The position numbers and the translations under genes are program-made. This document shows positions 1-64,000 of a DNA stretch of 64,000 nucleotides, in pieces; the first letter of the stretch is position 1, and the number at the start of each line of letters is the position of its first letter. The notes under the pieces were generated by a model. It searched no databases, was not told the origin of the DNA, and saw only the letters and a program-made list of their open reading frames with translations. This DNA is from a virus: IMG/VR virus record IMGVR_UViG_3300037307_000719, positions 1-64,000 of that record. One strand, 5' to 3'.

Positions 1-12
1 CGTTCGTCTGAT

Positions 13-621
13 TCATTTGCGCTCCCACGGTTCGGCGTATGGCAGCCCCACGAAGGCGAAGACAGCTTCCTCGCTGTCCATCGCTGTCACGGTTCCGTCG
101 GCGAGCTTGGTGTATCCGATGCCGTAGGGATTCCATCGGTAGCCGCGCCGTTGCGCTTCGGTGGCGATCCTCGTGTTGCTGTCGGCGGGGCCGGTGCGGC
201 AGACCAGATAGTTGCACCATGATTCCTCGACCGTGCGGAACAGATCGACTGGCATCCCGGAGCGGTGGACGGCGAGCTTGTTTTTGTCGCCCCATGCCGT
301 GCCGCCTGTTTTCGACGGGCGTTTCGTCAGCGTGCCATCGGCCAGCATCCGTGTTATTTCCTCATCGGCCAGGCTCACGGATTGCGTCGAGAACATATCC
401 AGCGGGCGGTCCTCCATCCGTGAGATGTAGAGGATTTCCACGTCGCCTACTTCGGCTTTCCGGCGGCGGAGACTTCCGGCCACGATTAGCTTTTCGCAGA
501 ATGGTTTCAGGCGGTCGCACAGTTCGCGGGCCACGTCGAGCGCGACGCTTCTCGGCCACTTCACTTTCGCAACAGACGAACAAGGCGCGGCTCCTAACGG
601 GGTATTACTTTCCATGGTCAT
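13..621 (-). CDS. Minimal family-X DNA polymerase / Pol-beta-like nucleotidyltransferase
   Basis: 202-aa ORF. GSLRRRKAEVGDVEILY resembles the Pol-beta palm metal site (GS-RR-x5-GD-x-D, here D-x-E). It is followed by MPVDLF (third acidic residue) and the thumb-like CRTGP..NTRIA..RGYRWNPYGI. Confidence 0.75.
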   Translation of the reverse strand: MTMESNTPLGAAPCSSVAKVKWPRSVALDVARELCDRLKPFCEKLIVAGSLRRRKAEVGDVEILYISRMEDRPLDMFSTQSVSLADEEITRMLADGTLTKRPSKTGGTAWGDKNKLAVHRSGMPVDLFRTVEESWCNYLVCRTGPADSNTRIATEAQRRGYRWNPYGIGYTKLADGTVTAMDSEEAVFAFVGLPYAEPWERK

Positions 622-982
622 TTCGTTGGCTTCCCTTTTGCTCCCGCAGGAGCGCTGTATCGTTCTGAGAATCCAAGTGCATCAGGCGGTCCATCTCCGC
701 CGCGATGAGAGCGCCAGCCTTGGCCAGATTTCGGAGCGGATCGCGGGACGGCTTCCACCACTCAACTCCCCATGGCCATTCCTTGGTTGCCTGAGATTCC
801 AGTTTTAGCTTCTCGAAGCTCTCAAGCGGAAAGGTAGTTTTGAGTCCGTGATACAGCGCATACGATGCAGCGGCATAGGCAAGTTGACCTTCCGGATGCT
901 GACTGTCATGCTCTGGTGTCCATCCCTCTGCGGTGATTTGCCGCTCACGCTCGGCGGCGATAAGTTGGATTCCTGTTTTCAT
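605..982 (-). CDS. Conserved phage protein, unknown function
   Basis: 125-aa ORF. The motif ERERQ..EGWTPEHD..H..GQL..AA.Y is recalled from other phage ORFs. It overlaps the next gene by 17 nt. Confidence 0.7.
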   Translation of the reverse strand: MKTGIQLIAAERERQITAEGWTPEHDSQHPEGQLAYAAASYALYHGLKTTFPLESFEKLKLESQATKEWPWGVEWWKPSRDPLRNLAKAGALIAAEMDRLMHLDSQNDTALLREQKGSQRNDHGK

Positions 983-1051
983 AGTCGGTGATAATTCTAG
1001 CTGATTCTCAGAACAAGGGCACTGCTGGCAACCCCTGCCAGCGGGCGAGTT

Positions 1052-1417
1052 CTATTTTGAAGCGGAGTCTTGGGGCGCTGGCTGGGTTGCCAGAGTTCTA
1101 TCGTTCAGCGGAGGAAGATCGAGCAGTAGGTCAACCAGTCGTTCGCGGCCCTTGATGCCGTTGCCATCCTTTGCAAAGAGCCACCATTTCCCGTCCTGTT
1201 TTACGATCCGCGCCCCATCCTCAAGACACGCTTCAATGTGTTCGATGGATAGCACCGCGCCACCCATGACTTCGCAGCATTCGAGGATCAGCTTGCCGTT
1301 GTCGCGTTCTTTCTGGTGCGGTGCCATGCGCGCCCGCGCCACGAAAAGACGCTGAACAAGGAGAAGAAGCCGACCCGCATCAGCGGGCAGTTCTGTTTTG
1401 AGAATCGGGAGTTTCAC
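1052..1417 (-). CDS. Hypothetical protein
   Basis: Same frame as ORF 1052..1663. The GTG at 1415-1417 overlaps the upstream TGA (GTGA coupling). Alternative ATG starts lie at 1471 and 1327. A hairpin at 1024-1042 lies downstream of the stop. Confidence 0.5.
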   Translation of the reverse strand: MKLPILKTELPADAGRLLLLVQRLFVARARMAPHQKERDNGKLILECCEVMGGAVLSIEHIEACLEDGARIVKQDGKWWLFAKDGNGIKGRERLVDLLLDLPPLNDRTLATQPAPQDSASK

Positions 1418-1707
1418 GGCGCTGATGTGGTTGGTTTTTCTTGTGCGTTCGTGGGATAAATGGTTTTCCATCGCCTGTTTGTGATCTTGCCATCTTTGGA
1501 GAAGGCTCGGTATTCGCAGTGCAGTTCTCTCCGGTCTATCATCCACGGGCCGACGCGGAGCATGAACGCTACGGACTCGCTCGAAGTTCCCGCCCATTGC
1601 TTCGGGAGATTCAGGCGTTTTTCCTCGCGGGCGACGAACCCACGAACAAGCCGTCTCACGCAACCGCTGACGCGGTTGCTGTTTGGTGGCAGTGAGTTTG
1701 ATTTCAT
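1414..1707 (-). CDS. Hypothetical protein
   Basis: Same frame as ORF 1414..1728. The ATG at 1705-1707 lies 1 nt after the upstream stop at 1709-1711. Confidence 0.55.
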   Translation of the reverse strand: MKSNSLPPNSNRVSGCVRRLVRGFVAREEKRLNLPKQWAGTSSESVAFMLRVGPWMIDRRELHCEYRAFSKDGKITNRRWKTIYPTNAQEKPTTSAP

Positions 1708-1708
1708 C

Positions 1709-2170
1709 TCAGCGGTGCGTGGACTCATGATCTTGTCCTTTCTCTCCGGGCGTCATAGCCCTAGCTCTAGCTGAAGAAACCGGAAGGCAACCCTTGGCGA
1801 TCCATTCGGCGTGTTGCTCCCGCGTGCGGCCGAGTGCAATGACCCACCAAGCCTCAGACCTGCCGTGAGAGGTGGTGCATGCGTGGATGGCGTCCCATGC
1901 CGCTTTTGCGGTCGGGTGTTCTCCCTTCTGCCGGTCGTCGAGATCGTCCCATTCGGCGGGCTTGTATTTGTTCAGGCAAGCAGGCCATTGCCAGCAATTC
2001 ATATCCACGTAGGCGGCGTTCCGTTCGGCTTCGGGCAATTTCAGAAGAACGGCCAACAAGTCTGGCATGGTGATTTCCGCCAAGTTTTTGTCATCGGCTA
2101 CGGGTTGCGGTGATTCGGGATCGGTCTGGTGTGTCATGGTTTCATGCTTCATTGCGAGGGGGCTTGTCAT
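1709..2170 (-). CDS. Hypothetical protein
   Basis: 153-aa ORF with non-repetitive composition. The start is uncertain (ATG at 2170, 2152 or 2137). Confidence 0.65.
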   Translation of the reverse strand: MTSPLAMKHETMTHQTDPESPQPVADDKNLAEITMPDLLAVLLKLPEAERNAAYVDMNCWQWPACLNKYKPAEWDDLDDRQKGEHPTAKAAWDAIHACTTSHGRSEAWWVIALGRTREQHAEWIAKGCLPVSSARARAMTPGEKGQDHESTHR

Positions 2171-2483
2171 CGATTGCGCTCTCCGTGGCTATCGATGAGT
2201 TTTCCCCATAGGGGCATCCGTTCGGAGTTTGGAGTCCGTTTAGGGCGGCTTGCATTTGCCGGATTTCGGCTTCCAGACGTTCGGCGATGCATCGGTTTTT
2301 GCGCGTTGTGCGACCGAGCGAGGCGTCGTGTTCGATTAGAAGCTCCTGCGTGTTTTCGATTCCCGCCCGGATGGCTTCTTGAGCTGCATAGATCGAGTCT
2401 TTCCGCATGGACCAGCTTTCGGGCAGATACTCCTGCGGCATCCGGCTTCCGCAGATGATATGTGTTGGATCAGGGATTGTCAT
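2142..2483 (-). CDS. Hypothetical protein
   Basis: Same frame as ORF 2142..2531. The first ATG is at 2481-2483; the longer form would start at TTG 2531. Confidence 0.6.
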   Translation of the reverse strand: MTIPDPTHIICGSRMPQEYLPESWSMRKDSIYAAQEAIRAGIENTQELLIEHDASLGRTTRKNRCIAERLEAEIRQMQAALNGLQTPNGCPYGENSSIATESAIDDKPPRNEA

Positions 2484-2520
2484 TGGGTGGATTTGTTGCG
2501 ACGGCGGACATGGTTTTGGG

Positions 2521-2835
2521 TTATCGGGCAAGGTGAGAAAGCAGTTTGGAGAGCATGGATTGGTGCATGGCCTCGGCCTGTTCTCTGGAGCCGGAGCACC
2601 GAGATTGTTCCTGATCGAGAGGGCCGCCGAAGATCATGGTTTCCCACAGGATGGGCGGACCTTCGGAGAAGTTGTGATTGATGCCGAGGAAGACGGTTGA
2701 AACCGTCGCGCCACGGACTGACGTGCCGGCGACCTTGCGGTTTGCGGATTCATACCAGACGGCCCATTTCATGAGGTCCGGTTCGGCGGTCGGTTCACCG
2801 TTTTCATTGAGGGTGTAATAACGATGAGGGCTCAT
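2521..2835 (-). CDS. Conserved small phage protein
   Basis: The real part of ORF 2521..3120 starts MSPHRYY. The ATG overlaps the methyltransferase stop (ATGA at 2832-2835). The LWETMIFGG-type motif is recalled from phage ORFs. The N-terminal Pro-rich extension is rejected. Confidence 0.75.
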   Translation of the reverse strand: MSPHRYYTLNENGEPTAEPDLMKWAVWYESANRKVAGTSVRGATVSTVFLGINHNFSEGPPILWETMIFGGPLDQEQSRCSGSREQAEAMHQSMLSKLLSHLAR

Positions 2836-4373
2836 GGGGTTAGGGCTTCGAGTTCGTCGAGCAGGGCGAGGTTGCGGGCGAAGGCCTCGGGGTGGATGGC
2901 GGTGATGTCCGGGGCGTCGGGGAGTTGGAAGTGGCGGGCGAGGTCTTCGAGGGAGCGGGTGGTATGGAGGGTTCCGGCGCGGTCGGGGTTGAAGATGAAG
3001 TGGATGGGGTTGAGGGTTGGGTGGTGGAGGGTGATGCGGAGGTCGGTGCCGCGGACAAGGATGGTTTCCTGGGAGCGTTTGCCGGCGTGGTATCTGGGGC
3101 GGGATTCCTCTTTTTTCCATTCGATGGTTTCGGTGGAGAGTTTGTATTTTTCCCCGGCTTGGAAGTGGTCGATAGTTTCGATGCAGAGGAGTTCCTCGGC
3201 GTCATCGATCCAGCCGATGCGCTGGATGGTGGAGACAGGGGAGAGCGGGGCGCGGTCTTGGTTGAAGGAGGCGAGAGCGGAATCGATGGCCTGGCGGGCG
3301 TCCGGGGAGATGGACCAGAGGCCGGAGTCGATGACTTCCTGGAGGGCGAGGCGGGTGCCGCGCTGGAGGGTGAGTTCGAGCGGGTGTTTGCGGTTGAGGG
3401 AGTGGAGGAAGGAGGAGAGGCGGGCGTCGATGGTGGAGGAGCGTTCCTGGAAGAGTGATACGTGGGTGCGGATGCGGCCGTCGGTGGCGAGGGTGACGTT
3501 GTCGCGGGAGTGGGATGGGTCGTTGCGGCGGATCATTTCGTCGCCACAGGCGTCGAAGTATCGGGAGGCGGCGGAGGCATCCCATGGCTGGGTGATGCAG
3601 CGGGCTTTGAAAAGATCGCGGCGGGCGGAGTCGAGCGCAGTGGCAAGTCGGTCTGGAGTAAGGGGGGTAATAAAGGTTTGTGTTTCGGGGCCGTTGGTGT
3701 GGTTGCCGGAAAGGTAGAGGACTCCGATGCGAAACGCCTTTTCTTGTTCGGGGCGGAAGCCGACGCCCGGGAAGAAGTTTGGGATGTCGAGCAAGAGCCA
3801 GGCGTGTTCAAAGCAGGAGGGATATTTGTTGTGAAGGAGATTGAGGGTGGAGGCATTGGCAATGAGCATGGCCTCGCCGTTGGTGCTCATAAGGTGAGGG
3901 AGCATGCGGAGGGTTGCGTGGGTGGAGTCGAGGGAGGTTTTGCCGTCGAGCCCTTGCGCAAGGGTTTCGTGGAGGAGTTTGACGGGCCAGTTGAGGGAGA
4001 AGGGAGGGTTGGCGAGGATGAGGTCGAAGCGGGTGTTGGTTTCGATGAGGAGGGGGTAGAGATCGAGCACGTCGCCGGTGAAGTGGGAGAAGATGGGATC
4101 GCAGCCGATGGGTTCCCATTGCTTGGGTTTGCCGGGGTGGGCGGCGGGATCGAGGTCGAGTGCCATGACCTCGCGGGTTTCCGGGGTAGCGACGCCGCGG
4201 AGCAGGGAGCCGTTGCCGCAGTGGAGGTCGAGCAGGGAGCGGCGGAAGGAGGGGAGAGCGGCGGCGAGGGCGCGCGCCCATGGTTCCGGGGTGAAGTATT
4301 GTTGGAGGCCTTTGGTGAGGGAGAGGGATGCGGGTGAAGTGAGGGCGGCGGGGGTGATGGATTGGCGTTTCAT
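2832..4373 (-). CDS. DNA methyltransferase, gamma-class (N6-adenine type), with large C-terminal presumed target-recognition domain
   Basis: 513 aa. AdoMet motif I is LLDLHCGNGSLL, followed by catalytic motif IV LANPPF (NPPF). A C-terminal extension of about 300 aa follows. Confidence 0.9.
   Translation of the reverse strand: MKRQSITPAALTSPASLSLTKGLQQYFTPEPWARALAAALPSFRRSLLDLHCGNGSLLRGVATPETREVMALDLDPAAHPGKPKQWEPIGCDPIFSHFTGDVLDLYPLLIETNTRFDLILANPPFSLNWPVKLLHETLAQGLDGKTSLDSTHATLRMLPHLMSTNGEAMLIANASTLNLLHNKYPSCFEHAWLLLDIPNFFPGVGFRPEQEKAFRIGVLYLSGNHTNGPETQTFITPLTPDRLATALDSARRDLFKARCITQPWDASAASRYFDACGDEMIRRNDPSHSRDNVTLATDGRIRTHVSLFQERSSTIDARLSSFLHSLNRKHPLELTLQRGTRLALQEVIDSGLWSISPDARQAIDSALASFNQDRAPLSPVSTIQRIGWIDDAEELLCIETIDHFQAGEKYKLSTETIEWKKEESRPRYHAGKRSQETILVRGTDLRITLHHPTLNPIHFIFNPDRAGTLHTTRSLEDLARHFQLPDAPDITAIHPEAFARNLALLDELEALTP
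3951..3964. repeat. Palindrome CCCTTGCGCAAGGG (14/14)
   Basis: Inside the methyltransferase gene (translated TLAQG). Confidence 0.95.
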
Positions 4374-4417
4374 GGTAAAAGCTGAAAATCTGAAATGCGA
4401 AAAAGCTGAAAAAGAGG
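4374..4417 (+). repeat. GCTGAAAN octamer array (direct)
   Basis: GGTAAAAGCTGAAAATCTGAAATGCGAAAAAGCTGAAAAAGAGG. It abuts the start codon of the methyltransferase gene (CAT 4371-4373). Confidence 0.9.
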
Positions 4418-4957
4418 TCAGATGGGAAAGGTGTGTTGCTCGGTGGAGATATGCCCGGCGGAGGCGGGTGGAATGCGGGAGGCGGGCTTGTAGTTGAGGA
4501 TTACGGTGAGGGTGGTGATGAGGCGGAGGTCGGAGGAGCAGCCGAGGTATTCGAGCAGGTCGGGGAGATTGAGGCGCCAGTACATGAGGCGGAAGGGAAG
4601 GGTGTGCATCCAGCGGCGTGCGAATTTGAATTCGTCATCGGGCAGGTCTCCCGAGCGCCAGTTTTTGATGGCGGATTGCTGGAGGTCGATGTGGAACCAG
4701 GATTTTGATTCCGGGTGGAGATAGACAAGTTCGAGGATGGGGTTGTCTGCAAAGCCGATCTTCGCGCCGTTGTTGGCGTAGAAAACGTAGGAGTTGTTGA
4801 GCCTGGGCTTGGCCCAGCGGGTGGCCATGGTGAAGCGTGGTTTGTAGTGGAGGCGTATCCACGCGAGGAAGGTTTGGTGTTCGTCAACGTCCTTGGCGGT
4901 GGACTGGCCGAGGGGAAAGTGGCGGAGGGATGGTTTGGCTGGTTTCGGCTCGTTCAT
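4418..4957 (-). CDS. Hypothetical protein
   Basis: The real part of ORF 4418..5206 starts MNEPKP. ATGA overlap with the upstream gene at 4954-4957. Confidence 0.7.
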   Translation of the reverse strand: MNEPKPAKPSLRHFPLGQSTAKDVDEHQTFLAWIRLHYKPRFTMATRWAKPRLNNSYVFYANNGAKIGFADNPILELVYLHPESKSWFHIDLQQSAIKNWRSGDLPDDEFKFARRWMHTLPFRLMYWRLNLPDLLEYLGCSSDLRLITTLTVILNYKPASRIPPASAGHISTEQHTFPI

Positions 4958-5352
4958 GGGATGTCCTCTGGGATCAAGGTGGAGAAGATGACGGAGAGCG
5001 TGGCTTGAAGGCGGAAGGCATTTTCGAGGTTGTGGCCTTCTTGTTCCCAGTTTTTCTTGAAGCGGCGGAGGGAGGCCAAATTGGGGAGAGAGTTGATGGT
5101 GTTGAGCAGGGGCTCTTGGAGAATCCTGCTTTTGGCAAAGTGGTTTTTGAGGTGGATTTCCATGTGGACGTAAGGAGTATCTTTGTACAATTGGATGAGG
5201 ATGCAATACGGCTCACAGTCGACGACGGCGTCGGACAAAGACATTAAACCGTCCTCGTGATGAGTGAGAGGCAGTTCCATTTTGTTCCACAACTCTTTGA
5301 TGCGAAGAGCGAATGTTTCCGACTCCGTGGTTGCGAAGGGGTGTTCAGACAT
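4954..5352 (-). CDS. Hypothetical protein
   Basis: 132-aa ORF with balanced composition. It is coupled to both neighbouring genes. Confidence 0.75.
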   Translation of the reverse strand: MSEHPFATTESETFALRIKELWNKMELPLTHHEDGLMSLSDAVVDCEPYCILIQLYKDTPYVHMEIHLKNHFAKSRILQEPLLNTINSLPNLASLRRFKKNWEQEGHNLENAFRLQATLSVIFSTLIPEDIP

Positions 5353-5926
5353 GGTGAAAATTGAGGCGCGGGTTGAGGCGAGAGGCGACTTTGGAGGCGA
5401 TGAATTCGCGGAACTCCTGATGGGCGGCGGCGATGGCGCGGCTCATATTGACGGGAGGGCTGGTGGAGATGCCGCAGACGCTCTCAAAGGCTTGGGCGGA
5501 GAAGCGGAATCCCCAGCGCGGGGTGAGGCGCAGATTGGAGCTGCTGGTCGGCGGGCTTTCAGCAAAGGAAACCAAGGCAAGGTGGCGGATGCCGGGCGGG
5601 GGATCGAGATTTTTGAATCCTGCGAGCAGGCGATAATTGTTGCCGTATCCGGACAAGTTAAACGGGAGCAATCCGTTAAAGCCGGGGCCGCCAAGCCACT
5701 GGCGGGAGACGGTGGCGGTGATTTCCACATCGCAGACCTTGTAAGGGGCTTCTGAAAGTTTGCGGGAAACGGTTTCCGCAAAGATGGACCAGCAGCGCGG
5801 ATGAGGGGAGAAGGCGAGGCTTTTGACGCGGGCCACGCCGCTGATCGGGCCGGAGTTGTAAACGGTGTAGGTGTCTGCCAGAGAGCGGGCGACTTTTTTG
5901 CGCTGGGATGAGGTAATGCGGCTCAT
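5345..5926 (-). CDS. Hypothetical protein
   Basis: The real part of ORF 5345..6010 starts MSRITSS (ATG 5924-5926), 2 nt after the upstream stop. Confidence 0.7.
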   Translation of the reverse strand: MSRITSSQRKKVARSLADTYTVYNSGPISGVARVKSLAFSPHPRCWSIFAETVSRKLSEAPYKVCDVEITATVSRQWLGGPGFNGLLPFNLSGYGNNYRLLAGFKNLDPPPGIRHLALVSFAESPPTSSSNLRLTPRWGFRFSAQAFESVCGISTSPPVNMSRAIAAAHQEFREFIASKVASRLNPRLNFHHV

Positions 5927-5928
5927 GA

Positions 5929-6102
5929 TCAGGGCAGCAGCTTGAGCAGGCGGACGAGGAGGTATGCGGCGACGAAAAGGGAACCGGCCAGGCAGGTGAA
6001 GCCGAGGCACCAGCGGAGCAGGCAGGCAGGCAGGCCGTGAGGGGCGGATAGTTCCGCACCGATGAAGATGAGCGGCAGGCCGGGGTAGAGGAAGTGTTTC
6101 AT
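5929..6102 (-). CDS. Small hydrophobic (membrane) protein
   Basis: 57 aa, MKHFLYPGLPLIFIGAEL...LFVAAYLLVRLL, with two hydrophobic segments. The ATG at 6100-6102 is preceded by a heptamer-repeat leader. Confidence 0.5.
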   Translation of the reverse strand: MKHFLYPGLPLIFIGAELSAPHGLPACLLRWCLGFTCLAGSLFVAAYLLVRLLKLLP

Positions 6103-6104
6103 AA

Positions 6105-6157
6105 GTGAGCCGTGAGCCGTGATCAGTGAGGAGAGGAAGAGGAAGAGGAAGAGGGGC
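6105..6157 (+). repeat. GTGA(G/T)C(C/A) heptamer array followed by (GAGGAA)n
   Basis: GTGAGCCGTGAGCCGTGATCAGTGAGGAGAGGAAGAGGAAGAGGAAGAGG. It abuts the start at 6102. Confidence 0.8.
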
Positions 6158-6323
6158 GGCACTTGCGGTGGGTTTTGACGAAGTCCTTGGTGAGAAGCTC
6201 GAATTGACGGAGCTGGAGAGGGACGGGCAGTGGAGCGGCGGCTCCGCAATGCTCGCATTTCATGCGTGGGCGGAAGGAGTCTTTGGTGGTAAAGACGAGG
6301 TGATTGGGGATGGATTCAGACAT
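6123..6323 (-). CDS. Small Cys-containing hypothetical protein
   Basis: 66 aa, MSESIPNHLVF..MKCEHCG... The ATG at 6321-6323 overlaps the end of the VWA gene by 8 nt. The rest of ORF 6123..7046 is rejected. Confidence 0.45.
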   Translation of the reverse strand: MSESIPNHLVFTTKDSFRPRMKCEHCGAAAPLPVPLQLRQFELLTKDFVKTHRKCRPSSSSSSSPH

Positions 6324-7566
6324 TGATGGGGACGTGGATGGTGGTGCCGAAGGGAGCCTTGGCCTTGGGGTGGCCGAAGTTCGCCCAGAGGACGGGGAAG
6401 TCCGGGGCTCGATCCGGGAAGCAGCCTTCGAGGTCGGTGAGGAAGATGAGGCAGGCGGGAGGCTCCGGCAGGTCATTGATGGCATGGAAGACGGGTCGGA
6501 AGTCGGTTCCGCCGCCGCCTTCGGGGACGAATTGGAGGAGTGTGTCACCGGGTTTGAATTCCTCATGCTGATGGATTGTGGTGTCACAGGAGAGGAGGTG
6601 CATGGTTTCGGGGCGGCAGAGGTCCAGCACGCCTTGGAACTCGGAAAGGATGGCTTGGACGAGCTGCGGGTAGCAGAAGATGGAGCCGGAGGTATCGAAG
6701 GCACCGACGATGGGGCCGAGAGCCTCGGATTGGAGGGACGGGAGGATGAAGCCGCGCTGGAGGAAGCGGCGGTTGGGGCGGCGGAACGAGTAATCGTCCC
6801 GGGAGAGGCGGTGGCAGAACTCGCGCACGTAGTCGGTCCAAGGGACGGTGGGCTCGGTGAGTTCCTCGACGAGGGATTTGAGCCATGCGGGGAGGTTGCC
6901 GCGGTTTTTCTGGCGTTCGACGGTGGCGGCCTGGTGGACGGCGGCCTTCCAGTCGTCTTCGAGAGAATCGGACGGTGGCGGCGGATTCCCCCCTGAATTC
7001 CCTGTGCCGTCACCGTCCTTGGGTTCTCCGTTGCCTTGACCGTCACTGGAATCGTCCGGTGAATCCGAGGGATCGGATGCTGGTTGGTCGAAGGCTCCGG
7101 GAGATTGGTAGGAAGGGGGGGGCTGGCCGCCGTTTTTCTGTTGTTGCTGTTCTTCCTGCTCCATGAGGTGGTAGATTTCCTCGGTGGAAAGGCCGGCGTA
7201 TTGCGGCTTGCAGTGGCCGTTTGGGGGCATGGTGATGCGGCCGTCGGTGGCGTGCTGGAGTTTGGAGATGATTTCCCAGGATGCCTGGTCGGCGGCGGCG
7301 TTCCAGCGTTCGAGATCGCGCGCGCCGCGGCGCCAGAGGTGGCCTTGGGCGCAGTGGATGATGTTTTCGATCATCTGGCCGGCGAGCTGTGGCTCGGTGA
7401 GTTTGGCGGCGTAGTCCGGGTTGATGCGGATGGTTTTGCCGTCCACATGGGATGCGGGAGTGGCGGGATCGAGCGAGGATTCCAGCTTGAAGGCGAGGGT
7501 GCCGAAGAAAGGCGCGTCGAGGATGAGGTTGAGGCGGGCTTTTTTGAGGCGATCGTGGAGGGACAT
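6316..7566 (-). CDS. VWA-domain protein with N-terminal DUF2201-like putative metallopeptidase region
   Basis: 416 aa. The N-terminus carries LDAPFFG and HCAQGH. An acidic Pro/Gly/Asp linker follows. The C-terminal region has a MIDAS-like DxSxS motif (GAFDTSGS). Confidence 0.85.
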   Translation of the reverse strand: MSLHDRLKKARLNLILDAPFFGTLAFKLESSLDPATPASHVDGKTIRINPDYAAKLTEPQLAGQMIENIIHCAQGHLWRRGARDLERWNAAADQASWEIISKLQHATDGRITMPPNGHCKPQYAGLSTEEIYHLMEQEEQQQQKNGGQPPPSYQSPGAFDQPASDPSDSPDDSSDGQGNGEPKDGDGTGNSGGNPPPPSDSLEDDWKAAVHQAATVERQKNRGNLPAWLKSLVEELTEPTVPWTDYVREFCHRLSRDDYSFRRPNRRFLQRGFILPSLQSEALGPIVGAFDTSGSIFCYPQLVQAILSEFQGVLDLCRPETMHLLSCDTTIHQHEEFKPGDTLLQFVPEGGGGTDFRPVFHAINDLPEPPACLIFLTDLEGCFPDRAPDFPVLWANFGHPKAKAPFGTTIHVPINV

Positions 7567-7571
7567 GGTGT

Positions 7572-7612
7572 GGTAAAAGCTAAAATGCTGAAAAGCTGAA
7601 AAGCTGAAAGGT
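7572..7612 (+). repeat. GCTGAAAN octamer array (direct)
   Basis: Lies 5 nt from the VWA gene start codon (7566). A palindrome copy follows. Confidence 0.9.
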
Positions 7613-7616
7613 GAGG

Positions 7617-7630
7617 CTCTTGCGCAAGGG
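7617..7630. repeat. Palindrome copy CTCTTGCGCAAGGG (13/14)
   Basis: Intergenic. It abuts the stop of 7631..7897. Confidence 0.9.
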
Positions 7631-7897
7631 TCAGAAGGAGATGGTGAAGGTGAAGTTCGAGATGAAGAGAGAGCCCGCCGGAGAGCCGTTCATGTGGCAG
7701 CCCGGGAAGAATTCAGTGGCCTCGGTTTTGAATGAGACATCGGAAACGGAGGCTTTGCCATTGAGGACGAGGTTCAAGTAACCAGCAATGGTAAGGACAT
7801 AGCTTTTCGGGTCCGTTTGGGATGCTCCGAGGCGATTGGCGGCGGCGATGGAGACGAGTTTTTCGCCAAAGTCGTAGGCTTCTTCAGTGGTCATCAT
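7631..7897 (-). CDS. Hypothetical protein
   Basis: 88-aa ORF between the AAA and VWA genes. Its stop is directly followed by a palindrome copy. Confidence 0.65.
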   Translation of the reverse strand: MMTTEEAYDFGEKLVSIAAANRLGASQTDPKSYVLTIAGYLNLVLNGKASVSDVSFKTEATEFFPGCHMNGSPAGSLFISNFTFTISF

Positions 7898-8258
7898 GGG
7901 AGGGATCGGGCGGGTTCCAGGCGAGGATGGCGGTGAGGGCGACGGTGTCGCGGAAGTCGAGGGAGGAGAGTTCCGGGTAGTGGGAGTTTTCGCGGTTGGC
8001 CATGGTGGTGCGCCAGACGGCGAGGCGTCCGGGGAGGTCGTAGGGGAGGAAGGCGATATTGCCGTTGAGGCAGGCGGAGGATGAGCCGAGCTGGATGGTG
8101 GGAGGCTCGGTGGCGGTGCGCAGCCCCCATGAGAGGCGGAGTTTGCCGCGAATCCAGAGGCCGCCCGGAGCGAGGTCCGGGCGGGTGTTTGGGACGCCGA
8201 GGATGGATATGGCGTGCTGGACGAAGGCGAATTCGTCGGTTTCCTCGAAGATGGTCAT
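7884..8258 (-). CDS. Hypothetical protein
   Basis: 124-aa ORF. The ATG at 8256-8258 lies just downstream (minus sense) of the inverted octamer array. Confidence 0.7.
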   Translation of the reverse strand: MTIFEETDEFAFVQHAISILGVPNTRPDLAPGGLWIRGKLRLSWGLRTATEPPTIQLGSSSACLNGNIAFLPYDLPGRLAVWRTTMANRENSHYPELSSLDFRDTVALTAILAWNPPDPSHDDH

Positions 8259-8264
8259 TGCGAA

Positions 8265-8360
8265 GGCAAAAGCTGAAATTTTGAGACGCTGAAATGCTGA
8301 AATGAAGAGGAAAAGCGCGGAGCTTTTTCAGTATTTCAGCATTTTAGTTTTTCAGCATTT
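8265..8360. repeat. Inverted pair of GCTGAAAN arrays (long hairpin)
   Basis: Left arm 8265-8310, right arm 8323-8360 (TTTCAGC units). It lies between the AAA gene stop and the next start codon. Confidence 0.85.
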
Positions 8361-8361
8361 A

Positions 8362-9357
8362 TTACGAAAGCGCCTTGATGTTGTCGCAGGCCCAGTTGGT
8401 GAAGGCGGAGGTGTTTTGGAGGGAGGATTCGCGGGCGAGGGCATCCCTTACGGCGAAGACCTCGTGTTCCTTGGGCAGGCGTTTGAGGTATTTGGTGATG
8501 GAGTCGAAGTTGGTTTTGGTGGCGCGGAGGCTGAGGGCTACGGCGATGGCGAAGAGGGTTGCGGCGTCTTCGGCGGCGGGGACGCGGGCCTTGTCCGGGT
8601 TTTTGATGCATTCGTCGGGGTCCGGCAGGTTGCGATAGACCTTGAGGAAACCGAGGAACTCGGCGGCCCAGCCCTCGCCGCAGGCACCGGCGAGGATGTC
8701 ATGGGTGTGGAGACCGGCGGCAAAGAGGCGTGCGGCGGCGGCGACGGTGCGTGGGGATGGGGAATTGGTCAGTTCGCGGGTGGGTTTGAAGGCGTGGAGG
8801 ACGTCCATGCCGCGGAACATGACGAAGGCGAGGATTTCCTCGCGGATGTTGTTTTTCTGAGCCCAGCGGACCCACTCGACGTGGTCGGCGTGGAGTTCGA
8901 TGATGGTGTCCCAGCGGGATTTTACGGGTTCGAGGATGGACTGGACGCCGGCCATGTGGGAGGAGTCATTGGTTGCGCCGCAGAAGACGACTTCGTCGGA
9001 GATTTTGTGGCCGTCGATCTCGCGCTGCTGGATGAGCTGCATGAGGGCGGCCTGCACGGCATGGGGAGCCTGGCCGATGTCATCGATGAAGCAGATGGTG
9101 AGGGAATCCGCTTCGATGAGGCGGCGGAGCTGGCCGTAGGGGAGGAATTCCGCGTGTTTGCCGACGATGGCAGGGAGTCCCTTGAAGTCCACGGGGTCCG
9201 AGACGGCGGGGTGCATGATGACGAGGTCCGCCTTGGCGGAGCGAGCGGCGGCGGTGACGATGTCCGTCTTGCCGATGCCTGGAGCGCCCTTGATGAGGAT
9301 TTTGAGGCGGTTTTGGAAGGCGACGGAGAGGGTTTTGGTGAGTTGGGATGGTTTCAT
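8362..9357 (-). CDS. MoxR-like AAA+ ATPase
   Basis: Starts MKPSQL (ATG 9355-9357). Walker A is GAPGIGKT and Walker B is LTICFIDDI. The upstream part of ORF 8362..9558 is read-through of the repeat array. Confidence 0.9.
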   Translation of the reverse strand: MKPSQLTKTLSVAFQNRLKILIKGAPGIGKTDIVTAAARSAKADLVIMHPAVSDPVDFKGLPAIVGKHAEFLPYGQLRRLIEADSLTICFIDDIGQAPHAVQAALMQLIQQREIDGHKISDEVVFCGATNDSSHMAGVQSILEPVKSRWDTIIELHADHVEWVRWAQKNNIREEILAFVMFRGMDVLHAFKPTRELTNSPSPRTVAAAARLFAAGLHTHDILAGACGEGWAAEFLGFLKVYRNLPDPDECIKNPDKARVPAAEDAATLFAIAVALSLRATKTNFDSITKYLKRLPKEHEVFAVRDALARESSLQNTSAFTNWACDNIKALS

Positions 9358-9360
9358 AGG

Positions 9361-9421
9361 GGTAAAAGCTGAAATTTTGAAAAGCTGAAATGCTGAAAAG
9401 CTGAAATGCTGAAAAAAGAGG
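9361..9421 (+). repeat. GCTGAAAN octamer array (direct, about 6 units)
   Basis: Abuts the AAA gene start (9357). Confidence 0.9.
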
Positions 9422-9643
9422 TCAGTAGGCGATGTGGATGGGGGCGATTTTGCGGCGGTGCCAGCCGCGGCGGTGGCGCTCGCGGGCGGTGATTTTGCGG
9501 AGGCGTTGTGATTCCATGAGTGCCTGATGGCGGGCATGGCGGGATTGGAGGTCGGCAAGGGCTTGCTCGACGTTTTCCGGGGTGATTTCAGGGGTGGTTT
9601 TCAATTTCTTGGGCATGGTGTTGTTGGGTGCTTGGTTGGACAT
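9422..9643 (-). CDS. Small basic hypothetical protein; first gene after an AT-rich promoter region
   Basis: Starts MSNQAPNN (ATG 9641-9643). An alternative ATG lies at 9614-9616. Confidence 0.55.
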   Translation of the reverse strand: MSNQAPNNTMPKKLKTTPEITPENVEQALADLQSRHARHQALMESQRLRKITARERHRRGWHRRKIAPIHIAY

Positions 9644-9710
9644 TGGAATAAAATTCAATAGTTGGTAAAGTTGACAAGAAAAAATGGTGATAACGCCAAA
9701 ATTTGGGGAA

Positions 9711-9728
9711 TTGTTCCACGTGGAACAA
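9711..9728. promoter_or_regulatory. 18-bp perfect palindrome TTGTTCCACGTGGAACAA next to an AT-rich promoter-like stretch (operator candidate)
   Basis: Read directly from the sequence. The AT-rich region 9644-9710 lies upstream (minus sense) of gene 9422..9643. Confidence 0.5.
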
Positions 9729-9730
9729 GA

Positions 9731-9780
9731 GAGTGAGCAGTGATCAGTGAGCAGTGATCAGTGATCAGTGGAGGAGAAGA
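9731..9780 (+). repeat. GTGA(T/G)CA heptamer array + GTGGAGGAGAAGA
   Basis: GAGTGAGCAGTGATCAGTGAGCAGTGATCAGTGATCAGTGGAGGAGAAGA. It lies between the 18-bp operator-like palindrome and a 14-bp palindrome copy. Confidence 0.9.
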
Positions 9781-9794
9781 CCCTTGTGCAAGGG
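9781..9794. repeat. Palindrome variant CCCTTGTGCAAGGG
   Basis: Intergenic. Central CpG transition. Confidence 0.9.
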
Positions 9795-9797
9795 TGC

Positions 9798-9830
9798 GAA
9801 AAAGCCCGCTGTCCGGGGGACGAGCGGGCT
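9798..9830 (-). terminator. Rho-independent terminator (minus strand)
   Basis: Stem AGCCCGCT / AGCGGGCT, with a T-run on the minus strand (complement of GAAAAA). Confidence 0.7.
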
Positions 9831-10009
9831 GGTGGAGGGAGGGAAAGAGGAGCCCCGGCGCGGGCGGCGGGAGCCGCAGATATGGCCTACAATACAGACA
9901 TAAACGCCAGGGAAACCGCGTCGGGGCAGGGGTCCGTCACGCCCTTGCGGGCGGTCCTGCCAAAGACGGAAGCGGGACGGTCGATGGCAACGAGGCCAAA
10001 GGGAGGAAA

Positions 10010-10306
10010 TCAGGTGGTGGCGGGGCCGTCAAGTTGGCTTTCGACCCAGGAGTGGAGCTGGTCGCGGATGAAATCGGTGGGCGGTTCATCGGCGATGAAG
10101 AGGAGGAGGCCGTTGACTTCCTCCTCGTTGTCGGCGGAGCTTGGGGTGAAGCCGGATTGGTTGATGACGACGGCGTGGCGTCCGTCTGGTAGAGTGAGGG
10201 GTTTCCAGATGGTGTTGCAGCCGGGAGGGATGGCGGGGGTGTCGAGTCCGTGTTCGGCGAGGAAGGCGAGGACTTGGCGGTGCTGGAGGAGGGCGGAGAT
10301 ATTCAT
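10010..10306 (-). CDS. Hypothetical protein
   Basis: Starts MNISALLQH. ATGA overlap at 10303-10306. The long Pro/Arg-rich N-terminal part of ORF 10010..10786 is rejected. Confidence 0.65.
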   Translation of the reverse strand: MNISALLQHRQVLAFLAEHGLDTPAIPPGCNTIWKPLTLPDGRHAVVINQSGFTPSSADNEEEVNGLLLFIADEPPTDFIRDQLHSWVESQLDGPATT

Positions 10307-10608
10307 GTCGTGGTGGATGGGTGGGCGGTGCGTTTTTTGAGCAGGATGGCGTAGCCTTTGGGTTTGAGCGGGCGGGTTTTGACGAGGAGGAAGCCGTGGG
10401 AATCTTCCTGCTTGAGAAAGGTGGTGCCGGACGGGAGGGTGATTTCCCAGCTTTTTTTGCCGATGCGGCGGAGGATGGCGTCGCGGTTTTCGTGGTAGGA
10501 ATAAGCGGAATACCAGCCGCCGCGCCTTCTGTGATTGGTGCAGGTGGTCCACTGGATGTGGCCGCGGAGGTGTTTGATGGCGTCGAGGACGGTGGTGCGG
10601 AAGGACAT
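10303..10608 (-). CDS. Hypothetical protein
   Basis: 101-aa ORF. The ATG is directly preceded by a CTGCTCA heptamer leader. Confidence 0.7.
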   Translation of the reverse strand: MSFRTTVLDAIKHLRGHIQWTTCTNHRRRGGWYSAYSYHENRDAILRRIGKKSWEITLPSGTTFLKQEDSHGFLLVKTRPLKPKGYAILLKKRTAHPSTTT

Positions 10609-10610
10609 GG

Positions 10611-10646
10611 GAGTGAGCAGTGAGCAGTGAGCAGTGGAGGAGAAGA
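10611..10646 (+). repeat. GTGAGCA heptamer array + GTGGAGGAGAAGA
   Basis: Abuts the start at 10608. A palindrome copy follows. Confidence 0.9.
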
Positions 10647-10659
10647 CCCTTGCGCAAGG
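10647..10659. repeat. Palindrome copy CCCTTGCGCAAGG (13)
   Basis: Intergenic. Confidence 0.9.
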
Positions 10660-10689
10660 TTGGGCTTTGCGTTGCTGCGCCCGAACAAG

Positions 10690-10947
10690 TCAGGCGACGG
10701 CGGCGAGGGTTTTGAGCGCTTCGATTTCGACGGCTTTGAGTTGCCAGCACCAGGTCATGTCGAGTTCGACATGCCAGCCGGGGCATTCGCAGCCGCCTTG
10801 GGCGAGGCGGCGGAGCTTGGCGCGGATTTCCTCATTGGTCATCTGGCCGAAGTCGAGAATGAGGGTGGAGCGGCATTTGAGGCAGGAAAAGCGGACGCGG
10901 CGGGAGCCGTCTTCATCGCAGCGGTAGGGTGTAAGGATGTCGCTCAT
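10690..10947 (-). CDS. Small Cys-rich (zinc-ribbon-like) protein
   Basis: Starts MSDILTPYRCDE. Contains Cys pairs CLKC and CEC. ATGA overlap at 10944-10947. Confidence 0.65.
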   Translation of the reverse strand: MSDILTPYRCDEDGSRRVRFSCLKCRSTLILDFGQMTNEEIRAKLRRLAQGGCECPGWHVELDMTWCWQLKAVEIEALKTLAAVA

Positions 10948-11147
10948 GGCTGGAGGGTTTCGAGGATGGTGCCGTGGCGGTGGAGCATGGAAACGGCGTT
11001 TTGCGGGCAGTAGTGGAAGGGGTGTTCGGCAAAGTCGTCGGTGGAGTAGCGGTCGAGCACGACGCAAATCGGCACGCCGGACATATCGGCGGTTTTAGCG
11101 GCATCTTTGCAGATAGCGATGAAGTGAGGCAGGGCGGCTTGAAGCAC
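10944..11147 (-). CDS. Hypothetical protein
   Basis: 67-aa ORF with a GTG start at 11145-11147. Confidence 0.5.
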   Translation of the reverse strand: MLQAALPHFIAICKDAAKTADMSGVPICVVLDRYSTDDFAEHPFHYCPQNAVSMLHRHGTILETLQP

Positions 11148-11181
11148 GGCGGAGGCTTCGGCGGAAAAAGGTCGGGAGTGT

Positions 11182-11820
11182 TCATGCGGCGACCTTGATG
11201 TTCATGCGGTGAAGGACAAGGGAGGCGATGGCTTGCTCGGGGGATGGGGCCATGATCCAGTGGTAGGTGGAGCGGGCCAGGTAGGAGGTGTGGTGTTGGG
11301 TGCGGCCGATCCAGTCGTGGCGGCAGTGGCGGAAGGTTGTCCACTCGGCGCGGGTGACGCCGGGGTGATCCGGGAGAGGGGTGAGAATGGCGTTGCGTGG
11401 GACAATGCGGGTGGCCTGATGGGTGGATTTGAGGCGGGTGAGCTTGCAGGTGAAGCTGGACAGGCCGCCGGTGTAGATTTTTCCGGAGTAGATGAAGGGG
11501 ACGTCGGTGGGGAGGAATTGGATGTCGATGCGGGCGACGCCGTACCAGTTGTGGCCTTTGGGGTTGAAGCCGATGCTGAACGGTTTGTTGAAGCCGTAGG
11601 GTTCGTGGTAGGTGGAGGATTCAGACCAATCCGGGGAGTGGATGGTGATGGACGGCACCTCCATGTTTTCGGCGGAGGAGATCTGGTAATGGACGGGGAT
11701 TTTGTCGTAGGGTTGGTGGTCGGGGCGGTGCTGGCGGAAGTAATGGGAGCAGTCCTTGTAGTATTTCCAGAAGTGAAGATCGGCCTCGCACCAGAGGGTT
11801 TCGTGGGTTCCGTGGGTCAT
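11182..11820 (-). CDS. Hypothetical protein
   Basis: 212-aa ORF rich in aromatic and His residues, non-repetitive. The ATG abuts an octamer array. Confidence 0.8.
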   Translation of the reverse strand: MTHGTHETLWCEADLHFWKYYKDCSHYFRQHRPDHQPYDKIPVHYQISSAENMEVPSITIHSPDWSESSTYHEPYGFNKPFSIGFNPKGHNWYGVARIDIQFLPTDVPFIYSGKIYTGGLSSFTCKLTRLKSTHQATRIVPRNAILTPLPDHPGVTRAEWTTFRHCRHDWIGRTQHHTSYLARSTYHWIMAPSPEQAIASLVLHRMNIKVAA

Positions 11821-11822
11821 GG

Positions 11823-11864
11823 GGTAAAAGCTGAAAGGTGAAAGCTGAAACGCTGAAATGAAAA
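11823..11864 (+). repeat. GCTGAAAN octamer array (direct)
   Basis: Abuts the start at 11820, with a terminator hairpin on its other side. Confidence 0.9.
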
Positions 11865-11892
11865 GCCCGCTGTCCGGTGGGACGAGCGGGCG
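11861..11892 (-). terminator. Rho-independent terminator (minus strand), near-identical copy of 9798-9830
   Basis: Stem GCCCGCT / AGCGGGC followed on the minus strand by TTTTCATTT. Confidence 0.7.
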
Positions 11893-11914
11893 GGGTCATG
11901 GGAAGGAAATGGAC

Positions 11915-12130
11915 TTATTGGTCCAAGTGAGGCAAACTTTGGATGTTTTTGATGGGGAAGTCGGAGAGGGTGAGGTTGGTGACTTTGAAGCCGTGGCGGA
12001 GGGCGAGGGTAGCGAGGAAGGGGGACTTTAGGACGAGCCGATGGATTTCCTCATGACGCTGCCGCGATTCGGCAAGAGACAGGCGGCGCTTGGGTTTGAT
12101 GGCGTGGATGGAGTAGGGGCGGCGTTTCAT
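11915..12130 (-). CDS. Hypothetical protein
   Basis: 71-aa ORF. ATGA overlap at 12127-12130. A terminator hairpin lies downstream. Confidence 0.6.
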   Translation of the reverse strand: MKRRPYSIHAIKPKRRLSLAESRQRHEEIHRLVLKSPFLATLALRHGFKVTNLTLSDFPIKNIQSLPHLDQ

Positions 12131-12372
12131 GGTGTTTCTTCCGGTTGGAAGGGAATTGATGCGTAATCGCCGTTGAGGGAGTATTCCGCTGCGGTGGCGA
12201 TCCTCACTGGGACATCTTCAAACCAGCAGTTTCGCAGGTATTCCTCGACCCGGTGATAAGGCCACCACCAGAAGTCTTCAAAGCCGGGAGTATTTTTGAA
12301 GCCAACGGCCACAAGCACACAGCGGTCTCGCACATGCTGTTGGAGAGGGGGACGAAAGGAGTTCCAGTTCAT
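12127..12372 (-). CDS. Hypothetical protein
   Basis: Starts MNWNSF (ATG 12370-12372), 5 nt after the upstream stop. Confidence 0.65.
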   Translation of the reverse strand: MNWNSFRPPLQQHVRDRCVLVAVGFKNTPGFEDFWWWPYHRVEEYLRNCWFEDVPVRIATAAEYSLNGDYASIPFQPEETP

Positions 12373-12377
12373 ACGGG

Positions 12378-13250
12378 TCACGCGGCTTCTTCGGTTAGGG
12401 CGGAGTCTTCCATCCATGGGGCCATGGTGGCGAGGATGGAGTTGGCTTTGTCGAGGGCGCGGGAGCGGTCGGAGCGGGACTCGGTGAGGGTCTCGGGGTG
12501 GAGGGAGCAGATCTGGGACTGGATGGACTGGCGGAGGGACTCGATTTCGGGGTCATCGAGGACGTTGATGTCAGGGAGGGAGTGGCAGAGGTCGCGGAGG
12601 GAGTTGAGGGTGGCGTCGGTGAGGCGGGAATCCGGGTTGGCGAGGCGTTCGACGAGGGCGGCGACGGGGGCGGCGATGCGGCGGTAGAGGTCGCGGGTGG
12701 CGTTGGTTTCCGCTTGTTGGACGCGGGCGTCGAGGGAGGCCTGGACCTCGGCCATGTCCTCGGAGGCGAGGGTGACGCGGAAGTCTTCCTTGTGGGGGAC
12801 GGGGGTGGCGGAAATCTCGCAGCGGAAGCGGCGGGCGGCCTCGAAGCGGTGGGGGTATTCGTCTTCCTTGAAGAGGGAGCCGCGCATTTCGCGGGCTTGG
12901 TTGATCCATTCGTCGTAGTGATCGATGAACCCTTGCACAAGGGTCTCGCGCTTGAAGCGGAGGTCGCGGATTTTTTCCATGTACTCGGTGAAGATGCGGG
13001 AGGCGATGATGCGCTCGCCCTTGTCCATCCATGGGAGGGTCTTGGAGTAGTGGAAGGAGCGGATCTGGCCGTCGATGGAGCGGATGGGTTCCATAGCGGC
13101 GCGGGGCCAGAGGCGGGACATCCAGCGTCCGGCATCGGCATCGGCCTGTTGCTGGAAGAGGACGTCACGGGTGATGTCCTTGTCCTGGCGGGTGGAAGGG
13201 ATGCCGGTGAGGGTCAAGCTGATGAGGAGGGATTTGTCGTGGAGGCTCAT
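12378..13250 (-). CDS. Conserved phage/plasmid-type protein, unknown function
   Basis: 290 aa, starts MSLHDKS (ATG 13248-13250) and abuts an octamer array. The upstream part of ORF 12378..13664 is rejected as repeat read-through. Confidence 0.85.
   Translation of the reverse strand: MSLHDKSLLISLTLTGIPSTRQDKDITRDVLFQQQADADAGRWMSRLWPRAAMEPIRSIDGQIRSFHYSKTLPWMDKGERIIASRIFTEYMEKIRDLRFKRETLVQGFIDHYDEWINQAREMRGSLFKEDEYPHRFEAARRFRCEISATPVPHKEDFRVTLASEDMAEVQASLDARVQQAETNATRDLYRRIAAPVAALVERLANPDSRLTDATLNSLRDLCHSLPDINVLDDPEIESLRQSIQSQICSLHPETLTESRSDRSRALDKANSILATMAPWMEDSALTEEAA
12930..12943. repeat. Palindrome variant CCCTTGCACAAGGG
   Basis: Inside gene 12378..13250. Confidence 0.9.
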
Positions 13251-13253
13251 GGT

Positions 13254-13299
13254 GGTAAATGCTGAAATTCTGAAACACTGAAAAGCTGAAATGAAGAGG
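13254..13299 (+). repeat. GCTGAAAN octamer array (direct)
   Basis: Abuts the start at 13250. Confidence 0.9.
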
Positions 13300-13321
13300 C
13301 GATGGGGAGGGATGAGTGGGG

Positions 13322-13714
13322 TTAGAGTGATCCGTGAGCCGTGGAAGAGGCCAGGAGAGGAATGGTTTTGTTGCGGATGGCGCGGGTGTATTGGACTTTG
13401 GCATCGGGCGGGAGGGAGGCGAAGTCTTGGGGGCCGGCGGGTGTCATGACGCGGGCGGAGATGCAGCAGCCTTGGCCGGAGCCCATGAAGGCGGGGAGGT
13501 CTGGGATTTCGCGGTGGATGAAGGCGAGGGTGGACGGCGGGAGGTAGTGCCCGGGGTTTGCCATGAGGCCGCAGCGGGATTGGTCGGGGTTGGTTTCGTC
13601 CCATTCGAGGGCCGGGCAGGAGGAGCCGGGGCGGGCACCGATGAAGGACTGGGCGGCGGGGCAAGGGGTGGCGAGGCAGCAGAGTCCGCAGTGGGTGCAG
13701 GGATGGGGGAACAT
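13322..13714 (-). CDS. YkgJ-like Cys-rich metal/Fe-S-binding protein (CxxCxxCC family)
   Basis: N-terminal CTHCGLCC plus further Cys residues (SSCP, RCG, GCC). 130 aa. Confidence 0.8.
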   Translation of the reverse strand: MFPHPCTHCGLCCLATPCPAAQSFIGARPGSSCPALEWDETNPDQSRCGLMANPGHYLPPSTLAFIHREIPDLPAFMGSGQGCCISARVMTPAGPQDFASLPPDAKVQYTRAIRNKTIPLLASSTAHGSL

Positions 13715-13716
13715 GG

Positions 13717-13827
13717 GGTAAAAGCTGAAATTTTGAAACGCTGAAACGCTGAAATGAAGAGGAAGAAAAGGGAGTGGAGCGCTCTGATTTCAGCTTTTCA
13801 GTATTTCAGCATTGCAGCTTTTTTTGA
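13717..13827. repeat. Inverted pair of GCTGAAAN arrays (long hairpin)
   Basis: Left arm 13717-13761, right arm 13786-13826, followed by TTTTTTT. It abuts the start at 13714. Confidence 0.85.
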
Positions 13828-13920
13828 AAGGGACGGCCCGCCGTGGCGGGGTGCAATGGCTGGCTCCGGTCCCGGGATGACGGCGGGTGGAGTGCCACGG
13901 CGGGCAGAGGGGGAAGAGCC

Positions 13921-13953
13921 GAGTGATCAGTGATCAGTGATCAGTGATCAGTG
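13921..13953 (+). repeat. GTGATCA heptamer array x4 (four GATC sites)
   Basis: GAGTGATCAGTGATCAGTGATCAGTGATCAGTG. It overlaps the 3' end of the 36-aa ORF. Confidence 0.9.
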
Positions 13954-14044
13954 CAAGATAGAGGAGGGTGGCGACGGCGGCGGTCCAGGCGAGCAGGGCG
14001 AGGATGGCGGGCAGGGCGGAGTCGTGGTGGAGGTGGAGTTTCAT
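13934..14044 (-). CDS. 36-aa hydrophobic peptide
   Basis: MKLHLHHDSALPAILALLAWTAAVATLLYLALITDH. ATGA overlap with the dnaN stop. Its 3' end and stop lie inside the GTGATCA array. Confidence 0.4.
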   Translation of the reverse strand: MKLHLHHDSALPAILALLAWTAAVATLLYLALITDH

Positions 14045-15168
14045 GCGGCGGCTTCGGTTTTGGTTTCGGTGGTGATGCGCATGGGCATGAGGACGACGAG
14101 GGCGGTGGGGTTGCGGAGGACACCGGGGGACATGGAATCCGAGAGGTGGAGGGTTCCGGGGACGGCTTCGATGGCGTCGGCGAGGAAGTGGGGGTTGAAG
14201 GCGATGGGTGGAGGGTTTCCCCTGAGCAGGGCGGTGGTGGTGAGGCGGCGGGATTTGCCTTGGGAGAGGTCGATGAAGTGAGGGAGGCGCGGAGTGAGGG
14301 AGAGGGCATCCGAGGAAGGGAGGGAACGGAGCCACTTGGCGACGCCGTCGGGGTCCGAAAACGTGACGGAGGAGGTGAGGGATTCCGGATGGGGGATGAC
14401 CTGGCGGTAGTTGGGGAAATTTCCGTCGATGAGTTTGGTGACGATTTGCCATTCCGGAGTGCGGACGGAAAGGAAGCGGACTTTGGTATGGTCCGAGTGG
14501 ATGGCAGCGGCGGCGGCAACGGGGCCGAGGCGTGCGATGGCGATGCAGGCTTTTGACGGGACGATGGCGGGTTCCGGAGTGACCTTGGCTGGGACGTGGA
14601 AGAGGCGGCGGCCATCGGTGGCGACGACGGTGCCGCCCATTTCAGGATCGAGCAGGGCGCCGTTGAGGACGTAGCGGGAGTCGTCCTTCGACTGGAAGGG
14701 GATGGAGGCGGCGATGACTTGGAGGGACTTTGCGGGGAGGAGGCAGAGGTGATCCGTGGATGGTATGGGCGGTGGGGCTGGGAACTCGGAAGTGGGGAAA
14801 GAATCGAGTTCGGCCCGGGCGGACATGCCCGCGCTGACGTAGAGGCAGACGGCGTCCGGGGTGTTTGAGGAGAAGCGTTTCGAGTGTGGGGCGAAGCTGA
14901 TGCGGACGGGTGTTTTGCGATCCGGCTTGATGGCGGCGAGCTGCTTGAAGTCGAGGCAGACGGAGCCCGGGGTGGAGGGATCATCAAGAAGGAACTGCTG
15001 GAACAGGGTGAGATCGAGGTCGGTGGAGGCGACTTCGAGATTGCGTCCGCAAGGGGAGACGGTGAAGCGGATGGAGCCGAGGATGGGCAGGCGGGGCTTG
15101 CCATCCATGGCGAGCTTGGCGCGGCGGAGGAGATCGGCAAAGACGGAGGATGGGATGGAGAGATACAT
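14041..15168 (-). CDS. dnaN: DNA polymerase III beta sliding clamp
   Basis: 375 aa. Contains KLIDGNFPNYRQVIP and the C-terminal VVLMPMR, both canonical clamp motifs. Confidence 0.93.
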   Translation of the reverse strand: MYLSIPSSVFADLLRRAKLAMDGKPRLPILGSIRFTVSPCGRNLEVASTDLDLTLFQQFLLDDPSTPGSVCLDFKQLAAIKPDRKTPVRISFAPHSKRFSSNTPDAVCLYVSAGMSARAELDSFPTSEFPAPPPIPSTDHLCLLPAKSLQVIAASIPFQSKDDSRYVLNGALLDPEMGGTVVATDGRRLFHVPAKVTPEPAIVPSKACIAIARLGPVAAAAAIHSDHTKVRFLSVRTPEWQIVTKLIDGNFPNYRQVIPHPESLTSSVTFSDPDGVAKWLRSLPSSDALSLTPRLPHFIDLSQGKSRRLTTTALLRGNPPPIAFNPHFLADAIEAVPGTLHLSDSMSPGVLRNPTALVVLMPMRITTETKTEAAA

Positions 15169-15170
15169 GG

Positions 15171-15280
15171 GGCAAAAGCTGAAAGGCTGAGAATCTGAAA
15201 GGCTGAAAGGAAGAGATGAAAAAAAGAGAGGAGGCTCTGATTTCAGCTTTTCAGATTCTCAGCATTTCAGCGTTTATTTT
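15171..15280. repeat. Inverted pair of GCTGAAAN arrays (long hairpin)
   Basis: The arms share the core GCTGAGAATCTGAAA. The loop contains GAGAGGAGG (CCUCCUCUC on the minus-strand RNA). It abuts the dnaN start at 15168. Confidence 0.9.
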
Positions 15281-15284
15281 TAGA

Positions 15285-15298
15285 CCCTTGTGCAAGGG
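15285..15298. repeat. Palindrome variant CCCTTGTGCAAGGG
   Basis: Intergenic. It abuts the stop of 15299..15475. Confidence 0.9.
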
Positions 15299-15475
15299 TC
15301 AGCGGGTGATGTAAGCGTTGAGACCGATGGTGACGGGCTTGCCCTTGACTGTGGCGGCGGTCTTGACGTTGCCCTTGGAGGAGGCGACGACGAGGGTTTT
15401 GCCGGAGGCGGAGGGGGTGGGGGTCTGCATGGGGATGCGGACGACGAGCATTCCGTTTTCGATGGTGACGTTCAT
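15299..15475 (-). CDS. Small conserved phage protein
   Basis: 58 aa, MNVTIENGMLVVRIPMQ..SGKTLVVASSKGN... The stop TGA directly abuts a palindrome copy. Confidence 0.65.
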   Translation of the reverse strand: MNVTIENGMLVVRIPMQTPTPSASGKTLVVASSKGNVKTAATVKGKPVTIGLNAYITR

Positions 15476-15494
15476 GGTGGTGGTGGTGGGTTGG

Positions 15495-15534
15495 AGTGAG
15501 AAGTGATCAGTGAGCAGTGAGCAGCGGAAGAGGT
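15495..15534 (+). repeat. GTGA(T/G)(C/A)A heptamer array
   Basis: GAGTGAGAAGTGATCAGTGAGCAGTGAGCAGCGGAAGAGG, 20 nt from the start at 15475. Confidence 0.85.
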
Positions 15535-15568
15535 CAGGAGCCGGACGGCGGCTTTGCCCTTGCAACGC

Positions 15569-15603
15569 AAAAAGGCCCGGCTGCCGTGAGGGGCAGCCGG
15601 GCC
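15569..15603 (-). terminator. Rho-independent terminator (minus strand)
   Basis: 12-bp perfect stem GGCCCGGCTGCC / GGCAGCCGGGCC, followed on the minus strand by TTTTTG. Confidence 0.75.
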
Positions 15604-15624
15604 TTGGGCGGGGCGGAAAAAGGT

Positions 15625-15933
15625 TCAAGGGGTTGGGTAAGAATCCGGATTCCACTGTGATTCTGGTGGGAAAGCGGGAAGAGGTGCCCAATGGCTAGGG
15701 TTAATGCTTTCCAATTCGTGATAAAGGAAATGGTAGGCATACTCCCACCATCCTTGAGGGAGGATCATGGTGGCGTAGCCGGATGAGGTTTCGACATTGT
15801 ATTCCAAAGACATTCCATCGGTCAAAACGCCGACGGTGATCCACTAATCGAAAGTGTCCCGTCGATCTTCCGGGCCGCAGAGCATGACGCGCTCATTGAT
15901 TGGCGGAAGGCGGTCTGTAACAGGAATCCACAT
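15625..15933 (-). pseudogene. DUF551-like phage gene interrupted by one in-frame TAG
   Basis: Reading from ATG 15931-15933 gives MWIPVTDRLPPINERVMLCGPEDRRDTFD-TAG-WITVGVLTDGMSLEY...SHWAPLP. Both halves are in the same frame and the TAG is at 15843-15845. Confidence 0.6.
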
Positions 15934-15966
15934 GATGGGGGAAGTTTGAAGGGAGGCGGAGAGGAA

Positions 15967-16002
15967 GTAAAGCCCGACCGCGCGGGAGGGGCGCGGTCGG
16001 GC
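15967..16002 (-). terminator. Hairpin downstream of the acidic-repeat gene (weak U-tract)
   Basis: 12-bp stem GCCCGACCGCGC / GCGCGGTCGGGC, followed on the minus strand by TTTAC. Confidence 0.5.
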
Positions 16003-16084
16003 CGGGTTACAATCCGGCCCGACCGCCGGAATCCATGCGTTATGGCATGAGGGCAGTAAGCCCGGGGTTGGGGTTGCTGGGGAA

Positions 16085-17077
16085 TCAGGCGGCTTGGGCG
16101 GCCTGGACGGTGGATTCCAACTCGGCGGTTGCCTGATGGAGGAAGGCGACGAGCTTGGTCATGTCCTCGGCATTGAGGTCCATGGCATCGATGAGGGCGG
16201 AGTTCAGGCGATCGACAATGGAGTCGAGGGTGACGGGCGGGGCCGGTGGCGGGGTGGCCGCAGCCTTGGGAGTGGGGGCGGGGGCGGGTCCGCCGACGGT
16301 ACCGGGGCCGTTGATGATGACGGCTTCGGGAGCTTCATCGTCGGCTTCTTCGTCGTCGGCCTCTTCGTCGTCGGCCTCTTCGTCGTCGGCCTCTTCGTCG
16401 TCGGCCTCTTCGTCGTCGGCCTCTTCGTCGTCGGCCTCTTCGTCGTCGGCCTCTTCGTCGTCGGCCTCTTCGTCGTCGGCTTCTTCGTCGTCGGTTTCCG
16501 CGACGGGTGGCGGGGTTGGGTTGGCGGCTTCCTGGGCCTTGATGCGTTCGAGTTCGGCGGCATCGGCGGCTTGTTGGGCGCGGAGTTCCTCCTCTTCCTT
16601 GAGCTTGGCCTCGCGCTCGGCGATGGTCATGCCGTGGTCATGGAGGCAATCCAGCTCGGCGCCGACGGCGGCGGTGTTGCCGGAGAGGAGGATGGTGGCG
16701 AGGGCTTCCGGGGCGAGTTTCACCTTGGACTTACCCTTGAGGATGAGATCCCCGATGCGGGCGGTGCGGAAGGTGATGACGGCGTCGAACTTCTCCTCGG
16801 GGACGTGGCCGGGGACGACCAGGGCGGAGATGAGGTTGGCGACGGTGCGGGCGGAGTGGATGCTTCCCTCGGAAACTCCACGGGACTTCAGCATTCCATA
16901 GACGGTCTGGCCGGCACGGAGTTTGATGCTGTCGAGGTGGTAGATCAGCTTGCCGCGATCCACGAAGGCGCGGTTGATGACCTTGGACTGGGCTGCGATC
17001 TGGTCGGCGGTGGCGGCAGCGGTGAGGCTGGCGACATCGGCGAGCATGAGGCCGGTGGATTTGGTTTTAGCGGACAT
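16085..17077 (-). CDS. Protein with a long acidic (DDEEA)n tract
   Basis: 330 aa. It has a globular N-terminus, a coiled-coil, eleven 15-nt repeat units encoding DDEEA, and a Pro/Ala linker. Confidence 0.85.
   Translation of the reverse strand: MSAKTKSTGLMLADVASLTAAATADQIAAQSKVINRAFVDRGKLIYHLDSIKLRAGQTVYGMLKSRGVSEGSIHSARTVANLISALVVPGHVPEEKFDAVITFRTARIGDLILKGKSKVKLAPEALATILLSGNTAAVGAELDCLHDHGMTIAEREAKLKEEEELRAQQAADAAELERIKAQEAANPTPPPVAETDDEEADDEEADDEEADDEEADDEEADDEEADDEEADDEEADDEEADDEEADDEAPEAVIINGPGTVGGPAPAPTPKAAATPPPAPPVTLDSIVDRLNSALIDAMDLNAEDMTKLVAFLHQATAELESTVQAAQAA
16336..16500. repeat. Tandem 15-bp repeat x11 (CGTCGTCGGCCTCTT), encodes (DDEEA)n on the minus strand
   Basis: Read directly. 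The central nine units are identical. Confidence 0.95.
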
Positions 17078-17252
17078 GGCGGTGGTGGTGGTGTTGTTGT
17101 TTCATGGTTGGGGTTGGATTCTCGGGTGGAGAGGGGGAAGAGTGAGCCGTGGAAGAGTGAAGAGACCCTTGCGCAAGGGTCCGAGGAAACTTGATGACGT
17201 TGCGCGGAGTGCGGACGGGGAAAGGGATGATGTTGGAGATGGGGGCGTTCAT
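17067..17252 (-). CDS. Doubtful small ORF
   Basis: 61-aa ORF whose second half runs through intergenic-type repeats and a palindrome copy. Confidence 0.25.
   Translation of the reverse strand: MNAPISNIIPFPVRTPRNVIKFPRTLAQGSLHSSTAHSSPSPPENPTPTMKQQHHHHRHVR
17166..17179. repeat. Palindrome CCCTTGCGCAAGGG (14/14)
   Basis: Upstream of the start at 17077. Confidence 0.95.
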
Positions 17253-17300
17253 GGACGGCTATGGGAAAGGGGTTGGGGCGGCCCTTGCGGGCCGCGGGGG

Positions 17301-17864
17301 TTAGAAGTTGAGGAGGTGGTTGGCGAGATCAGCGGCGCGGCGGGGCCAGCGGCGGGCGAAGGTGGCGCGGACTTGATCCGGGGTGAGGGTGAGGCCGGAG
17401 GAGACGCGGACCTTGGAAGAGCGATTGGTGAAGGAGTATTCCACGCCGTCGCCATCAGTGACGGTGCGGGTGATGATTTCCACCCGGCGTTTCAGCTCCA
17501 CGGGTTTTCCGGCGTTCGGTCCCTTTTTTGGGATGCGGAATTGTGGGGGCGAGTGGGGGACAAAAAAGGTTTTGACGTCCTCACCCTTGAAAGCGGGCGT
17601 GGTGGAATAGGCGACGACCCATGAGGGCGGTGGAGGGTCTTGCCAGTCGATTACGCTGGATGCGGCGGCCATGGCGGCGAGGAGGTCCGGGTTTGCCAGG
17701 GTGCCCTTGGGTTTCGGGCGGGGGAGAGGCGGGTGCCAGGGGCCGTTTTCGTCCGGGTGGACATTGGCGCGGATCGGGCGGGGCGGGCCGGTGCGGGAAT
17801 ACACGGGCGGGGCCGCTTCATTCAAAATCCGGGCTCTTGCGATGTTGTGGGGATGATGTTTCAT
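17301..17864 (-). CDS. Hypothetical protein
   Basis: Starts MKHHPHNI (ATG 17862-17864), just after a terminator T-run. 187 aa. Confidence 0.7.
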   Translation of the reverse strand: MKHHPHNIARARILNEAAPPVYSRTGPPRPIRANVHPDENGPWHPPLPRPKPKGTLANPDLLAAMAAASSVIDWQDPPPPSWVVAYSTTPAFKGEDVKTFFVPHSPPQFRIPKKGPNAGKPVELKRRVEIITRTVTDGDGVEYSFTNRSSKVRVSSGLTLTPDQVRATFARRWPRRAADLANHLLNF

Positions 17865-17871
17865 GGCTTCA

Positions 17872-17900
17872 CAAAAAAGGGTGAGCGGTTGCCCGCTCAC
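17872..17900 (-). terminator. Rho-independent terminator (minus strand) after the moron gene
   Basis: Stem GTGAGCGG / CCGCTCAC with a GCAA loop on the minus-strand RNA, followed by TTTTTT. Confidence 0.75.
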
Positions 17901-17912
17901 CCTTGCGCAAGG
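17900..17912. repeat. Palindrome copy CCCTTGCGCAAGG (13)
   Basis: Lies between the moron gene stop and its terminator. Confidence 0.9.
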
Positions 17913-17926
17913 TTGCTTTTGATTTG

Positions 17927-18805
17927 TCAGGCTGTGATGTTTTCTGATTGGAAGGATTCCAAGGCGCGCACTAGGTCAAATTGCCAAGGCGCGCTTGAAA
18001 TGCTTTCCGCCCGCAAGGCGATTGCCCCTTGTTTTAGATAGGAGGCAAGCTCCGCCCGCTTTGAGCGTTCTTGCGCCTTGGAAAGGCCGTTGCCGCTTTG
18101 CGTTCGGGTGACAATGGCAATCACCAAGCGGCGGAACCCGTTCGCCTTGGAAACCGCTTTGCGGGATAGGTCCACCCGTTCCATCGCGGCAATGCAAGAT
18201 TCGATTTGTTCCAAGCGTTCCCGCAGGCGTTCCAATCTTTCCGCGTCGGTTTCCTTGTCATATTCTGGCAAGGCCAATTGCGCAAGGGTTGGCTGGGAAT
18301 CCGGTAAAGGCCGCCAACGGCGATTCAAATCAAGCCCCTTGCGGCCTTCCACCATGCGGAAGCATTCGCCAACATCCTCCCGATTCAAGGGGCGGGAAAA
18401 CGCATTGCGCGAGGCTAGCACTAGTCCCACGATGCCGGAAATTTCCGCCTTATCGGTTTCTGATAGGGTGATTGGTTGCCGCTTTCCTCGCTTTGCGCGG
18501 GTTGATTGAGCAATCAGGCAATCAAGGGTTTCCCGCCATGATTGGCCAAGGGGGACCGCAAGGCCGCCCGCGTCGGGATGTCCGCCGCGTGATTGCCGCT
18601 TGTCCCTTGTCCCCGTTAATGATCGGGAAACTAGGTTGGCGACAAATTCAACGGTTGCGAGCGCAATTGCGTTTTCGGTGGATTCCTTGGAAAGGTGAAT
18701 TTCCAAGCGGTTCCGCCAGTATTCCCCGCCGTGATTCTCTGAAAGATTCACGCGTGATGAAAAAGCGGCAAAAGCCGCGTGTGTGTCGTTAGGTTGCGTT
18801 TTCAT
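17927..18805 (-). CDS. Hypothetical protein with foreign codon usage (moron-like)
   Basis: 292 aa. It uses TTG/CTT, GAA, CAA and TCA codons, unlike the CTG/GAG/CAG-rich neighbours. It has its own upstream repeat region and a downstream terminator. Confidence 0.8.
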   Translation of the reverse strand: MKTQPNDTHAAFAAFSSRVNLSENHGGEYWRNRLEIHLSKESTENAIALATVEFVANLVSRSLTGTRDKRQSRGGHPDAGGLAVPLGQSWRETLDCLIAQSTRAKRGKRQPITLSETDKAEISGIVGLVLASRNAFSRPLNREDVGECFRMVEGRKGLDLNRRWRPLPDSQPTLAQLALPEYDKETDAERLERLRERLEQIESCIAAMERVDLSRKAVSKANGFRRLVIAIVTRTQSGNGLSKAQERSKRAELASYLKQGAIALRAESISSAPWQFDLVRALESFQSENITA

Positions 18806-18819
18806 GGCGACGAAAGGCT

Positions 18820-18963
18820 AGCGTTTCCGCTTTCGCTTGTCACCCTTAAAGGGTCGCAAGGCGCAAGGGATTCGCGGTTTTCGTCGGTTTTTTTCGATTT
18901 CCGCGCGGTTTCATAGCGTTTCCCTTGTCACCCTTAAAGGGGCGTAGGGCGCAAGGGATTCGG
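18820..18963. repeat. Two ~45-57-bp direct repeats (iteron/operator-like) upstream of the moron gene
   Basis: AGCGTTTCC..CTTGTCACCCTTAAAGGG.CG.A.GGCGCAAGGGATTCG occurs at 18820-18877 and 18915-18963. Each copy contains the dyad CCCTTAAAGGG and a palindrome half-site GCGCAAGGG. Confidence 0.7.
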
Positions 18964-18973
18964 AAATTTTAGC

Positions 18974-18986
18974 CCCTTGCGCAAGG
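18974..18986. repeat. Palindrome copy CCCTTGCGCAAGG (13)
   Basis: Lies at the upstream edge of the moron island. Confidence 0.9.
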
Positions 18987-19080
18987 TTTCAGAAACCCGG
19001 AAGATCAAGCATAATTATGAATAATTACGTTTGTGTGAAGGTGGTGGAGAGGCGGGGGGTGAGCCTGGTGCCGTCGGTGA

Positions 19081-19124
19081 GGTAAAACTGAAAGGCTGAA
19101 ACGCTGAAATGCTGAAAAAAGAGG
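19081..19124 (+). repeat. GCTGAAAN octamer array (direct)
   Basis: Lies just downstream of the stop of 19129..19398. Confidence 0.85.
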
Positions 19125-19128
19125 AGAT

Positions 19129-19398
19129 TCAGAGGGTGCGCTTTTTTGGGGTAGCCGTCCGGTTGGCCATCCAGTGAGAGGTGGCGAGGAAGTCTTCGGC
19201 ATTGGGGACGATGGAACCGGCGCGCAGGCGAGTGATGAGGTTGTGGTTCGAGCGGATGGTGCGGCGGCCCTGGGTGGTGAGGAAGCGGGCGAGATCCGCG
19301 CGGGAGCCGCGGGCCTCGGTTGCGGCAAGGAACAAGGGGCGCCATCCGTCGAGAAAAGGGGTGTGGGTGAGGCGTTGTTTGCCGGGAGCGGTTTTCAT
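19129..19398 (-). CDS. Hypothetical protein (possible DNA-binding)
   Basis: 89-aa ORF. ATGA overlap at 19395-19398. Confidence 0.65.
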   Translation of the reverse strand: MKTAPGKQRLTHTPFLDGWRPLFLAATEARGSRADLARFLTTQGRRTIRSNHNLITRLRAGSIVPNAEDFLATSHWMANRTATPKKRTL

Positions 19399-19601
19399 GG
19401 AGAGTTGGGGACGTGGGGTTTGATGTTTTGGATGTAGTTTTGGGTGCGTTTGGATTCGAGGCGGTTGAGGCGGAGGTGTTCGAGGCGGTCGGTCTGGGAG
19501 GTGGTGACCGGGAATTGGAGGCGGGTGTAGAGGAAGAGGAGGAGGGACGCGAGCAGGACGAGGAGAAGCCAGAAGGGAGGGTGTTTGTAGCGTTTTTGCA
19601 T
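19395..19601 (-). CDS. Small membrane-anchored protein
   Basis: 68 aa with an N-terminal hydrophobic helix, FWLLLVLLASLLLFLY. Confidence 0.6.
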   Translation of the reverse strand: MQKRYKHPPFWLLLVLLASLLLFLYTRLQFPVTTSQTDRLEHLRLNRLESKRTQNYIQNIKPHVPNSP

Positions 19602-19625
19602 GGGGTGAAGGTAGGGCGGGAGCGG

Positions 19626-19639
19626 CCCTTGCGCAAGGG
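19626..19639. repeat. Palindrome CCCTTGCGCAAGGG (14/14)
   Basis: Lies in the early/late divergent region. Confidence 0.95.
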
Positions 19640-19649
19640 GTTTGTCATC

Positions 19650-19694
19650 TTAAAAGCTGAGATACTGAAATGCTGAAACGCTGAAAAGAAGAGG
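19650..19694 (+). repeat. GCTGAAAN octamer array (direct)
   Basis: Lies in the divergent region between the early and late blocks. Confidence 0.85.
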
Positions 19695-19711
19695 GGATGG
19701 TGCGGCTGTCG

Positions 19712-19716
19712 TTGAC
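19712..19716 (+). promoter_or_regulatory. TTGAC box, 19 nt before ATG 19731
   Basis: TTGACGCGGAGGGCGGGATATG. Confidence 0.6.
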
Positions 19717-19730
19717 GCGGAGGGCGGGAT

Positions 19731-19994
19731 ATGGCGGCGGAGAACTGGATGGAGATTTACCGGAGTTACGAGGCGGCGGAGCTGAATGATGAGATCGCGC
19801 AGTTGAAGAAGGACTTGCGCGGGGCGCTGACGGCTCAGGGGAGCGGGAGTGTGAGTCACCAGCGGGACGTGGTGATGCTGGAGAACCGGCTGCAAGCGGC
19901 GACGCGGGTGAAGAACGAGCGGGCGAACCGAGGCAAGGGGAACGGGATGAAGGGGACGGTGGATTTTTCGAGGAACGGCTGGGGGAGGTTGTGA
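19731..19994 (+). CDS. gpW-like head-tail joining protein (positional call)
   Basis: 87-aa ORF immediately upstream of the portal gene. A TTGAC box lies 19 nt upstream. Confidence 0.6.
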   Translation: MAAENWMEIYRSYEAAELNDEIAQLKKDLRGALTAQGSGSVSHQRDVVMLENRLQAATRVKNERANRGKGNGMKGTVDFSRNGWGRL

Positions 19995-20012
19995 GGAAAA
20001 AGGAGAAAGGAG

Positions 20013-20249
20013 ATGGTGATGCAGGCGTTTTTGGTGGTGGAGCTGGATGTGGACCGTGAGGCGCGGGTGGTGGTGGAGCCTGGGCGGGAGGCGTTGATGA
20101 TGGTGCATGAGGACATGCATTATCCGCTGGAGCAGCCGTGGGCGAGGCCGCCGACGGAGGCGGAGCGGGCGGAGGTGATGGAAAAGATCGGGCGTGGGGA
20201 GATGCGGGTGGTGAAGACGGGGGGTGGACTGACGATTGAGGATTGTTGA
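20013..20249 (+). CDS. Hypothetical protein
   Basis: 78-aa ORF with an AAGGAG Shine-Dalgarno sequence upstream. Confidence 0.55.
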   Translation: MVMQAFLVVELDVDREARVVVEPGREALMMVHEDMHYPLEQPWARPPTEAERAEVMEKIGRGEMRVVKTGGGLTIEDC

Positions 20250-20281
20250 TTTTGGATTTTTGATTGGGGAGATGGGGCGCG

Positions 20282-20286
20282 TTGAC
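20282..20286 (+). promoter_or_regulatory. TTGAC box, 19 nt before ATG 20301
   Basis: TTGACGCCGGGAGGGAGTCATG. Confidence 0.6.
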
Positions 20287-20300
20287 GCCGGGAGGGAGTC

Positions 20301-21992
20301 ATGCCGAAGTTGAATTTTCTGGAGCGGAGTTTGAGTGGAGTGGCTCCGCAGTGGGCGACGGATCATGCGGTGGCGAGGGCGAGGCTGAAGATGTTCGAGG
20401 CGGAGCCGGACTGGGCGAGCAGCTCGGTGAGGGGGAGGGCGGCGACGGCTGGAGACCAGGCGAACTCGGAAAGCTGGAAGAAGCAGCGGGAGCGGATCGA
20501 GGCGATCTGGGAGGGCCGGGCGATGGAGGAGAACCTGTGCGTGATCGCGGGGCTGCTGGACAAGATTTCGATGTACACCATCGGCAACCTGGAATACCGT
20601 CCGCAGACGGGGGACAAGGCGGCGGACCGGGAGTATGCGGATTATTTCCACGAGAAGTGCGGGGAGATCGATGTGACGGGGCGGCACCGGCTGAAAAAGC
20701 TGGCGGAGCTGGCGGTGCGGAGCATGTTCCGGGACGGGGAGTTCGGGTTTGTGGAGAGGCAGGAGGGACTGGACTACAAGCTCCAGGCGATCGAGGGGGA
20801 CCGAATCGGGAACCCGAACCAGCTCTCGCAGGCGGAGGACAACATCGGGGGGATCAAGATCGACATTGGGACGGGGCGGGTGACGGGGTATGAAATCCAC
20901 CGGAGGACGCGGACGAACCAATACCGGCTGGAGGGGACGATCGGGCCGGAGCGGTTCATCCACCTGTTCCGGCCGACGCGCTGCGACCAGTATCACGGGG
21001 TCTCGATTTTGAAGCCGGTGATTCCGCACGCGAAAGACCTCTACGAGTTGTTCGGCTATGAGAAGGTGGCGGCGAAGTTTGCGGCGAGTTTTGCGGGTTT
21101 GTTGAAGTCCGCCGATCCGTTCAGCCCGGACGGGGCAAACACGTGGGATACGCGGGGGACAGGCTCGAAGCTGCCAATGATGCAGGCGCAGGCAGGCACG
21201 CTGCAACGCATCAGCAAGGGGGAGGAAGTGGTGTTCGCGCCGGGGACGCAGCGGCCGAGCGGGGCGTTCATCGCGCTGGTGCAGGCGATTTTCCGTGAGA
21301 TCGCGCTGGGGACGAACCTGCCGTATGGGTTCATCTATGACATGGCGGTGTTTGGCGGGGTGACGGCGCGGCTGGAGACGCAACAGGCGGACCGGGTGTT
21401 CCAGCGTTTCCGGGAGATGCTGGTGGACACGATGCTGGAGCGGGTGAAGCGGAAGGTGCTGCTGGCGGGCATCGCCAAGCGGGAGATCCGGGCGGTGAAG
21501 ATGTGGAACAAGGGGAGCTGGAACTTCGGCGCGAGCCTGACAGGGGACATCGGCCATCAGGTGCAGGCGGACTCGACGATGGTGACCTTCGGGGTGAAGA
21601 CGCGGACGCGCTGGGCGGCGGAGCTGGGCGAGACGTTCGTGGACCTTGCGGACGAGGCGGCGAGCGAGATCGAAACCTTGCAACAGATTTCCGCGGAGCG
21701 GAACATTCCGCTGGAGCTGCTGAATGCGAGCCTGACGAACCCGACGGAGCTGGTGGCGAACCTGGCGAAGGCGCAAGCGGGGATTTCCGACGAGCCGGAG
21801 CCGCCGCCGGGGATGATCGGCCAGATTGGCGACAAGGGGGCGAAGACGGTGATTGATCTGCTGACGGCGGTGGGCCGGGGCGAGATCGACCGCCAGAGCG
21901 CGCGGATGACGCTGATTACGGTTCACGGGATGGAGCCGAGAGCGGCGGAGGCGGTGCTGCCGGACCCGATGAGGAGCCTACCGGCGGGGTAA
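20301..21992 (+). CDS. Portal protein (lambda-type)
   Basis: 563 aa. Position and overall pattern resemble lambda-family portals. TTGAC box plus GGGAGG upstream. Confidence 0.9.
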   Translation: MPKLNFLERSLSGVAPQWATDHAVARARLKMFEAEPDWASSSVRGRAATAGDQANSESWKKQRERIEAIWEGRAMEENLCVIAGLLDKISMYTIGNLEYRPQTGDKAADREYADYFHEKCGEIDVTGRHRLKKLAELAVRSMFRDGEFGFVERQEGLDYKLQAIEGDRIGNPNQLSQAEDNIGGIKIDIGTGRVTGYEIHRRTRTNQYRLEGTIGPERFIHLFRPTRCDQYHGVSILKPVIPHAKDLYELFGYEKVAAKFAASFAGLLKSADPFSPDGANTWDTRGTGSKLPMMQAQAGTLQRISKGEEVVFAPGTQRPSGAFIALVQAIFREIALGTNLPYGFIYDMAVFGGVTARLETQQADRVFQRFREMLVDTMLERVKRKVLLAGIAKREIRAVKMWNKGSWNFGASLTGDIGHQVQADSTMVTFGVKTRTRWAAELGETFVDLADEAASEIETLQQISAERNIPLELLNASLTNPTELVANLAKAQAGISDEPEPPPGMIGQIGDKGAKTVIDLLTAVGRGEIDRQSARMTLITVHGMEPRAAEAVLPDPMRSLPAG

Positions 21993-22051
21993 AAGCTGAA
22001 AAGCTGAAAGGCTGAAAAGCTGAAAGGCTGAAAAGCTGAAAGGCTGAAAGG
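21987..22051 (+). repeat. GCTGAAAN octamer array (direct, 7 units, most regular)
   Basis: The portal stop TAA lies inside GGGTAAAAGC. Units alternate GCTGAAAA and GCTGAAAG. Confidence 0.95.
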
Positions 22052-22063
22052 CCGGGCGCGGCG

Positions 22064-22068
22064 TTGAC
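22064..22068 (+). promoter_or_regulatory. TTGAC box, 19 nt before ATG 22083
   Basis: TTGACTTCCGGTGGCAGGGATG. Confidence 0.6.
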
Positions 22069-22082
22069 TTCCGGTGGCAGGG

Positions 22083-25000
22083 ATGGACCGATATGATGCG
22101 CGGAAGGTGACGCCGGTGGAGGCGAGTGCGAAGCTGGACGGGGTGTATGCGCGGGCGACGAGGGACGGGGTGTTTGCCAAGAGCGGGGTGCGGATGGCGG
22201 TGCCGCATGTGGAGAAGCGGCTGAAGCGGTATTTCCGGAAGCGGCCTGACGGGGCGCTGGAGGGGGAGCTGTGGCGAAGGAAGGCGGGGATCGAGCAGAT
22301 CGCGGGGGAGGCGCGGCGCGGCGGTGATGCGGCGAGGAAGCTGAAGCTGCATGTGTTTCCCGGGCAGGCGTCCCCTCCCCTGCCCTTTGGCGCGGTGCGG
22401 CGGGTGAAGGGGCACAAGGTCAAGGATGACGCGGGGGTGCAAAAGCGGCTGCGGAAAGCCTTGCGCAAGGGTCACGAAGGGGTGGTGGTGCGCGGAGCGG
22501 ACGGGGGGAAGGTGAAGCTGAAGCCGGAGATGGACCGGGAGTGGAGGGTCGAAGGTCTGAAAGTCGGAAAGTCGGGAGGTCTGAAGAGGAAGACGGTTCT
22601 GACGATGCGGACGGAGGACGGGAGGCCGTTCAAGGTTCAGGCGGGTGGCGGGGCGATGGGGGCGAAGGCGGGAGACCAGGTGACGGTGCGTTACTCGGGA
22701 TTGACACGGAGCGGGAAGCCGAAGGCGGCGGTGGCCGTGCGGGTGCGCAACGAGAAGGATTTTTCCATGAAACATTTCAAGACGAAGCCGGAGCTGACCG
22801 AGCGTGAGCGGGAGCAGGTTTCCAAGGACCGGAAGGCGCTGATGAAGGGGGCGGTTTTGACGGCTCTTGGCGGTGTGGCGGCGTATGGGGTTTTGCGGAT
22901 GCCGAAGTTCCGCAACGTGAAGGAAACGAGGACGCCCGCGGTGCTGCGGATGGGTCAGCGCGGGGTGGTAACGGGCCGGATGCACGGGCCGAAGCTGCCG
23001 GTGCCGGAGAAAGTGAAGGAAACGAGGACGCCCGCGGTGCTGCGGATGGGTCAGCGCGGGGTGGTAACGGGCCGGATGCACGGGCCGAAGCTGCCGGTGC
23101 CGGAGAAAGTGAAGGCACCGGGATTCAAAGAGGCGGCGCGGCTGAACAACGAGCGCAAGGGCGGGGTGAAGCGGCTGGTGAAGGCGGCGGAGCTGAAGCG
23201 GGAGCGGGCGTATGGGGCGCTGAAGCCACCGAGCGCGAAGCGGCTGGCCAAGCTGAACCCGGCGGTGCGGGCGCGCTACGAGCGGATGGACGAGGTGGCG
23301 CGGAGCAGCGGCCAACGGGGCTGGCTGCCAAGCGCGGCGACGGCAAAGAACACGAAGAAGGCACAAGGGCTGGGGGCGACCGGACAACTCAGCCCGGGCG
23401 AGGTGAAAAACGCGAGGAAGACCTGGCGGGTGAAACGGCAGAAGGCGCGGCAGGACTTGCTGCAATACCGGGAACAGAAGAATTTTTCCATGAAAACGCA
23501 GGACGACAGGAAGCAGGGATCAAACGGCGAGAAGCTGAAAAACGCGGCGGTGGCTGGCGGTGCGCTGGCCAGCGGCGGCGCGGCGGTCTATGGAGCGCGG
23601 CAGTGGGGCAAAACGAACAAGGCGCTGCGGGCTCACGCGGACGCTCTGGCGGCGCAACTGACGCCGAAGGAGATCGCCCGGCAAGTGGGCGCGGAGGTGG
23701 GCGGCAAGGCGAAGCGGACGCTGCGCGGGTATTTCCCGACCTTCATCAAGGCGGGGAAGAAGGTGAGCAAGGTGATGAAGACGCGGGTGAAGGGATTTGA
23801 AGAAAAGCCGCTGACGCATGAGGAGCTGGTGCAGCGGTATGGGCAAAGTCAGAAAAGCGGCAGACAGAAGAAAGAAGATCGGAAGCGCAAGCGCGGGTGG
23901 TTGTTTGAGACTCCTGCCTCGCGGTTGCTGAATTTTGGCAATGCGGAGCAGTGGCGGCGGGAGAGCGACCAGCGGTATGGGAGTCCGCTGAAGGGGGCGA
24001 TGGGCCTTGAGAAGGGGTATTACCGGAAGGACGCGGACGGTGAGCCGATCATCGAGGCACTGCCATTCCGGCAGGCGCAGGTCATCAAGAGCACCTACAA
24101 CAAGGCGAAGAAGGTGCAGAAATACGGCACGCGGGGTAGCGGCCTGCTGAAGGACGCGGGCGCGGTGGTGGCGGGGAGGCCAAGGGAAAAAGACCGCGCC
24201 GGGCGGGAGAAGAAACGCGAGTGGGAAAAGCCGTGGTTCAAGACGGCGGCGCGCAACGCGGCGATCACCGGGGCGATCCTGGTGGGCGCGAAGCATGTGG
24301 CGAAAGATCCGGAGAAGTGGCGCAAGCGGGTGAACAAGCATGTGATCCGGCCGATCAACCGGAAGGTGCCGGATTATTTGAAGGAGTGGGAGGAAGGGGT
24401 AAAAGCTGAAACGCTGAAAAGCGGAAATGCTGAAATGAAGAGTTTTGCGACTCCGGCGGGGAAGCTGTTGGGGAAGTTTGAGAAGCCCTTGCGCAAGGGT
24501 GGGCTGGGGAAGTTCCTGGGGCCGAGTGAGGTGCAGCGGACGGTGGCGAAGCAGCGCAAGGCACTGGCGGGCCGGGTGAAGGCGGCGGCGGCAAAGGGGA
24601 ATCAAAAGGCGGCGGCGATGGTGCCGCGAGTGAAGCATCACGCGGCGATGAAAGAGGCGGGCGTGAAGGCGTCGGAGCGGCGGCAGAAGGATGCCATCCG
24701 GGGCTTAAAAAAAGGCGCGGGGATCGCGGCTGGGGGTGCGGTGCTGGGCGGGGCGGCGATGAAGCTGCACGCGGACCAGCCGGAGGACCGGAAAGTGCGG
24801 GTGGGTGCGCGGTTCCGCAATGCTTTGGTGGGGGCGGCGGCGGGCTCTTATCTCGGGGCCGGTCTGCACACGGGCAAGAGCGGGTTCCGTGGGGCACGGC
24901 TTGGCGCGCTGGCGGGCGGGTTGATCGGCGCGGTGAGCAATCCGAAGCGCAAGCAGGTGATTGAGGATTTGCCGGTGGCGAGCTTTGCGGTAAAAGCTGA

Positions 25001-25391
25001 AACGCTGAAAAGCGGAAAAGCTGAAATGAAGAGGTTTGGGACTCCGGCCTCGCGCTTGCTGCATTTCGATGTGGATGCGGCGATGGCGGGGTGGGACATT
25101 CGTGATCCGAGGGGAAAGAGTGCGCGGGTGTATGCGCCGGGATCGAGGCGGCGCCACCGCAGGCCGAAGGAGTGGCATGAGCGGAAGGAGAACCGGGACA
25201 AGCTGGCGGCGGCGGCGGTGATCGCGGCAGGCGTGGGCGGGCTGGCGGTGGGCACGAAGCTGGGCAGGAAGCTGGCGCTGCGGAAGCAGGCGGCGGTGCC
25301 CTCCCCTGCTCCGGGCGGCATCAGCTACGGGCCGAAGATGGGACCGCGCAGCACGGTGAGGCCGGAAGGGTTTTACGGGCGGAGACGTTGA
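22083..25391 (+). CDS. Giant Lys/Arg/Gly-rich protein with an N-terminal ATP-dependent DNA ligase domain
   Basis: Ligase/nucleotidyltransferase motifs are present: I KLDGVYA, III LEGELW, IV EGVVVRG, V KVKLKP, plus an OB-like segment. The rest carries glycine-zipper hydrophobic segments and repeated modules. The ATG at 22083 is 19 nt from a TTGAC box. Confidence 0.75.
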   Translation: MDRYDARKVTPVEASAKLDGVYARATRDGVFAKSGVRMAVPHVEKRLKRYFRKRPDGALEGELWRRKAGIEQIAGEARRGGDAARKLKLHVFPGQASPPLPFGAVRRVKGHKVKDDAGVQKRLRKALRKGHEGVVVRGADGGKVKLKPEMDREWRVEGLKVGKSGGLKRKTVLTMRTEDGRPFKVQAGGGAMGAKAGDQVTVRYSGLTRSGKPKAAVAVRVRNEKDFSMKHFKTKPELTEREREQVSKDRKALMKGAVLTALGGVAAYGVLRMPKFRNVKETRTPAVLRMGQRGVVTGRMHGPKLPVPEKVKETRTPAVLRMGQRGVVTGRMHGPKLPVPEKVKAPGFKEAARLNNERKGGVKRLVKAAELKRERAYGALKPPSAKRLAKLNPAVRARYERMDEVARSSGQRGWLPSAATAKNTKKAQGLGATGQLSPGEVKNARKTWRVKRQKARQDLLQYREQKNFSMKTQDDRKQGSNGEKLKNAAVAGGALASGGAAVYGARQWGKTNKALRAHADALAAQLTPKEIARQVGAEVGGKAKRTLRGYFPTFIKAGKKVSKVMKTRVKGFEEKPLTHEELVQRYGQSQKSGRQKKEDRKRKRGWLFETPASRLLNFGNAEQWRRESDQRYGSPLKGAMGLEKGYYRKDADGEPIIEALPFRQAQVIKSTYNKAKKVQKYGTRGSGLLKDAGAVVAGRPREKDRAGREKKREWEKPWFKTAARNAAITGAILVGAKHVAKDPEKWRKRVNKHVIRPINRKVPDYLKEWEEGVKAETLKSGNAEMKSFATPAGKLLGKFEKPLRKGGLGKFLGPSEVQRTVAKQRKALAGRVKAAAAKGNQKAAAMVPRVKHHAAMKEAGVKASERRQKDAIRGLKKGAGIAAGGAVLGGAAMKLHADQPEDRKVRVGARFRNALVGAAAGSYLGAGLHTGKSGFRGARLGALAGGLIGAVSNPKRKQVIEDLPVASFAVKAETLKSGKAEMKRFGTPASRLLHFDVDAAMAGWDIRDPRGKSARVYAPGSRRRHRRPKEWHERKENRDKLAAAAVIAAGVGGLAVGTKLGRKLALRKQAAVPSPAPGGISYGPKMGPRSTVRPEGFYGRRR
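22459..22471. repeat. Palindrome copy CCTTGCGCAAGGG (13)
   Basis: Inside the ligase domain (translated ALRKG). Confidence 0.9.
22917..23108. repeat. Perfect tandem duplication, 2 x 96 bp
   Basis: 22917-23012 equals 23013-23108. Each copy encodes VKETRTPAVLRMGQRGVVTGRMHGPKLPVPEK. Confidence 0.95.
24407..24442 (+). repeat. GCTGAAAN array inside the giant ORF (third unit GCGGAAAT)
   Basis: Translated as VKAETLKSGNAEMK. The unit that would place a TGA in the ORF frame reads GGA instead. Confidence 0.9.
24486..24499. repeat. Palindrome CCCTTGCGCAAGGG (14/14)
   Basis: Inside the giant ORF (translated PLRKG). Confidence 0.95.
24989..25033 (+). repeat. GCTGAAAN array inside the giant ORF (third unit GCGGAAAA)
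   Basis: Translated as VKAETLKSGKAEMK. It shows the same stop-removing substitution. Confidence 0.9.
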
Positions 25392-25392
25392 A

Positions 25393-25496
25393 GGTAAATG
25401 CTGAAAACTGAAACGCTGAAATGCTGAAAGGAAGAGGGCGGAGGCGCATTTCTTTTTCTGATTTCAGCGTTTCAGCATCTCAGCGTTTCAGCGTTT
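25393..25496. repeat. Inverted pair of GCTGAAAN arrays (long hairpin)
   Basis: Left arm 25393-25436, right arm 25458-25496. It lies between the giant ORF stop and the next TTGAC box. Confidence 0.85.
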
Positions 25497-25506
25497 GCCC
25501 TAGAAG

Positions 25507-25511
25507 TTGAC
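25507..25511 (+). promoter_or_regulatory. TTGAC box, 19 nt before ATG 25526
   Basis: TTGACACACGGGAAAGGTCATG. Confidence 0.6.
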
Positions 25512-25525
25512 ACACGGGAAAGGTC

Positions 25526-26221
25526 ATGGCTCAGGAATCTTTGAAATCGTTGGAGGAACGCATGGACGAGCAGCTCCATGCGTTTGGGTATGGGGCATCC
25601 GAAGAGGAAACCCGGGGCAACCGCTCGGGACGACTGGTGGGGGCGGCGGCTGTCGGCACGGCGGGTGCGCTCGGGTTTGCGAAGCGCAAGCAGATCGCGC
25701 ACGGTGCGGGAGCCGGACTTGAAAAGGCCGGGGACATGCTGCGGCGCAAGGCGACGCTCGGGCCACGGGCGGCGGTGCTCAACCCGAACCGGATGCGCAA
25801 GGCGGCGGGACAGGCAGGAGACGTGCTGCTGCGCGGGGCGAAGAAGCTGAAAGGGTTTGGCGAGGTGTCCGCGCTGATCGAGCTGGCCGAGCGGGTGGCG
25901 GAGCTGGAGCTGGAGGCGGAGGAGGAGCTGATTGAGTTTGGCCGTATGGACGACATGCGTGCAAAAGCCAAAGGCTACGCCGGGCAGGCGAAGGCTGGTT
26001 ATGGCAAGGCTCGCAAGGCGGGGATGAGCATGGCTGCCGGGGCTGGTGCCCGTGCGGCGGATGGCGCGGCGCTGCTCAAGAAGTATCCAGGGCGTGCCGG
26101 TGGCATCGCAGGCGGGGTGGCCGCACTGGCAGGAGCCGGAGCGTATGGGATGCACCGCCACAAGAAAGCCAAGCGCCGGGATGAGCTGCTGGCGAGGTTC
26201 AAGAGCGGCAAGGCCGAATGA
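25526..26221 (+). CDS. Gly/Ala/Lys-rich protein with glycine-zipper segments (possible internal virion protein)
   Basis: 231-aa ORF with a TTGAC box 19 nt upstream. Its composition resembles the C-terminal modules of the preceding ORF. Confidence 0.75.
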   Translation: MAQESLKSLEERMDEQLHAFGYGASEEETRGNRSGRLVGAAAVGTAGALGFAKRKQIAHGAGAGLEKAGDMLRRKATLGPRAAVLNPNRMRKAAGQAGDVLLRGAKKLKGFGEVSALIELAERVAELELEAEEELIEFGRMDDMRAKAKGYAGQAKAGYGKARKAGMSMAAGAGARAADGAALLKKYPGRAGGIAGGVAALAGAGAYGMHRHKKAKRRDELLARFKSGKAE

Positions 26222-26230
26222 TTTTTCAAA

Positions 26231-26306
26231 CGCAGGGTAGTTGAATCGGTAAAACGCTGGGCTCATACCCCGGAGGCTGTGGGTTCGATTCCCACTCCTG
26301 CAACCA
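26231..26306 (+). tRNA. tRNA-Met (CAT) with initiator (fMet) hallmarks and an encoded CCA
   Basis: A 76-nt cloverleaf was folded by hand. Features: C1-A72 mismatch, G29-G31:C39-C41 triple G:C pairs, anticodon loop CTCATAC, T-arm GTGGG-TTCGATT-CCCAC, G18G19, discriminator A73, terminal CCA. Confidence 0.9.
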
Positions 26307-26312
26307 GTTTTT

Positions 26313-26350
26313 GGGTAAATGCTGAAACGCTGAAAAGCTGAAACGAAGAG
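26313..26350 (+). repeat. GCTGAAAN octamer array (direct)
   Basis: Lies immediately after the tRNA. Confidence 0.85.
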
Positions 26351-26366
26351 ATGAAATTTTGAGACC

Positions 26367-27365
26367 ATGAACACACGATTGCTGGAAAGGTTGGACGCGA
26401 GGCTGAAGGAATTCATTTCCACGGAGGAACTGCCGTATGGGAGCGGGTTGATGGGGCCGAGCGAGAAGCCGAATTTTCCGGCGTTGTATCTGAGCCGCTC
26501 GACGGACCCTGGGCTGATGAAGCTGCCGGGCGAGGGCAGCGCGATGGTGCGCTACAAGGTGAAGCGGCGGGAGATCGATGAAAGCCGGGACGACGGGCAG
26601 CCGTTGTATGGGGCGAGCATCGAGATCCGGGAGATCGAGCCGGTGGCGGAGGAGGCGGAAGAGACGGGGCTGGAGAGCACGGTGTTTTTGAAGGAGTTTG
26701 CGGGTGGGTATGTAAATACCGATGAAGGAATCAAAAAGGAAAAAGGTATTGGCTCGCATCTAACGCGGAACGCCGGGAAGTATGTGGGAGGCGTTTTAGC
26801 CCCTGGTTCTTTGGGGCTATCGTTTGCGGGTGGCTACCTGATTGATAAAAAGCGCCGGAAGGGCAACATCGAAAGAACAAAAATTGAGGCCAAGCAGCCT
26901 TTGAAAGCTAAAGGTGATCCGGTGAATCGTAAAGAAAAGACGGGGCTGGAGAGCACGGTGTTTTTGAAGGAGTTTGCGCGGACTCCGGTTGGGAAGGTTT
27001 ACCCTTCCGCAAAATCGTTTTTTGGAGACCCGATTGTGAAAGGTCAGGTTTTGGTAAGGCACGGAAGAATGAGCAAGTCGGCCGCAACGGCAAAGCGTGC
27101 CGGGACTCATTCTATTCTTGCAAAGGCCGAAAGAAAGAAGTCAGCGGATGCCTTAAAACACGCTCGCAAGTTGGGGTTACGGGGCCATGAGTTTGGCGAG
27201 GCTCGTGACCGGGATGGTGAGGGGCGGTTTGCGGCGGGGAATGTGCCTGGGCCGCAGGACTATGCGATTGCGGATGCGGTGGCGAGGAAGCGCGGGAAGC
27301 GGGCGATGGCTCCGGTGGGCGGGGTGAACATTGCGCGGAATGCGCGGGGGCGCGTCGCCATGTGA
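26367..27365 (+). CDS. Lys-rich hypothetical virion-module protein with an internal duplication
   Basis: 332-aa ORF. It contains a 40-bp perfect direct repeat (TGLESTVFLKEFA twice) flanking a lower-GC segment. Confidence 0.75.
   Translation: MNTRLLERLDARLKEFISTEELPYGSGLMGPSEKPNFPALYLSRSTDPGLMKLPGEGSAMVRYKVKRREIDESRDDGQPLYGASIEIREIEPVAEEAEETGLESTVFLKEFAGGYVNTDEGIKKEKGIGSHLTRNAGKYVGGVLAPGSLGLSFAGGYLIDKKRRKGNIERTKIEAKQPLKAKGDPVNRKEKTGLESTVFLKEFARTPVGKVYPSAKSFFGDPIVKGQVLVRHGRMSKSAATAKRAGTHSILAKAERKKSADALKHARKLGLRGHEFGEARDRDGEGRFAAGNVPGPQDYAIADAVARKRGKRAMAPVGGVNIARNARGRVAM
26663..26978. repeat. 40-bp perfect direct repeat pair (26663-26702 and 26939-26978), in-frame, 276 bp apart
   Basis: GACGGGGCTGGAGAGCACGGTGTTTTTGAAGGAGTTTGCG occurs twice. 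The intervening DNA has lower GC. Confidence 0.9.
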
Positions 27366-27423
27366 TTGCCGAGTGATGATTGAGGATTTTTGAATTTTGA
27401 TTTTGATAGAAAGAACCAAGACC

Positions 27424-27600
27424 ATGAGTGATACCAACAACACGACCAACGAATCTCCCGGCACTGCTTCCGTTCCGCCCGTCAAGGCGGGTGCCATCAG
27501 CCGCGCCAGTGCTGCCGCAAAGCCGAAAGGCGGCGGAGTGCGGGTGTGGGTGAAGGACTCCAAAACCGGCGAACGGCGTGAGGTGACCCGGAGAGGCTGA
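27424..27600 (+). CDS. Small hypothetical protein
   Basis: 58 aa starting MSDTNNTT. The stop TGA directly abuts a palindrome copy, and a terminator follows. Confidence 0.5.
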   Translation: MSDTNNTTNESPGTASVPPVKAGAISRASAAAKPKGGGVRVWVKDSKTGERREVTRRG

Positions 27601-27614
27601 CCCTTGTGCAAGGG
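27601..27614. repeat. Palindrome variant CCCTTGTGCAAGGG
   Basis: It abuts the stop TGA at 27598-27600. Confidence 0.9.
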
Positions 27615-27643
27615 TGGGCCGGCAGAATACGCTGCTGTGATCC

Positions 27644-27697
27644 CGCCCCGGTGTCCGGATCGCTCTCCAAGCGGTCGGGGCGCCGGGGTTTTTTTGG
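27644..27697 (+). terminator. Rho-independent terminator (plus strand)
   Basis: GC-rich hairpin CCCCGG..CCGGGG followed by TTTTTTT. Confidence 0.7.
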
Positions 27698-27735
27698 GTA
27701 AATGCTGAAACGCTAAAAAGCTGAAATGCTGAAAG
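27696..27735 (+). repeat. GCTGAAAN octamer array (direct)
   Basis: Lies immediately after the terminator T-run. Confidence 0.85.
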
Positions 27736-27748
27736 GGGCGGGGGGACG

Positions 27749-27753
27749 TTGAC
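27749..27753 (+). promoter_or_regulatory. TTGAC box, 22 nt before ATG 27771
   Basis: TTGACTTCGGGACGGGTGGTGTATG. Confidence 0.55.
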
Positions 27754-27770
27754 TTCGGGACGGGTGGTGT

Positions 27771-28952
27771 ATGAGCACGAACACCATTAGCAAGTTTCCG
27801 GCGGTTTATCATTTCGAGAGCGGGGCGAGCAGCCTGAACGTGGACAAGGAGAAGGGGGTGATCTATGGCGTGAGCCTGATTACTTCCGGCATCACGGCCA
27901 AGGGTCATGACCTTGAGGTGGATGGCAAGACGCTGGAGCAGATGCTCTCCTGCGCGGAGAAGAAGGGGAAGATCCCGGTGAAGTGGAATCACAAGACGGG
28001 AGCGGACGCGGTGAGCGGGTATTTGAGAAACTTCCGGATCGAGGGGCGCAAGCTGGTGGGGGACTGGAAGCTGCTGAAAAGCCACGAGCGGTATCAGCAC
28101 GCGCTGGAGCTGGCGAGCGAGATGCCGGAATGCCTTGGTCTCTCGACCTCGTTCCGAGGGGAGGACGAGGTGGTGGGTGACCGGAAGTTCGCACGCTGCA
28201 CGGAGCTGGTGAGCGCGGACCTGGTGGCGAGTCCGGCGGCGAATCCGAACGGGTTTTTCGAGGAAGGGCCGGGCGAGGTTGACAGGCAGGGAAAAGGCAT
28301 GGCCGAGAAAGCACAAACAAACAGCGCCGGAACCCCGTCCCAAGAGAAGGAATTCTCGCTTGCGGATGTCATGGCCGGTATTTCGCAAATCAATCAACGC
28401 ATCGACGGGATCGAGGAAAAGGTAACGTCCTTTGAAGCGTTTCAGGATGAAGTGATCCGGTCCTTTGAGGAGGGCATGGATGATGACGACGGGGGTGGAG
28501 AAGGCGCGGGCGGCGAGGCCGACGTGGAATTCTCCAGCGGTGCGGAAGCGCTGCAATACCTGCATGAGAAGCTCGCCTCCATCGAGGACGCGAAGGAAAG
28601 CGCGAAGATCGAGCGCGCCTTTGCCGCCTACGACGAGAAGGTCGAGGCACTCATCGAGCTGAACGAGCAACTCGCCACGGAGAACGCGGCGATGGCCGAC
28701 GCTCTGATGGAGTTCCAGGAAAAGACCGGACGCGAAGTGCATTTCAGCGTGGGCGCGGAAGGCGGCTACGAACACCAGCTTTCCGAGACAACTCCGGACG
28801 GACGCAAGCTCACCGAGTTCGAGGCCCGCTGCAAGCAGTTCGAGGCAAACGGCAAGAGCGAGACCGAGGCCATCACGCTGGCCATGAAGGAAGATCCGAA
28901 GCGCTACCAGAAGCACTTGCAGGCGCTCGGGATCATCAACCGCAGCCTGTAA
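27771..28952 (+). CDS. Prohead protease (HK97/S78-like) fused to a scaffold-like coiled-coil
   Basis: The N-terminus has IPVKWNHKTG (His motif) and GLSTSF (Ser motif). The C-terminal half is acidic coiled-coil. It lies upstream of the decoration and capsid genes. Confidence 0.8.
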   Translation: MSTNTISKFPAVYHFESGASSLNVDKEKGVIYGVSLITSGITAKGHDLEVDGKTLEQMLSCAEKKGKIPVKWNHKTGADAVSGYLRNFRIEGRKLVGDWKLLKSHERYQHALELASEMPECLGLSTSFRGEDEVVGDRKFARCTELVSADLVASPAANPNGFFEEGPGEVDRQGKGMAEKAQTNSAGTPSQEKEFSLADVMAGISQINQRIDGIEEKVTSFEAFQDEVIRSFEEGMDDDDGGGEGAGGEADVEFSSGAEALQYLHEKLASIEDAKESAKIERAFAAYDEKVEALIELNEQLATENAAMADALMEFQEKTGREVHFSVGAEGGYEHQLSETTPDGRKLTEFEARCKQFEANGKSETEAITLAMKEDPKRYQKHLQALGIINRSL

Positions 28953-28991
28953 CCCGGAACGCCGAACCAACACGAGGAAGGAACCAACAAC

Positions 28992-29594
28992 ATGCAAAAC
29001 ACATCTCCAGTATTCTCGGTGCCCGCCAGTGCGGCGGACCTAGCGCCCTACCGCAGGGCGAAAATCACGGCCACCGGAGCGGCTTACGCCGGTTCCGGCG
29101 AGGCGGCCGTAGGAACCCTGCTGCCGGGTGATCCGGGCGACGAGGAACAAAGCGCCGTGCAGGATCTCACCTTCGGCGTCCACTTCGCCACCATGGGAAG
29201 CAACACCGACATCGCCATCGGCGACGAGGTGGAGGCTGCCGCGGACGGCAAGATCGTGAAACTTTCCGCCGGACCCGCCGTGGGCGTGGCTCTGGAAGCG
29301 GGGGTTGATGAGAACGACGTGATCCGCGTCAAGTATTACCCGAACCCGGGCACCTTCAAGGTCGTCGCGGCGGGCATTCATGCCTGGGCGGGTGGAGCGG
29401 CCACGACGGACTCCATCGCCGTGGCGGGGCTGCTGGCGACCGACATTGTCCTTGTGACGCTGTCGGCGCGGGCCTCGACCGAAACGCTGGTGCTGGCCGT
29501 GAACGACGCGGCCAACGACCAGATCGACCTGACGCTGAGTGCCAACGGCACCAACGCCACCACCAAACTCAGCTACGCGGTGCTCCGCGCCTGA
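28992..29594 (+). CDS. Head decoration / cement protein (DUF2190-like)
   Basis: 200 aa. Contains GDEVEAAADGKIVKL..AVGVALEAG. Positioned between the protease and the capsid gene. Confidence 0.75.
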   Translation: MQNTSPVFSVPASAADLAPYRRAKITATGAAYAGSGEAAVGTLLPGDPGDEEQSAVQDLTFGVHFATMGSNTDIAIGDEVEAAADGKIVKLSAGPAVGVALEAGVDENDVIRVKYYPNPGTFKVVAAGIHAWAGGAATTDSIAVAGLLATDIVLVTLSARASTETLVLAVNDAANDQIDLTLSANGTNATTKLSYAVLRA

Positions 29595-29631
29595 TAGAAA
29601 CGGAACCAGAATCTGAAAGGACAAGACACAG

Positions 29632-30606
29632 ATGTACAACAATTCGACAGCGGTTTATCGTCCGGACATCCAGGCGTTCCTCATGCAGGCGCAGGGTGCG
29701 GAGAAGTATTTCATTGCGGACAAGGTATTCCCTGTCCTCAACGTCGGCAAGCGTTCCGGGCAATACCCTCGCATCAAGATCGGCGAGGGCAGCCTGATGC
29801 GCAAGGACATCACCAAGCGCAACGCGACGGGCACCTACAACGAGGTTTCCCGCAAGCATAGCTGGGATGACTACAAGCTGGTGGACCGGGGACTCAAGGA
29901 GCGCATCGACGACGACAAGGCGGCGGAGATGGAGGACTTCTTCGACCTCGAAGTGACCACGGCGGACCTGGTGCGGCGGATGATGATGATCGACCGCGAG
30001 GTGAATGCGGCGGAGACATTGATCGATACCAATGTGTTCGCGGCAGAGAACGCCAAGGTGAACTACACCGAGGCTCTGATCGCCACCAACGACTTCCCGT
30101 ATGACATGAATCTCGCCATCGAGAAGCTGTTGCTGCGGGGCTGCGAGGTGAACGCCATCGTGATGACCCACAAGGTCTGGAACTACGTGCGCCGGACGAA
30201 GCTGCTGCAAGACTACATCTTCGGCTCGCAGGACACGACCAAGCGCAAGCTCATCAAGCGCAGCGACGTGGGCAGCGCATTTTCCGAGGAAAACAACCGC
30301 GAGATCGAGATCATCGTCGGCAGTGCGGGATACGACAGCTCGAACCGGGCGAAGGACACTCCATCGCTCAGCCACATCTGGCCGACCAGCCACATCTGGG
30401 TGGGCTGTCTGAAGGGCGGCGACTTCAAGGCGGGCGGCGTGGGCCGGACGCTGAGCTGGACACAGTCCGTGAAGAGCGGCCTGTTCGAGACCGAGACCTG
30501 GCGCGACGAGGACCGCCGCGGAGACATGGTGCGCGTGCGCAGCTACTCCAACGAGAAGGTCATCGACGAGACGGCCGGACAGCTTGTGACGACCAACTTT
30601 GCCTGA
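29632..30606 (+). CDS. Major capsid protein (HK97 fold; gpE / Mu gpT-like)
   Basis: 324 aa. Called from position and pattern (FPVLNV..YPRI...). A strong terminator follows. Confidence 0.88.
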   Translation: MYNNSTAVYRPDIQAFLMQAQGAEKYFIADKVFPVLNVGKRSGQYPRIKIGEGSLMRKDITKRNATGTYNEVSRKHSWDDYKLVDRGLKERIDDDKAAEMEDFFDLEVTTADLVRRMMMIDREVNAAETLIDTNVFAAENAKVNYTEALIATNDFPYDMNLAIEKLLLRGCEVNAIVMTHKVWNYVRRTKLLQDYIFGSQDTTKRKLIKRSDVGSAFSEENNREIEIIVGSAGYDSSNRAKDTPSLSHIWPTSHIWVGCLKGGDFKAGGVGRTLSWTQSVKSGLFETETWRDEDRRGDMVRVRSYSNEKVIDETAGQLVTTNFA

Positions 30607-30642
30607 TGAGGCAAAAGCAGAGGTAGCAGAGTAGAGGGCAAT

Positions 30643-30678
30643 GCGCCACCGGGAGGGACACCGGTGGCGCATTTTTTT
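30643..30678 (+). terminator. Rho-independent terminator after the major capsid gene
   Basis: 10-bp perfect stem GCGCCACCGG / CCGGTGGCGC followed by ATTTTTTT. Confidence 0.85.
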
Positions 30679-30687
30679 GCCGGATGA

Positions 30688-30692
30688 TTGAC
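30688..30692 (+). promoter_or_regulatory. TTGAC box, 21 nt before ATG 30709
   Basis: TTGAC-A-CCCTTGCGCAAGGG-C-ATG. Confidence 0.55.
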
Positions 30693-30693
30693 A

Positions 30694-30707
30694 CCCTTGC
30701 GCAAGGG
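30694..30707. repeat. Palindrome CCCTTGCGCAAGGG (14/14)
   Basis: Lies between the TTGAC box and ATG 30709. Confidence 0.95.
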
Positions 30708-30708
30708 C

Positions 30709-31050
30709 ATGGGCAGCGCGTTTTGGGAAAACTTCGATGCGGCCAACCAGGTTGCCGTGGACGTGATGGGCGAGGAAGTCCTGCTGGACGGACATTCGGT
30801 AACGGGAGTGGTGGACCCGCAAAGCTACCAGGAAGGAGCGGCGGTGGGAGGACGCAAGGGCATCCTGCGCTGCGGCATTCTGGTGACGCGGGAGGTGATG
30901 GATGCGGTGCCGCCACGGGACGGCATGGTGGTGGAGCTGCGAGGGCTGATCGGGCGGGTGGAAAGCTGGGAGCCGCTCGGGCCGATGGCCGGGGTGCTGC
31001 TCAATGTGGGGCCATACAACCGCTGGAGCGGCGAGGTTCCCGGGGTGTGA
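30709..31050 (+). CDS. Head-tail connector / head completion protein (putative)
   Basis: 113 aa from ATG 30709. The leader is TTGAC box, then palindrome, then ATG. Confidence 0.65.
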   Translation: MGSAFWENFDAANQVAVDVMGEEVLLDGHSVTGVVDPQSYQEGAAVGGRKGILRCGILVTREVMDAVPPRDGMVVELRGLIGRVESWEPLGPMAGVLLNVGPYNRWSGEVPGV

Positions 31051-31051
31051 A

Positions 31052-31065
31052 CCCTTGCACAAGGG
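31052..31065. repeat. Palindrome variant CCCTTGCACAAGGG
   Basis: Lies 1 nt after the stop at 31050. Confidence 0.9.
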
Positions 31066-31069
31066 CGTG

Positions 31070-31074
31070 TTGAC
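31070..31074 (+). promoter_or_regulatory. TTGAC box, 19 nt before ATG 31089
   Basis: TTGACACAGCCCGGGAGGCATG. Confidence 0.6.
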
Positions 31075-31088
31075 ACAGCCCGGGAGGC

Positions 31089-33326
31089 ATGGATGTTTTT
31101 CTGAATCGCGGAACGGGTTTGCTGGTGCGCGGGGTGGGTCTCAGTGCGGTGGTTTCATCCATGACCGTCAAGGCGCGGGACACGCTGGTCCTGGATGTGT
31201 GGGTGTTTCGCGGCAGCGAGCTGGAGGATCTTTCCGCCGGGAGCAGTCTGGCGTTTCTGGTGAAAACCGGAGTGAAGAGCACGGACGCGACGCTGGCCGT
31301 CGCGGAAGGATGGGAGCAGGTGGAGGACGAGACAGGGCACTACCGCGCGGCGCTGAACCTGAATACCGTGCCATTGGTGGCCGCCGTCGCGGATCTGGAC
31401 GAGATTTCCGCCGTGGGCGAGCTTTCGTGGAGTGCGGACGGGGTGGCCTGGCAAAGCAGCAACACGGTGCGGGTGACGATCGCCAACGACGTGTTCAAGG
31501 GATCGGAGGGAACGCCGGACGAGCTGCCGACTCCGGATGACAACTGGGTTGCCCATGGCCATCCGCAGACGCTCACGGCGGAGCAGAAGCTCACCGCCCG
31601 CGAGAACATCGGGGTGGAGCCGATCATCCGCACGGCGGCGGAGGGGAGTCCGGATAACAGCGTGACACCTACCGCAATCGGGCAGAAATGCTTTGTGGGT
31701 GATACTCCTCCGTATGACGAGGTGTGGGTGGCGGAGAGTATCAGTCCGCCTGTATGGGTGCAGGATGTTGCGTCTGGCGGCCCAGCCGAGACCACGTCTT
31801 CTATCCTCTTAAAACTTCAAGGAGCCGCGCTTAATCCAGACAAGATTGGGGCTGAGTTTCTCACTCAGGGTGTAACTAATATTATTTCGATTGAAGAAAG
31901 TCGTGCGCTTGAGGCCGCTGATTTCAATAAACTTGTTTATTGTGAAACGGCAGGTCTTGTTCTTACATGCCCTCCCCTTGCGTCAAACGGAACAATCCTG
32001 CTTGCCCCGATCCAGACAGTTGTGTTGGATGGAACAGTCAATCTCTATGATGTGGCTGGTTCGTCAGTGTCCTCAGTAAGTCCAGAGGACGGGGTTGTGG
32101 CCTTGGAATACTCTACCGTTGCCGGATGGAAAATACGCAGACTGCACACACCAGCGGAGACCACAGCTTCAACTCTCCGACTCCTTATTGGCGAGGCCGC
32201 TGTCGAAAACAGAATCGGGTCTGAGTATCTACCGGATGCGCTTGTTCTTGCAGACGGCATCCCGAGTTCCGTTATCACCAGACCACAGTCCATAGGGTAT
32301 GATCTTGCCGGAGGGGTGATTGAACACGATGGCACCATGCAATTTGTCGTTGAGAGCCGTTTTGGGATATTTGTTTTTGAGGTTCTGGTGGTGACTGGCA
32401 ATGACTGGGAAGTCTGGGCCGAAGATCTGGTCACAGCCGCCATGGCGGACGGGCAATTCACCCAAAACCTTGAGATGTCTCTTGTTGGGTCCGTGCTTAC
32501 CATCGGCGCGTTGAGTCCTGCTTTGTATGATCCGAGCATGAGGCTTACCGTGTCACTGCGCGATGGTGCGACCATGGGGTATCCCGGTATTGATGTCATC
32601 CTCACCAACTATGGAGAAGTATTGCCGCTTTTGGGAGAGCCGGTTGGGAGACTTTGCTATGTCCAAGACCCGGGAGTCTGGTATCGGTGGGACGGCACGG
32701 AATGGGTGCCTGATTCTTCAGCAATTATCATCCGCACTGCTGCGGAAGGGAACCCTGACAGCCCGAACATTCCCGACCAGTATGTGCTGACCGGGACCAT
32801 GCTGGACGCAAGCAACAACCCCATTCCGGTTCCGGTGACGCTGGACCGGGTTGCGGATGCCCAAGGACATCCAAGCTGGGAAGGTGGAGGCTGGCGGATC
32901 ATGTGGGCAAACAACGACTGGCTTATCTTTTTGATTGATGGCGGCTACTCGGCCATCACATCGGCGCTAAGTGGGGAACTTCCCCATGATCCGCCAACAT
33001 TTGGGTGGATCTTTGACGAAGGTTCCGGTGATCCCGTGTTGACGCCGCAGCCGATCACTCCACTGGCCATCGGTCAGAAATGCTTTGTTGGTGATGCCGC
33101 GCCGTATGACTCGTCATGGACCGCACAGAGCTTGAGCCCGGTTGTGTGGGTGCAGGACTCGGTTGGTCCTGCCGGGCCGGAGGGTCCGGCGTTGAGTCTC
33201 GGTAGCGCCCTGACCCTTTTCGGGCTGACCTCCTACGCCGATTTGACCGCCGCCAACGCGGCCCTTCCGATTGGTCGCATCTACTACGATCAGACACTCA
33301 ACACCCTTAACGTAACCACCGCATGA
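31089..33326 (+). CDS. Fibre / receptor-binding protein with a duplicated domain and a low-GC central insert
   Basis: 745 aa. The segment AIGQKCFVGD..PYD..W....S.SP.VWVQD occurs twice. The central roughly 0.9 kb has atypical composition. Confidence 0.85.
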   Translation: MDVFLNRGTGLLVRGVGLSAVVSSMTVKARDTLVLDVWVFRGSELEDLSAGSSLAFLVKTGVKSTDATLAVAEGWEQVEDETGHYRAALNLNTVPLVAAVADLDEISAVGELSWSADGVAWQSSNTVRVTIANDVFKGSEGTPDELPTPDDNWVAHGHPQTLTAEQKLTARENIGVEPIIRTAAEGSPDNSVTPTAIGQKCFVGDTPPYDEVWVAESISPPVWVQDVASGGPAETTSSILLKLQGAALNPDKIGAEFLTQGVTNIISIEESRALEAADFNKLVYCETAGLVLTCPPLASNGTILLAPIQTVVLDGTVNLYDVAGSSVSSVSPEDGVVALEYSTVAGWKIRRLHTPAETTASTLRLLIGEAAVENRIGSEYLPDALVLADGIPSSVITRPQSIGYDLAGGVIEHDGTMQFVVESRFGIFVFEVLVVTGNDWEVWAEDLVTAAMADGQFTQNLEMSLVGSVLTIGALSPALYDPSMRLTVSLRDGATMGYPGIDVILTNYGEVLPLLGEPVGRLCYVQDPGVWYRWDGTEWVPDSSAIIIRTAAEGNPDSPNIPDQYVLTGTMLDASNNPIPVPVTLDRVADAQGHPSWEGGGWRIMWANNDWLIFLIDGGYSAITSALSGELPHDPPTFGWIFDEGSGDPVLTPQPITPLAIGQKCFVGDAAPYDSSWTAQSLSPVVWVQDSVGPAGPEGPALSLGSALTLFGLTSYADLTAANAALPIGRIYYDQTLNTLNVTTA

Positions 33327-34192
33327 AACCACGAATTTTCATTTTTCTGATACTGGCCAACTCCTTGTTGGCGCAGCCGTCGCTGGTCAATTCCGATCAG
33401 TTGTCGTTGTTGCAAACCAAGACGATCACGGATACCGGGAGCTACTTCAGCACTGACACCGTGGAAGGTGCCTTGGCGCAGCTCGGAGCTGCCGGAGGCG
33501 GAGGGGCCACAAACCTGACCTACACTTCGTCAACAAGACTACTTGAATCATCGAGTGGCACCGACGTTACTCTACCTCTGGTGACTTCCACCACTGCCGG
33601 GCTTGCCCCTTTGTCCGGTGGCGGCACTTCCACTTTTCTTAGAGCGGACGGAACATGGGCCGTTCCTCCCGGCGGAACTGGAGGCATCGACCTTGCGGGC
33701 GATTTTGTCTGGACGGGCGATCACGACTACACCGGAGCGACGGTAAGTCTCGGGTCTCTCACCATCGGAACGCTGTCCGCCACCACGGCAACGGCAACAA
33801 CTCCGGCAGCCGCCGATTCCGATACCAGTGTGGCGACTACGGCCTTTGTGACGGAAGGCAAGGTCCAGAAGATTTACACGGAGAAACTCGCTGTGAGCCA
33901 CACACTCACCGCATCCGAGTGCTACGGAGGAGTCTATTATGTCACCGCTGCGAGTGTGGTTCTCACACTGCCTCCCGTTGCGGACGGCATGTCCATCACC
34001 GTTATCTCCACCGGAATAAATACCGTGACCGTTGATCCCGACGCGGGCGATCTGATCGTGAGGGACGGGACGGCCCAAGCGGACGGCATTGCCATCACGT
34101 CCACTGGTGAGGCCGGAGACATCGCCGTCCTGACCTATTACGACTCAACCGGATGGTATGCCGCCACAAATTCTTGGACGCAACAGCCATGA
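33323..34192 (+). CDS. Tail fibre protein
   Basis: 289 aa. Contains the fibre-type motifs FLRADGTWAVPPGG and SDTSVATTAFV. ATGA overlap with the upstream gene. Confidence 0.85.
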   Translation: MKPRIFIFLILANSLLAQPSLVNSDQLSLLQTKTITDTGSYFSTDTVEGALAQLGAAGGGGATNLTYTSSTRLLESSSGTDVTLPLVTSTTAGLAPLSGGGTSTFLRADGTWAVPPGGTGGIDLAGDFVWTGDHDYTGATVSLGSLTIGTLSATTATATTPAAADSDTSVATTAFVTEGKVQKIYTEKLAVSHTLTASECYGGVYYVTAASVVLTLPPVADGMSITVISTGINTVTVDPDAGDLIVRDGTAQADGIAITSTGEAGDIAVLTYYDSTGWYAATNSWTQQP

Positions 34193-34920
34193 AAATCCTA
34201 TCAATCATCCTCTTTATGCTGACGGCGGGGCTTGCCGCCCCTCCTCATCTTGCCGTCATCGCCAAGAAAAAGGCGGATGTAGGCGTTACCCCAGTATCAC
34301 CCGGCACAACGTCCATGGTGGCGGCGTTCGACATGAACGACACTACGCCGGGTGACGGATATGTTGACTCCCACTCCACCTATGACATGTCGGGCGGGGC
34401 GGGCTTTCAGACCGCCGTACCACCGGAATACGGTATTGCACAAGAAGGCGTCGGGCGTTACTCCAACGGAGACTTGGACGACGCCCTCTTGATTCCGGTG
34501 AGTGATATTGGTTTCGCAATACGCTTCCAGTATTACGGCGCGTCCGCCATCAATGATGACATTTTCAGTTCTGGCGGGGATTTTCAGGCTGAGTGGAGGT
34601 CGAACGGCATCTATGTCGAATGGTACAACATACCGATCACGGTCCCTCAAGTGCCGGTCAAAGGGGTGTGGTATGTTCTCGTCGGCAGCTACAACAACGC
34701 GACGAACACCATGACGTGCTGGATAAACGGAGGGAAGGAAACGTCAGGGACCGGGACCGAGGCCACATCAAAGGGCAGCACGGTTCTTGGAGGTGATAGA
34801 TACGGTGCGGCTTCTGATATTTACATCGACTACGCTTATTTTTGGAGAAAACAACTGACCATAGAAAATGCAACATTCCTTTACAACTCTGGCAATACTC
34901 TTAATTACAGCGATCTGTAA
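34189..34920 (+). CDS. LamG/concanavalin-like lectin-fold protein with an N-terminal signal-like helix
   Basis: Starts MKILSIILFMLTAGLA. The C-terminal pattern WYVLVGSYNN..WINGG..LGGDRY is typical of LamG jelly-rolls. ATGA overlap. Confidence 0.75.
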   Translation: MKILSIILFMLTAGLAAPPHLAVIAKKKADVGVTPVSPGTTSMVAAFDMNDTTPGDGYVDSHSTYDMSGGAGFQTAVPPEYGIAQEGVGRYSNGDLDDALLIPVSDIGFAIRFQYYGASAINDDIFSSGGDFQAEWRSNGIYVEWYNIPITVPQVPVKGVWYVLVGSYNNATNTMTCWINGGKETSGTGTEATSKGSTVLGGDRYGAASDIYIDYAYFWRKQLTIENATFLYNSGNTLNYSDL

Positions 34921-37156
34921 CGCGGACACTATTTCGTGGACGGCACCGGAAGCCACACCAGCGGGCAGTGCTCCGGCGATCACTGGATACGAGGTATGGA
35001 AGCGGCAAGGCCGCGAGTGGCAGCTCGACCAAAGTGTTTCATCCGCGACAACCACGGCAACCGTGTCCCCCGGAGTCGGGAATCTGGAAGGCGAATTTGC
35101 CGTGCGGGCCTTGTGGTCTGGCGGAAGGACCGCTCTCAGTGATCCTGTTTTTACGAATGACTGGTTGCAAAACCTTCCAACACCGGATGGTTCCAACACC
35201 GTGAACAACACCATGAGTCGTGCCGCGATCCAAGCGGTGCTCAACGCCGCTCAACCGGGCGATGTTATCTACTTCGACGGAGGGGAGTATTTGCATACCA
35301 CCGACGACAGTATGCTTCAACTCGGAGGCTCCACCGGCGCGGTGGACGGGCAGCCCGGAAAACACATCACGATCATGCCTATCCCCGGTGAGACGGCAAC
35401 ATTCCGTGGAAACCCATCTCTAACAAACGACCATCGCTGTTTTAGTTTTACTGGAGACTACTGGAGAATCTACGGCATGACGATTACGGAGATGGGGGAA
35501 GAAGCCATCCGCGGATACAGCAAAGGAGGAAGGATCGAGGAAAACACCATTTACAACGGCTGGCGGACAGGGATCACGATGGGTGGAGGTCCGACAATGA
35601 CTGTCTGTGAAGACATGGAAGCTCGTTACAACAAGTGCAGTTATCATCAGATACAAAACGGGCTGAGTTGGGGCAATGATTATGGAGCAACTACAAGGAA
35701 TTTCCGTTTCATCCGCAACGTAAGTTTCAAGAACGGATTCGATATTGCCACCAATCGCTTGAATGAGTTTGGCGGAGGGAACTCTGACGGCATTGCCGGG
35801 GCAAAGGGTTTCATGCTCGCAGTGACCGAAAATGAGAACGGTTTTGATGCGTGGGACTTCCCTGAAGGGACAGCCGTAACCGGAAGCGTGTTTCATCAAA
35901 ACATCAACTTTATGAACGCTGATGACGCGATGGACCTGCTGCCCGGACATGGAGCAAGTATTGTAGGAAACCTCGCTTGGGGCAACACGCCGTCAGGGCA
36001 GTCCGCCGTGAAGATTGTTTTGGACAGCTACGGGAAAGGCACCTACATCGGTAATACCTGCATCGGGACAACCAACTATCCCTACGATTCCGACACGCTC
36101 TATTTGGCGAGCATGGACCCGCCTATCGAAGTGGGGGATGTGGTTCTTGGAGCGTCCAGCGGAGCAACCGGAACTGTCACGGACGTTGTAACCTTTACAG
36201 GAGGGGCTGGATGTCCTCCGTGGGGCATCTACCTTTCCGGCGAGTCTGGATCATTTTTTGATAACGAGACAATCACTGTTGGTGGAGTTCCGCACGGAGT
36301 CGCGGAGGTGAATGGCCAGCTTGGACTCAACCTACGCCCTTACGGCATGACTCTTTGGTACGAAAACGGAAGCGGATCGTTCCCGGCTGGGCAGGTTGTT
36401 ACAGGCTCCGTCAGTGGAGCGACCGCAACGATAAACGGAGCTACCTTGAAAAAAGGTGATCCATTGCTTGGCACCGCCGAAGGGATCGTCCGAATCGGCG
36501 GAACGATGACGAATCAGTTCCGAGCGGAGGATAGTCTGATTGTTGGCGGGGTGACGGTTGCCGACATTCATGAGGAAAACGGCAGGATCGGTTTTGAGCC
36601 CGGCGAGAATTTCGTCGCAAACAGCACGATGTATGGAGCTGCCGCCATCTCCAACACGTATGACCCGTTCACGCACGGAGCATCCGGGGCCACCAGAGGC
36701 AATATCGTCCAAGGGGAGAATATCAACTACACTTACGGGCAGACATCTTCGGATAATTTCTTAGGGGAAGACGAGGCTGGAAGCCCTGATTTGCACAACC
36801 CTGCATACGATCCACGACTGCCGGTTCTGACTGGTACAACCGTTCAGGAGCAATGGCGCAATCTTTACCGCGAGCACATGGAGCAGATCATGCCGACGCC
36901 GGGTGGCAACATGCACGATGCGATGGTGTTTGAGCCGATGTTCCACCACGCCACCCCCGCCGATCATCCAACCAAACCGAGCGATCCAGCCGATCTGACC
37001 AAGCTGCATTGGTATGGGTCCGCGCCGGATATTGGAGCCAGCCAGTTCACCGAGTATTGGCCTCCGGTTGTCACGGTTACGGATGGTGGGAACGGACTCG
37101 CAGCCGGAACAGCCACAGCAGCCACAGCAACCGCAACCAATCTAAGCACGCCATGA
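34868..37156 (+). CDS. Tailspike-like polysaccharide depolymerase (right-handed beta-helix) with an N-terminal FN3-like domain
   Basis: 762 aa. Repeated N/G-rich beta-helix rungs are visible (NTIYNGW, NKCSYHQ, IRNVSFKNG, HQNINFMN). The N-terminus has ITGYEVWKR. Confidence 0.85.
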   Translation: MQHSFTTLAILLITAICNADTISWTAPEATPAGSAPAITGYEVWKRQGREWQLDQSVSSATTTATVSPGVGNLEGEFAVRALWSGGRTALSDPVFTNDWLQNLPTPDGSNTVNNTMSRAAIQAVLNAAQPGDVIYFDGGEYLHTTDDSMLQLGGSTGAVDGQPGKHITIMPIPGETATFRGNPSLTNDHRCFSFTGDYWRIYGMTITEMGEEAIRGYSKGGRIEENTIYNGWRTGITMGGGPTMTVCEDMEARYNKCSYHQIQNGLSWGNDYGATTRNFRFIRNVSFKNGFDIATNRLNEFGGGNSDGIAGAKGFMLAVTENENGFDAWDFPEGTAVTGSVFHQNINFMNADDAMDLLPGHGASIVGNLAWGNTPSGQSAVKIVLDSYGKGTYIGNTCIGTTNYPYDSDTLYLASMDPPIEVGDVVLGASSGATGTVTDVVTFTGGAGCPPWGIYLSGESGSFFDNETITVGGVPHGVAEVNGQLGLNLRPYGMTLWYENGSGSFPAGQVVTGSVSGATATINGATLKKGDPLLGTAEGIVRIGGTMTNQFRAEDSLIVGGVTVADIHEENGRIGFEPGENFVANSTMYGAAAISNTYDPFTHGASGATRGNIVQGENINYTYGQTSSDNFLGEDEAGSPDLHNPAYDPRLPVLTGTTVQEQWRNLYREHMEQIMPTPGGNMHDAMVFEPMFHHATPADHPTKPSDPADLTKLHWYGSAPDIGASQFTEYWPPVVTVTDGGNGLAAGTATAATATATNLSTP

Positions 37157-37539
37157 GCGACCAAGAGAGAATCGACCGAATTGAACAGCGGCAGGACGAT
37201 CAGGAGAGACGCATTGCCGCGAAGCTCGACCAGATATTCAAGTCGTTGGAAGAGATGCGCCTTGAGCGGGTCAAGAACATGGCCACCACGGAGCGTGATC
37301 TTGAGCGGGCCGTGAACGTCAATACCGCGACTTTGCTGCGGGTGGAGCGGCTGGAGCTGAAGATGATCGACCTGGAGCGGAAGCATGACGACCACGAGCG
37401 GGAATCCGCGAAGAAGTTCGCCTGCATCGACCAGCAGAAGTCATGGTTCATCGGCGCGTTCAGTGTGGTTGGATTCGTTTCTTCGATCCTCGGTGCCCTA
37501 AGCATCATGCTCATCAAATACTGGCTGGAAAAGTCATGA
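37153..37539 (+). CDS. Coiled-coil protein with a C-terminal transmembrane anchor (holin/spanin-like)
   Basis: 128 aa. The C-terminus is WFIGAFSVVGFVSSILGALSIMLI. ATGA overlaps on both sides. Confidence 0.7.
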   Translation: MSDQERIDRIEQRQDDQERRIAAKLDQIFKSLEEMRLERVKNMATTERDLERAVNVNTATLLRVERLELKMIDLERKHDDHERESAKKFACIDQQKSWFIGAFSVVGFVSSILGALSIMLIKYWLEKS

Positions 37540-38120
37540 AACCACCACTTGAAAAAGCCATTATCCCGTTCATGGGATTCACCGAAAAGGAGGGTGAGCT
37601 ATCCGGCACCGAAGATGCGTTTCGTTTGGTCCTGCGCAAGTTCGCCTCACCTTCCGTGACAGTCTATCACCCTCGTTCGTGGGCCGCCGACGTGCGAAAG
37701 ATCGCAGCGCAGCTCGTGCGTTTTGGCGTGAAGGAAATTGTCATCATCTCCTACTCGCATGGCTCCGCCGCAGCCGTTGCACTCGCCAAGGAATGTGCGA
37801 AGAACAAAATTTCCGTTAGTAAGTGGCTGTCTTGCGATGCTGTCGCCCGGCCAAGGCTGCCACGCCACAATCTTTTCCAAATCTTCACCCTGCCGCGAGT
37901 TCTGGCGGCCAACGCCCATATCAAGGTTCCGGCCAACGTGATGGAGGTGGACGGCGTTCGCCAACGCACCCAATGGCCCTACGGCTGCGACTTAAAAGCC
38001 ACTGGTTACACCCGGCACAAGTGCCTTAAATACCTCATGGCCGGGCACACTCAAATCGACTCTCACCCTGACTGGTGGGCGCTGGTCGAAAAGCACCTAA
38101 CCGAGTGGACCACACCATGA
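37536..38120 (+). CDS. Alpha/beta-hydrolase (esterase/lipase-like) in the lysis cassette
   Basis: 194 aa with the nucleophile elbow IISYSHGSAAA (S-x-S-x-G). It sits between the TM protein and the endolysin. Confidence 0.75.
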   Translation: MKPPLEKAIIPFMGFTEKEGELSGTEDAFRLVLRKFASPSVTVYHPRSWAADVRKIAAQLVRFGVKEIVIISYSHGSAAAVALAKECAKNKISVSKWLSCDAVARPRLPRHNLFQIFTLPRVLAANAHIKVPANVMEVDGVRQRTQWPYGCDLKATGYTRHKCLKYLMAGHTQIDSHPDWWALVEKHLTEWTTP

Positions 38121-38986
38121 AAACCATCATCCATCTCGACGGCGACGCCTATGCCTTGGATGCCCGCAAGCCGATCCACAAAGGCATGCACCACCCAGAC
38201 GTTGAAATCCTGAAACGCATCCTGCGGCGGAACGGATTCTGGGCCGGGAGCAACTCGACGTTTTTCGGAGCGGAGACCGAAAACGCTGTGAAGTATTTCC
38301 AGAGCACCCACATCGACAAGGACGGGAAGTTTTTGCTCACTGATGGCGTGGTCGGTCCGAAGACATGGTGGGCACTCTACAACGCCTCCGGGCCGGAACA
38401 GCAAAACAACATCCCGACGCCAAAGACCGAGTTCGAGGAGCGGTATGGCATGCTCTCGATAACGAGGCAGGTGTTTCTGGATGCCGCTCTCAAGGAACAT
38501 TACGAGCGGACCCACGAGATACCGGACGGCAGCAACAAAGGCGATGGCGTCAACAAGCTGATTGCCGGGTTCGGTCCCGCGCCGTGGTGCATGCTTTTCG
38601 TCTCATGGCTTCACAAGCAGGCAACGGGCGAATGGCCGCTCGGCCACCAGCACGCGCATGTTCAGACGTTCTGGCGAGATGCCTCCAAGGCTGGCATGAC
38701 ACTGGCCAAGAGCGCGGTCCCGGCACCGGGCGACTGCATCGTGTGGGCGTTCCCCGGTGGCTCCGGCCACATCGCGGTTGTGGTGGCAACGAGTGCGAGC
38801 GGCAAGACGATCAACACCATCGGCGGGAATGAAGGCAATCGGGTCAAGCTGGGCGTCCGTTACCCGGAGCAAGAGCGGCATGTGGTTGGCTACGTGCGGC
38901 TTTTCGGCGATGCCCCGAGCGACTTCCCTTTCCGGCTGATTGATAAAACGGAGGCGGGCGGAATGACTTTGGCCGACAGCCGGTGA
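38117..38986 (+). CDS. Endolysin: peptidoglycan-binding domain + CHAP/NlpC-P60-like amidase
   Basis: PG-binding pattern: GFWAGSNSTFFGAETENAVKYFQ...DGVVGPKTWWAL. Catalytic-type Cys (PAPWCMLFVSW) and His (GSGHIAVVV) are present. Confidence 0.9.
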   Translation: MKTIIHLDGDAYALDARKPIHKGMHHPDVEILKRILRRNGFWAGSNSTFFGAETENAVKYFQSTHIDKDGKFLLTDGVVGPKTWWALYNASGPEQQNNIPTPKTEFEERYGMLSITRQVFLDAALKEHYERTHEIPDGSNKGDGVNKLIAGFGPAPWCMLFVSWLHKQATGEWPLGHQHAHVQTFWRDASKAGMTLAKSAVPAPGDCIVWAFPGGSGHIAVVVATSASGKTINTIGGNEGNRVKLGVRYPEQERHVVGYVRLFGDAPSDFPFRLIDKTEAGGMTLADSR

Positions 38987-38987
38987 C
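38983..38987 (+). promoter_or_regulatory. GTGAC box variant, 19 nt before ATG 39002
   Basis: GTGACATGGGCTGAAGGGTATG. The TGA within the box is the endolysin stop codon. Confidence 0.45.
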
Positions 38988-39001
38988 ATGGGCTGAAGGG
39001 T

Positions 39002-39208
39002 ATGTTCCGCATCGATGTGAAGATCAGGGAAGGGCAAAGCCGCTGGAGGTGGAGGATGTCAGGGCGGGTCTCCCGCTGGCTGAACCGTTTCGCCTGGCGC
39101 AAGCCGCCCTTGCGCAAGGGCGGTGAGGCGGTGGCGCGGCGGCGCGAGCCGAAGACGGAGGGGGAGAAAGCCTTGTGGGAGGCGATGGGCTGGAACGGGG
39201 AATCATAA
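39002..39208 (+). CDS. Small Arg/Trp-rich protein
   Basis: 68-aa ORF. A GTGAC box variant lies 19 nt upstream of the ATG, the same spacing as the TTGAC boxes. It contains a palindrome copy. Confidence 0.45.
   Translation: MFRIDVKIREGQSRWRWRMSGRVSRWLNRFAWRKPPLRKGGEAVARRREPKTEGEKALWEAMGWNGES
39107..39120. repeat. Palindrome CCCTTGCGCAAGGG (14/14)
   Basis: Inside small ORF 39002..39208. Confidence 0.95.
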
Positions 39209-39222
39209 CGGGCGGAACGATC

Positions 39223-39639
39223 ATGAGCATGTTGAAACACGGACTGGCAAAAGCATGGGCGGAACACTTGTCCGGGGCGGCGGGTTTCCCGTTTTTCCCG
39301 GGCCGTCATGACGGAGACACGGCGCCGCCGTTCGGTGTGGTGGTGGTGAAAAGCCTGCGGCAGACCGTGCCGGGCGACGACGTGCATGTGGCGGACGTAA
39401 GGGTGGTGGTGGTGAGCGATGTGGCGGACGGCCCGGCCCGGATGCAGGAAAGAAAGGTGGAGCAGGCCTATGCGGCGATCGAAGGAACGCCAAGGCAGGC
39501 AGTGGACCTGACAAACAAGGTCAGGCTGTGCGGTTTTGTGTTGGAGGAGATCGAGCAGGCACAGGGATCGGGGGATGACGGGAGGATGGTTTACAGCGAT
39601 GTGTTCCTGTTGAAGGCCGGGGTGGCCCGGGCGGGTTGA
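39223..39639 (+). CDS. Tail completion / terminator-like protein (positional)
   Basis: 138 aa starting MSMLKH, immediately upstream of the tube gene. Confidence 0.7.
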   Translation: MSMLKHGLAKAWAEHLSGAAGFPFFPGRHDGDTAPPFGVVVVKSLRQTVPGDDVHVADVRVVVVSDVADGPARMQERKVEQAYAAIEGTPRQAVDLTNKVRLCGFVLEEIEQAQGSGDDGRMVYSDVFLLKAGVARAG

Positions 39640-39640
39640 C
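39636..39640 (+). promoter_or_regulatory. TTGAC box, 19 nt before ATG 39655
   Basis: TTGACATGCCGGGTGAGGCATG. The TGA within the box is the upstream gene's stop codon. Confidence 0.6.
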
Positions 39641-39654
39641 ATGCCGGGTGAGGC

Positions 39655-40023
39655 ATGGCTTTCACGCAACACGGCAATCAGGAATATGTGTTCGGCTTTG
39701 ATGACGCTGACGCGACGACGCTCGCAACCACCATCGGGCTGAAACCACAAACGCTGTCCCTCCAATACGAGCCGGAATTCACGGCCGAGGCACAGGATGA
39801 GAACGGCGAAGTGGCCGCCGTGGTGGTGGGTCAGGACAAGGTGAACTTCACCATGACCGGATACATCGTGGATCAGGCCGCGCTGGAGGCCGCGACGGAC
39901 TTTGAGTTCGGCGGGCGGTTCTTCATCATCACCGGACGCAAGCTGGACACGTCCAACACCGAGTTCAAAAAAGGCGAGGTCAGCGGCATGAGCTATGCGG
40001 GCATCGTGGCACCGACGCCGTAA
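39655..40023 (+). CDS. Major tail tube protein (putative)
   Basis: 122-aa ORF with TTGAC box and SD. It lies upstream of the chaperone-like and tape measure genes. Confidence 0.75.
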   Translation: MAFTQHGNQEYVFGFDDADATTLATTIGLKPQTLSLQYEPEFTAEAQDENGEVAAVVVGQDKVNFTMTGYIVDQAALEAATDFEFGGRFFIITGRKLDTSNTEFKKGEVSGMSYAGIVAPTP

Positions 40024-40095
40024 GAATTTCGTAGCAGGGATAAAATGCGAAAAGTGCGAGGGAGCGCGGTTTGAGGAAGCCGCGCTCCCTTCATT

Positions 40096-40100
40096 TTGAC
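40096..40100 (+). promoter_or_regulatory. TTGAC box, 21 nt before ATG 40117
   Basis: TTGAC-A-CCCTTGCGCAAGGG-T-ATG. Confidence 0.55.
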
Positions 40101-40101
40101 A

Positions 40102-40115
40102 CCCTTGCGCAAGGG
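40102..40115. repeat. Palindrome CCCTTGCGCAAGGG (14/14)
   Basis: Lies between the TTGAC box and ATG 40117. Confidence 0.95.
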
Positions 40116-40116
40116 T

Positions 40117-40737
40117 ATGAGGAACCGGGATCGATTCTGCGAGGCGTTCGCCCATGTGGGGCATGTGGTGATGGGGCGGCGGCTGGAGCCGTTTTCGCTG
40201 CGGCACCGGTTCTGGCTGGAGGCGATGGAGAGCCCACTGGTGGCTGGCGGGGTGGTGGGGCTGATGGATTTGGAGCTGGCGAGCCGGATTTGCGCGATGC
40301 CCTTCGCCCGGCTGAACCGGGATGTGCCGGAGATGCTGACACGCGGGCCGCGCTGGCGGGACAAGCTGCGTTATTTGTGGTGGATCTGCCGCGGGGAGGC
40401 GGCGCGGGAGTATGAGAAATTCCAGGATTACTTTCTGGATTACGGCTGCCCTCCGGCGACGCATGGAGCCGGGCCTGCAACCAACAACGGGAAACGGTAC
40501 GAGGCGATGCCGGGCCTGCTGGCACTCATCACGGCACTGGTAAGGGGAAGCGGTTGGGAACCGGAAACGGTGTGGGCACTCGCCCCCGGCGCTGCGGAGT
40601 GGTATCTGGTGGGAATCTTTTCCCACCGTGGCGTGGACATGAGGCTCAAGACGGAGCACGACGAGGAATTCGAGGAAGGCATGAGGCGGGAAATGGCCGG
40701 AAAGCGGGAGTCCGTGGAATCAACCGCAGAGCGTTGA
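40117..40737 (+). CDS. Tail assembly chaperone-like protein (positional)
   Basis: 206 aa from ATG 40117, directly upstream of the tape measure gene. No obvious G/GT-type second frame was seen. Confidence 0.65.
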   Translation: MRNRDRFCEAFAHVGHVVMGRRLEPFSLRHRFWLEAMESPLVAGGVVGLMDLELASRICAMPFARLNRDVPEMLTRGPRWRDKLRYLWWICRGEAAREYEKFQDYFLDYGCPPATHGAGPATNNGKRYEAMPGLLALITALVRGSGWEPETVWALAPGAAEWYLVGIFSHRGVDMRLKTEHDEEFEEGMRREMAGKRESVESTAER

Positions 40738-40738
40738 C
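40734..40738 (+). promoter_or_regulatory. TTGAC box, 19 nt before ATG 40753
   Basis: TTGACGCCGGGCGGATGGCATG. The TGA within the box is the upstream gene's stop codon. Confidence 0.6.
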
Positions 40739-40752
40739 GCCGGGCGGATGGC

Positions 40753-43700
40753 ATGGCGGCGAATCCGAGTGGAGCTGGCGGCGGACTGCCGCCAAATGCA
40801 GGACAACAAGCAGGACAACAGGCGGCGCAGGCGGCGCAACAAGCGGCAGGGGCATACAGCGGCGGCTTGAAAAAGCTGACGGCGCAGTGGGGAGACTTCG
40901 CCGACGCTCTGGTGGCTCCGGCGATCACGCTGGCGGCGGGCGGTAGCAAGGTGCAGGCGGCGTGGAGCGGCGTGCGGGCGGTGCTGGAGGCGAAGGTGCT
41001 GGGGCCGCTCGGGCTGGTGACGGGAGCCTCCGCCGGACTGCTGCTGGTGACGCGCAGGCTGATCGCGGAATGGCGGACGATGGGTGTCCAGAGCGCGAAG
41101 GCCATCGAGACGCTGACGCTGCAATTCAAGCCCCTGCTCGGCAGTATGGAGCTGGCAAAGCAGCGGGCGCGGGAGATTTTCGATTTCTCGGTAAAGACGC
41201 CGTTCAAGTTCCCTGATCTGGCGGAGGGCAACAAGATCCTGCAAAGCCTGACGCGAGGCGCGCTGGCCAGCAAGGATGGGATGACGCTGGTGGGTGATGC
41301 GGCCTCGGTGGCGGGCGCGGACTTTGCCGATACGGCGCGGCAGGTGGGGCGGCTTTACGACGGCCTGATGAGCGGGCGTCCGGTTGGCGAGGCGGCCTTC
41401 CGGCTGCAAGAGCTGGGCCTGATTTCCGGGCAGACGCGGACACAGATCGAGGCGATGCAGGCGGCGAATGCGGCGGGCAGCGCGGTATGGGCGGTGGCGC
41501 AGAAAGACCTGGAGCGGGCCAAGGGGGCGATGGAGGTGCTGTCCCAAAGCGTGGCAGGTCTGGAAAGCACGTTTGAGGACACGCGGCAACAGCTTGAAGC
41601 GGGATTCGGCCAAGGGTTCATGGAGGGAGAAAAGGCGGCGATCCGCAGCGCGACAGCCGCGATGGAGGCGATGACTCCGGTGGCGGAGGTGCTGGGGCGG
41701 AACCTCGGCCAGCTCGATACGTGGTGGGAGCAGCTCAAGAGCAAGCTGGTGGGGGTGGCGACTGGCAGCAAGGTGTTCACCAGCGCTATCACCGGAGCGG
41801 GGCTGGCGGTGGTGGGTTTCTCGGCAGCGGTGCTGCTGGCGGCTGGCACGCATCTGCTGCGGTTTCTCGCCGGGGTGCGCAGCGTGGCAGCCGGGCAGGC
41901 GGCTCTGACGGCGGCGACGATGGCGGCTACGGGAGCGCAGACGGTGGCGGGGCTGGTAGGGACGCAGCTCGCCAGCGCGTATGCGGCTCTGGTCACCGCG
42001 CTCAAGGCGGTGGCGGCAGGCAGCTATCTGAGTGCGGCGGCAAACCTGAAGGTGGCGGCGGCGGAAACCATCGCGGCGTTCCGGACGAACGCTTTGGCGG
42101 CCTCCCAGGTGGTTCTGAAAGGGGCATTCCTGCTGGCACGCACGGCGGCGCTGGTTCTGGCTGGCACGCTGCGGGCGGTGGCGGCGGCGATGGTGCTGAC
42201 GCCGATTGGAGCGTTTTCCACGGCCTTGGTGGTGGCGGGCGGAGCCTTGTTGAGTTTCTACACCTCGATGAAAAAAGCGCGGGAGGAGCTGGCCGCCTAT
42301 GCTGCCAGCGCGCAGGCGGTGGTGGAGAACATGGACGCGCAGGCAAGAGCGATCCGCACGGTGGCCGACCTGCAACGGGCGGAGGCGGACATCGTGCGGG
42401 AGCTGACTCAGGCATACCTTGAGCTGGAGCAGGCCAAGGCGGGTGGTGACGAGAAGCGGGCGGAGATTGCCCGGCGCAAGATCGATGAGCTGCTGGCGAC
42501 CCAGCGCAAGGTGCGCGGCTTGAGCGGCAGCACGGAACTCAGCGAAGAGCAAATGGCACGGGAGGACGCCCGGAAGGAACTCGCCAAGGAGGCTCGCAAG
42601 GCGCGGGATGAGGATGAGGCGGGACGTGGCGCGGCCAGCGCGGTGGCGGTGGCGCGGCGGCAGATGGAGGAAAGCGAGGCGAAACGGCAGGCAGCAAGGC
42701 TGGCGGAAGAGGAGGAAAAACGGGTGGAGCAAGCCAAGGCGGCCTTGCGGCGGCGGATGGAGGATGAGGCCAAACGGGAGGAGGCATTGCGGTCCCGCCA
42801 GGCGGCCTTGAAAGGGGAGATTCTTGAGAGGCAGGCGGTGGCGAGGAGCACTGCGGTGGGAGGACCGGGGGACCAGTCCGGCGCGGCATGGAAGGCGACC
42901 TTGGCGGCGGATGAGGCGAAGAAGCTGCAAACCGCGCTGGACGAGGTGGAGCGGGCCTTGGGCAACATCGAGGAAGCGCGGCGGGCCAACGCGGAACAAG
43001 AAGCACGGGTGGCGCTGGAAAGCGCGAGCGAGCTGGCGGTGCTCAATGAGAAGCTGGCGATTTATGCCCGCATGGAGGGCGCGGTGCAGGCCGTTGCGGA
43101 CCAGCGGAAGAGGCTCGGTGAGGCGGAAAAAAACGAAAGCCTGAATGCCGGGAAACGGGCGGAGGCGGTGGAACAGGCCCAGGCGGCGCTGCGGCAGGCG
43201 ATGGAAGAACAGTCCCGCGCCGAAGCTCTGGCGGCCGCTACGGGCGTGAAGGGCTGGCGGGCCATCGACCAGCAGAACAACCAGCGGCGCGTGCAGGAAA
43301 TCAAAACCGAGCGGGAGGATGATCTGAGCCCGGTGAAGCGCGAGGAAGAGGCGCGGCGGCTGCGGGATGCGGAGCTGGCCCTTGCGCAAGGGCGGGTGGA
43401 AACGGAGAGCCGGATCGCGGACTTGCGGCTGAAGGGCTACGAGCGCGAGGCTGCGATGCTGGAGTTTGCCAAGCGGGACTTGAGCCTCCGTTACCAAAGG
43501 AAGCGCATCGATGATGATGGCTACGCAAAAGAAAGGGCGATTCTGGCCGAGCGCGAGGCGGCGCTGAAACGCGAGGCGGACAAAACGCGGGCGGAGCTGA
43601 ACGGAGCGCTGACCATGGGCAACCTGCGGCGGAGGGAGGAAGCCGCACGCAGCGCGGGCAGGGTGGAGGAAGCGGAGGCGCTGCGCAAGCAGGCGGAGGC

Positions 43701-44262
43701 GGCGGAGGATGCGGCGACCAGGCGGGACGCCATTGCGGAAGCGGAAGGTCTGCCGGAGTCCGAACGCGCCGCCTATGTGGCGCGGCGCATGGAGGAAGAG
43801 CGGGCGGCGCGGGAGCAGGCGCTGGACCAGTCCGAGACGGAGCGGGAACTGAGGCGGCAGCAGGCCGACGCGGAGCGTGGCATGGCCGCGGCGGAGGTGA
43901 AGGCGCGGGCGGCGGAGATCGGCGGCAGCGGACGGGAGGCGCGGCGCGTCCGCGAAGACGCGGCGCGGAAGCAGGATGAGGCGGCCCGGGCGCAGGCGAT
44001 GCAGGGATACCGTGACATGGGCTACGGCGACAAGCAGGCGGATGCCATGGCAAACGAGGATGTGAAGCGGGCGCAGGCGCAGCGGATCATCGAGCAGATG
44101 CAGGGCTACAAGGGAAGCGTGATCGCCTCCAGTCTGGCACAGGTGGGCGGCGGTGGCGGGGTGGCGGGCACGGACCCGAGTGTGGCGTTGCAGGAAAAAA
44201 TGGTCGAGCTGCTCAAGGACATCGCGGATGCCTCAAAGGACAATGTGGACCGTGTCTGGTGA
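40753..44262 (+). CDS. Tape measure protein
   Basis: 1,169 aa. Ala/Gly-rich hydrophobic central segments are followed by a long Glu/Arg/Ala coiled-coil. Confidence 0.92.
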   Translation: MAANPSGAGGGLPPNAGQQAGQQAAQAAQQAAGAYSGGLKKLTAQWGDFADALVAPAITLAAGGSKVQAAWSGVRAVLEAKVLGPLGLVTGASAGLLLVTRRLIAEWRTMGVQSAKAIETLTLQFKPLLGSMELAKQRAREIFDFSVKTPFKFPDLAEGNKILQSLTRGALASKDGMTLVGDAASVAGADFADTARQVGRLYDGLMSGRPVGEAAFRLQELGLISGQTRTQIEAMQAANAAGSAVWAVAQKDLERAKGAMEVLSQSVAGLESTFEDTRQQLEAGFGQGFMEGEKAAIRSATAAMEAMTPVAEVLGRNLGQLDTWWEQLKSKLVGVATGSKVFTSAITGAGLAVVGFSAAVLLAAGTHLLRFLAGVRSVAAGQAALTAATMAATGAQTVAGLVGTQLASAYAALVTALKAVAAGSYLSAAANLKVAAAETIAAFRTNALAASQVVLKGAFLLARTAALVLAGTLRAVAAAMVLTPIGAFSTALVVAGGALLSFYTSMKKAREELAAYAASAQAVVENMDAQARAIRTVADLQRAEADIVRELTQAYLELEQAKAGGDEKRAEIARRKIDELLATQRKVRGLSGSTELSEEQMAREDARKELAKEARKARDEDEAGRGAASAVAVARRQMEESEAKRQAARLAEEEEKRVEQAKAALRRRMEDEAKREEALRSRQAALKGEILERQAVARSTAVGGPGDQSGAAWKATLAADEAKKLQTALDEVERALGNIEEARRANAEQEARVALESASELAVLNEKLAIYARMEGAVQAVADQRKRLGEAEKNESLNAGKRAEAVEQAQAALRQAMEEQSRAEALAAATGVKGWRAIDQQNNQRRVQEIKTEREDDLSPVKREEEARRLRDAELALAQGRVETESRIADLRLKGYEREAAMLEFAKRDLSLRYQRKRIDDDGYAKERAILAEREAALKREADKTRAELNGALTMGNLRRREEAARSAGRVEEAEALRKQAEAAEDAATRRDAIAEAEGLPESERAAYVARRMEEERAAREQALDQSETERELRRQQADAERGMAAAEVKARAAEIGGSGREARRVREDAARKQDEAARAQAMQGYRDMGYGDKQADAMANEDVKRAQAQRIIEQMQGYKGSVIASSLAQVGGGGGVAGTDPSVALQEKMVELLKDIADASKDNVDRVW
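43379..43392. repeat. Palindrome CCCTTGCGCAAGGG (14/14)
   Basis: Inside the tape measure gene (translated LAQG). Confidence 0.95.
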
Positions 44263-44265
44263 GGT

Positions 44266-44270
44266 TTGAC
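44266..44270 (+). promoter_or_regulatory. TTGAC box, 19 nt before ATG 44285
   Basis: TTGACACAGGAGCAGAGGTATG. Confidence 0.6.
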
Positions 44271-44284
44271 ACAGGAGCAGAGGT

Positions 44285-44989
44285 ATGGAGGAACGCAAGT
44301 ATGGGGCCGCGAACGGGGCGATCCTGGGCCACGCCGGGGAAATTCATGTTTCGCGGGAAGGTCTGTGGACCGGGAGTTGCCGATACCGGGTGCCGAAAGG
44401 GCGGTATGATCTGATGCCGAAGATCGGGAGCGTGCATCCTTACGCGGAGTTTCTGTTCGTGGAGAAGCTGCGCGTCATCTACACGGAGGGGTTGTGGACC
44501 GTGTTGTGTGAGTATGCGGGAGCCAGTTTCACCTCTTCCGGGGTAACCGATGCCACGTATGAGCTGAGTCCCGGCACGGGGAGCGAACCGATCGAAATCC
44601 ATCCGGAGTTTGACGAGTTCGCGGGCACTCCCAGCGCGCCAAACGAGGATAACAAGCCCTTGTTCCGTGATCCGGTGACGGGATTCCCCTCGACGGATGA
44701 CGAGGTGGCGGAGTTTGACCGGTTCCAGAGCGGAAGCCCGCTTTACGGGGTGAAGTCCTACATCTGCCAGAACAATACCGTTTGGACGAAGCGGTGGACG
44801 CAGAAGAACAAGCCGGAAGACGAGCCACTGAAGGTGGTGAGTTCCCCGCCCGGCCCGGCGCCGGAGTATGGCGGTGCCTACAACTGGCTGCAATACCCGG
44901 TGGCTTACAGCGTGCGGGGGAATGTTTATTCCTGTTCCCAGAACTGGCTTTCCAGCGGGCCGAAGGGGTGGTCAACCGTGATTTACTGA
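44285..44989 (+). CDS. Distal tail / baseplate protein (positional)
   Basis: 234-aa ORF after the tape measure gene. TTGAC box 19 nt upstream. Confidence 0.75.
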   Translation: MEERKYGAANGAILGHAGEIHVSREGLWTGSCRYRVPKGRYDLMPKIGSVHPYAEFLFVEKLRVIYTEGLWTVLCEYAGASFTSSGVTDATYELSPGTGSEPIEIHPEFDEFAGTPSAPNEDNKPLFRDPVTGFPSTDDEVAEFDRFQSGSPLYGVKSYICQNNTVWTKRWTQKNKPEDEPLKVVSSPPGPAPEYGGAYNWLQYPVAYSVRGNVYSCSQNWLSSGPKGWSTVIY

Positions 44990-44993
44990 GATC

Positions 44994-46133
44994 ATGAGCG
45001 ATTTTCCGGGACGAGGTTTTCGAGAGCTGCCGCGTGGAGAGCCGGTCGGCAAGGTGCTGACGCTGGAGTGGATGTCGATGGTGCAGGAGGACATCAAAGC
45101 CCTTGCGCAAGGGCGGCATATCACCGTGGAGGGAGGAATGACGCGCCGCAGCGGCGAGCATGGCGTGAACATCGGCGCACCGGCGGAGCGCAGGACATGG
45201 CAAAGGACCGGGCGGTTCAGGGTGTGGCCGCATCCGCAGGCGAAGAGGCTTTACATCAGCCCGGGATCGGTGGCGCGGATTGATCCGCTGGACCCTGTGG
45301 GGCTAGTGGTTCCGGCTTACCCGAAAGTGGGGGAAGACCCGCTGGACGAGCCAAGGTGGCTGGATCTTGCCGATCTGGAGGAAGGGCAGACCTACGTGGT
45401 GGCCCTGATCCTGACCGAGGAGGAGCAGTGGATCGAACTCAGGGAAGTGGAATCCGCCGGGGATGAAGTGAGCGAAGACGATGAGGCCGCCATTCTGGAG
45501 CTGGCGGAATTCCAAGTCTCGTTTGTGGATGAAACCCTGGTGGTGGAAAACCTGGAGCAGTTTTGGGAGAGTGATGTCATCTGGCCGAAGAGTGAAAGCT
45601 CGTCATCGTCCTTGCTGTCCTCCGAGTCTTCCTCCGAAGCGTCTTCCTCCGAAGCCTCCTCTTCCATTGGCTCTGATGAGGGATCATCCATCGGGTCTGA
45701 TGGAGGTTCGTCCGGTGGATCGGATGGAGGGTCTGACAAAAGCACGGCGATTGTTCCGGCGTCATGGAGCAAGCAAGGCTACACCGCGCTGTTCACGGAA
45801 GAGGCTCCGGACGTGCGCTTCCATGACGTGATGAAGGTGAAGATCACGGGCCGGGTGACATGGGCGGAGATGGACCCGCGATATGTGGAAGTCTGCGCGG
45901 AAGGGACGATATGGGTCCAGGGTGTGGCCGCAGACCGTCCTTTCCCGGTAGGAGTGCGCGTGTGCGGAGGAGAAATCCGCATCGAGTGCGGCCGGTGGCG
46001 GCGTCCGGGCGAGGTGACGGTTTCCCTGACGGGCATCCGCAAGGGCTTTGTCAATCTCCGCTTCCCGGACAAAACGCGGGCTGAATTCGAGGCGAACGAA
46101 CGCTTCCTGAACATGAACAAACCAAGAAAATGA
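44994..46133 (+). CDS. Tail-tip protein with an internal Ser-rich linker
   Basis: 379 aa. The central tract is SESSSSSLLSSESSSEASSSEASSSIGSDEGSSIGSDGGSSGGSDGGSD. Confidence 0.8.
   Translation: MSDFPGRGFRELPRGEPVGKVLTLEWMSMVQEDIKALAQGRHITVEGGMTRRSGEHGVNIGAPAERRTWQRTGRFRVWPHPQAKRLYISPGSVARIDPLDPVGLVVPAYPKVGEDPLDEPRWLDLADLEEGQTYVVALILTEEEQWIELREVESAGDEVSEDDEAAILELAEFQVSFVDETLVVENLEQFWESDVIWPKSESSSSSLLSSESSSEASSSEASSSIGSDEGSSIGSDGGSSGGSDGGSDKSTAIVPASWSKQGYTALFTEEAPDVRFHDVMKVKITGRVTWAEMDPRYVEVCAEGTIWVQGVAADRPFPVGVRVCGGEIRIECGRWRRPGEVTVSLTGIRKGFVNLRFPDKTRAEFEANERFLNMNKPRK
45100..45113. repeat. Palindrome CCCTTGCGCAAGGG (14/14)
   Basis: Inside gene 44994..46133. Confidence 0.95.
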
Positions 46134-46363
46134 GCAGTGAATACGGCAGTGAAAAATCCTCGGGATCGATCAGCGAGAGCATGGCCTCATCGAGCGAAAG
46201 TTCCGGTTCATCGAGCATGATGGATTCATCGGGTATGGATTCGTCGGGTATGGATTCGTCGGGGGCGACGGATTCCTCGGGAGTTATTTATGATTCCTCC
46301 GGTTCATCGAGCATGATGGACTCGTCGGGTATGGATTCATCGGGCATGGACTCATCGAATTAA
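46130..46363 (+). CDS. 77-aa Ser-rich repeat protein (MDSSG repeats)
   Basis: ATGA overlap with the upstream gene. Two blocks of SSSMMDSSGMDSSGMDSS are present. Confidence 0.6.
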   Translation: MSSEYGSEKSSGSISESMASSSESSGSSSMMDSSGMDSSGMDSSGATDSSGVIYDSSGSSSMMDSSGMDSSGMDSSN

Positions 46364-46369
46364 GCAGCC

Positions 46370-48508
46370 ATGGATCATGCCTCTGCGACACCGATTGTAA
46401 TTCCGCTGCATCACGGGGGCGGAAAGTTCAGGAACGATTCCGAGCTGCGCTATGCGCTGCGGTCGATTGCCAGACATTTCAAAGGCAGCCACCGGATCAT
46501 CATCGTGGGCAAGAAGCTGCCCGCATGGATACAGGGGGTGGAGCATGTGTATGGGGAGGGCTTGAAGTCCTCCCTGATCGCGGCGGCGAATTGTTTCCCT
46601 GACGGATTCTTGTGGTGGTATGACGATTGTTGTCTGCTGCGGGACAGCACGGTGGAGGAGCTGAAGGTCACGCCGGCTTGCAAGGGCTGGGGCAAGCCCA
46701 AAACAGCATGGAGCCGCAAGCTGGAAAAAATCCGGCAAAGGCTGGTGAAGGAAGGATACCCGGCAAGGGATTATTCCCGTCCGCACGGTCCATACTGGTT
46801 CGACAAGGGAATGGTGGACGAGGGCTTTTCCGACTGGCCGGGCATGAAGGCGAAATTCCCATGGGAAAGCTGGATTTTGTCCAAGCGCGACTGGCCGCGC
46901 TGCCATGGGACGGTGCAGCAATACTATGGTCCTTTCCGCTCACCTCCGGGCGGGAACCGAAGATATGTGAACTGGTCTGACAGGGGATTCACCTCCGGAT
47001 TGCGGTCTTATCTGGACGCCCGGTTCCCGGAGACGAGCTGCTACGAGACCTCCGTGCCGGAGCGCGGGCCGGTGGCAAGCTCCTCTCCGCGCGTTACTGT
47101 GGTGGTGGCGATGAAGGGCAGGACGGAGGCCTGGGTGCGGCATGCGCGGAGCTGGCTCAATCATCCGATGGTGGCGGAATGCGTGGTGGTTGACTGGTCG
47201 GATGAGAATCCGGTGGCATCCCACCCCGGAGTGATGGAAATCATGGAAGAGTATCCGTTTGTGAAAATCGTCCGGGTCGAAAACGAGGCGGCTTTTCACA
47301 TAGGCAAGGCGTTCAATGTGGGGTTCAGCCGTGCGAGCATGGATTTGATCGCCAAGACGGACGCCGATGTGGAGCTGGTCAACCCGCTGTGGTTCATGCT
47401 CGCGGCAAAGGATGTGGCGAGCGGATCGGGCGTTTTTTACAAAGGGAAGGGCAAGGGGCTGCCGGGGACGTTTCTGGCCACAAGGGAGATGGTTCAAAAA
47501 GTTGGGGGATTCCGCGAGGACTTTGTCGGCTACGGCTGGGACGATACGGACCTCTACAAGCGGATGTCGTCGGCGGGTGGCGTCTTGAAGATGTATGGCA
47601 AAGGGGTGTTGTATCACGAACCCCATTCCGACGCCAAGCGCACCGAATACTATCAGAATAAGCGCAGGAAAACCACGATGCGCCGGAACCGCACCATCGC
47701 TCTGGACGGGTCGAAGCCGCCGCCTCCAAGCGTCTATCAGGTCATAAGCTCAAGCGGCAGGCTGGAGGTCTTGGAGAAGGCCACCCAGAGATTGTGCGGT
47801 CCCTTGCTGCCGTTGGACACATGGGCGGAGGCGTTCGAGCCTTATCGTGGGATGAAGGTCAACCCGCCCGAGCTGGCAAGGGGAAACGCCGGTGACAGGA
47901 TGATCTGGCAGGCCGTAAGGGCTCTTTACTCCCATTACGGACTGACCGTGGTTTCCAAAGACTGGGACGTTTTTATGTGGCCGGGAGGCGGCAACATGGG
48001 TAGAAAATATGCGGGCAACCGAGCGATCCGAAGGCGACATTTCCAGAACGCCGTGAAACGCGGAACCCCTATTGTGATCCTACCTCAATCGTGGACGGGC
48101 GATGATCCCGACGTCCCGGCATCGGCGGTCGTATTCGCAAGGGAGCGTGCGACGATGCCGCCGGGCAGCAGCCTGCTGCCCGATCTCGCGCTTGCATGGT
48201 CCGGCATGGTGACATGCCCGCCTGCCGTGGATGACAGGCCGGACGAAGAGTGGTTCATGCGGCGGGACAAGGAGAAAACGGGAGACACGCGCGGCATCGA
48301 CCCGGCGATAGGATGCAAAAGCGTCACGGCTTATCTGGAGCTGGCAGCCGGGAGGAAACACGTCCACACCAACAGGCTGCACTTTGCCATTGCCTGCCTG
48401 ATCGTGAACACTCCTGTCACCTTGCGTCCTGGGAGCTACGGCAAGAACCGTGGCGTGTGGGAATACTCGCTGGCCGACCTCGGCTGCAAATGGGGAGGTG
48501 AAGCATGA
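46370..48508 (+). CDS. Multi-domain glycosyltransferase / pyruvyl-transferase
   Basis: 712 aa. The N-terminal module is sugar-transferase-like. The central module is GT2-like (VVVAMKG.., DADVE, GGFREDFVGYGWDDTDLYKRM). The C-terminal module resembles polysaccharide pyruvyl-transferases (WPGGGNMG, HTNRLHFAIA). Confidence 0.85.
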   Translation: MDHASATPIVIPLHHGGGKFRNDSELRYALRSIARHFKGSHRIIIVGKKLPAWIQGVEHVYGEGLKSSLIAAANCFPDGFLWWYDDCCLLRDSTVEELKVTPACKGWGKPKTAWSRKLEKIRQRLVKEGYPARDYSRPHGPYWFDKGMVDEGFSDWPGMKAKFPWESWILSKRDWPRCHGTVQQYYGPFRSPPGGNRRYVNWSDRGFTSGLRSYLDARFPETSCYETSVPERGPVASSSPRVTVVVAMKGRTEAWVRHARSWLNHPMVAECVVVDWSDENPVASHPGVMEIMEEYPFVKIVRVENEAAFHIGKAFNVGFSRASMDLIAKTDADVELVNPLWFMLAAKDVASGSGVFYKGKGKGLPGTFLATREMVQKVGGFREDFVGYGWDDTDLYKRMSSAGGVLKMYGKGVLYHEPHSDAKRTEYYQNKRRKTTMRRNRTIALDGSKPPPPSVYQVISSSGRLEVLEKATQRLCGPLLPLDTWAEAFEPYRGMKVNPPELARGNAGDRMIWQAVRALYSHYGLTVVSKDWDVFMWPGGGNMGRKYAGNRAIRRRHFQNAVKRGTPIVILPQSWTGDDPDVPASAVVFARERATMPPGSSLLPDLALAWSGMVTCPPAVDDRPDEEWFMRRDKEKTGDTRGIDPAIGCKSVTAYLELAAGRKHVHTNRLHFAIACLIVNTPVTLRPGSYGKNRGVWEYSLADLGCKWGGEA

Positions 48509-49209
48509 ATCCGGGAACAACGGTCGTTTGCAGGCAGGGGATGTGCAACAGGCTGCGAGTCATGTTCACATGGAGGCAGTGCGCGGAGCATGGAGGCTGG
48601 GTTTTCCTTTGGCAGAAAAACGCGGCCTGCCCTGCGGAATACGAGGAGTTGTTCGAGCCGGTGAGCGGGGTGGAAGTCACCCGTGTTCTCGACAGCCGTG
48701 CCAACGTGGTGGATTCGTGGCATACTCATCCGGATTGGAAAGACCCGGGAGGGTTCCTCTATCAGGGATTGCGCCCGAAGCCAGCCGTTGCGGCGGAGGT
48801 GGCGCGGTGGGTTGGATCGCTGGGCGGCGCGGGAAATTATCTATCCATCCATCACCGGGGCACGGACCTGACCCAGCGCATGCAGAAACAGGGTATGAAA
48901 AACACGCCTCCCGAACGCCAGATGGAGTTCCTCGACCAATGCCCGCCCGACTTGCCGATCTGGCTGGCGACGGATGATGCGGCAACCCAAGACAAGTTCA
49001 TGGCACGATATGGCGAACGGATGAGGTTTCAAGAGTTCGGCCCGGCGTCAGGGAAACGCCAGACCGGAATGAGCCATGCCTTGGTTGACGCCTATGTCTG
49101 CATGCTGGCCAAGCACCACGCGGGATGCTGGAAATCATCCTTCTCGGCGTTCATCCGTCATCATCGAAGCCGTGTTTCCCGCGCTGAAATCATGAGCCTC
49201 GTTTCCTAG
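48505..49209 (+). CDS. GT-B type glycosyltransferase (fucosyltransferase-like, tentative)
   Basis: 234 aa with IHHRGTD, WLATDD and SSFSAF motifs. ATGA overlap with the upstream gene. Ends in TAG. Confidence 0.7.
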   Translation: MNPGTTVVCRQGMCNRLRVMFTWRQCAEHGGWVFLWQKNAACPAEYEELFEPVSGVEVTRVLDSRANVVDSWHTHPDWKDPGGFLYQGLRPKPAVAAEVARWVGSLGGAGNYLSIHHRGTDLTQRMQKQGMKNTPPERQMEFLDQCPPDLPIWLATDDAATQDKFMARYGERMRFQEFGPASGKRQTGMSHALVDAYVCMLAKHHAGCWKSSFSAFIRHHRSRVSRAEIMSLVS

Positions 49210-49224
49210 TCCGATGGTCCCTGT

Positions 49225-49686
49225 TCAGAACGGAATATCATCATCTTCGTCGCACGGCTGGCTTGCGGGGGTGGTGGAGCGGTTTGAGGGGACCGACATG
49301 TTGCGGGGTTCCTGACGGCTGCTTGTGGCTGCGGATGGTCTTGATGACGGGTCTCCGGATGGAAGGAACTGGATGGTTTCTCCGATGACCTTGAGCTTGG
49401 TGCGTTTTTTGCCGCTGTCCTTGTCTTCCCAGCTTTCAAGGGTGAGGCGGCCTTCAAGGAAGATGCCGCGGCCTTTGGCGAGGTATTTTGCCGCCAGCTC
49501 GGCGGTCTTGCCCCATAAAGTGCAATCGACAAAGGTGGTATCTTCCTGCTTGGCGCCGTTGTCGTCTTTCCAGGTGCGGTTGATGGCGATGCAAATATCG
49601 GCAACGGCGGTGCCGCGCGGGGTGTAGCGGACTTCGATGTCACGGGTGAGATTTCCCATGAGCATGACTTTGTTGTAGGATGACAT
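49225..49686 (-). CDS. ssb: Single-stranded DNA-binding protein
   Basis: 153 aa. OB-fold N-terminus (VMLMGNLTRD) and acidic C-terminal tail DEDDDIPF. Confidence 0.95.
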   Translation of the reverse strand: MSSYNKVMLMGNLTRDIEVRYTPRGTAVADICIAINRTWKDDNGAKQEDTTFVDCTLWGKTAELAAKYLAKGRGIFLEGRLTLESWEDKDSGKKRTKLKVIGETIQFLPSGDPSSRPSAATSSRQEPRNMSVPSNRSTTPASQPCDEDDDIPF

Positions 49687-49713
49687 GATGTGGATGGCTT
49701 GGTTGTTGTAGGT

Positions 49714-49968
49714 TCAGTTGAGAATCGGGTTTGCCGGGGCGGATGGCAGGCCGGGGTGATCGAAGTCGTTGAGGAAGCGCGAGGCCTGGGAAACCTCCCT
49801 CAATGCCTCGCTCAAGGAGTGACAGAAGGTGTTGGGATCGCCCTTGGCGTTCGTGGCATCGATCTCGATGTGGGTGGGCATGTTGGGTTTTCTGGAAATC
49901 GTGGCGATTGATTGCCCCTTGTCGTCATAGACCTCGAATTTCCAGATCAGGCGGGTGGGATTGCTCAT
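49714..49968 (-). CDS. Hypothetical protein
   Basis: 84 aa starting MSNPTRLIWKFEVY. The upstream part of ORF 49714..50229 is rejected. Confidence 0.6.
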   Translation of the reverse strand: MSNPTRLIWKFEVYDDKGQSIATISRKPNMPTHIEIDATNAKGDPNTFCHSLSEALREVSQASRFLNDFDHPGLPSAPANPILN

Positions 49969-49985
49969 GTGGTGGTTGGTGGTGG

Positions 49986-51758
49986 TTATGCTTTTTGGAT
50001 GAAGTAGCGTTTGTGGCGGCCCTCCCCTTTCGAGAGGAAGCGGACGCGGATGATCTGGCCGGTGGCCTCGTCGCGGAAGGTGTGGATGGTGCCCTTCTTG
50101 GTGGCGTGGCGCTTGAGAAGGATGCCCATTTTCGAGTTCCCCTTGCCGTCCAGAAAGAAGGTGTGGACCGCTTGGTGGCCGGACTCCGGGCGGAGCGGGC
50201 GGACATCCTCCTTGCCAAACATGTTCCATGGAAACAGCCCGTGCTCCCAGCAGTGGTGGATGAGTTCCTGGGTGGTGAAGTCCACGTGGTTGATCTTGTG
50301 GAGGATCTTGACGAGGGTGAGGACGTCATCCATTTCGGAATCCCCCGCGTTGTCCAGCAAGGGCCGCTCCAGCATGTCTCCGAACATGGCAAACTCGACC
50401 ATGCCGCCGATGATCTGGCCCCATGTCTCAAAGCCGAGACGGGTCTTGTGGATGTCCGCCAGCGGGCGTCCAGCATGGTCCCAGTGGCGGACAATGGCCC
50501 AGAGGCAGGAGAGGATGTGACGGCGGTTCTCAGGCTTGGCGAGCCAGACGTCGTTGATGAGGGTCTCGGCGCGGGCGCGGGACTGGACATCGCTCTCCTC
50601 GACGTAGAGGTCGCAGACCAGACAGCGGTGGGAGATGTCCGTGCCGGCATTCACGTTGTTGCCGGTGATGAAGATGACGGTGTTGTTTTCCGCCACAAAA
50701 GTCTCGGTCTTGCCAAGGACGCGGCCAGTCCAGAGTGGGGTGGTGAAAAGGCTTTCCAGCTTGTCGGAGGCGATGAAGTCGCGGACGTTGTCGAAGCAGA
50801 TGTAGGGGGACGCGGCGAGGATTTCGGAATCGAGAATCTTGGCCAGGCTTTCCTCATCCTTTCGCCATCCCTGACTCTTGAAGGTGCCATAGACGGGGGC
50901 GGTGGAGATTTTCACCAGCAGGGTCTTGCCGGAGCGTTGGGCGTTCGCGTTCATGATGAAGCCCATGCGGCTGGCTTCCTTTGGCACGCAGTTCGCGGCG
51001 AAGAGGGCGAGCATCGAGCCAATCTGCACGGCGAGGCTGCGGGATGTGCGGTAGGTGCGCGGGGTGCCATCGTCGTTTTCCCGGTAAAGCGGGCAGGACT
51101 CGCTCGGGACGATGGGCTCCGACCAGTCGTTGAACGGGAACTCGTGGTAAAGATCGTAAAGGTGCCAGAAGGCGTCGGCGATGGTCATGGAGTCATCGAA
51201 ATAACCGTCCGACATGACGGGGCCGGTGATGGGCGGGCGGGCCGGGTCCGGCGGCTGGGGGGTAATGTTCCCCTCGAAGACATAGGTGCCAGTGGTGGGA
51301 TCATAGCCGGGGGAGCAGAGGATGAGGGCACCGTGGTCGGTGATGATCGGCACGGGCGAGGGATAGACGCGGTTCACGATTGGCATGGAGGTAATGAATT
51401 CAGGAGAGTGGAGGCAGAGCTTTGCGTGGGTCTCGGTCATGTCCCGGATTTCCTGGAACGGGTTCCCATCGCGGTCCATCTTGGTCCGGTAGCAGATGAA
51501 GTATTGCTCGCTCCATGAGACGAAGGCGGAGGGCGGCATCTGGGCCAGCCGCCCGTCGAACGGATGCATCGGCAGAGTGGCGCGGCGATAAAGCTCGGCG
51601 CCGGAGGATTTGAGGACATGGGCGACGTCCGCGTTGAACGAGCGTTGCAACTCGTTCGCGCCCGGGAGTGGTATTTTTGGCAGTGCTCCGAACCTTGCTG
51701 CGGCCGGACCTGTTAGCTTTTGGAGGATGGGAGACTTGCTGCTGCGTGTGCGCGGCAT
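49986..51758 (-). CDS. P-loop NTPase, probable replicative helicase (SF3 / D5-VirE-like, tentative)
   Basis: 590 aa. Walker A is NANAQRSGKT and the Walker B-like segment is PYICFDNV. It lies next to the primase gene. Confidence 0.8.
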   Translation of the reverse strand: MPRTRSSKSPILQKLTGPAAARFGALPKIPLPGANELQRSFNADVAHVLKSSGAELYRRATLPMHPFDGRLAQMPPSAFVSWSEQYFICYRTKMDRDGNPFQEIRDMTETHAKLCLHSPEFITSMPIVNRVYPSPVPIITDHGALILCSPGYDPTTGTYVFEGNITPQPPDPARPPITGPVMSDGYFDDSMTIADAFWHLYDLYHEFPFNDWSEPIVPSESCPLYRENDDGTPRTYRTSRSLAVQIGSMLALFAANCVPKEASRMGFIMNANAQRSGKTLLVKISTAPVYGTFKSQGWRKDEESLAKILDSEILAASPYICFDNVRDFIASDKLESLFTTPLWTGRVLGKTETFVAENNTVIFITGNNVNAGTDISHRCLVCDLYVEESDVQSRARAETLINDVWLAKPENRRHILSCLWAIVRHWDHAGRPLADIHKTRLGFETWGQIIGGMVEFAMFGDMLERPLLDNAGDSEMDDVLTLVKILHKINHVDFTTQELIHHCWEHGLFPWNMFGKEDVRPLRPESGHQAVHTFFLDGKGNSKMGILLKRHATKKGTIHTFRDEATGQIIRVRFLSKGEGRHKRYFIQKA

Positions 51759-51812
51759 GGAGGTGGGTGAAGGTAAGTGTTCTGAGGATCATCATCGGGA
51801 TCAAAGGGGAGG

Positions 51813-53126
51813 TCAGGCTACGAGCGGCAGCTCCGGGGCGCGTTCCGGGTGGTCTCTGGCGGCGATGTAGGAAGCCCAAGCCAGGGACAAATCATGATAG
51901 AGGTCTTCCGGCACCCGCGACTTCCTCCAGTGGCGGTCCCAGTCCCGCAGCGGGCGGCGGCCCTTTGGGCGTGCGGTGTCCCTTACGACGTAGGTGGCGG
52001 CGCGTCCGATCGCGTCGAGCGTTCCGGCGCGCTCCCTGCACCATTGCAGAAAGGTTGGTCCCCTGCCCTTGCGCAAGGGCATGAGAGGCAGCAGGTGGTG
52101 CAGCAGGATGTCCCGTGTGACGGCTCCGGACTTCACCAGATCATTGAAGTCCTGCTTTTCCTCGGTGGGCCAGAAGGCGACCACGTCCCTCACCATGGGA
52201 TGAAGGCGGTCCAGCAATCCCTCACCCTCGAACCAGCGTGCGCCCGCCCCGTCCGCATCCGCAATGGCAAACAACCGGGCCTTGGGGTTCAGGTTGTGGG
52301 CGAAGAGCTTGGAACCTGACGAGGCTCCGCGCAGACCAATGACGGCAACCGGCGGCCATGTCTCGCGGCGGTGCCAGCCCATGACGGAGACAAGGGCGAG
52401 GGCGTCCCACTGCCCCTCCATGAGGAACAGGTATTCCGCCGTCGAGGGATTCCCTATGAGGAAGGGCCAGGCACCGCATTTTTTTGGGTTGAAATTCCAT
52501 GAGGCTTTCGCATCGCGGCCGTGGTGGCCCTTGCTACCCGGGGCCAGACGAATGTGAACGGAAACAGGCAGCGGACCCGCGGCTGACGGCATTTCCACAA
52601 GGAACGCCTCACGCATGGAATCCCACCACTGGTAGCTGCCCATGAGCCCGTGGCTCGCGGCCCATCTCACGCAGTCCGGGTCGATCCCCCGCCACTCGGC
52701 GATGCGGTTGATTTCTCCTTCCGCCCGCAGCAGGCGGTCGCACGCCTCCTGCCAAACCGCGAGCTGATGCCCGGTCATCGGAACGGGCGTGTTGTCCTCT
52801 TTTTTGGCTGGTGCGGGCTTTGGCGCGGAGCGGGCAGCCGGGTTTGGGCTGATCCCATGGGACGAGGCCAGTCTCTCCAGAGTGTCCTTCAGGGAGGTTC
52901 CCCATGTCTTCTGCAAGTAGTCGATCGCGTCGCCTCCCGCACCGCAGCCAAAGCAATGAAATCGGCCCGTGTCATCATCCACCTGGCAGGAAGGAGTTCT
53001 TTCCTCATGAAACGGGCAGCACGAAAACCGCGCCGTGCCGGAACGCCGAACCGGATGACCGTCCCTCTCGAACAAAGTGGAGAGCGGAGGCAGGGACTCC
53101 TTGATGCGCGTGATGTCGTACTTCAT
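51813..53126 (-). CDS. DNA primase (CHC2 zinc finger + Toprim)
   Basis: Starts MKYDITRIK (ATG 53124-53126). Zinc finger: CCPFHEERTPSC..HCFGCGAGGD. Toprim-like: EGQWDAL...FAIADADGAG. Confidence 0.9.
   Translation of the reverse strand: MKYDITRIKESLPPLSTLFERDGHPVRRSGTARFSCCPFHEERTPSCQVDDDTGRFHCFGCGAGGDAIDYLQKTWGTSLKDTLERLASSHGISPNPAARSAPKPAPAKKEDNTPVPMTGHQLAVWQEACDRLLRAEGEINRIAEWRGIDPDCVRWAASHGLMGSYQWWDSMREAFLVEMPSAAGPLPVSVHIRLAPGSKGHHGRDAKASWNFNPKKCGAWPFLIGNPSTAEYLFLMEGQWDALALVSVMGWHRRETWPPVAVIGLRGASSGSKLFAHNLNPKARLFAIADADGAGARWFEGEGLLDRLHPMVRDVVAFWPTEEKQDFNDLVKSGAVTRDILLHHLLPLMPLRKGRGPTFLQWCRERAGTLDAIGRAATYVVRDTARPKGRRPLRDWDRHWRKSRVPEDLYHDLSLAWASYIAARDHPERAPELPLVA
52066..52079. repeat. Palindrome CCCTTGCGCAAGGG (14/14)
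   Basis: Inside the primase gene (translated PLRKG). Confidence 0.95.
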
Positions 53127-53128
53127 GC

Positions 53129-53142
53129 CCCTTGCGCAAGGG
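53129..53142. repeat. Palindrome CCCTTGCGCAAGGG (14/14)
   Basis: Lies 2 nt upstream of the primase start codon, at the edge of attP. Confidence 0.95.
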
Positions 53143-53341
53143 TTTGAAGTTCGTCCAAGGAGCGTAATGCTACGGCGTTTGCTACGCTCGTTTGTAAGTT
53201 GCTGATAATCAGCCAGCGGAACGGGAGGGATTCGAACCCTCGGTAATATCCTCCCTTGTAATTGCTTGGGAAATCGAGATAAAACGTGATGAAACAAGAT
53301 AGGATTTGACCTAGTTTGCTACGCTGTGCTCCGTTGGGTCT
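53143..53341. promoter_or_regulatory. attP-like region: tRNA 3'-end fragment flanked by 12-bp arm-type direct repeats
   Basis: The minus strand of 53217-53241 reads GAGGGTTCGAATCCCTC-CCGTTCC-G (T-arm plus acceptor 3' strand). No matching 5' acceptor strand lies upstream. GTTTGCTACGCT occurs at 53177-53188 and 53314-53325. The integrase gene is adjacent. Confidence 0.7.
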
Positions 53342-54361
53342 GTGGCCAGTTGTTTCCAGCGCAAGGACTCCCCGTTTTTCTGGATTCGGTTCAAAACACC
53401 TGATGGGAGATGGAAGCAGCGGTCTTCCGGCGTGAGAACGGATGCGCCGGGGGCGTTGCGCAAGGTCCACCAGATGGTGGTGGAGGAAACGGCACGGGAG
53501 GCGATGCGGGAAACGGAGGGTGCTTCGGCGATGTTCCGGCACTGGGTTCCGGGCTGGATCGATTACCGTTACAAGAACGAGAGGTCGAGGGTTCGGTGTT
53601 TGAATGCGTGGGCTCATTGGTCAGTGTTCTTGGAGGAAAGGAGGTTGGCTCACCCGGCGGAGATGACTTATGCGGTGGCCCATGAGTTCATGCGCTGGAG
53701 GACGAATCCGCCGAAGGGGGCGGCAAGGCGCGTGGCGGCGTGGAATACGTCGGTGGTGGAGGTGAGGTTCATGGGTGCGGTGATGCAGGAGGCGCTGCGG
53801 CGCGGCTGGATTGCGGTGAATCCGTTCGCGTCCCTCGGGCTGTCGAAGCGGGCGAGCAAGGAGAAGCGGGCGATCACGCGGGAGGAGGAGGAGAGGATTT
53901 TCGAGGCGTTGAAACGCAAGAAGGGCGCGCCGTGGATGTGGGAGGCGTTCCTGGTGGCGATGCGGCAGGGCTGCCGGATGCGGGAGGTGGCGGTGCCGAT
54001 GGAGCAGGTGGACGAGAAGGCGATGGTGATCGTCTTCAATGCGAAGGGAGGGAAGAAGCATGCGGCACCCTTGCACAAGGATCTGCTGCCGCTGGTGAGG
54101 AAGGCGAGACGGGAGAAGAGGAATGTGCTGGTGAGGCTGCCGCGCCAGCCTTCGCCGAAGTGGGGGAAGTTTTTCTCGGGCATGGGGATGGATGATCTGT
54201 GTTTCCATTGCACGCGGGTCACGGTGGTCACGAGGCTTTGTGAAGCCGGGTTTTCGGAGAGCCAGACGATGGCTTATGTGGGGCACGCTTCGGCGTCGGT
54301 GCACGCGATTTACCGGAAGATGAGGCCGACTGCGGTGGCTGCTTTGGGGAGTGCGTTGTAG
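53342..54361 (+). CDS. int: Tyrosine recombinase / phage integrase
   Basis: 339 aa. The N-terminus FWIRFKTPDGRWKQRSSG is an SAM-like arm-binding pattern. The C-terminus has HCTRVT (H-x-x-R) and GHASASVHAIY (catalytic Tyr). Confidence 0.92.
   Translation: MASCFQRKDSPFFWIRFKTPDGRWKQRSSGVRTDAPGALRKVHQMVVEETAREAMRETEGASAMFRHWVPGWIDYRYKNERSRVRCLNAWAHWSVFLEERRLAHPAEMTYAVAHEFMRWRTNPPKGAARRVAAWNTSVVEVRFMGAVMQEALRRGWIAVNPFASLGLSKRASKEKRAITREEEERIFEALKRKKGAPWMWEAFLVAMRQGCRMREVAVPMEQVDEKAMVIVFNAKGGKKHAAPLHKDLLPLVRKARREKRNVLVRLPRQPSPKWGKFFSGMGMDDLCFHCTRVTVVTRLCEAGFSESQTMAYVGHASASVHAIYRKMRPTAVAALGSAL
54068..54080. repeat. Palindrome variant CCCTTGCACAAGG
   Basis: Inside the integrase gene. Confidence 0.85.
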
Positions 54362-54566
54362 CGAAGACCTTGAAGGACTCGCAGCTTTCAAGGAAGGTGC
54401 GGGCCATGAGCAGGGACGCCTTGCCGCCGGGCATGGTGAAGCCGTGCCATTTCATGGCTTTGATGTATTGGGTGGAAACACCCAGCTCGGAGGCGAGTTC
54501 CTTGGCGTTTCTGAGGCGACTGAGGTATCTCTCGACCTCGATCTGTGGGGTGGATTCATCCTGCAT
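54228..54566 (-). CDS. HTH protein (excisionase/regulator-like)
   Basis: Starts MQDESTPQ. Helix-turn-helix-like segment NAKELASELGVSTQYIKAM. Its 3' end overlaps the integrase 3' end convergently. Confidence 0.55.
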   Translation of the reverse strand: MQDESTPQIEVERYLSRLRNAKELASELGVSTQYIKAMKWHGFTMPGGKASLLMARTFLESCESFKVFATTHSPKQPPQSASSSGKSRAPTPKRAPHKPSSGSPKTRLHKAS

Positions 54567-55341
54567 GGTCCGGGTCTCCGGTGAGGGATTCTTCGAGTGC
54601 GGCGGCAAGGGTGATCATGGGGGTGAGCAGCTCCAGCAAGGCGCGGCGCTGGGGGGTGGGGAGCTTTACGATGCGGTCGGGGCCGCCCATTTCCCTCTCC
54701 CATTGCTGGAGCTTGAAGACGACGCCCTGGATGGTGTTGATGCCGCTGCCTTGTCCGGAGAGGGCGGTGATCTGGGAGGTGTGAAGGATTTTCCCGGCCT
54801 GGATGGAGCGGGAAAGCTCGAGCGGGGAGAGGGATTCTCGTTTGGCGATGGATGCCCAGCGTTCCTGTTCCTGCGGGCTGGGGAGCTTGGAGAGGACGAA
54901 GTAGTGTTCGGAGTTGAGGGCGTGTTTTTCGCGGAAGTCCAGCGAGGTCTGGCCGATGGAGTCGGCCTTGGTGACGTCGGCAAGGTCGAACTCGGCTTGT
55001 TCGAGGGCGACGGCGACGCGGGCGACGCCGAATTTTTCGCGGCCGTAGTTGATGTGGTCCGCAAGGACGCAGTGGAAGGCGCTCTTGACCGAGTGGATGG
55101 TCTTGAGCAGGTCGAGCCATTGTTCGTAGGAGATGTGGCCCTCGATGTGGAGGCCGTGCGGGGTGCAGCGGATGTTCTGGCCGCTGGCGAGGATGATGGT
55201 GGAGGCGTTGCGGGCCTCAGTTGGCGTTTGGGGTGGCGGGTCTGCGGATTTTCGAGAGGAGGGCCGTGGCGGTTTGGGCGCTGATTTTTTTGTTGCGCCA
55301 GTGGCGGGTTTTCCCGACTTGGGAGTAGATTTTGCAGGCAT
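54556..55341 (-). CDS. Hypothetical protein (Lys/Pro-rich N-terminus)
   Basis: Frame of ORF 54556..55443 from ATG 55339-55341. The start is uncertain because it overlaps the upstream gene by about 125 nt. Confidence 0.6.
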   Translation of the reverse strand: MPAKSTPKSGKPATGATKKSAPKPPRPSSRKSADPPPQTPTEARNASTIILASGQNIRCTPHGLHIEGHISYEQWLDLLKTIHSVKSAFHCVLADHINYGREKFGVARVAVALEQAEFDLADVTKADSIGQTSLDFREKHALNSEHYFVLSKLPSPQEQERWASIAKRESLSPLELSRSIQAGKILHTSQITALSGQGSGINTIQGVVFKLQQWEREMGGPDRIVKLPTPQRRALLELLTPMITLAAALEESLTGDPDHAG

Positions 55342-55942
55342 GTTCGCTTTTTTGGTGGGTGGATGGGGTGAGGCCGAGAGAGCGTTGCCACGCTTTGACG
55401 ACTTTGGAGATGGCGGAGGCGGTGATGTGGTTTTGGCGGGCATATTCGCGTTGGCAGGGAAGTCCGTTGAGGGCGGCGAGCTTGGCGGCGAAGGCGAGCC
55501 CGGCGCTGTTGATTTTGGGGTTCTTGGATGAGAGAAGGCCGCCGACGATGATCTGGAGGTAGTTGGCCTTTTCGACCCGCACGGCGGTATCCACCTCGGT
55601 TTGGTGCCAGCGGAGAATCTCGCCGGCCTGCTGCGGGGTGATGGAGAAGCGGTCCGCGATGACGCTTTCGGGGGTGTCGATGACGGTCATGTCGGGCTCG
55701 CATTTGGCTAGGGATGAGTCTGCGATGTCCGAGACGGAGAAGGGTGAATGGCCGCCGACATCCGTTGAATCGTCTGGAGCGGAGTCCACATTGAGGCGGC
55801 GGACTTTTTCCCGCTCTTCCTCGGATAGTGAGGCGATCCACTCGGCGTGGGCTTTTTTCGCCTCGTTGTGGAGGGCTCTGGCGTGGGCCTCGTAGCTGCC
55901 CGTCGCCCTTGTGCAAGGGTGTTTGTCAGGCGGCTTTTTCAT
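55217..55942 (-). CDS. Hypothetical regulatory-region protein (possible HTH)
   Basis: 241 aa from ATG 55940-55942. The C-terminal segment ITASAISKVVKAWQRSLG is HTH-like. Confidence 0.65.
   Translation of the reverse strand: MKKPPDKHPCTRATGSYEAHARALHNEAKKAHAEWIASLSEEEREKVRRLNVDSAPDDSTDVGGHSPFSVSDIADSSLAKCEPDMTVIDTPESVIADRFSITPQQAGEILRWHQTEVDTAVRVEKANYLQIIVGGLLSSKNPKINSAGLAFAAKLAALNGLPCQREYARQNHITASAISKVVKAWQRSLGLTPSTHQKSEHACKIYSQVGKTRHWRNKKISAQTATALLSKIRRPATPNAN
55906..55919. repeat. Palindrome variant CCCTTGTGCAAGGG
   Basis: Inside gene 55217..55942. Confidence 0.9.
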
Positions 55943-56129
55943 TGGCACAGGATGCTCTTTGGGTGAATTCCTGCTCCAAGGTGGCCCATTCGATCGCCTC
56001 TTCTGGGCTGGAACAGGTGGCCGTCCTCATGGCTCGCAAGAAGTCGAGCACTTGAGTCAGAACCTTCTTTTTCGGGGTGGTTTGGGCCAATTTCTCGTCT
56101 TTGCTCTCTTCGGTTTGGGTGGGTGTCAT
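55926..56129 (-). CDS. Small Cro-position protein
   Basis: 67 aa starting MTPTQTEESK. It is the first gene leftward of the AT-rich divergent region. Confidence 0.5.
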   Translation of the reverse strand: MTPTQTEESKDEKLAQTTPKKKVLTQVLDFLRAMRTATCSSPEEAIEWATLEQEFTQRASCANEKAA

Positions 56130-56242
56130 GACGTTGTTGCCTTTGGAATAAAGGCCAAATGTGGGAAGATTTATCAAGCTCGAATAAATAAAATTTGCAC
56201 TTTTCCCAAGTGTTGGCATTTTGTCCCTTTCTCCCACTCGTT
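56130..56242. promoter_or_regulatory. AT-rich divergent promoter/operator region (immunity switch, putative)
   Basis: 113 bp of much lower GC lie between divergent genes 55926..56129 (-) and 56243..56644 (+). Confidence 0.5.
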
Positions 56243-56644
56243 ATGAAATTCCCTAATTACCTAAAATATTTCGTTGATACTGAGAAGTATCGGTTGGTTT
56301 CACTTGCCAAAAGGTCGAATGTTCACGCCTCGGACTTGTCAAAAGTTCTAAACAAAAAGAAAACCTGTGGGCTGAAAATGGCGATCCAGGTCATCGAGGG
56401 GCTGGAGCCGGAGCATCAGGCGCAGGCGTTGATGCTTTGGATCGCGGATCAGATTCCACCGCAATTCCAGCATTTGCTCTACATCGTGCGGGCCGATGAC
56501 AGGAACGATAAGCCGAAAGATGTGGATATTCGCACGATTGAGGGATCAATCCAAGTGTTGGAGAAGAAGGCGGAGACCAACGATGCTTTGCGCACTGTTT
56601 TGCTGAATCTGGCACAGGCGTTTGCCATAGAGGATGCTGGCTAA
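56243..56644 (+). CDS. XRE/CI-like HTH repressor (putative)
   Basis: 133 aa. HTH-like segment LVSLAKRSNVHASDLSKVLNKKK. A terminator follows. Confidence 0.7.
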   Translation: MKFPNYLKYFVDTEKYRLVSLAKRSNVHASDLSKVLNKKKTCGLKMAIQVIEGLEPEHQAQALMLWIADQIPPQFQHLLYIVRADDRNDKPKDVDIRTIEGSIQVLEKKAETNDALRTVLLNLAQAFAIEDAG

Positions 56645-56689
56645 TCCCCTCCCCCGCACCCCTTTGGGTCTATTTTCCGACCCCTTCCC

Positions 56690-56728
56690 GACCTCCGCAG
56701 ACCCTTGCTCTCGGAGGTCTTTCTGTTT
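56690..56728 (+). terminator. Rho-independent terminator after the repressor-like gene
   Basis: Stem GACCTCCG / CGGAGGTC followed by TTTCTGTTT. Confidence 0.75.
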
Positions 56729-57065
56729 CAACGCATAGTGTATTTTGGGGAATAGGTGGAAAGGGTGGTACTGGGTTTTTGGACCTAATAAAGAAAAACC
56801 TGAAAGGTTCGGATTTGTGTCTTTGTCTCGTTTTTCGACGCCTTTCTAAAACCCAAGACCACCCAAGCCCTCCTTGTCTCATTATCCAATCGCAGCAAGA
56901 AAAAACATCCACCACCGTAAAAGGAATCTATTTACAATCAGTGCCTTGCAGGTTGCGAAGCATAGCTTGGTATCGCTATGCGGGGGGTGTTTTTGGATGT
57001 CTCATTTTGGGGGCAACCCCTGCCCATGACCCCTGCTGGGGAGACATGAGGGAGGCAATGTCGCG

Positions 57066-57070
57066 TTGAC
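57066..57070 (+). promoter_or_regulatory. TTGAC box, 20 nt before ATG 57086
   Basis: TTGACATAGAGAGAGAGGCGATG. Confidence 0.55.
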
Positions 57071-57085
57071 ATAGAGAGAGAGGCG

Positions 57086-57685
57086 ATGGAACAGGATCAA
57101 CCCGAGTTGCCTGTGGGGGAAGCGGAGGAGAGGCTTTCGCAGTGGGCCAAGAACCAAACCGAGCTTGCGGCGGAGCTGGGCTGTGCGCGGGAGACGATTC
57201 AGCGGTGGTTGAAGGCGGGCGATCCGGATTGTCCGGGGAAGACAAGCGACGGGCGCTACAACGTATCGTTGTGGAAGATCTGGATTGAGACGAAGGGGAA
57301 GAAGGTCCGGGCAGCGGTGAAGGGTAGGGACAAGGGGGCGCTGGAGATGGAGAACATGCGGCTGCGGAACGAGAAGCTGCAAATCGAGAATCTGCTGAAA
57401 CAGGGCGAGCTGCTGCATGTGGACGAGGTGTGCGGGGTCTTGACCGAAATGATGGGAGCGTTCGTGAAAAAAGTGCGCGGGATGAAGCACACGCTGCCGA
57501 ACGCGGTGGTGGGGGTTTCGATACCGGAGGCGACGAAGCGGGTGGATCGTGAGGCGGTGGAGGCGCTTCTGGAGCTATCGCTGGGCGAGTGGGCAAAAAA
57601 AAAACCGTTTTGGTCGAGCGTTTATGCGCGGCTGCAAGACCTTCAACGGACACACAGCCTTGGAAGTGGGCTGAGCGACACGTAA
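57086..57685 (+). CDS. Terminase small subunit (Nu1-like HTH)
   Basis: 199 aa. N-terminal HTH QTELAAELGCARETIQRWLKAG. Followed by, and overlapping, the TerL gene. Confidence 0.85.
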   Translation: MEQDQPELPVGEAEERLSQWAKNQTELAAELGCARETIQRWLKAGDPDCPGKTSDGRYNVSLWKIWIETKGKKVRAAVKGRDKGALEMENMRLRNEKLQIENLLKQGELLHVDEVCGVLTEMMGAFVKKVRGMKHTLPNAVVGVSIPEATKRVDREAVEALLELSLGEWAKKKPFWSSVYARLQDLQRTHSLGSGLSDT

Positions 57686-59409
57686 TCAATCCGGTGGACA
57701 ACAGCCGGTGGTCTTCGGAGGACTCGGTGTTTTTGCGGCAGATCATGGAGGATTTTGCCGATCCGGAGGTGAACGAGATTACGGTTCTGTGTTCGGCGCA
57801 GAGTGCGAAGACGTTGACGCTGCTGGCATTGCTGGCGTGGTTGCTGGCGGAAGATCCGGGGCCGGTGTTGTGGGTGACGGCGAAGCTGGGGGAAGCGAAG
57901 AAGATCAGCAAGGGGCGGGTTTTGCCGTTGTTGGAGAAGTGCGCGCCGGTGGCGGAAAAGATGCCGACGAGCCGGATGTTCAAGACGACGCTGGAGATTT
58001 ACTTTCCGGGAGCGCCGTTGATTCTGACTGGAGCGGAGAGTCCGGCCTCGCTGCAATCGACGCCGTTCCGGTATGTGATTCTGGACGAGGCGAGGAGTTA
58101 TCCGCCCGGTGCTTTGGAAATGGTGAGCAAGCGGTTCCGCTCCTACACCAGCAATTACAAGAAGGTCATCATCACCACGCCGGACAAGGAGGGTGATGCG
58201 GTGCACCGGGCATTTCAGGCCGGGCATCAGGCGCATTGGGAGGTTCCGTGCCCGAAGTGCGGGCACTTTCACGAAATGGAGTGGGGGGATGAAAAGTCGG
58301 CGGGCGGGATGAAGTGGGACAAAACCCCGGAGACTTACGACGAGGAGAAAAAGGCGTATCACTACGAGAAGCTGAAAGAGACCATGCGGTATCACTGCTG
58401 GAATCCGGACTGCGATCATGTGTGGCGGGACGCGATGCCGGAGCGGAAATACATCAGCACGACGGGAAGCTGGGTACCGAGGAATCCGAACGCGCCGTCC
58501 AACAACAAGAGCTACACCTGGAACGCGCTGCTGCCGTGGTGGCCGAGCTGGTATGACCAGATGGTGGAGTTCTTGCAGGCGAAAAAAGCCATGGAGTGGG
58601 GCGATTGGTTTCCGTTGAAGGACCACTTCAACGAAACGCGGGGTCAGGTATGGACGAACCGGCACCGTTACGGGGAGGACGACAAGTATCTGGCGGAAAG
58701 GGTGGCGCAGTATGATCCGTGGGAACCGTGGGAGCATGAGGTGCGGCGGTTCATGACAGTGGACGTGCAGGGTGCGGGAGGGCGCCACTTCTGGTATGTG
58801 ATCCGGGCGTGGGGAGCGGGTGCGAAGAGCCGTCTGCTGGCGTATGGGAAGGCGTGGTCATGGGAGGAGCTGGCGAGCAAGGCGCAGGAATGGAAGGTGG
58901 ACCCGGACAACCTGGTGATCGACTCCGGGCAGTGGGCACCGGAGGTTTATCAGAAGGTGATCGACTCGGGTTATCGGTGGAAGGCGTTCAAGGCCGACGA
59001 CAAGGACGGGTTCAAAATCCACGGGAAGAAGTGGCTTTACCAGAAGTCATGGGTTGATCCGACGCTTGGGAAGGTGAAGGACAGGACGGTGAGGGACATC
59101 GAGCTTTACCTATGGGCGAAGTATGGGGTGATCGAGCGGCTGGATGCGATGATGCATGGGGTGATGGGCGACTGGCAGGTGTTTCCTGACACCGGGGAAG
59201 ACTACAACTTGCAGGTCACGGTATGGGACCGGCGCTCGCGGATCATGCGGCACGGCGGCGAGATGCTGGAGTGGTTCCAGAAGAGGAAGGAGGATCACCT
59301 TGCGGACTGCGAGCAGATGCAGGTAGTGGCGGCTGCGGCAACAGGATTGATGCACATGCCCGAAGAGCTGGAGCTGTGGAACGCGCAGAAGCCGAAGGCC
59401 GAGGTCTGA
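57589..59409 (+). CDS. Terminase large subunit (lambda GpA-type)
   Basis: 606 aa. Its N-terminus aligns by eye with lambda gpA (..WAERHV..FLRQIMEDF..VLCSAQSAKT). Walker B is RYVILDEA. GTG start at 57589. Confidence 0.92.
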   Translation: MGKKKTVLVERLCAAARPSTDTQPWKWAERHVINPVDNSRWSSEDSVFLRQIMEDFADPEVNEITVLCSAQSAKTLTLLALLAWLLAEDPGPVLWVTAKLGEAKKISKGRVLPLLEKCAPVAEKMPTSRMFKTTLEIYFPGAPLILTGAESPASLQSTPFRYVILDEARSYPPGALEMVSKRFRSYTSNYKKVIITTPDKEGDAVHRAFQAGHQAHWEVPCPKCGHFHEMEWGDEKSAGGMKWDKTPETYDEEKKAYHYEKLKETMRYHCWNPDCDHVWRDAMPERKYISTTGSWVPRNPNAPSNNKSYTWNALLPWWPSWYDQMVEFLQAKKAMEWGDWFPLKDHFNETRGQVWTNRHRYGEDDKYLAERVAQYDPWEPWEHEVRRFMTVDVQGAGGRHFWYVIRAWGAGAKSRLLAYGKAWSWEELASKAQEWKVDPDNLVIDSGQWAPEVYQKVIDSGYRWKAFKADDKDGFKIHGKKWLYQKSWVDPTLGKVKDRTVRDIELYLWAKYGVIERLDAMMHGVMGDWQVFPDTGEDYNLQVTVWDRRSRIMRHGGEMLEWFQKRKEDHLADCEQMQVVAAAATGLMHMPEELELWNAQKPKAEV

Positions 59410-59410
59410 G

Positions 59411-59423
59411 CCTTGCGCAAGGG
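59411..59423. repeat. Palindrome copy CCTTGCGCAAGGG (13)
   Basis: Lies exactly between the convergent stops TGA 59407-59409 (+) and TCA 59424-59426 (-). Confidence 0.9.
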
Positions 59424-59765
59424 TCAGGTTTCCTTGAGCAGGTAGAAGTAGCGCACGGAGAGGTTGCCGTCTTTCTCCGCGCCGTCTCGCATGGAGGTGA
59501 TGCACCATGGAGGGGAGACGCGGTAGGCGGTTTCGATGGCCATTTCCATGCAATCAATCGAGTGATCGGTAAGGGTGTCGCCGGATTCGAGGTATCGCAA
59601 GATGGGAGAGGGAGGAGTGACGCGGGAGAATTCCTGCCATTGGTCAGGCGGTGATGCGGAAAGATCCTGTGGGTCGAGGTCGGAAAAGTCCTCGTCTGGA
59701 TCGAGGCCGAGGGAAAGCAGCATGGCGCGGAATTCTTCGTCGGAGATAGGGCGTTTGGGTTTCAT
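59424..59765 (-). CDS. Hypothetical protein
   Basis: 113-aa ORF. ATGA overlap with the SNF2 gene stop. Its own stop abuts a palindrome copy. Confidence 0.7.
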   Translation of the reverse strand: MKPKRPISDEEFRAMLLSLGLDPDEDFSDLDPQDLSASPPDQWQEFSRVTPPSPILRYLESGDTLTDHSIDCMEMAIETAYRVSPPWCITSMRDGAEKDGNLSVRYFYLLKET

Positions 59766-61759
59766 GGTGATTTCTTGCGGCCTTGGATGAGCTTTTGTTT
59801 GAGCCTTTCCTTGGCGACGGCAAAGTCAAAAAGCGGGTCGGTGGTGAGGCCGGCCTTGGCGCGGGCTATGTCTGCGGCGGTGACTTTGGGGGAGACGATG
59901 GGTGGGTGCCATTCGCGGAAGCGTTGTTGGGACCAGCCGAGGCGTTTGCGGATGGCGGGCCAGGAGGATTCGAGCACGGATTCATCGGTGTGGGGGCCGG
60001 AGGATTTGAAGGAGTCGAAGGCGGCGGCGAGCAGGAGTTCGGGGTCGATGTCGTCCACGGTCTCGGGGAAGAGGCGGCCGTCGAGCATGAGCTGGGCGGT
60101 GTCGCTTTTGTCGGAGAAGAGGTCTTTCATCCGTTCATCGATTGATCCGGATGTGATGATGGGATAGACGGTGACTGGGCGTGGCGAGTTGAGCCGCCAG
60201 ATGCGGTCCACGAATTGGGCGAAGACATCGTAGGCCCATGGGTAGCCGACGGCGATGAGGTGGGCGCAGTTCTCGAACGAATGGCCGCGGCCCATGGCCT
60301 CGTAGGATGCGATGAGGGTGGAGGCTTGGCCGCGCTTGAACGAGGCGGCGAGCAGGCCGCGGGTTTCGGGCGAGGTGGAGCCGTCGAGCAGCATGGCTTC
60401 CACTTGGGCTTCGAGGAGCAGGCGGTGGAGGGTTTGGTTGAAGTGGGCGAAGGGCGAGCCGACCATGATTTGTTCGCCGTTGTCGAGCAGATCGGAGATC
60501 AGGCCGAGGACGGTGACGAGCTTCGGGGTCCATGGGGTCCAGGAGCGAAGGCGGCCGGGGTGGGCGTTGGAGATGACGTCAGCGAGGCTTGGAGAGTCCG
60601 GGCAAAGTGCGGCGATGCGGAGGTTGGTGAGCTGCATACCGAGGGCGGCGAGGCCGGAAACGCGGGTGCCGGGCCGCCCGGCGGGCGCGGTGGGGCGGAA
60701 GTCGAGGTGTTCCTTGTACACCGTCGCTTGGGCGGAGCCCATGGCGCACTCGACGGGGCGGACGGTTTTCGGGACGATGGACTCGCCGCAGTCCGCCTTG
60801 CGGCAGCGCAGGACGACGGGTGCGAGGAGCCGCCAGAGGCGCTGGACGTTGCAGACGCGGGCGGTGGTTTTCTGGATGCGGACGCTGGAGCGGCGGCGGT
60901 TTTCGTTGGCGGCCTTGTATTCCTCGCGGGTGAGGTAGCGGTCGATTTCGAGGTGTTGGCGGGCGAATTGTTCCTTGCCGTCGGGGCCGTAGGGCCAGCG
61001 GGAGGTGGGGTTTTGATGGCCGCCGGAAGCCCACCAGGCGAGGGTGAAGATGGATTCCATGCGGTTTTTGGCCGGGGTTCCGGTCATGAGCAGGCGGAAT
61101 TCCGGGTTGAGCAGGGTGATGCCTTTGGAGGTTTTCGAGTCGCCCTGGATGGCGGTGGCCTCGTCGAGCACGATGCAGTCGAATCCCGCGCCGAGGCCTT
61201 CGAGCTGCTTGAGTTCGCGGGCGAAGCTGGGTTTCCAGACGCAGGTGATGCCGCCGCGCTCGGTGCCGACGCCGTGCATGTATTCGGAGAAGTCCGGTTT
61301 GCGTCCGAGCAGGCGGGCGAGGGAGTATTCCTTGGCGAGGGTGCGGGCCTCGATGAGGCGTTGTCGTTCGCGCTGGCGCATGACGATTTTGCCCTTGGCA
61401 TTCACCTCCGGCTCCCACTCGTCCGCGCCGTTGCGGGTGAGTGCTTCGTAGCCGACGAGGTAGAACTTGGGGAGCTGGCCCTTGCGCAAGGGCTGCGCGG
61501 GGCGATCGATGCGATGGTGGCGGACATCGTCCATGTCCTTGATGGTGGGAAGCGGGATACCGAAGTGCTTGATGGCGGTTTCGCGGAGTTGGGAGTGGAG
61601 GTCTGCCGGGGCGGCGAGCAGGACGCGGCGGGCACGCCAGAGGAAGGGGATGCAGAACCCGGCAAACGATTTTCCGGTGCCCTGTTCATGGGCAAGGACA
61701 AGGCCATTGACGAGGGCGGCGCGGGCATAGTGGTCACGCTGGAATGGTTTGAGACGCAT
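59762..61759 (-). CDS. SNF2/RAD54-family helicase
   Basis: 665 aa. Motif I AHEQGTGKS, motif II IVLDEATAIQ, motif III LLMTGTPAKN, motif VI-like QFVDRIWR. Confidence 0.93.
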   Translation of the reverse strand: MRLKPFQRDHYARAALVNGLVLAHEQGTGKSFAGFCIPFLWRARRVLLAAPADLHSQLRETAIKHFGIPLPTIKDMDDVRHHRIDRPAQPLRKGQLPKFYLVGYEALTRNGADEWEPEVNAKGKIVMRQRERQRLIEARTLAKEYSLARLLGRKPDFSEYMHGVGTERGGITCVWKPSFARELKQLEGLGAGFDCIVLDEATAIQGDSKTSKGITLLNPEFRLLMTGTPAKNRMESIFTLAWWASGGHQNPTSRWPYGPDGKEQFARQHLEIDRYLTREEYKAANENRRRSSVRIQKTTARVCNVQRLWRLLAPVVLRCRKADCGESIVPKTVRPVECAMGSAQATVYKEHLDFRPTAPAGRPGTRVSGLAALGMQLTNLRIAALCPDSPSLADVISNAHPGRLRSWTPWTPKLVTVLGLISDLLDNGEQIMVGSPFAHFNQTLHRLLLEAQVEAMLLDGSTSPETRGLLAASFKRGQASTLIASYEAMGRGHSFENCAHLIAVGYPWAYDVFAQFVDRIWRLNSPRPVTVYPIITSGSIDERMKDLFSDKSDTAQLMLDGRLFPETVDDIDPELLLAAAFDSFKSSGPHTDESVLESSWPAIRKRLGWSQQRFREWHPPIVSPKVTAADIARAKAGLTTDPLFDFAVAKERLKQKLIQGRKKSP
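61479..61492. repeat. Palindrome CCCTTGCGCAAGGG (14/14)
   Basis: Inside the SNF2 gene (translated PLRKG). Confidence 0.95.
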
Positions 61760-61810
61760 GATATTTCAGGAAGGCGTAGGTAGTGGCGGGTGGGATGAGG
61801 TGGGTTCTTT

Positions 61811-62185
61811 TCAGGTGGAGCGGGTGCGGGTGTCAGGGTCTTGAAGGACGGCGGTGAGGTAGGTGATGGCTTGAAAATCGGTGATGATTTCTTTTTCAAT
61901 GGCCTGAAGGAGTTCTCCGCGCCAAAGGGAAAGGGTTTCCTTTAAAGAGAGGTGTTTATGGGATAATGTGAAAACATCACGAAAAGGCTGATCGTTGGTG
62001 AGAGCCCATGCTTCGAGTTGGTTTTCGACCATGAATAAAAGGAACCGGATTTTCACGCTGCCTTTCCAGAATTCCGTTTTTGGCATCTTTTTGAAGCCTC
62101 CGTTTTGGATAACGGAAACACCGGCAAGAGCGGCGGCGCGGTGGATGAAATCCAACTTGGCCTTACCGTCTTCACTGAGAGTCAT
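61811..62185 (-). CDS. Hypothetical protein
   Basis: 124 aa starting MTLSEDGK. The upstream Arg-rich part of ORF 61811..62371 is rejected. Confidence 0.65.
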   Translation of the reverse strand: MTLSEDGKAKLDFIHRAAALAGVSVIQNGGFKKMPKTEFWKGSVKIRFLLFMVENQLEAWALTNDQPFRDVFTLSHKHLSLKETLSLWRGELLQAIEKEIITDFQAITYLTAVLQDPDTRTRST

Positions 62186-62612
62186 GGTTGTTCTGGTTGG
62201 ACGATTCCGCCGCAGTGATCGCAGATGCCGCCGACAAAGCCGCGGGGTTCGCCGCAGCATTCGGGTTGCGGGCTGGCGTGATGACGAGGATCGATTCCCG
62301 GTAAAGAGGCAGCGGGATATTCGTGATGGCTTCCGGTTCGACCTCGAAGGTGAGAGTGGTGATTCCCTCATTGTCGGTGCCGGCTTGGATTAGAACTGCG
62401 GGGATGCGGAGGTTCATTTTTGCTCTGGGTATGAATCCGTGGTGTAGAAACTTCTCGAAGGATAGCTCTTCGATGTTGTGGATTTGTTGTTGTAGGTTTT
62501 CAGTCGCTTCTTTTTTTGCGGCTGTGAATGCTTCTTCGGGTTTTTGTCCGATCTTGCGGTTGTAGTAGCCATCGATGATATGGCCTGCGTTGAGTTCTTC
62601 GTGGAGGTTCAT
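62172..62612 (-). CDS. Hypothetical protein
   Basis: 146 aa starting MNLHEELN. ATGA overlap at 62609-62612. Confidence 0.65.
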   Translation of the reverse strand: MNLHEELNAGHIIDGYYNRKIGQKPEEAFTAAKKEATENLQQQIHNIEELSFEKFLHHGFIPRAKMNLRIPAVLIQAGTDNEGITTLTFEVEPEAITNIPLPLYRESILVITPARNPNAAANPAALSAASAITAAESSNQNNHDSQ

Positions 62613-62806
62613 TTTGGTTGGATGGTGATGGTTCCGGAGAGGCCTGGTTCGGCGGTGTCCTTGGCGAGGCGGATGGCCTTGTCCTTGGTGGGGGCGGTGC
62701 CTTGGAGGTTGCCGTTGAAGCGGACTTCCCAGCCTTTGCGGGAGCGGCGGCCGAGGATTTGGATAGTGCAAGGGCCGATGCGGATTTCGGTGGAGATGGA
62801 GTTCAT
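62609..62806 (-). CDS. Small hypothetical protein
   Basis: 65 aa starting MNSISTEIR. The ATG abuts an octamer array. Confidence 0.55.
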   Translation of the reverse strand: MNSISTEIRIGPCTIQILGRRSRKGWEVRFNGNLQGTAPTKDKAIRLAKDTAEPGLSGTITIQPK

Positions 62807-62807
62807 C

Positions 62808-62843
62808 GGGTAAAAGCTGAAAAGCTGAAAAGCTGAAATGAAG
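62808..62843 (+). repeat. GCTGAAAN octamer array (direct)
   Basis: Abuts the start at 62806. Confidence 0.9.
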
Positions 62844-62846
62844 AAA

Positions 62847-63155
62847 TCAGGCGGCGGCGTTTTTAGCGGGCCATTCGATGGTGAAACCGGAGCGTTCGAG
62901 GATGCGGGCGTATTCGTGCCAGGTGATTTCGTAGATGCCATCGAGGCGGCAGCGGTGGACGGTTTTCAGCCAGCGTTTGGCGGTGCGGGTGGCGATGGTT
63001 AGGGTTGGAGCGTTGACGAAAACCTCATGGGTTCCATAACGCTTGTGGCGGGCACCTTTGGAGGACAGCAGGTAGGAACCAAATGCGCGGTAGATGCGGC
63101 GAGAGCGAAGATCGCCCGGCAAGTCGAAGAGTTCAGGGTGGTCGAGGTGGTTCAT
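62847..63155 (-). CDS. Hypothetical protein
   Basis: 102 aa starting MNHLDHPELF. Confidence 0.6.
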   Translation of the reverse strand: MNHLDHPELFDLPGDLRSRRIYRAFGSYLLSSKGARHKRYGTHEVFVNAPTLTIATRTAKRWLKTVHRCRLDGIYEITWHEYARILERSGFTIEWPAKNAAA

Positions 63156-63333
63156 GATGGCGGATGGACAGATATTGTTTGAGGATGACGTCGGCCATTT
63201 TCGCGTGGTCTTGTGCGGAAGTGACAAGAGACCGACGTTCATCGGAGGCATGGTGCTGATTGTCGGCTTCGATGATGTCGATCTGGGCTTGGGCAAGGTG
63301 GTGCCATGCTTGTTGGAGGGCGGGGGTGGTCAT
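63133..63333 (-). CDS. Small hypothetical protein
   Basis: 66 aa starting MTTPALQQAW. It overlaps the next gene by 23 nt. Confidence 0.45.
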   Translation of the reverse strand: MTTPALQQAWHHLAQAQIDIIEADNQHHASDERRSLVTSAQDHAKMADVILKQYLSIRHHEPPRPP

Positions 63334-63369
63334 GTGGATTGGAGGGTGATCAATGCCCACGAAGCATCG

Positions 63370-64000
63370 TTATGGGTTTTCGCGGTTATCGACATTTTCC
63401 GGATGGCATAATACGCTGTTGTGCCAATGAAGCGACCCGTCAGGAGCAATCTCCACGGTGTAAGTTTCAAGTTCCGCGAGGCAACGGAAGCGCGTCCGCA
63501 TGAACCCGAAGTCCCGGCTGACGTGGTGGTGTCCGAAGATCCACAGTTCCGGCCGGTGAGCTTCCAGCATGGCTTGGAGCAGCCGCGAGGTGGCATTCGG
63601 CTGATAGCCACGGATCGGCATCGGCGCTCCTGATTCGAAGATTCCGCACGGCGCGTCATGAGTGACCATCAGTCGCGGTTTGGCGGCGGCGTAGGCGTCG
63701 AACGCATCGCGCATTTGCGCGGCGCTCAGCTCCTCGTCTCGCCACCAGTCGCGGCCCTCCATGCGGTGTGCGCGGTCGATGCTCCACGCCCCAGAGACCC
63801 AGAAGAGCGATCCACTTCCGCCGAACTCACCAAGGTAGCGTGGATTCCGGCGGCACATTTCCGGGTCGTCGTGGTTGCCCCGGATGAACCAGAAGTCTTG
63901 CCGTTTCGTGACGCTCTCATGGATGGCCACCGGCGATACGAACCCGAGTCCGAGGTCGCCGACGTGGATCACCGGACAGCCTAGCTTGGCGAGTTTCTTC
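63370..64000 (-). CDS. Calcineurin-like metallophosphoesterase (5' end beyond the window)
   Basis: Contains VGDLG, RGNHD and FGHHH motifs. The frame stays open upstream to the window edge (..KKLAKLGCPVIHVGD), so the first DxH motif is probably outside the window. Confidence 0.85.
   Translation of the reverse strand, partial: KKLAKLGCPVIHVGDLGLGFVSPVAIHESVTKRQDFWFIRGNHDDPEMCRRNPRYLGEFGGSGSLFWVSGAWSIDRAHRMEGRDWWRDEELSAAQMRDAFDAYAAAKPRLMVTHDAPCGIFESGAPMPIRGYQPNATSRLLQAMLEAHRPELWIFGHHHVSRDFGFMRTRFRCLAELETYTVEIAPDGSLHWHNSVLCHPENVDNRENP

Follow-up and report, generated by a model that had tools for sequence, protein, structure and literature searches.

Background

The HIP1 palindrome of cyanobacteria is linked to orphan methyltransferases (PMC4390886) and is conserved more than codon constraint predicts (PMC5861425). 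Among phages, cluster A mycobacteriophages have dispersed repressor sites (PMC9283540, PMC6550527). In the ParB and Noc proteins, specificity is known to depend on residues 173 and 184 (PMC7383237). The palindrome described here can be likened to parS sites, to the OB sites of plasmid RK2, which KorB reads, and to the operators that some temperate phages carry at dispersed positions. It differs from HIP1 in that its word is lineage-specific and changes between related lineages.

We analyzed a 64-kb window (the whole stretch of DNA examined) and compared it with related metagenomic phages attributed to Verrucomicrobiota, labelled here with L numbers or contig names. The window is itself from a Verrucomicrobiota phage genome.

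Results

At the level of copy number, the palindrome CCCTTGCGCAAGGG was found in 12 exact and 14 near copies across the 64-kb window, giving 26 at two or fewer mismatches (about 0.4 per kb). In 100 dinucleotide shuffles there was no exact copy, and copies at two or fewer mismatches averaged 0.65 with a maximum of 3. Markov models of order 1 to 4 predicted 0.0007-0.006 occurrences of the 14-mer (about 0.001), and 0.009-0.065 of its 12-mer core, which was observed 17 times. No other palindrome of 10-14 bp is present more than twice in the window. The enrichment is far above chance, as the preliminary description had claimed. We reproduced all 12 of its exact coordinates and recovered every 13/14 and centre-variant copy with the search at two or fewer mismatches, but two of them begin one base earlier as 14-mers (22458 and 59410), and its total of 25 lacked an additional two-mismatch copy at 18275 (CAATTGCGCAAGGG).

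Placement was scored with our own gene calls (coding fraction 0.876). Fourteen copies are intergenic, one lies across a predicted start and 11 are intragenic, in line with the earlier estimate of about half; thus, 15/26 are outside genes or at a gene edge, despite the window being ~88% coding. They sit after stops, beside terminators, before starts, at conserved places within genes and in the two divergent control regions.

Contacts with stop codons had been noticed before, and four copies indeed abut them. The copy CTCTTGCGCAAGGG (7617..7630) is flush with the stop of the gene at 7631-7897 (minus strand), and two GTGC-centre copies are flush with the stop of a conserved 58-aa gene at 15299-15475, minus strand (15285..15298), and with a stop at 27600, upstream of a terminator-like hairpin (27601..27614; the centre is GCGC in the relative 3300028549_002218). 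The fourth, GCCTTGCGCAAGGG at 59410..59423, lies where the large terminase gene and the gene at 59424-59765 converge and touches both stops, and a lineage-specific palindrome occupies the same position in L058, L059, L062, L066, and L172. A GCAC-centre copy (31052..31065) lies 1 nt past a stop and 23 nt ahead of the next ATG, and a GTGC-centre copy (55906..55919) lies 6 nt past the stop of the gene at 55926-56129 (minus strand), with its L062 counterpart flush with the orthologous stop.

Ahead of starts, the two copies previously placed between a TTGAC box and an ATG share the arrangement TTGACA-palindrome-N-ATG. Both are exact and follow a terminator: the one at 30694..30707, downstream of the major capsid gene, has C before the ATG, and the one at 40102..40115 has T, with the same layout in L061 around the word CCGTTACGTAACGG. 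The divergent primase/integrase region has an exact copy (53129..53142) 2 nt upstream of where the primase gene starts, and in L066 the palindrome of that lineage overlaps the start codon of the primase. Another exact copy (19626..19639) lies where the leftward early block and the rightward late block diverge, 24 nt upstream of the start of the gene at 19395-19601, and has same-position counterparts in L297, L299, and L300.

The densest cluster comprises five copies within 17.1-19.7 kb, around the HTH-like gene at 19129-19398. Besides the copy at 19626, it includes an exact copy (17166..17179) 88 nt upstream of the gene at 16085-17077 (minus strand) and two copies reading CCCTTGCGCAAGGT. The first of these (17900..17913) is intergenic, with its arm as the base of a terminator-like hairpin, at the left edge of a lower-GC segment; the second (18974..18987) is in a long stretch of non-coding DNA that follows the HTH-like gene, and L297, L299, and L300 also have a copy downstream of this gene. 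The fifth is the weak copy at 18275..18288, within the gene at 17927-18388; its membership is doubtful, and the same variant is found in L297. Elsewhere, two intergenic copies are followed by TCTTCTCCTCCAC and a heptamer array: a GTGC-centre copy (9781..9794), 4 nt past a terminator-like hairpin (minus strand), and a further CCCTTGCGCAAGGT (10647..10660), where the array is on the minus strand and leads to an ATG.

Within genes, an exact copy (3951..3964) lies just past the NPPFSLNWP codons of an NPPF methyltransferase-like gene (2832-4373, minus strand). A GCAC-centre copy (12930..12943) in the gene at 12378-13250 (minus strand) is conserved in contig 3300028549_002218 and L297 and absent in contig 3300048586_000902. 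The 1102-aa gene at 22083-25391 holds GCCTTGCGCAAGGG (22458..22471) and an exact copy kept in three relatives (24486..24499). Other exact copies fall in a doubtful 68-aa ORF at 39002-39208 (39107..39120), a 1169-aa gene at 40753-44262 (43379..43392), the gene at 44994-46133 (45100..45113), and the primase gene at 51813-53126, minus strand (52066..52079). One more exact copy, 267 nt into an SNF2 helicase gene (61479..61492), is kept in L058, L062, and L059, in the last with a GTGC centre that changes Arg to Cys. The copy CCCTTGCACAAGGA (54068..54081), within the integrase gene, is also kept in relatives, which coding constraint may explain. Intragenic copies had been reported in all three frames; frames 0 and 1 were found, whereas frame 2 (PCTR) needs the long ORF at 55217-55948 to be real. 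Copies are absent from two lower-GC modules (31.1-39.1 and 45.1-52.0 kb), which were probably acquired recently, and from the AT-rich divergent region beside a Cro/CI-like gene (56.1-56.3 kb).

Regarding conservation, the relatives carry the same word in the same places. Motif identity at orthologous sites was 278/298 (93%) vs. 1175/1718 (68%) in the flanks, and all 18 of the relatives' sites that could be aligned to the window are retained in it. Copy 3951 is kept in L041, L059, and L062, with CCATTACGTAATGG in its place in L066. In the window and L041, this methyltransferase-gene site is read as TLAQG in frame 1; in L062, L059, and L066 it is read in frame 0, as PLRKG, PLCKG, or PLRNG. Since one orthologous site is read in two frames, selection acts on the nucleic acid rather than the protein, as had been proposed. 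The alignments show strong purifying selection on the word at the nucleotide level, in intergenic and coding DNA alike. At homologous positions, other lineages have other words: CCATTACGTAATGG in L066, CCCTTACGCGTAAGGG in L302 and L172, and CCGTTACGTAACGG in L061. The whole site set changes jointly from one phage lineage to another.

The motif can be written R-CCCTT-(RY)2-AAGGG-Y, with fixed CCTT/AAGG arms, an alternating purine-pyrimidine centre and loose outermost bases. Folded over 87 sites, half-site positions 1 to 7 varied 11, 3, 2, 1, 1, 14, and 22 times. Transitions made up 34/36 centre changes (background transition fraction, 0.43), suggesting that the purine/pyrimidine pattern is constrained. 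In each type (GCGC, ACGT, ACGCGT) the centre is self-complementary, a property that a symmetric reader of double-stranded DNA would need and a hairpin loop would not. Two arm spacings, 4 and 6 bp, exist between lineages, and both also occur within L302 and within L172. The preliminary description had confined variation to the central CpG: this applies to seven of the 14 variant copies in the window, but in the remaining seven the changes are at positions 1, 2, 3, or 14, and the relatives also show changes at the outer G and C of the GCGC centre.

All seven related loci (six contigs) that cover the slot immediately after the methyltransferase gene (L041, L059/L060, L062, L173, L066, L172, and L302) encode there a ParB/KorB-family protein, with a ParB N-terminal domain and a helix-turn-helix. 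Its profile matches the solved structures of Spo0J, ParB, Noc, and KorB, with E-values of 4e-22 to 2e-11. The recognition helix, GK-x-x-x-W-x-(K/H)-RR, aligns with GKSRSHVANT of Caulobacter ParB and varies with motif type at the equivalents of R173, A177, and A184. At the 177 equivalent, Lys pairs with G at motif position 6, and His, Met, or Ser pairs with A. The association of helix with motif type covers seven sequences and is confounded with phylogeny. An HMM search with all filters off detected no ParB-like ORF in the 64-kb window (best E-value 0.48); the syntenic slot straddles the window ends, and the source contig has only 939 bp outside the window. Even so, the window's sites are as intact as those of the relatives.

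Discussion

We propose, with a confidence slightly short of even, that the copies are putative dispersed sites, similar to parS or OB, for a symmetric DNA-binding protein with global control of the genome. A set of regulator docking sites fits better than a mutational or host-wide signature, and an operator for a dimeric regulator is the best-fitting of the roles offered in the preliminary description. The reader would be a two-fold symmetric protein, presumably a dimer, recognizing the palindrome sequence-specifically on double-stranded DNA at ~25 sites per genome. The best candidate in the phage family would be the ParB/KorB-family protein. Arm variants showed no preference for G-U-compatible changes, which we counted in favor of a double-stranded protein site. 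Against it, the window has intact sites but no ParB-like ORF, the association of helix with motif type is confounded with phylogeny, a rigid dimer would reject the two arm spacings that a hairpin would tolerate, the RNA hairpin is stable, and the divergent region by the Cro/CI-like gene has no copy.

A hairpin of RNA or single-stranded DNA (CCCUU-loop-AAGGG) is the first alternative, although we consider it rather unlikely. It would be read by a sequence-specific RNA-binding or processing factor and would punctuate polycistronic transcripts at gene boundaries, controlling their stability, processing, or translation. With its R...Y flanks it folds at -10.6 kcal/mol (z-score about -3.7), many copies are at stop codons or 0-2 nt ahead of start codons, and variation falls mainly in the four bases that would form the loop. 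In the 16-mer type (CCCTTA-CGCG-TAAGGG) the stem is longer while the loop is still 4 nt, the 14-mer and 16-mer types stand side by side in L302 and L172, and the arms differ between lineages by complementary changes (C-G to A-T or G-C, positions 3/12). However, the stem is invariant within a lineage beyond what pairing alone asks for, and the 87 sites contain no compensatory variants and no excess of G-U-compatible changes. Nor would a loop be expected to be nearly always self-complementary or to change by transitions in 34/36 cases, and the sense RNA in the window has both GUGC (two copies) and GCAC (five). Among 80 sites, a slight complementarity excess at -1/+1 (48 vs. 40.3 expected, p=0.02) does not extend to ±2 (24 vs. 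22.4) or ±3 (21 vs. 21.7). Besides, a consistent U-tract is missing and Rfam families gave no match.

It is unlikely that the palindrome is the target of a DNA-modifying enzyme (the phage NPPF methyltransferase, possibly partnered by its ParB-like neighbor; a host methyltransferase; or a nickase), with centre transitions as a mutational by-product. Conserved across the family, the NPPF-motif gene itself has a copy at a conserved site and, in L062, overlaps the ParB-like gene; the centre changes are C to T on one or the other strand, and HIP1 is a precedent for a tie to orphan methyltransferases. Yet a 14-16 bp site is far above the typical methyltransferase site length, and modification alone leaves the upkeep of sites at gene boundaries unexplained. 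Deamination of G(5mC)GC, as suggested before, is not supported as the source of the variants: 13/34 centre transitions family-wide are at the outer G/C, off the CpG, and the only recognizable phage methyltransferase is an NPPF-motif enzyme of the amino type rather than the C5 type and would not make 5mC. Moreover, homologous copies differ in both directions, and the symmetric ACGT or ACGCGT centre is fixed in whole lineages, which indicates selection and not decay.

Silencing of the prophage by a small repressor encoded in the window, through stoperator-like or CI-type operators, seems quite improbable, despite the cluster A precedent. The candidates would be the 89-aa HTH-like protein (19129-19398) and a Cro/CI-like protein (56243-56644). 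Copies bracket the two-gene operon of the former in the window, L027, L297, L299, and L300, the five-copy cluster surrounds its gene, and in L298, a distant remnant, three related palindromes immediately precede the operon. However, its homologues are 33-56% identical, with a putative recognition helix that is not conserved, and nonetheless go with an identical 14-mer. Identity is also independent of motif type (45% in L302 with the 16-mer, 35% in L299 and 33% in L300 with the 14-mer), no Pfam DNA-binding domain was detected, and the control region of the Cro/CI-like gene lacks a copy.

Finally, a host-genome signature gained over long residence (a HIP1-like iterated palindrome, an uptake or Chi-like sequence) or a recombination hot spot at mosaic boundaries is very improbable: the copy-free lower-GC modules, a variable gene between copies in the window and in contig 3300028549_002218, and HIP1's own conservation beyond codon constraint agree with it, but related lineages have different words at the same positions, the small non-phage parts of prophage loci examined have no copies (~9.7 kb in L297, ~1.7-5 kb in L173), most of the multi-copy contigs in IMG/VR are this phage's relatives, and among the first 80 metagenome matches listed the only multi-copy stretches were a repeat array from another phylum. 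The HIP1 analogy drawn earlier is not supported, on the same grounds. A recombination or mosaic-boundary role, also raised before, is weakly suggested by alignment break points within 30 bp of a copy (5.5% vs. 2.2% at random), an enrichment confounded by the copies' intergenic location.

Returning to dispersed protein-binding sites as the preferred reading, occupancy of the sites would give this phage family a genome-wide control of transcription, which may work by roadblock, silencing, or the loading of a sliding clamp.

Abundance, placement and selection

The palindrome CCCTTGCGCAAGGG is a real and strongly selected feature of the window. The twelve exact copies counted in the preliminary description were all recovered where it had placed them, and none appeared in 100 shuffles. 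Markov models (order 1 to 4) fitted to the window predict 0.0007-0.006 occurrences for the 14-mer, which is found 12 times, and 0.009-0.065 for its 12-mer core, which is found 17 times; allowing up to two mismatches yields 26 copies against 0.65 expected. Most of the copy starts first listed were correct, but two of the 14-mers begin one base earlier (22458 and 59410); at 18275 there is an additional weak copy. Among the other palindromes of 10-14 bp, none reaches three occurrences in the window, and we found no mention of CCCTTGCGCAAGGG in the literature searched.

According to our own gene calls, the coding fraction of the window is 0.876, and 14 copies are intergenic, one lies across a predicted start, and 11 are within genes. 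The contact with stop codons described earlier was confirmed: copies are flush with a stop at 7617, 15285, 27601, and 59410, the last one sitting between two convergent stops, and the copy at 31052 is 1 nt past a stop. The half-site flanks carry a 5′ purine and a 3′ pyrimidine in 92%, and with them the consensus extends to (tg)A-CCCTTGCGCAAGGG-T(ca), which partly explains why TGA stops abut the palindrome so often. Terminator-like hairpins directly adjoin the copies at 9781, 17900, 30694, and 40102, and another one follows the 27601 copy about 30 nt downstream. Start codons come 1-2 nt after the copies at 30694, 40102, and 53129. Both divergent control regions hold a copy (19626 and 53129), and the long stretches free of copies (31.1-39.1 kb and 45.1-52.0 kb) are lower in G+C.

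Selection had been proposed to act on the nucleic acid rather than on the protein, and the comparison with related phages bears this out. At window sites aligned to relatives, 278 of 298 motif positions were identical (93%) versus 1175 of 1718 flanking positions (68%), taking 40 bases on either side of the 14 motif positions. In the reverse comparison, all 18 alignable sites of the relatives were kept in the window; two relatives' sites were scored as absent owing solely to alignment gaps. Within the methyltransferase gene, the copy lies directly 3′ of the catalytic NPPFSLNWP codons and is read in two frames: as T-L-A-Q-G in frame 1 (window and the related locus L041), and as P-L-R-K-G, P-L-C-K-G, or P-L-R-N-G in frame 0 (related loci L062, L059, and L066). 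In the helicase gene, a change in the centre of the copy replaces Arg with Cys and the arms are intact.

The phage and its relatives

The window is from a temperate tailed phage. On the plus strand, it encodes a lambda-type portal (20.3-22.0 kb), the major capsid protein (29.6-30.6 kb), an integrase (53.3-54.4 kb), and a gpA-type large terminase (57.6-59.4 kb). On the minus strand, it encodes a methyltransferase-like protein with an NPPF motif (2.8-4.4 kb), a DUF2201 protein (6.3-7.6 kb), a MoxR-type AAA protein (8.4-9.4 kb), a DnaN-like protein (14.0-15.2 kb), SSB (49.2-49.7 kb), a primase (51.8-53.1 kb), and an SNF2 helicase (59.8-61.8 kb). A tRNA-Met (CAT) gene is located among the head genes (26231-26306). 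PDB sequence searches with the methyltransferase, the 554-aa protein, and the integrase gave no matches.

The minus strand carries the genes of 1-19.6 kb and the plus strand those of 19.7-49.2 kb. Nearly the whole window has a strongly positive GC skew, reaching +0.40 (+0.26 to +0.40 over 2-28 kb), with the same sign over the minus-strand genes (1-19.6 kb) and the plus-strand genes (19.7-49 kb). This is an unusually strong strand asymmetry that is independent of transcription.

The INPHARED collection, which does not include LR796685, contained no nucleotide or protein match to the window. The relatives are metagenomic contigs: five IMG/VR contigs carry 2-7 exact copies each, and further palindrome-bearing contigs from JGI, ENA, NCBI, and Logan were found through protein homologues. 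Four independent MAG attributions (an Akkermansiaceae contig, a Verrucomicrobiales contig, and two Verrucomicrobiota bacterium records) point to a Verrucomicrobiota host, the attribution being by MAG names only. A genome scan with the large terminase gave one match, a 3.5-kb Akkermansiaceae MAG contig.

Several other repeated elements share the intergenic DNA. Arrays of the octamer GCTGAAAN, with 3-7 units, fill many intergenic regions and are often right before start codons (4374-4417, 7567-7616, 8259-8361, 9358-9421, 11850-11914, 13251-13321, 13960-14040, 15169-15284, 19640-19690, 21993-22082, 25392-25525, 27690-27740, and 62807-62846). They read GCTGAAA on the plus strand of the window regardless of the orientation of the neighbouring gene, except for facing pairs of arrays, which form long inverted repeats. 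This fixed strand suggests a polarity signal at the DNA level (Chi-like, or for replication or packaging direction) or a 5′-leader element. Heptamer arrays (TGATCAC/TGCTCAC)n are found at 9740-9780, 10609-10646, ~13830-13870, and ~16100-16140. Two of them, on the minus strand, come right after the palindrome plus TCTTCTCCTCCAC, and the three together make a G-poor, pyrimidine-rich leader before early genes that lack a Shine-Dalgarno sequence. Finally, in a long non-coding stretch of lower GC (18389-19128), a segment of ~45 bp carrying the half-motif CCCTTGCGCC is duplicated, and a short palindrome with the motif arms and a 1-nt centre, CCCTTAAAGGG, occurs at 18843 and 18931.

Variation and lineage-specific words

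We folded 87 sites from 11 contig groups to the half-site. Deviations at half-site positions 1 to 7 numbered 11, 3, 2, 1, 1, 14, and 22; thus, the CCTT/AAGG arms hardly vary at all, the outer edge is loose, and variation is seen in the four bases of the centre. The centre changes were transitions in 34 of 36 cases against a background transition fraction of 0.43 in the same alignments (nominal P ~7e-11, which is overstated because some sites are homologous). Therefore, an alternating purine-pyrimidine centre is kept: GCGC, GTGC, GCAC, ACGC, GCGT, ACGT, and ACGCGT. The initial view that variants are confined to the central CpG holds for 7 of the 14 variant window copies but not for the family, where 13 of the 34 centre transitions fall at the outer G or C.

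Different lineages carry different words. In L066 (LR796685.1), whose terminase is 59% identical to that of the window, the word is CCATTACGTAATGG, which abuts the terminase stop, overlaps the start codon of the primase gene, and also occurs within the methyltransferase gene; all three positions are occupied by the window's own word in the window. The contigs of L302 and L172/L310 (terminase 63% identical for L172) use the 16-mer CCCTTACGCGTAAGGG, mostly at stops and in intergenic gaps, with 8 copies in 20 kb of L302; this group also has one 14-mer, CCCTTACGTAAGGG, within the ParB-like gene. In L032, L045, and L173 (terminase 54% for L173), GCGC is mixed with ACGC/GCGT centres. The Akkermansiaceae contig L061 (terminase 59%) presents TTGA-CCGTTACGTAACGG-T-ATG before the small terminase gene, the same layout as at 30694 and 40102 in the window. 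Contigs with a more distant terminase (L298, L307, and L308) have a few related CTTA...TAAG palindromes. The switching of a whole site set in concert between lineages implies a reader with a specificity that changes along.

DNA site, RNA hairpin, or other roles

Judged from these sequence patterns, the copies most likely form a dispersed set of sites to which a symmetric DNA-binding protein binds. The main alternative is that the palindrome may act as an RNA hairpin with an RNA-binding reader. With favourable flanks, the RNA fold reaches -10.6 kcal/mol, the 14-mer and the 16-mer types would each leave a 4-nt loop, and complementarity of the flanking bases at ±1 is in small excess (48 versus 40.3 expected of 80 sites, p = 0.02). 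However, complementarity stops there (24 versus 22.4 expected at ±2, and 21 versus 21.7 at ±3), stems within a lineage are identical in sequence and not just paired, and arm variants have no G-U-compatible bias. Moreover, the would-be loop is self-complementary and limited to transitions. With an invariant stem, no consistent T-run, and no Rfam match, the palindrome does not have the features of an intrinsic terminator or a structured RNA family. A symmetric reader of double-stranded DNA would best explain the stem, the centre, and the complementarity together.

A role as recombination or mosaic boundary had also been raised. Alignment break points are enriched near copies, and one variable gene is flanked by copies both in the window and in a relative, but the enrichment is weak and confounded. 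The idea that variants arise by deamination of 5-methylcytosine proved unnecessary for the pattern because the phage methyltransferase is of the amino type (NPPF), centre positions outside the CpG vary, and symmetric changes of the centre are fixed throughout entire lineages.

The placement of two copies between a TTGAC box and an ATG was correct, as TTGACA-palindrome-ATG is seen at 30694 and 40102. A promoter role of the sigma-70 kind was rejected: promoter-like sites are not enriched (3 versus 2.2), and the spacing in these two cases is unlike that of -35/-10 boxes. Most plus-strand (late) genes have TTGAC(A) 13-17 nt before the ATG with a G-rich stretch in between (e.g., 19705, 20280, 22060, 25500, 27745, 31070, and 57060), a pattern that the two palindrome cases fit. 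In these late genes, the box is too near the ATG to serve as a sigma-70 -35 box.

The exact 14-mer also makes up the stem-loop in a CRISPR-like repeat of 36 nt, GTCCCGAAGGACCGCCCTTGCGCAAGGGATTGAGAC, which forms small scattered arrays on Armatimonadota (Fimbriimonadales) contigs (L189, an ERZ511473 contig of 296 kb, and L227, OGCH01000023.1). We regard CRISPR-repeat mimicry as a coincidence, the phylum being the wrong one and the spacers not matching the phage. Sites for a poxvirus-type topoisomerase IB, considered because the palindrome arms equal its CCCTT target on both strands, were discarded: the enzyme was not detected, and other lineages have CCATT or CCGTT arms.

Candidate reader proteins

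In the window, the HTH-like protein at 19129-19398 is in the densest copy cluster, and copies flank its small operon on both sides in every lineage. As specificity determinant it was rejected, since its homologues are 33-56% identical yet the motif is identical, and identity does not track motif type; the putative recognition helix is not conserved either. Another gene, 16085-17077 on the minus strand, is just downstream of the 17166 copy and encodes a protein of 330 aa, in which a run of some ten acidic DDEEA repeats lies between a conserved HTH-like N-terminus and a C-terminus that is conserved as well. Profile-profile comparison revealed no relation of this protein to ParB, and nothing in the PDB matched it.

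In the relatives, the slot just downstream of the methyltransferase gene is covered by seven loci on six contigs (L041, L059/L060, L062, L173, L066, L172, and L302), all of which encode a ParB/KorB-family protein of ~500-560 aa. It has a ParB N-terminal domain, a helix-turn-helix matching the KorB domain, a Cys-rich region, and a long C-terminal part. Its profile matches solved structures of Spo0J, ParB, Noc, and KorB (including KorB 8qa8 and 1r71) with E-values from 4e-22 to 2e-11.

The recognition helix of this protein, GK-x-x-x-W-x-(K/H)-R-R, lines up with the Caulobacter ParB sequence GKSRSHVANT and is strongly conserved except between motif types, the differences being at the equivalents of R173, S174, A177, and A184. 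It reads (T/S)-E-(S/T)...K with GCGC-type motifs, T-V-S...H with the ACGCGT 16-mer, and S-E-N...H with CCATTACGTAATGG. Lys accompanies G at position 6 of the motif (TTGC), and His, Met, or Ser accompanies A (TTAC or TTAT), in a set of 7-9 sequences that is confounded with phylogeny; a contact between Lys and guanine would be chemically sensible. Of the positions that differ, 173 and 184 belong to a set of four residues by which specificity is switched between ParB and Noc (PMC7383237). By sequence, the ParB-like protein of the relatives thus appears to be a better candidate for the reader than the HTH-like protein at 19129-19398.

A search of the window with an HMM of the relatives' proteins, all filters off, detected no ParB-like ORF (best E-value 0.48). 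A homology search with the ParB profile mainly brought up generic ParB candidates. The relatives have the gene between homologues of 2521-2835 and 62847-63155, so the slot (1-2520 plus 63156-64000) straddles both ends of the window, which have no terminal overlap; 939 bp of the 64,939-bp JGI source contig, which encodes a protein identical to that at 19129-19398, lie outside the window. The slot holds a short PolX-like nucleotidyltransferase (13-564), several small genes, and a metallophosphoesterase that runs from 63370 to beyond 64000, with its N-terminus cut off. The palindrome sites of the window present no decay despite the missing ORF, so the gene may have been lost very recently or be supplied in trans, a short version may lie in the outer 0.9 kb, or the reader may be another protein. 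Membership in the ParB/KorB class is therefore supported for the phage family, as judged from its encoded proteins, and is not claimed for the window, where the defining protein was looked for and not found.

Comparison with known systems

In working principle, the closest analogues would be KorB-OB of RK2, ParB-parS, Noc-NBS, and the Cluster A stoperators. In the IncP plasmid RK2, the ParB-family CTPase KorB acts on OB as a global regulator (PMC11790492). Both systems have a short palindrome (RK2 OB core TTTAGCGGCTAAA) at many dispersed places, near and far from promoters, on a replicon of ~60 kb; KorB combines an N-terminal CTPase domain with a helix-turn-helix, and the phage relatives encode a ParB-family protein. 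However, the sites here are on a temperate tailed phage that has an integrase and not on a plasmid; their number is about double, and many lie within genes or flush with stops. The protein of the phage relatives has ~500-560 aa, with the extra Cys-rich region and long C-terminal part, and a KorA-like partner is not known. The window itself is without a ParB/KorB gene, and the likeness on the phage side is one of sequence.

For ParB-parS and Noc-NBS, the sites are 16-bp palindromes, and a few residues of the recognition helix set specificity (PMC7383237). The phage words are likewise 14-16 bp palindromes, some within genes, and the window carries several dispersed copies in the 13-16 bp range. 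Specificity in ParB and Noc shifts through a few residues at or near 173, 179, 184, and 201, and the phage proteins differ at the equivalents of 173, 177, and 184. In contrast, no ParA partner was seen, the motif sequence is unrelated, and the arm spacing is 4 or 6 bp. A role in partition would not be expected of a phage that integrates.

In Cluster A mycobacteriophages, stoperators are asymmetric, oriented to transcription, and read by a monomeric two-domain immunity repressor (PMC9283540, PMC6550527). As in those phages, a temperate genome carries tens of dispersed sites of 13-14 bp, often in the short gaps between genes, and the motif differs among related phages, which in Cluster A happens together with its reader. 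The proposed effect, a transcription block across the prophage, would also be alike. Nevertheless, the site here is a perfect palindrome instead of an asymmetric 13-bp one, and no immunity repressor is linked to it; the resemblance is of genomic layout only. The window has a Cro/CI-like HTH gene near the integrase (56243-56644, plus strand; the first gene call missed its 5′ end), beside an AT-rich divergent region (56130-56242). They are probably the immunity switch, and that control region contains no palindrome copies.

Repressor-bound conserved inverted repeats of phiC31 and the dispersed C1 operators of phage P1 are also scattered over temperate genomes, mostly in intergenic regions, and the P1 operators are asymmetric. 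The sites here are similarly scattered and highly conserved, but the hosts are different, and neither the sequences nor the repressor families are related.

The preliminary description had named HIP1 (GCGATCGC) of cyanobacteria as nearest analogue, a hyper-abundant palindrome that is conserved beyond codon constraint and tied to orphan methyltransferases (PMC5861425, PMC4390886). The phage word shares the abundance and the conservation beyond codon constraint, and the phage has the NPPF methyltransferase gene. However, HIP1 is an 8-mer that occurs all over the host chromosomes, roughly once per gene, whereas the phage word is a lineage-specific 14-16-mer, replaced by other words at homologous positions in related phages, and its core-and-spacer anatomy is typical of a protein-binding site. 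It is confined to the phage DNA examined: the few kb of non-phage flanks (~9.7 kb in L297 and ~1.7-5 kb in L173) had no true copies versus 8 in ~7 kb of adjacent phage DNA. The analogy was thus not supported by these sequences.

Proposed system and significance

As a tentative proposal, which we hold to be possible and still doubtful, temperate tailed phages of Verrucomicrobiota may use a CTP-dependent clamp of the ParB/KorB type as a genome-wide regulator. The ~25 palindromes would be its loading sites, placed at gene boundaries and kept even in ORFs. Site and recognition helix would diversify jointly into specificity groups, namely the GCGC 14-mer, the ACGT 14-mer, and the ACGCGT 16-mer.

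Control of an entire mobile element through dispersed sites has been well studied in only a few cases, namely KorB of RK2, the stoperators of Cluster A, phage P1, and phiC31. The uncultivated family described here follows the same logic and offers an unusually clean evolutionary record, with one word kept in two reading frames and site sets switching lineage-wide, and its candidate ParB-family reader varies at positions already known for ParB/Noc specificity. This makes it a testable case of protein-DNA site co-evolution and, possibly, of gene silencing by ParB CTPases in phages. The palindrome is also a practical marker to recognise and type these Verrucomicrobiota phages in metagenomes. If the proposal is true, the family would hold a phage counterpart of the RK2 KorB network, an alternative layer to CI-type immunity.

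Follow-up and report, generated by a model that had tools for sequence, protein, structure and literature searches.

Octamer arrays in the window

The window, a stretch of 64,000 nucleotides of viral DNA, contains 17 loci of the tandem repeat (GCTGAAAN)3-7, and GCTGAAA lies on the + strand in every primary array. A two-unit octamer pattern with at most one mismatch gave 49 matches, against 0.01 expected from shuffles, and the period-8 arrays were recovered independently by TRF. Thirteen of the 17 loci are single arrays and four have an inverted partner (8326, 13788, 15241 and 25462), as had been described. The array-free stretch reported earlier was also confirmed: no array occurs between 27,737 and 62,809, where the sole match is a degenerate two-unit match at 38,201. 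The arrays and their inverted partners are as follows.

4374..4417, + strand: array 1, GGTAAAA, four units (two degenerate) and AAGAGG; the head adjoins ATG 4373 of a minus-strand methyltransferase-like gene (2832-4373), and just past the tail is the upstream gene's stop (TCA)
7572..7612, + strand: array 2, four units; 5 nt to ATG 7566 of a minus-strand DUF2201 metallopeptidase/VWA gene (6316-7566)
8265..8310, + strand: array 3, head GGCAAAA; 6 nt to ATG 8258 of a minus-strand gene (7884-8258); left arm of an inverted pair with 8326..8356
8326..8356, - strand: inverted partner of array 3, beginning directly after the stop of the AAA-ATPase gene; predicted fold of the pair in minus-sense RNA, -30 kcal/mol
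9361..9421, + strand: array 4, six units with period-16 substructure; 3 nt to ATG 9357 of a minus-strand AAA ATPase gene (8362-9357); the stop of the upstream gene follows the tail at once
11823..11862, + strand: array 5; 2 nt to ATG 11820 of a minus-strand gene (11182-11820); preceded in the minus sense by a terminator-like, GC-rich hairpin with a U-run
13254..13299, + strand: array 6; 3 nt to ATG 13250 of a minus-strand gene (12378-13250)
13717..13762, + strand: array 7; 2 nt to ATG 13714 of a minus-strand gene (13322-13714); left arm of an inverted pair with 13788..13818
13788..13818, - strand: inverted partner of array 7; predicted hairpin -35 kcal/mol, z = -6.1
15171..15214, + strand: array 8, head GGCAAAA; 2 nt to ATG 15168 of a minus-strand sliding-clamp gene (14041-15168); left arm of an inverted pair with 15241..15271
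15241..15271, - strand: inverted partner of array 8; predicted hairpin -49 kcal/mol, z = -7.7; the rare unit variants GCTGAGAA and TCTGAAA are common to both arms
19080..19124, + strand: array 9, head without an adjacent start codon; the nearest following minus-strand start (18805) is ~280 nt off
19649..19694, + strand: array 10, at the divergent early/late junction; head CTTAAAA adjoins CAT 19646-19648
21988..22052, + strand: array 11, seven units, portal stop TAA (21990-21992) in the head; followed by a GTTGAC box and ATG 22083; the site in relative L173 holds a full inverted pair ending TTTTACC...ATG
24398..24441, + strand: array 12, within ORF 22083-25391; the third unit is GCGG, which removes the sole in-frame TGA; ends in ATGAAGAG, the start of the 'MKSFATPA' module
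24989..25034, + strand: array 13, paralogue of array 12 and 591 bp downstream of it, with the same GCGG change; ends in ATGAAGAGG ('MKRFGTPA')
25393..25437, + strand: array 14, directly after the stop of the big ORF (25389-25391); left arm of an inverted pair with 25462..25492
25462..25492, - strand: inverted partner of array 14 (predicted hairpin -52 kcal/mol); the only TTTCAGC-sense array upstream of a plus-strand gene (ATG 25526)
26314..26350, + strand: array 15, just past tRNA-Met (26231-26306); ATG 26367 at 23 nt; the site holds (AGATAGN)5 adjoining the ATG in L163 and (TGAATTT)4 in L162
27697..27737, + strand: array 16, directly after a terminator-like hairpin and T7 run; followed by a GTTGAC box and ATG 27771
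62809..62845, + strand: array 17, three units, tail GAAGAAA; head 2 nt from ATG 62806 of a 65-codon ORF

The head and tail are less uniform than the preliminary description stated. The head GGTAAA[AT]GCTGAAA is exact in 12 of the 17 arrays and inexact in the remainder, and the tail GAAGAGG is exact in six, at most one base off in about seven and missing in four. Eight of the nine claimed start-codon contacts were upheld (4373, 7566, 8258, 9357, 11820, 13250, 13714 and 15168), and those at 13250 and 13714 were matched by an independent gene call on an identical contig. The ninth was not, as ATG 62806 starts merely a 65-codon ORF that is overlapped by a better one. An additional, tenth contact was found at 19648, and altogether 8-10 array heads are separated from a minus-strand ATG by 0-7 nt. 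Stops in all three plus-strand frames, which had been claimed for every array, occur in 14 of the 17, and the portal TAA does lie inside an array head; at 24398 and 24989, however, precisely the frame of ORF 22083-25391 is open. Both arrays inside this ORF directly precede an internal ATG or GTG that opens a conserved module, and in-frame stops are avoided, which is consistent with internal initiation sites that have to allow read-through as well.

A second repeat family with the same grammar was observed in the window.

6105..6154, + strand: CAT-AA-(GTGAGCC)3-4, then (GAAGAGG)3
9732..9770, + strand: (AGTGAGC/AGTGATC)5.6, then GAGGAGAAGA, the palindrome CCCTTGTGCAAGGG and a terminator-like hairpin
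10612..10636, + strand: (AGTGAGC)3.6; 3 nt to ATG 10608 of a minus-strand gene (10303-10608)
13922..13953, + strand: (AGTGATC)4.6, 100% identity; flanked by the clamp gene stop and the 13788 array
15495..15524, + strand: (AGTGAKC)4.3; CAT on the left, CGGAAGAGG-TCA (stop) on the right

Related phages, strand rule and inverted pairs

A close relative of the phage, with a portal 85% identical, contains no GCTGAAA arrays; its corresponding sites hold other units of 7-9 nt in about four copies, including the stop-free units AGAGACC, GGTCAGC, AGACGCA and GAGATTG. The units are wholly different between close relatives, and some orthologous sites are without an array. The copy number is sharply constrained: four units are present in 63 of 86 viral arrays (73%), and the unrelated units of relative L162 also occur in 4.0-4.7 copies, with a total length of 27-36 nt. 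Two of the four roles offered in the preliminary description, all-frame translation insulators and a MITE-like mobile repeat, are scarcely credible on this evidence. The stops in 14 of 17 arrays and the heads and tails common to the copies favour them, but stop-free units stand at the same sites in L162 and L163, a real ORF reads through two arrays, and for minus-strand genes the stops are on the wrong strand. The MITE hallmarks of terminal inverted repeats and target-site duplications are missing, and orthologous sites hold different units.

The single strand orientation reported for the window holds there, yet it is part of a wider rule in phages and hosts, in which the purine-rich version of the array lies on the G-richer strand (69/84 viral and 132/189 host cases). 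All arrays of the window share one DNA orientation because of this rule, since purines and G are kept on the + strand throughout the 2-28 kb region. Skew is 0.23-0.30 in the window and in L162, both of which are array-rich, whereas low-skew relatives contain few arrays (0-4 per 13-22 kb). The arrays of the plus-strand block of the window are in the purine-rich sense, and in other phages purine-rich (GCUGAAAN)n also adjoins start codons. The pyrimidine-rich sense precedes plus-strand genes in low-skew relatives, as (CTCAACC)4 in L172 and (CATTTCAG)3.6-TTTTACC-ATG in L173, and the leader orientation is therefore regarded as canonical. Early genes on the C-rich minus strand of the phage would use this leader form, and mostly the complementary purine-rich form would survive in the plus-strand block because of the purine and G excess of that strand.

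The strand rule is also what a replication-oriented polar signal would produce, with octamers read on one strand relative to a fork or translocase in the manner of Chi, KOPS or primase sites. The arrays of the window are ~1.5 kb apart on average, the octamer units start with GCTG, as does E. coli Chi, and primase, helicase and clamp genes are present in the phage. Such a signal is nonetheless very improbable, as 35 kb of the same genome is array-free, unrelated units occupy the same sites in a close relative, and the arrays are clustered, intergenic and adjacent to start codons, whereas Chi and KOPS sites are dispersed. Moreover, the strand rule in hosts is accounted for by the C-rich coding strands of array-led genes.

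Inverted pairs are arranged tail-to-tail throughout (20 versus at most 1 in hosts; 7 versus 0 at viral loci), and those of the window have predicted folds of -30 to -52 kcal/mol. Hairpin stability is higher on the strand opposite the mRNA of the adjacent gene in 13 of 15 inverted pairs (p = 0.002), so selection on a sense-RNA hairpin is not evident. The four inverted pairs of the window, predicted to fold into long imperfect intercistronic hairpins, are comparable in this to the intercistronic RNase III hairpins of T7-like phages and to REP/BIME elements; the arms here, however, are tandem octamers that also occur singly, and the hairpins are stabler on the non-coding strand.

Because the arrays lie on one DNA strand, the early leaders (UUUCAGCN)n are complementary to (GCUGAAAN)n of late transcripts. 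Cis duplexes (within inverted pairs) or trans duplexes cut by RNase III or blocking initiation could thus switch off early genes or array-led host genes. The complementarity follows directly from the strand rule, the cis pairs fold strongly, each multi-copy unit family of L162 is found in both minus- and plus-strand blocks, and host mRNAs carry the same leaders. Such antisense pairing or processing is still quite improbable, in that a family split over both blocks is expected by chance in about one case in four (estimated from L162 family sizes), the hosts themselves carry both senses, and the leader-sense arrays on plus-strand genes of low-skew relatives indicate that complementarity between blocks is not general.

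Spread in Verrucomicrobiota

The array family is not phage-specific and is common in Verrucomicrobiota chromosomes before housekeeping genes. The same arrays were found in more than 120 genome loci, overwhelmingly of Verrucomicrobiota, and the octamer is conserved over many verrucomicrobial orders. The host layout is (NTTTCAGC)n-TTTT[AC]CC-ATG right before ordinary cellular genes, often within operons, including those for DHQ synthase, DegT, UDP-glucose dehydrogenase, FGGY kinase, E2 acyltransferase, ExbB and Cas3. In Akkermansia muciniphila, an array leads an RsmE-like methylase gene. Both senses are present in hosts; an ATG of an ORF of at least 100 codons follows within 30 nt in 28 of 134 TTTCAGC-sense arrays and in 6 of 134 opposite-sense arrays, against a background rate of 8.3% (p = 5e-6 and 2e-4). 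Array-to-start distances peak at 7-14 nt, although the crude gene calls used left ~40% of host arrays without an assigned gene boundary. In phage and hosts alike, 0-25 nt separate the stop codons of upstream genes from the array that follows, and the arrays are not preceded by a conserved promoter motif. Given these features and their location within operons, the arrays must be transcribed. Arrays that were common host DNA, randomly oriented and unconnected with gene starts had been named as the finding that would contradict the preliminary description; the arrays proved to be frequent in the host lineage, yet they are oriented non-randomly and tied to gene starts.

Slippage and gene conversion under strong strand-specific mutation pressure could generate and homogenise microsatellite-like expansions in unconstrained intergenic DNA, which would be tolerated rather than selected. 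This by-product reading is consistent with the abundance of arrays in the high-skew window and L162 and their rarity in low-skew relatives, the period-16 substructure of some arrays, the complete turnover of units between relatives and the lack of arrays at some orthologous sites. Host loci also contain hundreds of other period 7-9 arrays without start-codon association, and the G-U asymmetry of the hairpins is consistent with C-to-T pressure on the G-rich strand. It is considered rather improbable, however, in view of the sharp copy-number mode, the precise start-codon distance and biased orientation, the conservation of the octamer across a phylum and the avoidance of in-frame stops within the ORF. 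Furthermore, arrays are identical in all six pairs of independently assembled contigs with identical flanks.

Candidate leader function and known systems

Of the four roles offered earlier, a translation leader is best supported. As described, the arrays adjoin SD-less starts of minus-strand early genes, and the anti-SD duplex is ~+1 kcal/mol for array-led genes. From the position of the arrays we infer, tentatively and at somewhat less than even confidence, that they act in transcribed leaders or between cistrons, where they would support or tune translation initiation without an SD, probably via an OB-fold RNA-binding protein (S1/Csp). Their working form would be a pyrimidine-rich RNA, 5'-(CCUCUUC)-(NUUUCAGC)3-7-UUUU[AC]CC-(0-10 nt)-AUG, in which the SD-free leader or intercistronic spacer spans roughly -10 to -45 from the start codon. 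The array may aid or tune initiation or re-initiation through about four evenly spaced binding sites of 7-9 nt each; this is the footprint of one OB-fold domain, and the likely readers are accordingly ribosomal protein S1 or proteins of the cold-shock type. Where a complementary (GCUGAAAN)n stands just upstream, past the stop of the previous gene, it would form a long intercistronic hairpin with the leader, which may sequester the leader and could act in attenuation, processing or termination.

Several observations qualify this leader function. The early genes of relatives L170 and L174 are equally SD-less and almost without arrays, so SD-less initiation does not need them. Predicted accessibility of the initiation region was unchanged when the array was replaced, flipped or shuffled (0.54, 0.51, 0.56, 0.54; p > 0.4), and therefore the array does not add to keeping the leader unstructured. 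Both orientations occur at gene starts, and an RNA reader with strict sequence specificity is hard to reconcile with this. The arrays resemble unstructured leaders without an SD and the pyrimidine- or AU-rich translational enhancers that depend on S1: they are U/C-rich and G-poor, stand directly upstream of the AUG without an SD, and occupy the region that S1 contacts on the 30S subunit. To our knowledge, known S1-dependent enhancers are not strict tandem repeats, whereas the present arrays conserve periodicity and a copy number of about four, and do not lower predicted structure.

The chief competing reading takes the arrays as DNA operators, with a cooperative DNA-binding protein, e.g., a ribbon-helix-helix (RHH) protein, occupying each 7-9 bp unit as one dimer. 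About four contiguous units would be needed, binding over gene starts would repress or time early genes, and the units that differ between related phages would reflect a switch of specificity, much as in heteroimmune operators. Tandem 8-bp boxes are the sites of MetJ, and the second family of the window, read as GATCACT, resembles the omega heptad WATCACW. The RHH protein omega/ParB of pSM19035 recognises contiguous 7-bp heptads in direct or inverted order, and at least four of them are required (PMC9499535). The arrays share with these operators contiguous 7-8 bp units in direct or inverted order, a copy number near the functional threshold and a location at gene starts in both orientations, and their sites persist in relatives although the units are exchanged. 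The 4-24 kb region yielded no sigma-70-like promoters, which leaves its transcription control unexplained. We consider operators unlikely all the same: a scan of 30 phage proteins, small early ORFs included, revealed neither an RHH domain nor any other DNA-binding domain, and L162 would require at least six specificities. Known RHH operators are few per replicon and are duplex DNA bound by a known protein, whereas the arrays number 17-21 sites per phage and many per host genome. The location of host arrays at tight operon junctions, with orientation biased to the downstream ATG (28 vs 6), is unusual for operators, and conservation of the octamer over many orders would demand a phylum-wide regulator rather than a phage repressor.

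The earlier statement that no described element has this architecture was too strong, as two precedents of RBS-less tandem repeats close to start codons exist, and these appear to be the closest to the arrays. TAACTGA direct repeats occur in marine Beggiatoaceae, cyanobacteria and some Bacteroidetes; their function is inferred only, and S1, Csp and CsrA have been proposed as readers (MacGregor 2015, PMC4679880). Like the present arrays, they are short-unit tandem direct repeats (2-6 copies), mostly intergenic and in one orientation, end a few nt from start codons without a canonical RBS, and precede genes of all kinds; some extend into the end of the upstream ORF, and a few are located within ORFs. 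The present arrays differ in their unit, an octamer of other sequence with a free eighth base, in their occurrence in Verrucomicrobiota and in phages, and in their conserved head (GGTAAA) and tail (GAAGAGG). They also differ in the frequent tail-to-tail inverted pairs, the presence of both senses at start codons following strand G/C skew, and the replacement of units at orthologous sites in relatives.

The second precedent is the STRR-type heptamer repeats of cyanobacteria; those of Nostoc PCC 7120 include (TTTTGAA)3-4 and (GACYAAT)8 near start codons, and deletion of a heptamer array alters reporter output, with modest and mixed effects on transcription and translation (bioRxiv 10.1101/2022.06.06.494920). 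These repeats are likewise contiguous, lie within 100 nt of start codons or promoters, comprise many unit types per genome and in one case overlap a start codon; TTTTGAA-related units occur in the phages as ATTTTGAA variants in the window and TGAATTT in L162. Their period is 7 rather than 8, they belong to a different phylum, and neither a phage link nor a strand rule has been described for them.

The octamer arrays belong to a Verrucomicrobiota-wide family of short tandem repeats in transcribed gene boundaries. Because this family is widespread at the start codons of ordinary Verrucomicrobiota genes, the arrays of the phage are most likely a host-type, Shine-Dalgarno-free gene-expression signal.

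Octamer arrays and gene content of the window

The two-unit pattern GCTGAAANGCTGAAA, allowing at most one mismatch, gave 49 matches in the window compared with 0.01 expected from shuffles, and the period-8 arrays were also recovered independently by Tandem Repeats Finder. The repeated unit is the octamer GCTGAAAN, which is present in 3-7 copies per array, and the related variant units TCTGAAA, TTTGAAA and GCGGAAA occur within the arrays. The 17 array loci reported in the preliminary description were borne out, with GCTGAAA on the + strand in 17/17, as was the gap reported at 27.8-62.8 kb (no arrays in 27.7-62.8 kb). An inverted partner lies 32-33 nt downstream at four of the 17 loci. The head GGTAAA[AT], described as a constant start, is exact in 12 arrays but not in the remaining five, and the supposedly constant tail GAAGAGG is exact in six, at most one base off in about seven and missing in four. 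By itself, GAAGAGG is over-represented in the window (42 vs 15 expected).

The head faces the neighbouring gene in every case, and an ATG is located 0-7 nt from 8-10 of the 17 arrays. Eight of the nine start-codon contacts claimed are sound, whereas ATG 62806 opens merely a 65-codon ORF. Stops in all three frames of the + strand, claimed as a general property, are found in 14 arrays but not in the other three. A second repeat family in the window, (AGTGAKC)n, has the layout CAT - array - GAAGAGG - stop, as in the octamer arrays. A search of the window with the Rfam 15 covariance models matched only the tRNA-Met and none of the arrays.

The window belongs to an uncultured tailed phage with the following genes.

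Genes identified in the window
Minus strand: methyltransferase-like, DUF2201, AAA ATPase and sliding clamp
Plus strand: lambda-type portal, major head protein and large terminase
Elsewhere in the window: primase, helicase, SSB and one tRNA-Met
49225-49686: SSB gene

No close cultured relative was found by megablast, the large terminase (TerL) is at most 26% identical to that of any deposited phage, and no related prophage was found among the MAG loci examined. Assignment to a Verrucomicrobiota host is based on the distribution of the arrays and on a portal of Verrucomicrobium sp. with 36% identity. Window 9735-13774 is matched at 100% identity by a 4,040-nt contig from run SRR12687326 (Logan assembly), and the same phage has therefore been sampled independently.

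Several other repeated features were observed. Between 3952 and 61491, 26 distinct sites carry the 12-bp palindrome CCTTGYGCAAGG (0.05 expected), e.g., 3952, 10648, 17167, 17901, 19627, 24487, 30695, 39108, 43380, 52067 and 59411. These sites are intergenic and intragenic throughout the window, and the palindrome is also present in the relatives L162, L163, L172 and L173; a role in binding, modification or restriction is possible, as is a small hairpin. The box GTTGAC followed by ATG 10-18 nt on occurs 12 times, always on the + strand, compared with 3.8 expected (e.g., 19711, 20281, 22063, 25506, 27748, 31069, 39635, 40733 and 57065), and mostly at the starts of plus-strand (late) genes. In relatives it forms the loop region of a GC-rich hairpin (L162: CCGCCGCGTTGACGCGGCGG) or reads GGTGACAC, and it may be a late-gene promoter or translational operator. 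A 15-nt unit repeated 10.8 times with 97% identity (16333-16494) lies within the minus-strand gene 16085-17077 and codes for an acidic peptide repeat.

Arrays in Verrucomicrobiota and in related phages

The three-unit pattern was detected in 41 IMG/VR loci and in at least 120 genome loci, which are overwhelmingly from Verrucomicrobiota among the matches listed. The taxa among these listed matches are Akkermansiaceae, Luteolibacter, Opitutae, Pedosphaera, Limisphaerales, Chthoniobacterales and Puniceicoccaceae. In these genomes, (NTTTCAGC)n-TTTT[AC]CC-ATG is located immediately upstream of ordinary genes, including those encoding 3-dehydroquinate synthase, DegT, UDP-glucose dehydrogenase, FGGY kinase, E2 acyltransferase, epimerases, glycosyltransferases, HlyD, an RsmE-like methylase (A. 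muciniphila), ExbB and Cas3. Among these loci, the 3-dehydroquinate synthase gene aroB is from Luteolibacter (L068), and the rsmE-like gene of A. muciniphila (L106) is preceded by a five-unit array. Envelope-polysaccharide pathways account for about half of the host genes identified next to arrays (DegT, UDP-glucose dehydrogenase, epimerases, GT4, GT9, O-antigen ligase and cytidylyltransferase; loci L058, L072, L108, L043, L150, L105, L073, L102 and L113).

In the host loci, an ATG-initiated ORF begins within 30 nt after the array in 28/134 cases for the TTTCAGC sense and in 6/134 for the opposite sense (background 8.3%), and the distance from array to ATG peaks at 7-14 nt. Stop codons often lie 0-25 nt upstream of the array, and no conserved promoter motif was found 5' of the arrays; this places many arrays between cistrons, where they must be transcribed. 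At some Opitutae loci (array tails of L043 and L150) a conserved TTATTTCACC motif comes after the arrays, and one array (L043, 1432-1470) has GCTATAAT, which is a perfect -10 hexamer, as its last unit, so that some host arrays may border promoters. Host loci L042-L161 (812 kb) contain 744 tandem arrays of all kinds, with period peaks at 7 (149), 8 (210) and 9 (94). The heptamer and nonamer arrays in these loci beyond the GCTGAAAN family showed no association with start codons when tested.

A close relative, IMGVR_UViG_3300028549_002218 (L162 and L165), has a portal 85% identical to that of the window phage and is syntenic with window 4-27.7 kb. It contains no GCTGAAA arrays. Its orthologous sites carry 4.0-4.7 copies (27-36 nt) of other units, namely AGAGACC, TGAATNT, GGTCAGC, AGACGCA, GAGATTG, AGACAGA and TTGACGGGG, usually with the purine tail GAAGAG. 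The units of another relative, L163, differ again, with (GAAGCAC)3.4 at the site within the ORF that follows the portal gene and (AGATAGN)5 abutting the ATG after the tRNA. Some orthologous sites are array-free in one relative, and the more distant L014 (portal 53% identical) retains GCTGAAA arrays. The pattern (AGAGACC)3 was found in only four viral loci, compared with 41 for the GCTGAAAN pattern.

The preliminary description had considered a MITE or other small mobile repeat. This rival is discounted, because the single arrays have neither inverted termini nor duplicated flanks and because the orthologous sites hold arrays of other units rather than being empty. Phase-variable repeats, in which slippage gives a broad spread of copy numbers, do not fit the predominance of four units (63 of 86 viral arrays). 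The arrays were identical in 6/6 pairs from different assemblies, the flanks being 100% identical in all pairs compared, and in a search for copy-number polymorphism the single contig sharing a window protein was 100% identical to the window.

Relatives with a portal 66-74% identical have little skew and contain few arrays, in which the pyrimidine-rich strand is the sense strand of the plus-strand gene downstream. One of them, L173, has a full inverted pair immediately after the portal stop, ending TTTTACC...ATG. The pyrimidine-rich leader sense therefore looks canonical, and the solitary purine-rich arrays of the plus-strand block of the window look like surviving upstream arms. In another relative, L170 (GCA_040384025.1, JAWVHG010000505.1), positions 11734-18749 directly after the portal hold an insertion comprising a PIN-domain gene and a complete type I restriction-modification system (HsdM, HsdS and HsdR-like), at the place where the window has the seven-unit array 11 and the large ORF 22083-25391.

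Strand polarity, inverted pairs and translated arrays

The + strand is extremely G-rich over 2-28 kb (GC skew 0.26-0.40), irrespective of gene direction. Third codon positions are C in about 65% of cases in minus-strand genes and G in about 63% in the plus-strand genes of 20-28 kb. This skew is missing from the relatives at 66-74% portal identity (-0.07 to 0.09), and the difference points to a lineage-specific, strand-asymmetric mutation or replication regime. The purine-rich version of the array lies on the G-richer strand in 69/84 viral and 132/189 host arrays, and the two senses precede genes of different composition.

Third-position GC skew of array-led genes (median of all genes in host loci, -0.07)
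Genes led by the TTTCAGC sense: hosts -0.26, viral -0.48
Genes led by the GCTGAAA sense: hosts +0.02, viral +0.14

The claim that all arrays share one orientation regardless of gene direction is thus true of the window but is a special case of a wider rule: a general preference of the purine-rich version for the G-rich strand yields one-orientation arrays in a genome whose skew ignores gene direction. Predicted RNA accessibility was rejected as the reason for the arrays or their orientation, as native, flipped, shuffled and genome-replaced arrays gave similar pairing probabilities in 16 initiation regions.

Inverted pairs are arranged tail-to-tail (about 20 vs at most one in hosts; 7 vs 0 in viral loci). 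Between co-directional genes their layout is stop - (GCUGAAAN)n - loop - (NUUUCAGC)n - UUUUACC - AUG. The four pairs of the window fold at -30 to -52 kcal/mol (z -4.7 to -7.7). An intrinsic terminator has a GC-rich stem with a U-run immediately after it. The stems of these pairs are long yet AU-rich, with the U-run (UUUUACC) itself within the stem, and they are absent from the output of the terminator consensus scan. Selection on a hairpin in the sense RNA was rejected by a G-U asymmetry test, in which the other, G-rich strand folded better in 13/15 pairs. C-to-T pressure on the G-rich strand fits this result better and may lie behind the strand rule. A rival explanation regards the arrays themselves as a neutral by-product of such strand-biased mutation. 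In the phage comparison, site, copy number and purine/pyrimidine polarity are conserved while the unit sequence varies freely, and any mechanism has to account for this.

Two arrays are located within the 1,103-codon ORF that follows the portal gene.

22083-25391, +: ORF encoding a very basic, low-complexity product with three 'F.TPA..LL.F' modules
24398-24441: first in-ORF array
24989-25034: second in-ORF array

The GC3 of this ORF is 0.82 throughout. Given the period of 8, an in-frame TGA is possible only at the third unit, and precisely this unit is GCGG in both in-ORF arrays. The orthologous ORFs of L162 (1,388 aa) and L163 also translate through their own arrays, the units of which are stop-free. 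The preliminary description had listed all-frame translation insulation among the candidate roles of the arrays; this read-through excludes stops in all frames as their purpose. Each in-ORF array directly precedes an ATG or GTG opening a conserved 'MK[SR]F.TPA..LL' module, and these modules are separate genes in other relatives (L172, L173 and L174), which fits in-ORF arrays being internal initiation sites that must also be read through. Within this ORF, 96 bp are perfectly duplicated in tandem (22917-23115), and a duplication of 591 bp is also present.

Early and late genes of the window phage are transcribed from opposite strands and the arrays lie on one DNA strand, so that the early leaders (UUUCAGCN)n are complementary to (GCUGAAAN)n in the late transcripts. 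The late arrays include the seven-unit array after the portal gene, and in sense they also complement the leaders found on many host genes. Pairing of early and late transcripts is accordingly a rival in which late transcripts would act as an antisense sponge, shutting down translation of early phage and host array-led mRNAs; this is considered very improbable. If true, the phage would have built both a temporal switch at the RNA level and a host shut-off out of an initiation signal of host type.

Candidate functions and significance

The arrays are best read, with a probability somewhat short of even, as an RNA-level element of the translation initiation region that is present in leaders and between cistrons. 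The candidate reader would be a single-strand-binding factor on the array RNA, and the inverted copy would serve as an anti-leader arm. The 7-9 nt size of the array unit would agree with the stretch of RNA covered by a single OB-fold domain. The conserved number of about four units would correspond to the four RNA-binding domains of S1, or to a short run of Csp molecules.

The anti-SD duplex is about +1 kcal/mol for eight array-led minus-strand genes. The arrays are not a stand-in for a missing SD, as every minus-strand gene lacks an SD with or without an array, and so do the array-poor relatives. SD-less initiation in this lineage without need of arrays therefore limits the initiation reading, as do the facts that start codons are abutted by either sense and that the phage unit sequence is free to change.

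The main rival is that the arrays are duplex-DNA operators for a cooperative protein, which is judged unlikely. The heptads of omega/ParB, with their four-repeat threshold, provide a precedent, and unit switching would be explained as a change of specificity. This reading is opposed by the positions of arrays within host operons and by the orientation bias. In addition, no cognate protein with an RHH or similar domain was found in a Pfam scan of 30 proteins (ten of them small ORFs, E up to 1), a scan that could miss very short or divergent RHH proteins.

Promoter readings were rejected. TTGACA-like and TATAAT-like sigma-70 hexamers spaced 16-18 nt apart occur at three sites in 4,000-23,999 (2.6 expected), none of them in arrays, and the consensus scan gave no enrichment of sigma-70 promoters or terminators. 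The spacings are inconsistent with ECF-type (TGAAAC...CGTT) and leaderless promoters, as checked by hand. A replication-polar signal of the Chi/KOPS type shares the strand bias of the arrays. Such octamers are dispersed as single copies, many of them within genes, and favour the leading strand across the entire replicon; the reading was rejected because the arrays cluster between genes and are missing from 27.7-62.8 kb, and because a close relative has other units at these sites.

Two kinds of described element come closest: the TAACTGA direct repeats found in Beggiatoaceae, cyanobacteria and Bacteroidetes (PMC4679880), and the cyanobacterial heptamer repeats near start codons (bioRxiv 10.1101/2022.06.06.494920). 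TAACTGA sets consist of 2-6 direct tandem copies of one short unit, sometimes split by a related unit, and lie mostly in one orientation a few nt 5' of the start codon without a canonical RBS between (PMC4679880). The window arrays are likewise tandem copies of a short unit, often close to start codons, in one orientation and without an SD. However, the unit is the heptamer TAACTGA there and the octamer GCTGAAAN here, and the octamer arrays are thus an analogue rather than members of the same family. The anatomy of both described repeats is that of the octamer arrays, and the functions of all are equally putative. Searches of the literature for the octamer and for promoter or leader motifs of Verrucomicrobiota found no description, nor was any such element found described in that phylum or in phages. 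New here are the octamer unit, its occurrence in this phylum and its carriage by phages, the motifs at head and tail, the pairs joined tail-to-tail, the strand rule, arrays that are read through, and the turnover of units at sites that are conserved.

If the arrays act as proposed, they would represent a recurring SD-free way to start or tune translation. About four units of 7-9 nt would then form a periodic landing pad, found throughout the phylum, including the gut bacterium Akkermansia, and copied by its phages. In Verrucomicrobiota it would help to predict gene starts and expression from sequence and to design expression cassettes, and for uncultured phages it would give a clue to the host. 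Taken with the TAACTGA and cyanobacterial repeats, the arrays suggest that tandem repeats close to start codons form a general class of regulatory element in bacteria that has been overlooked.
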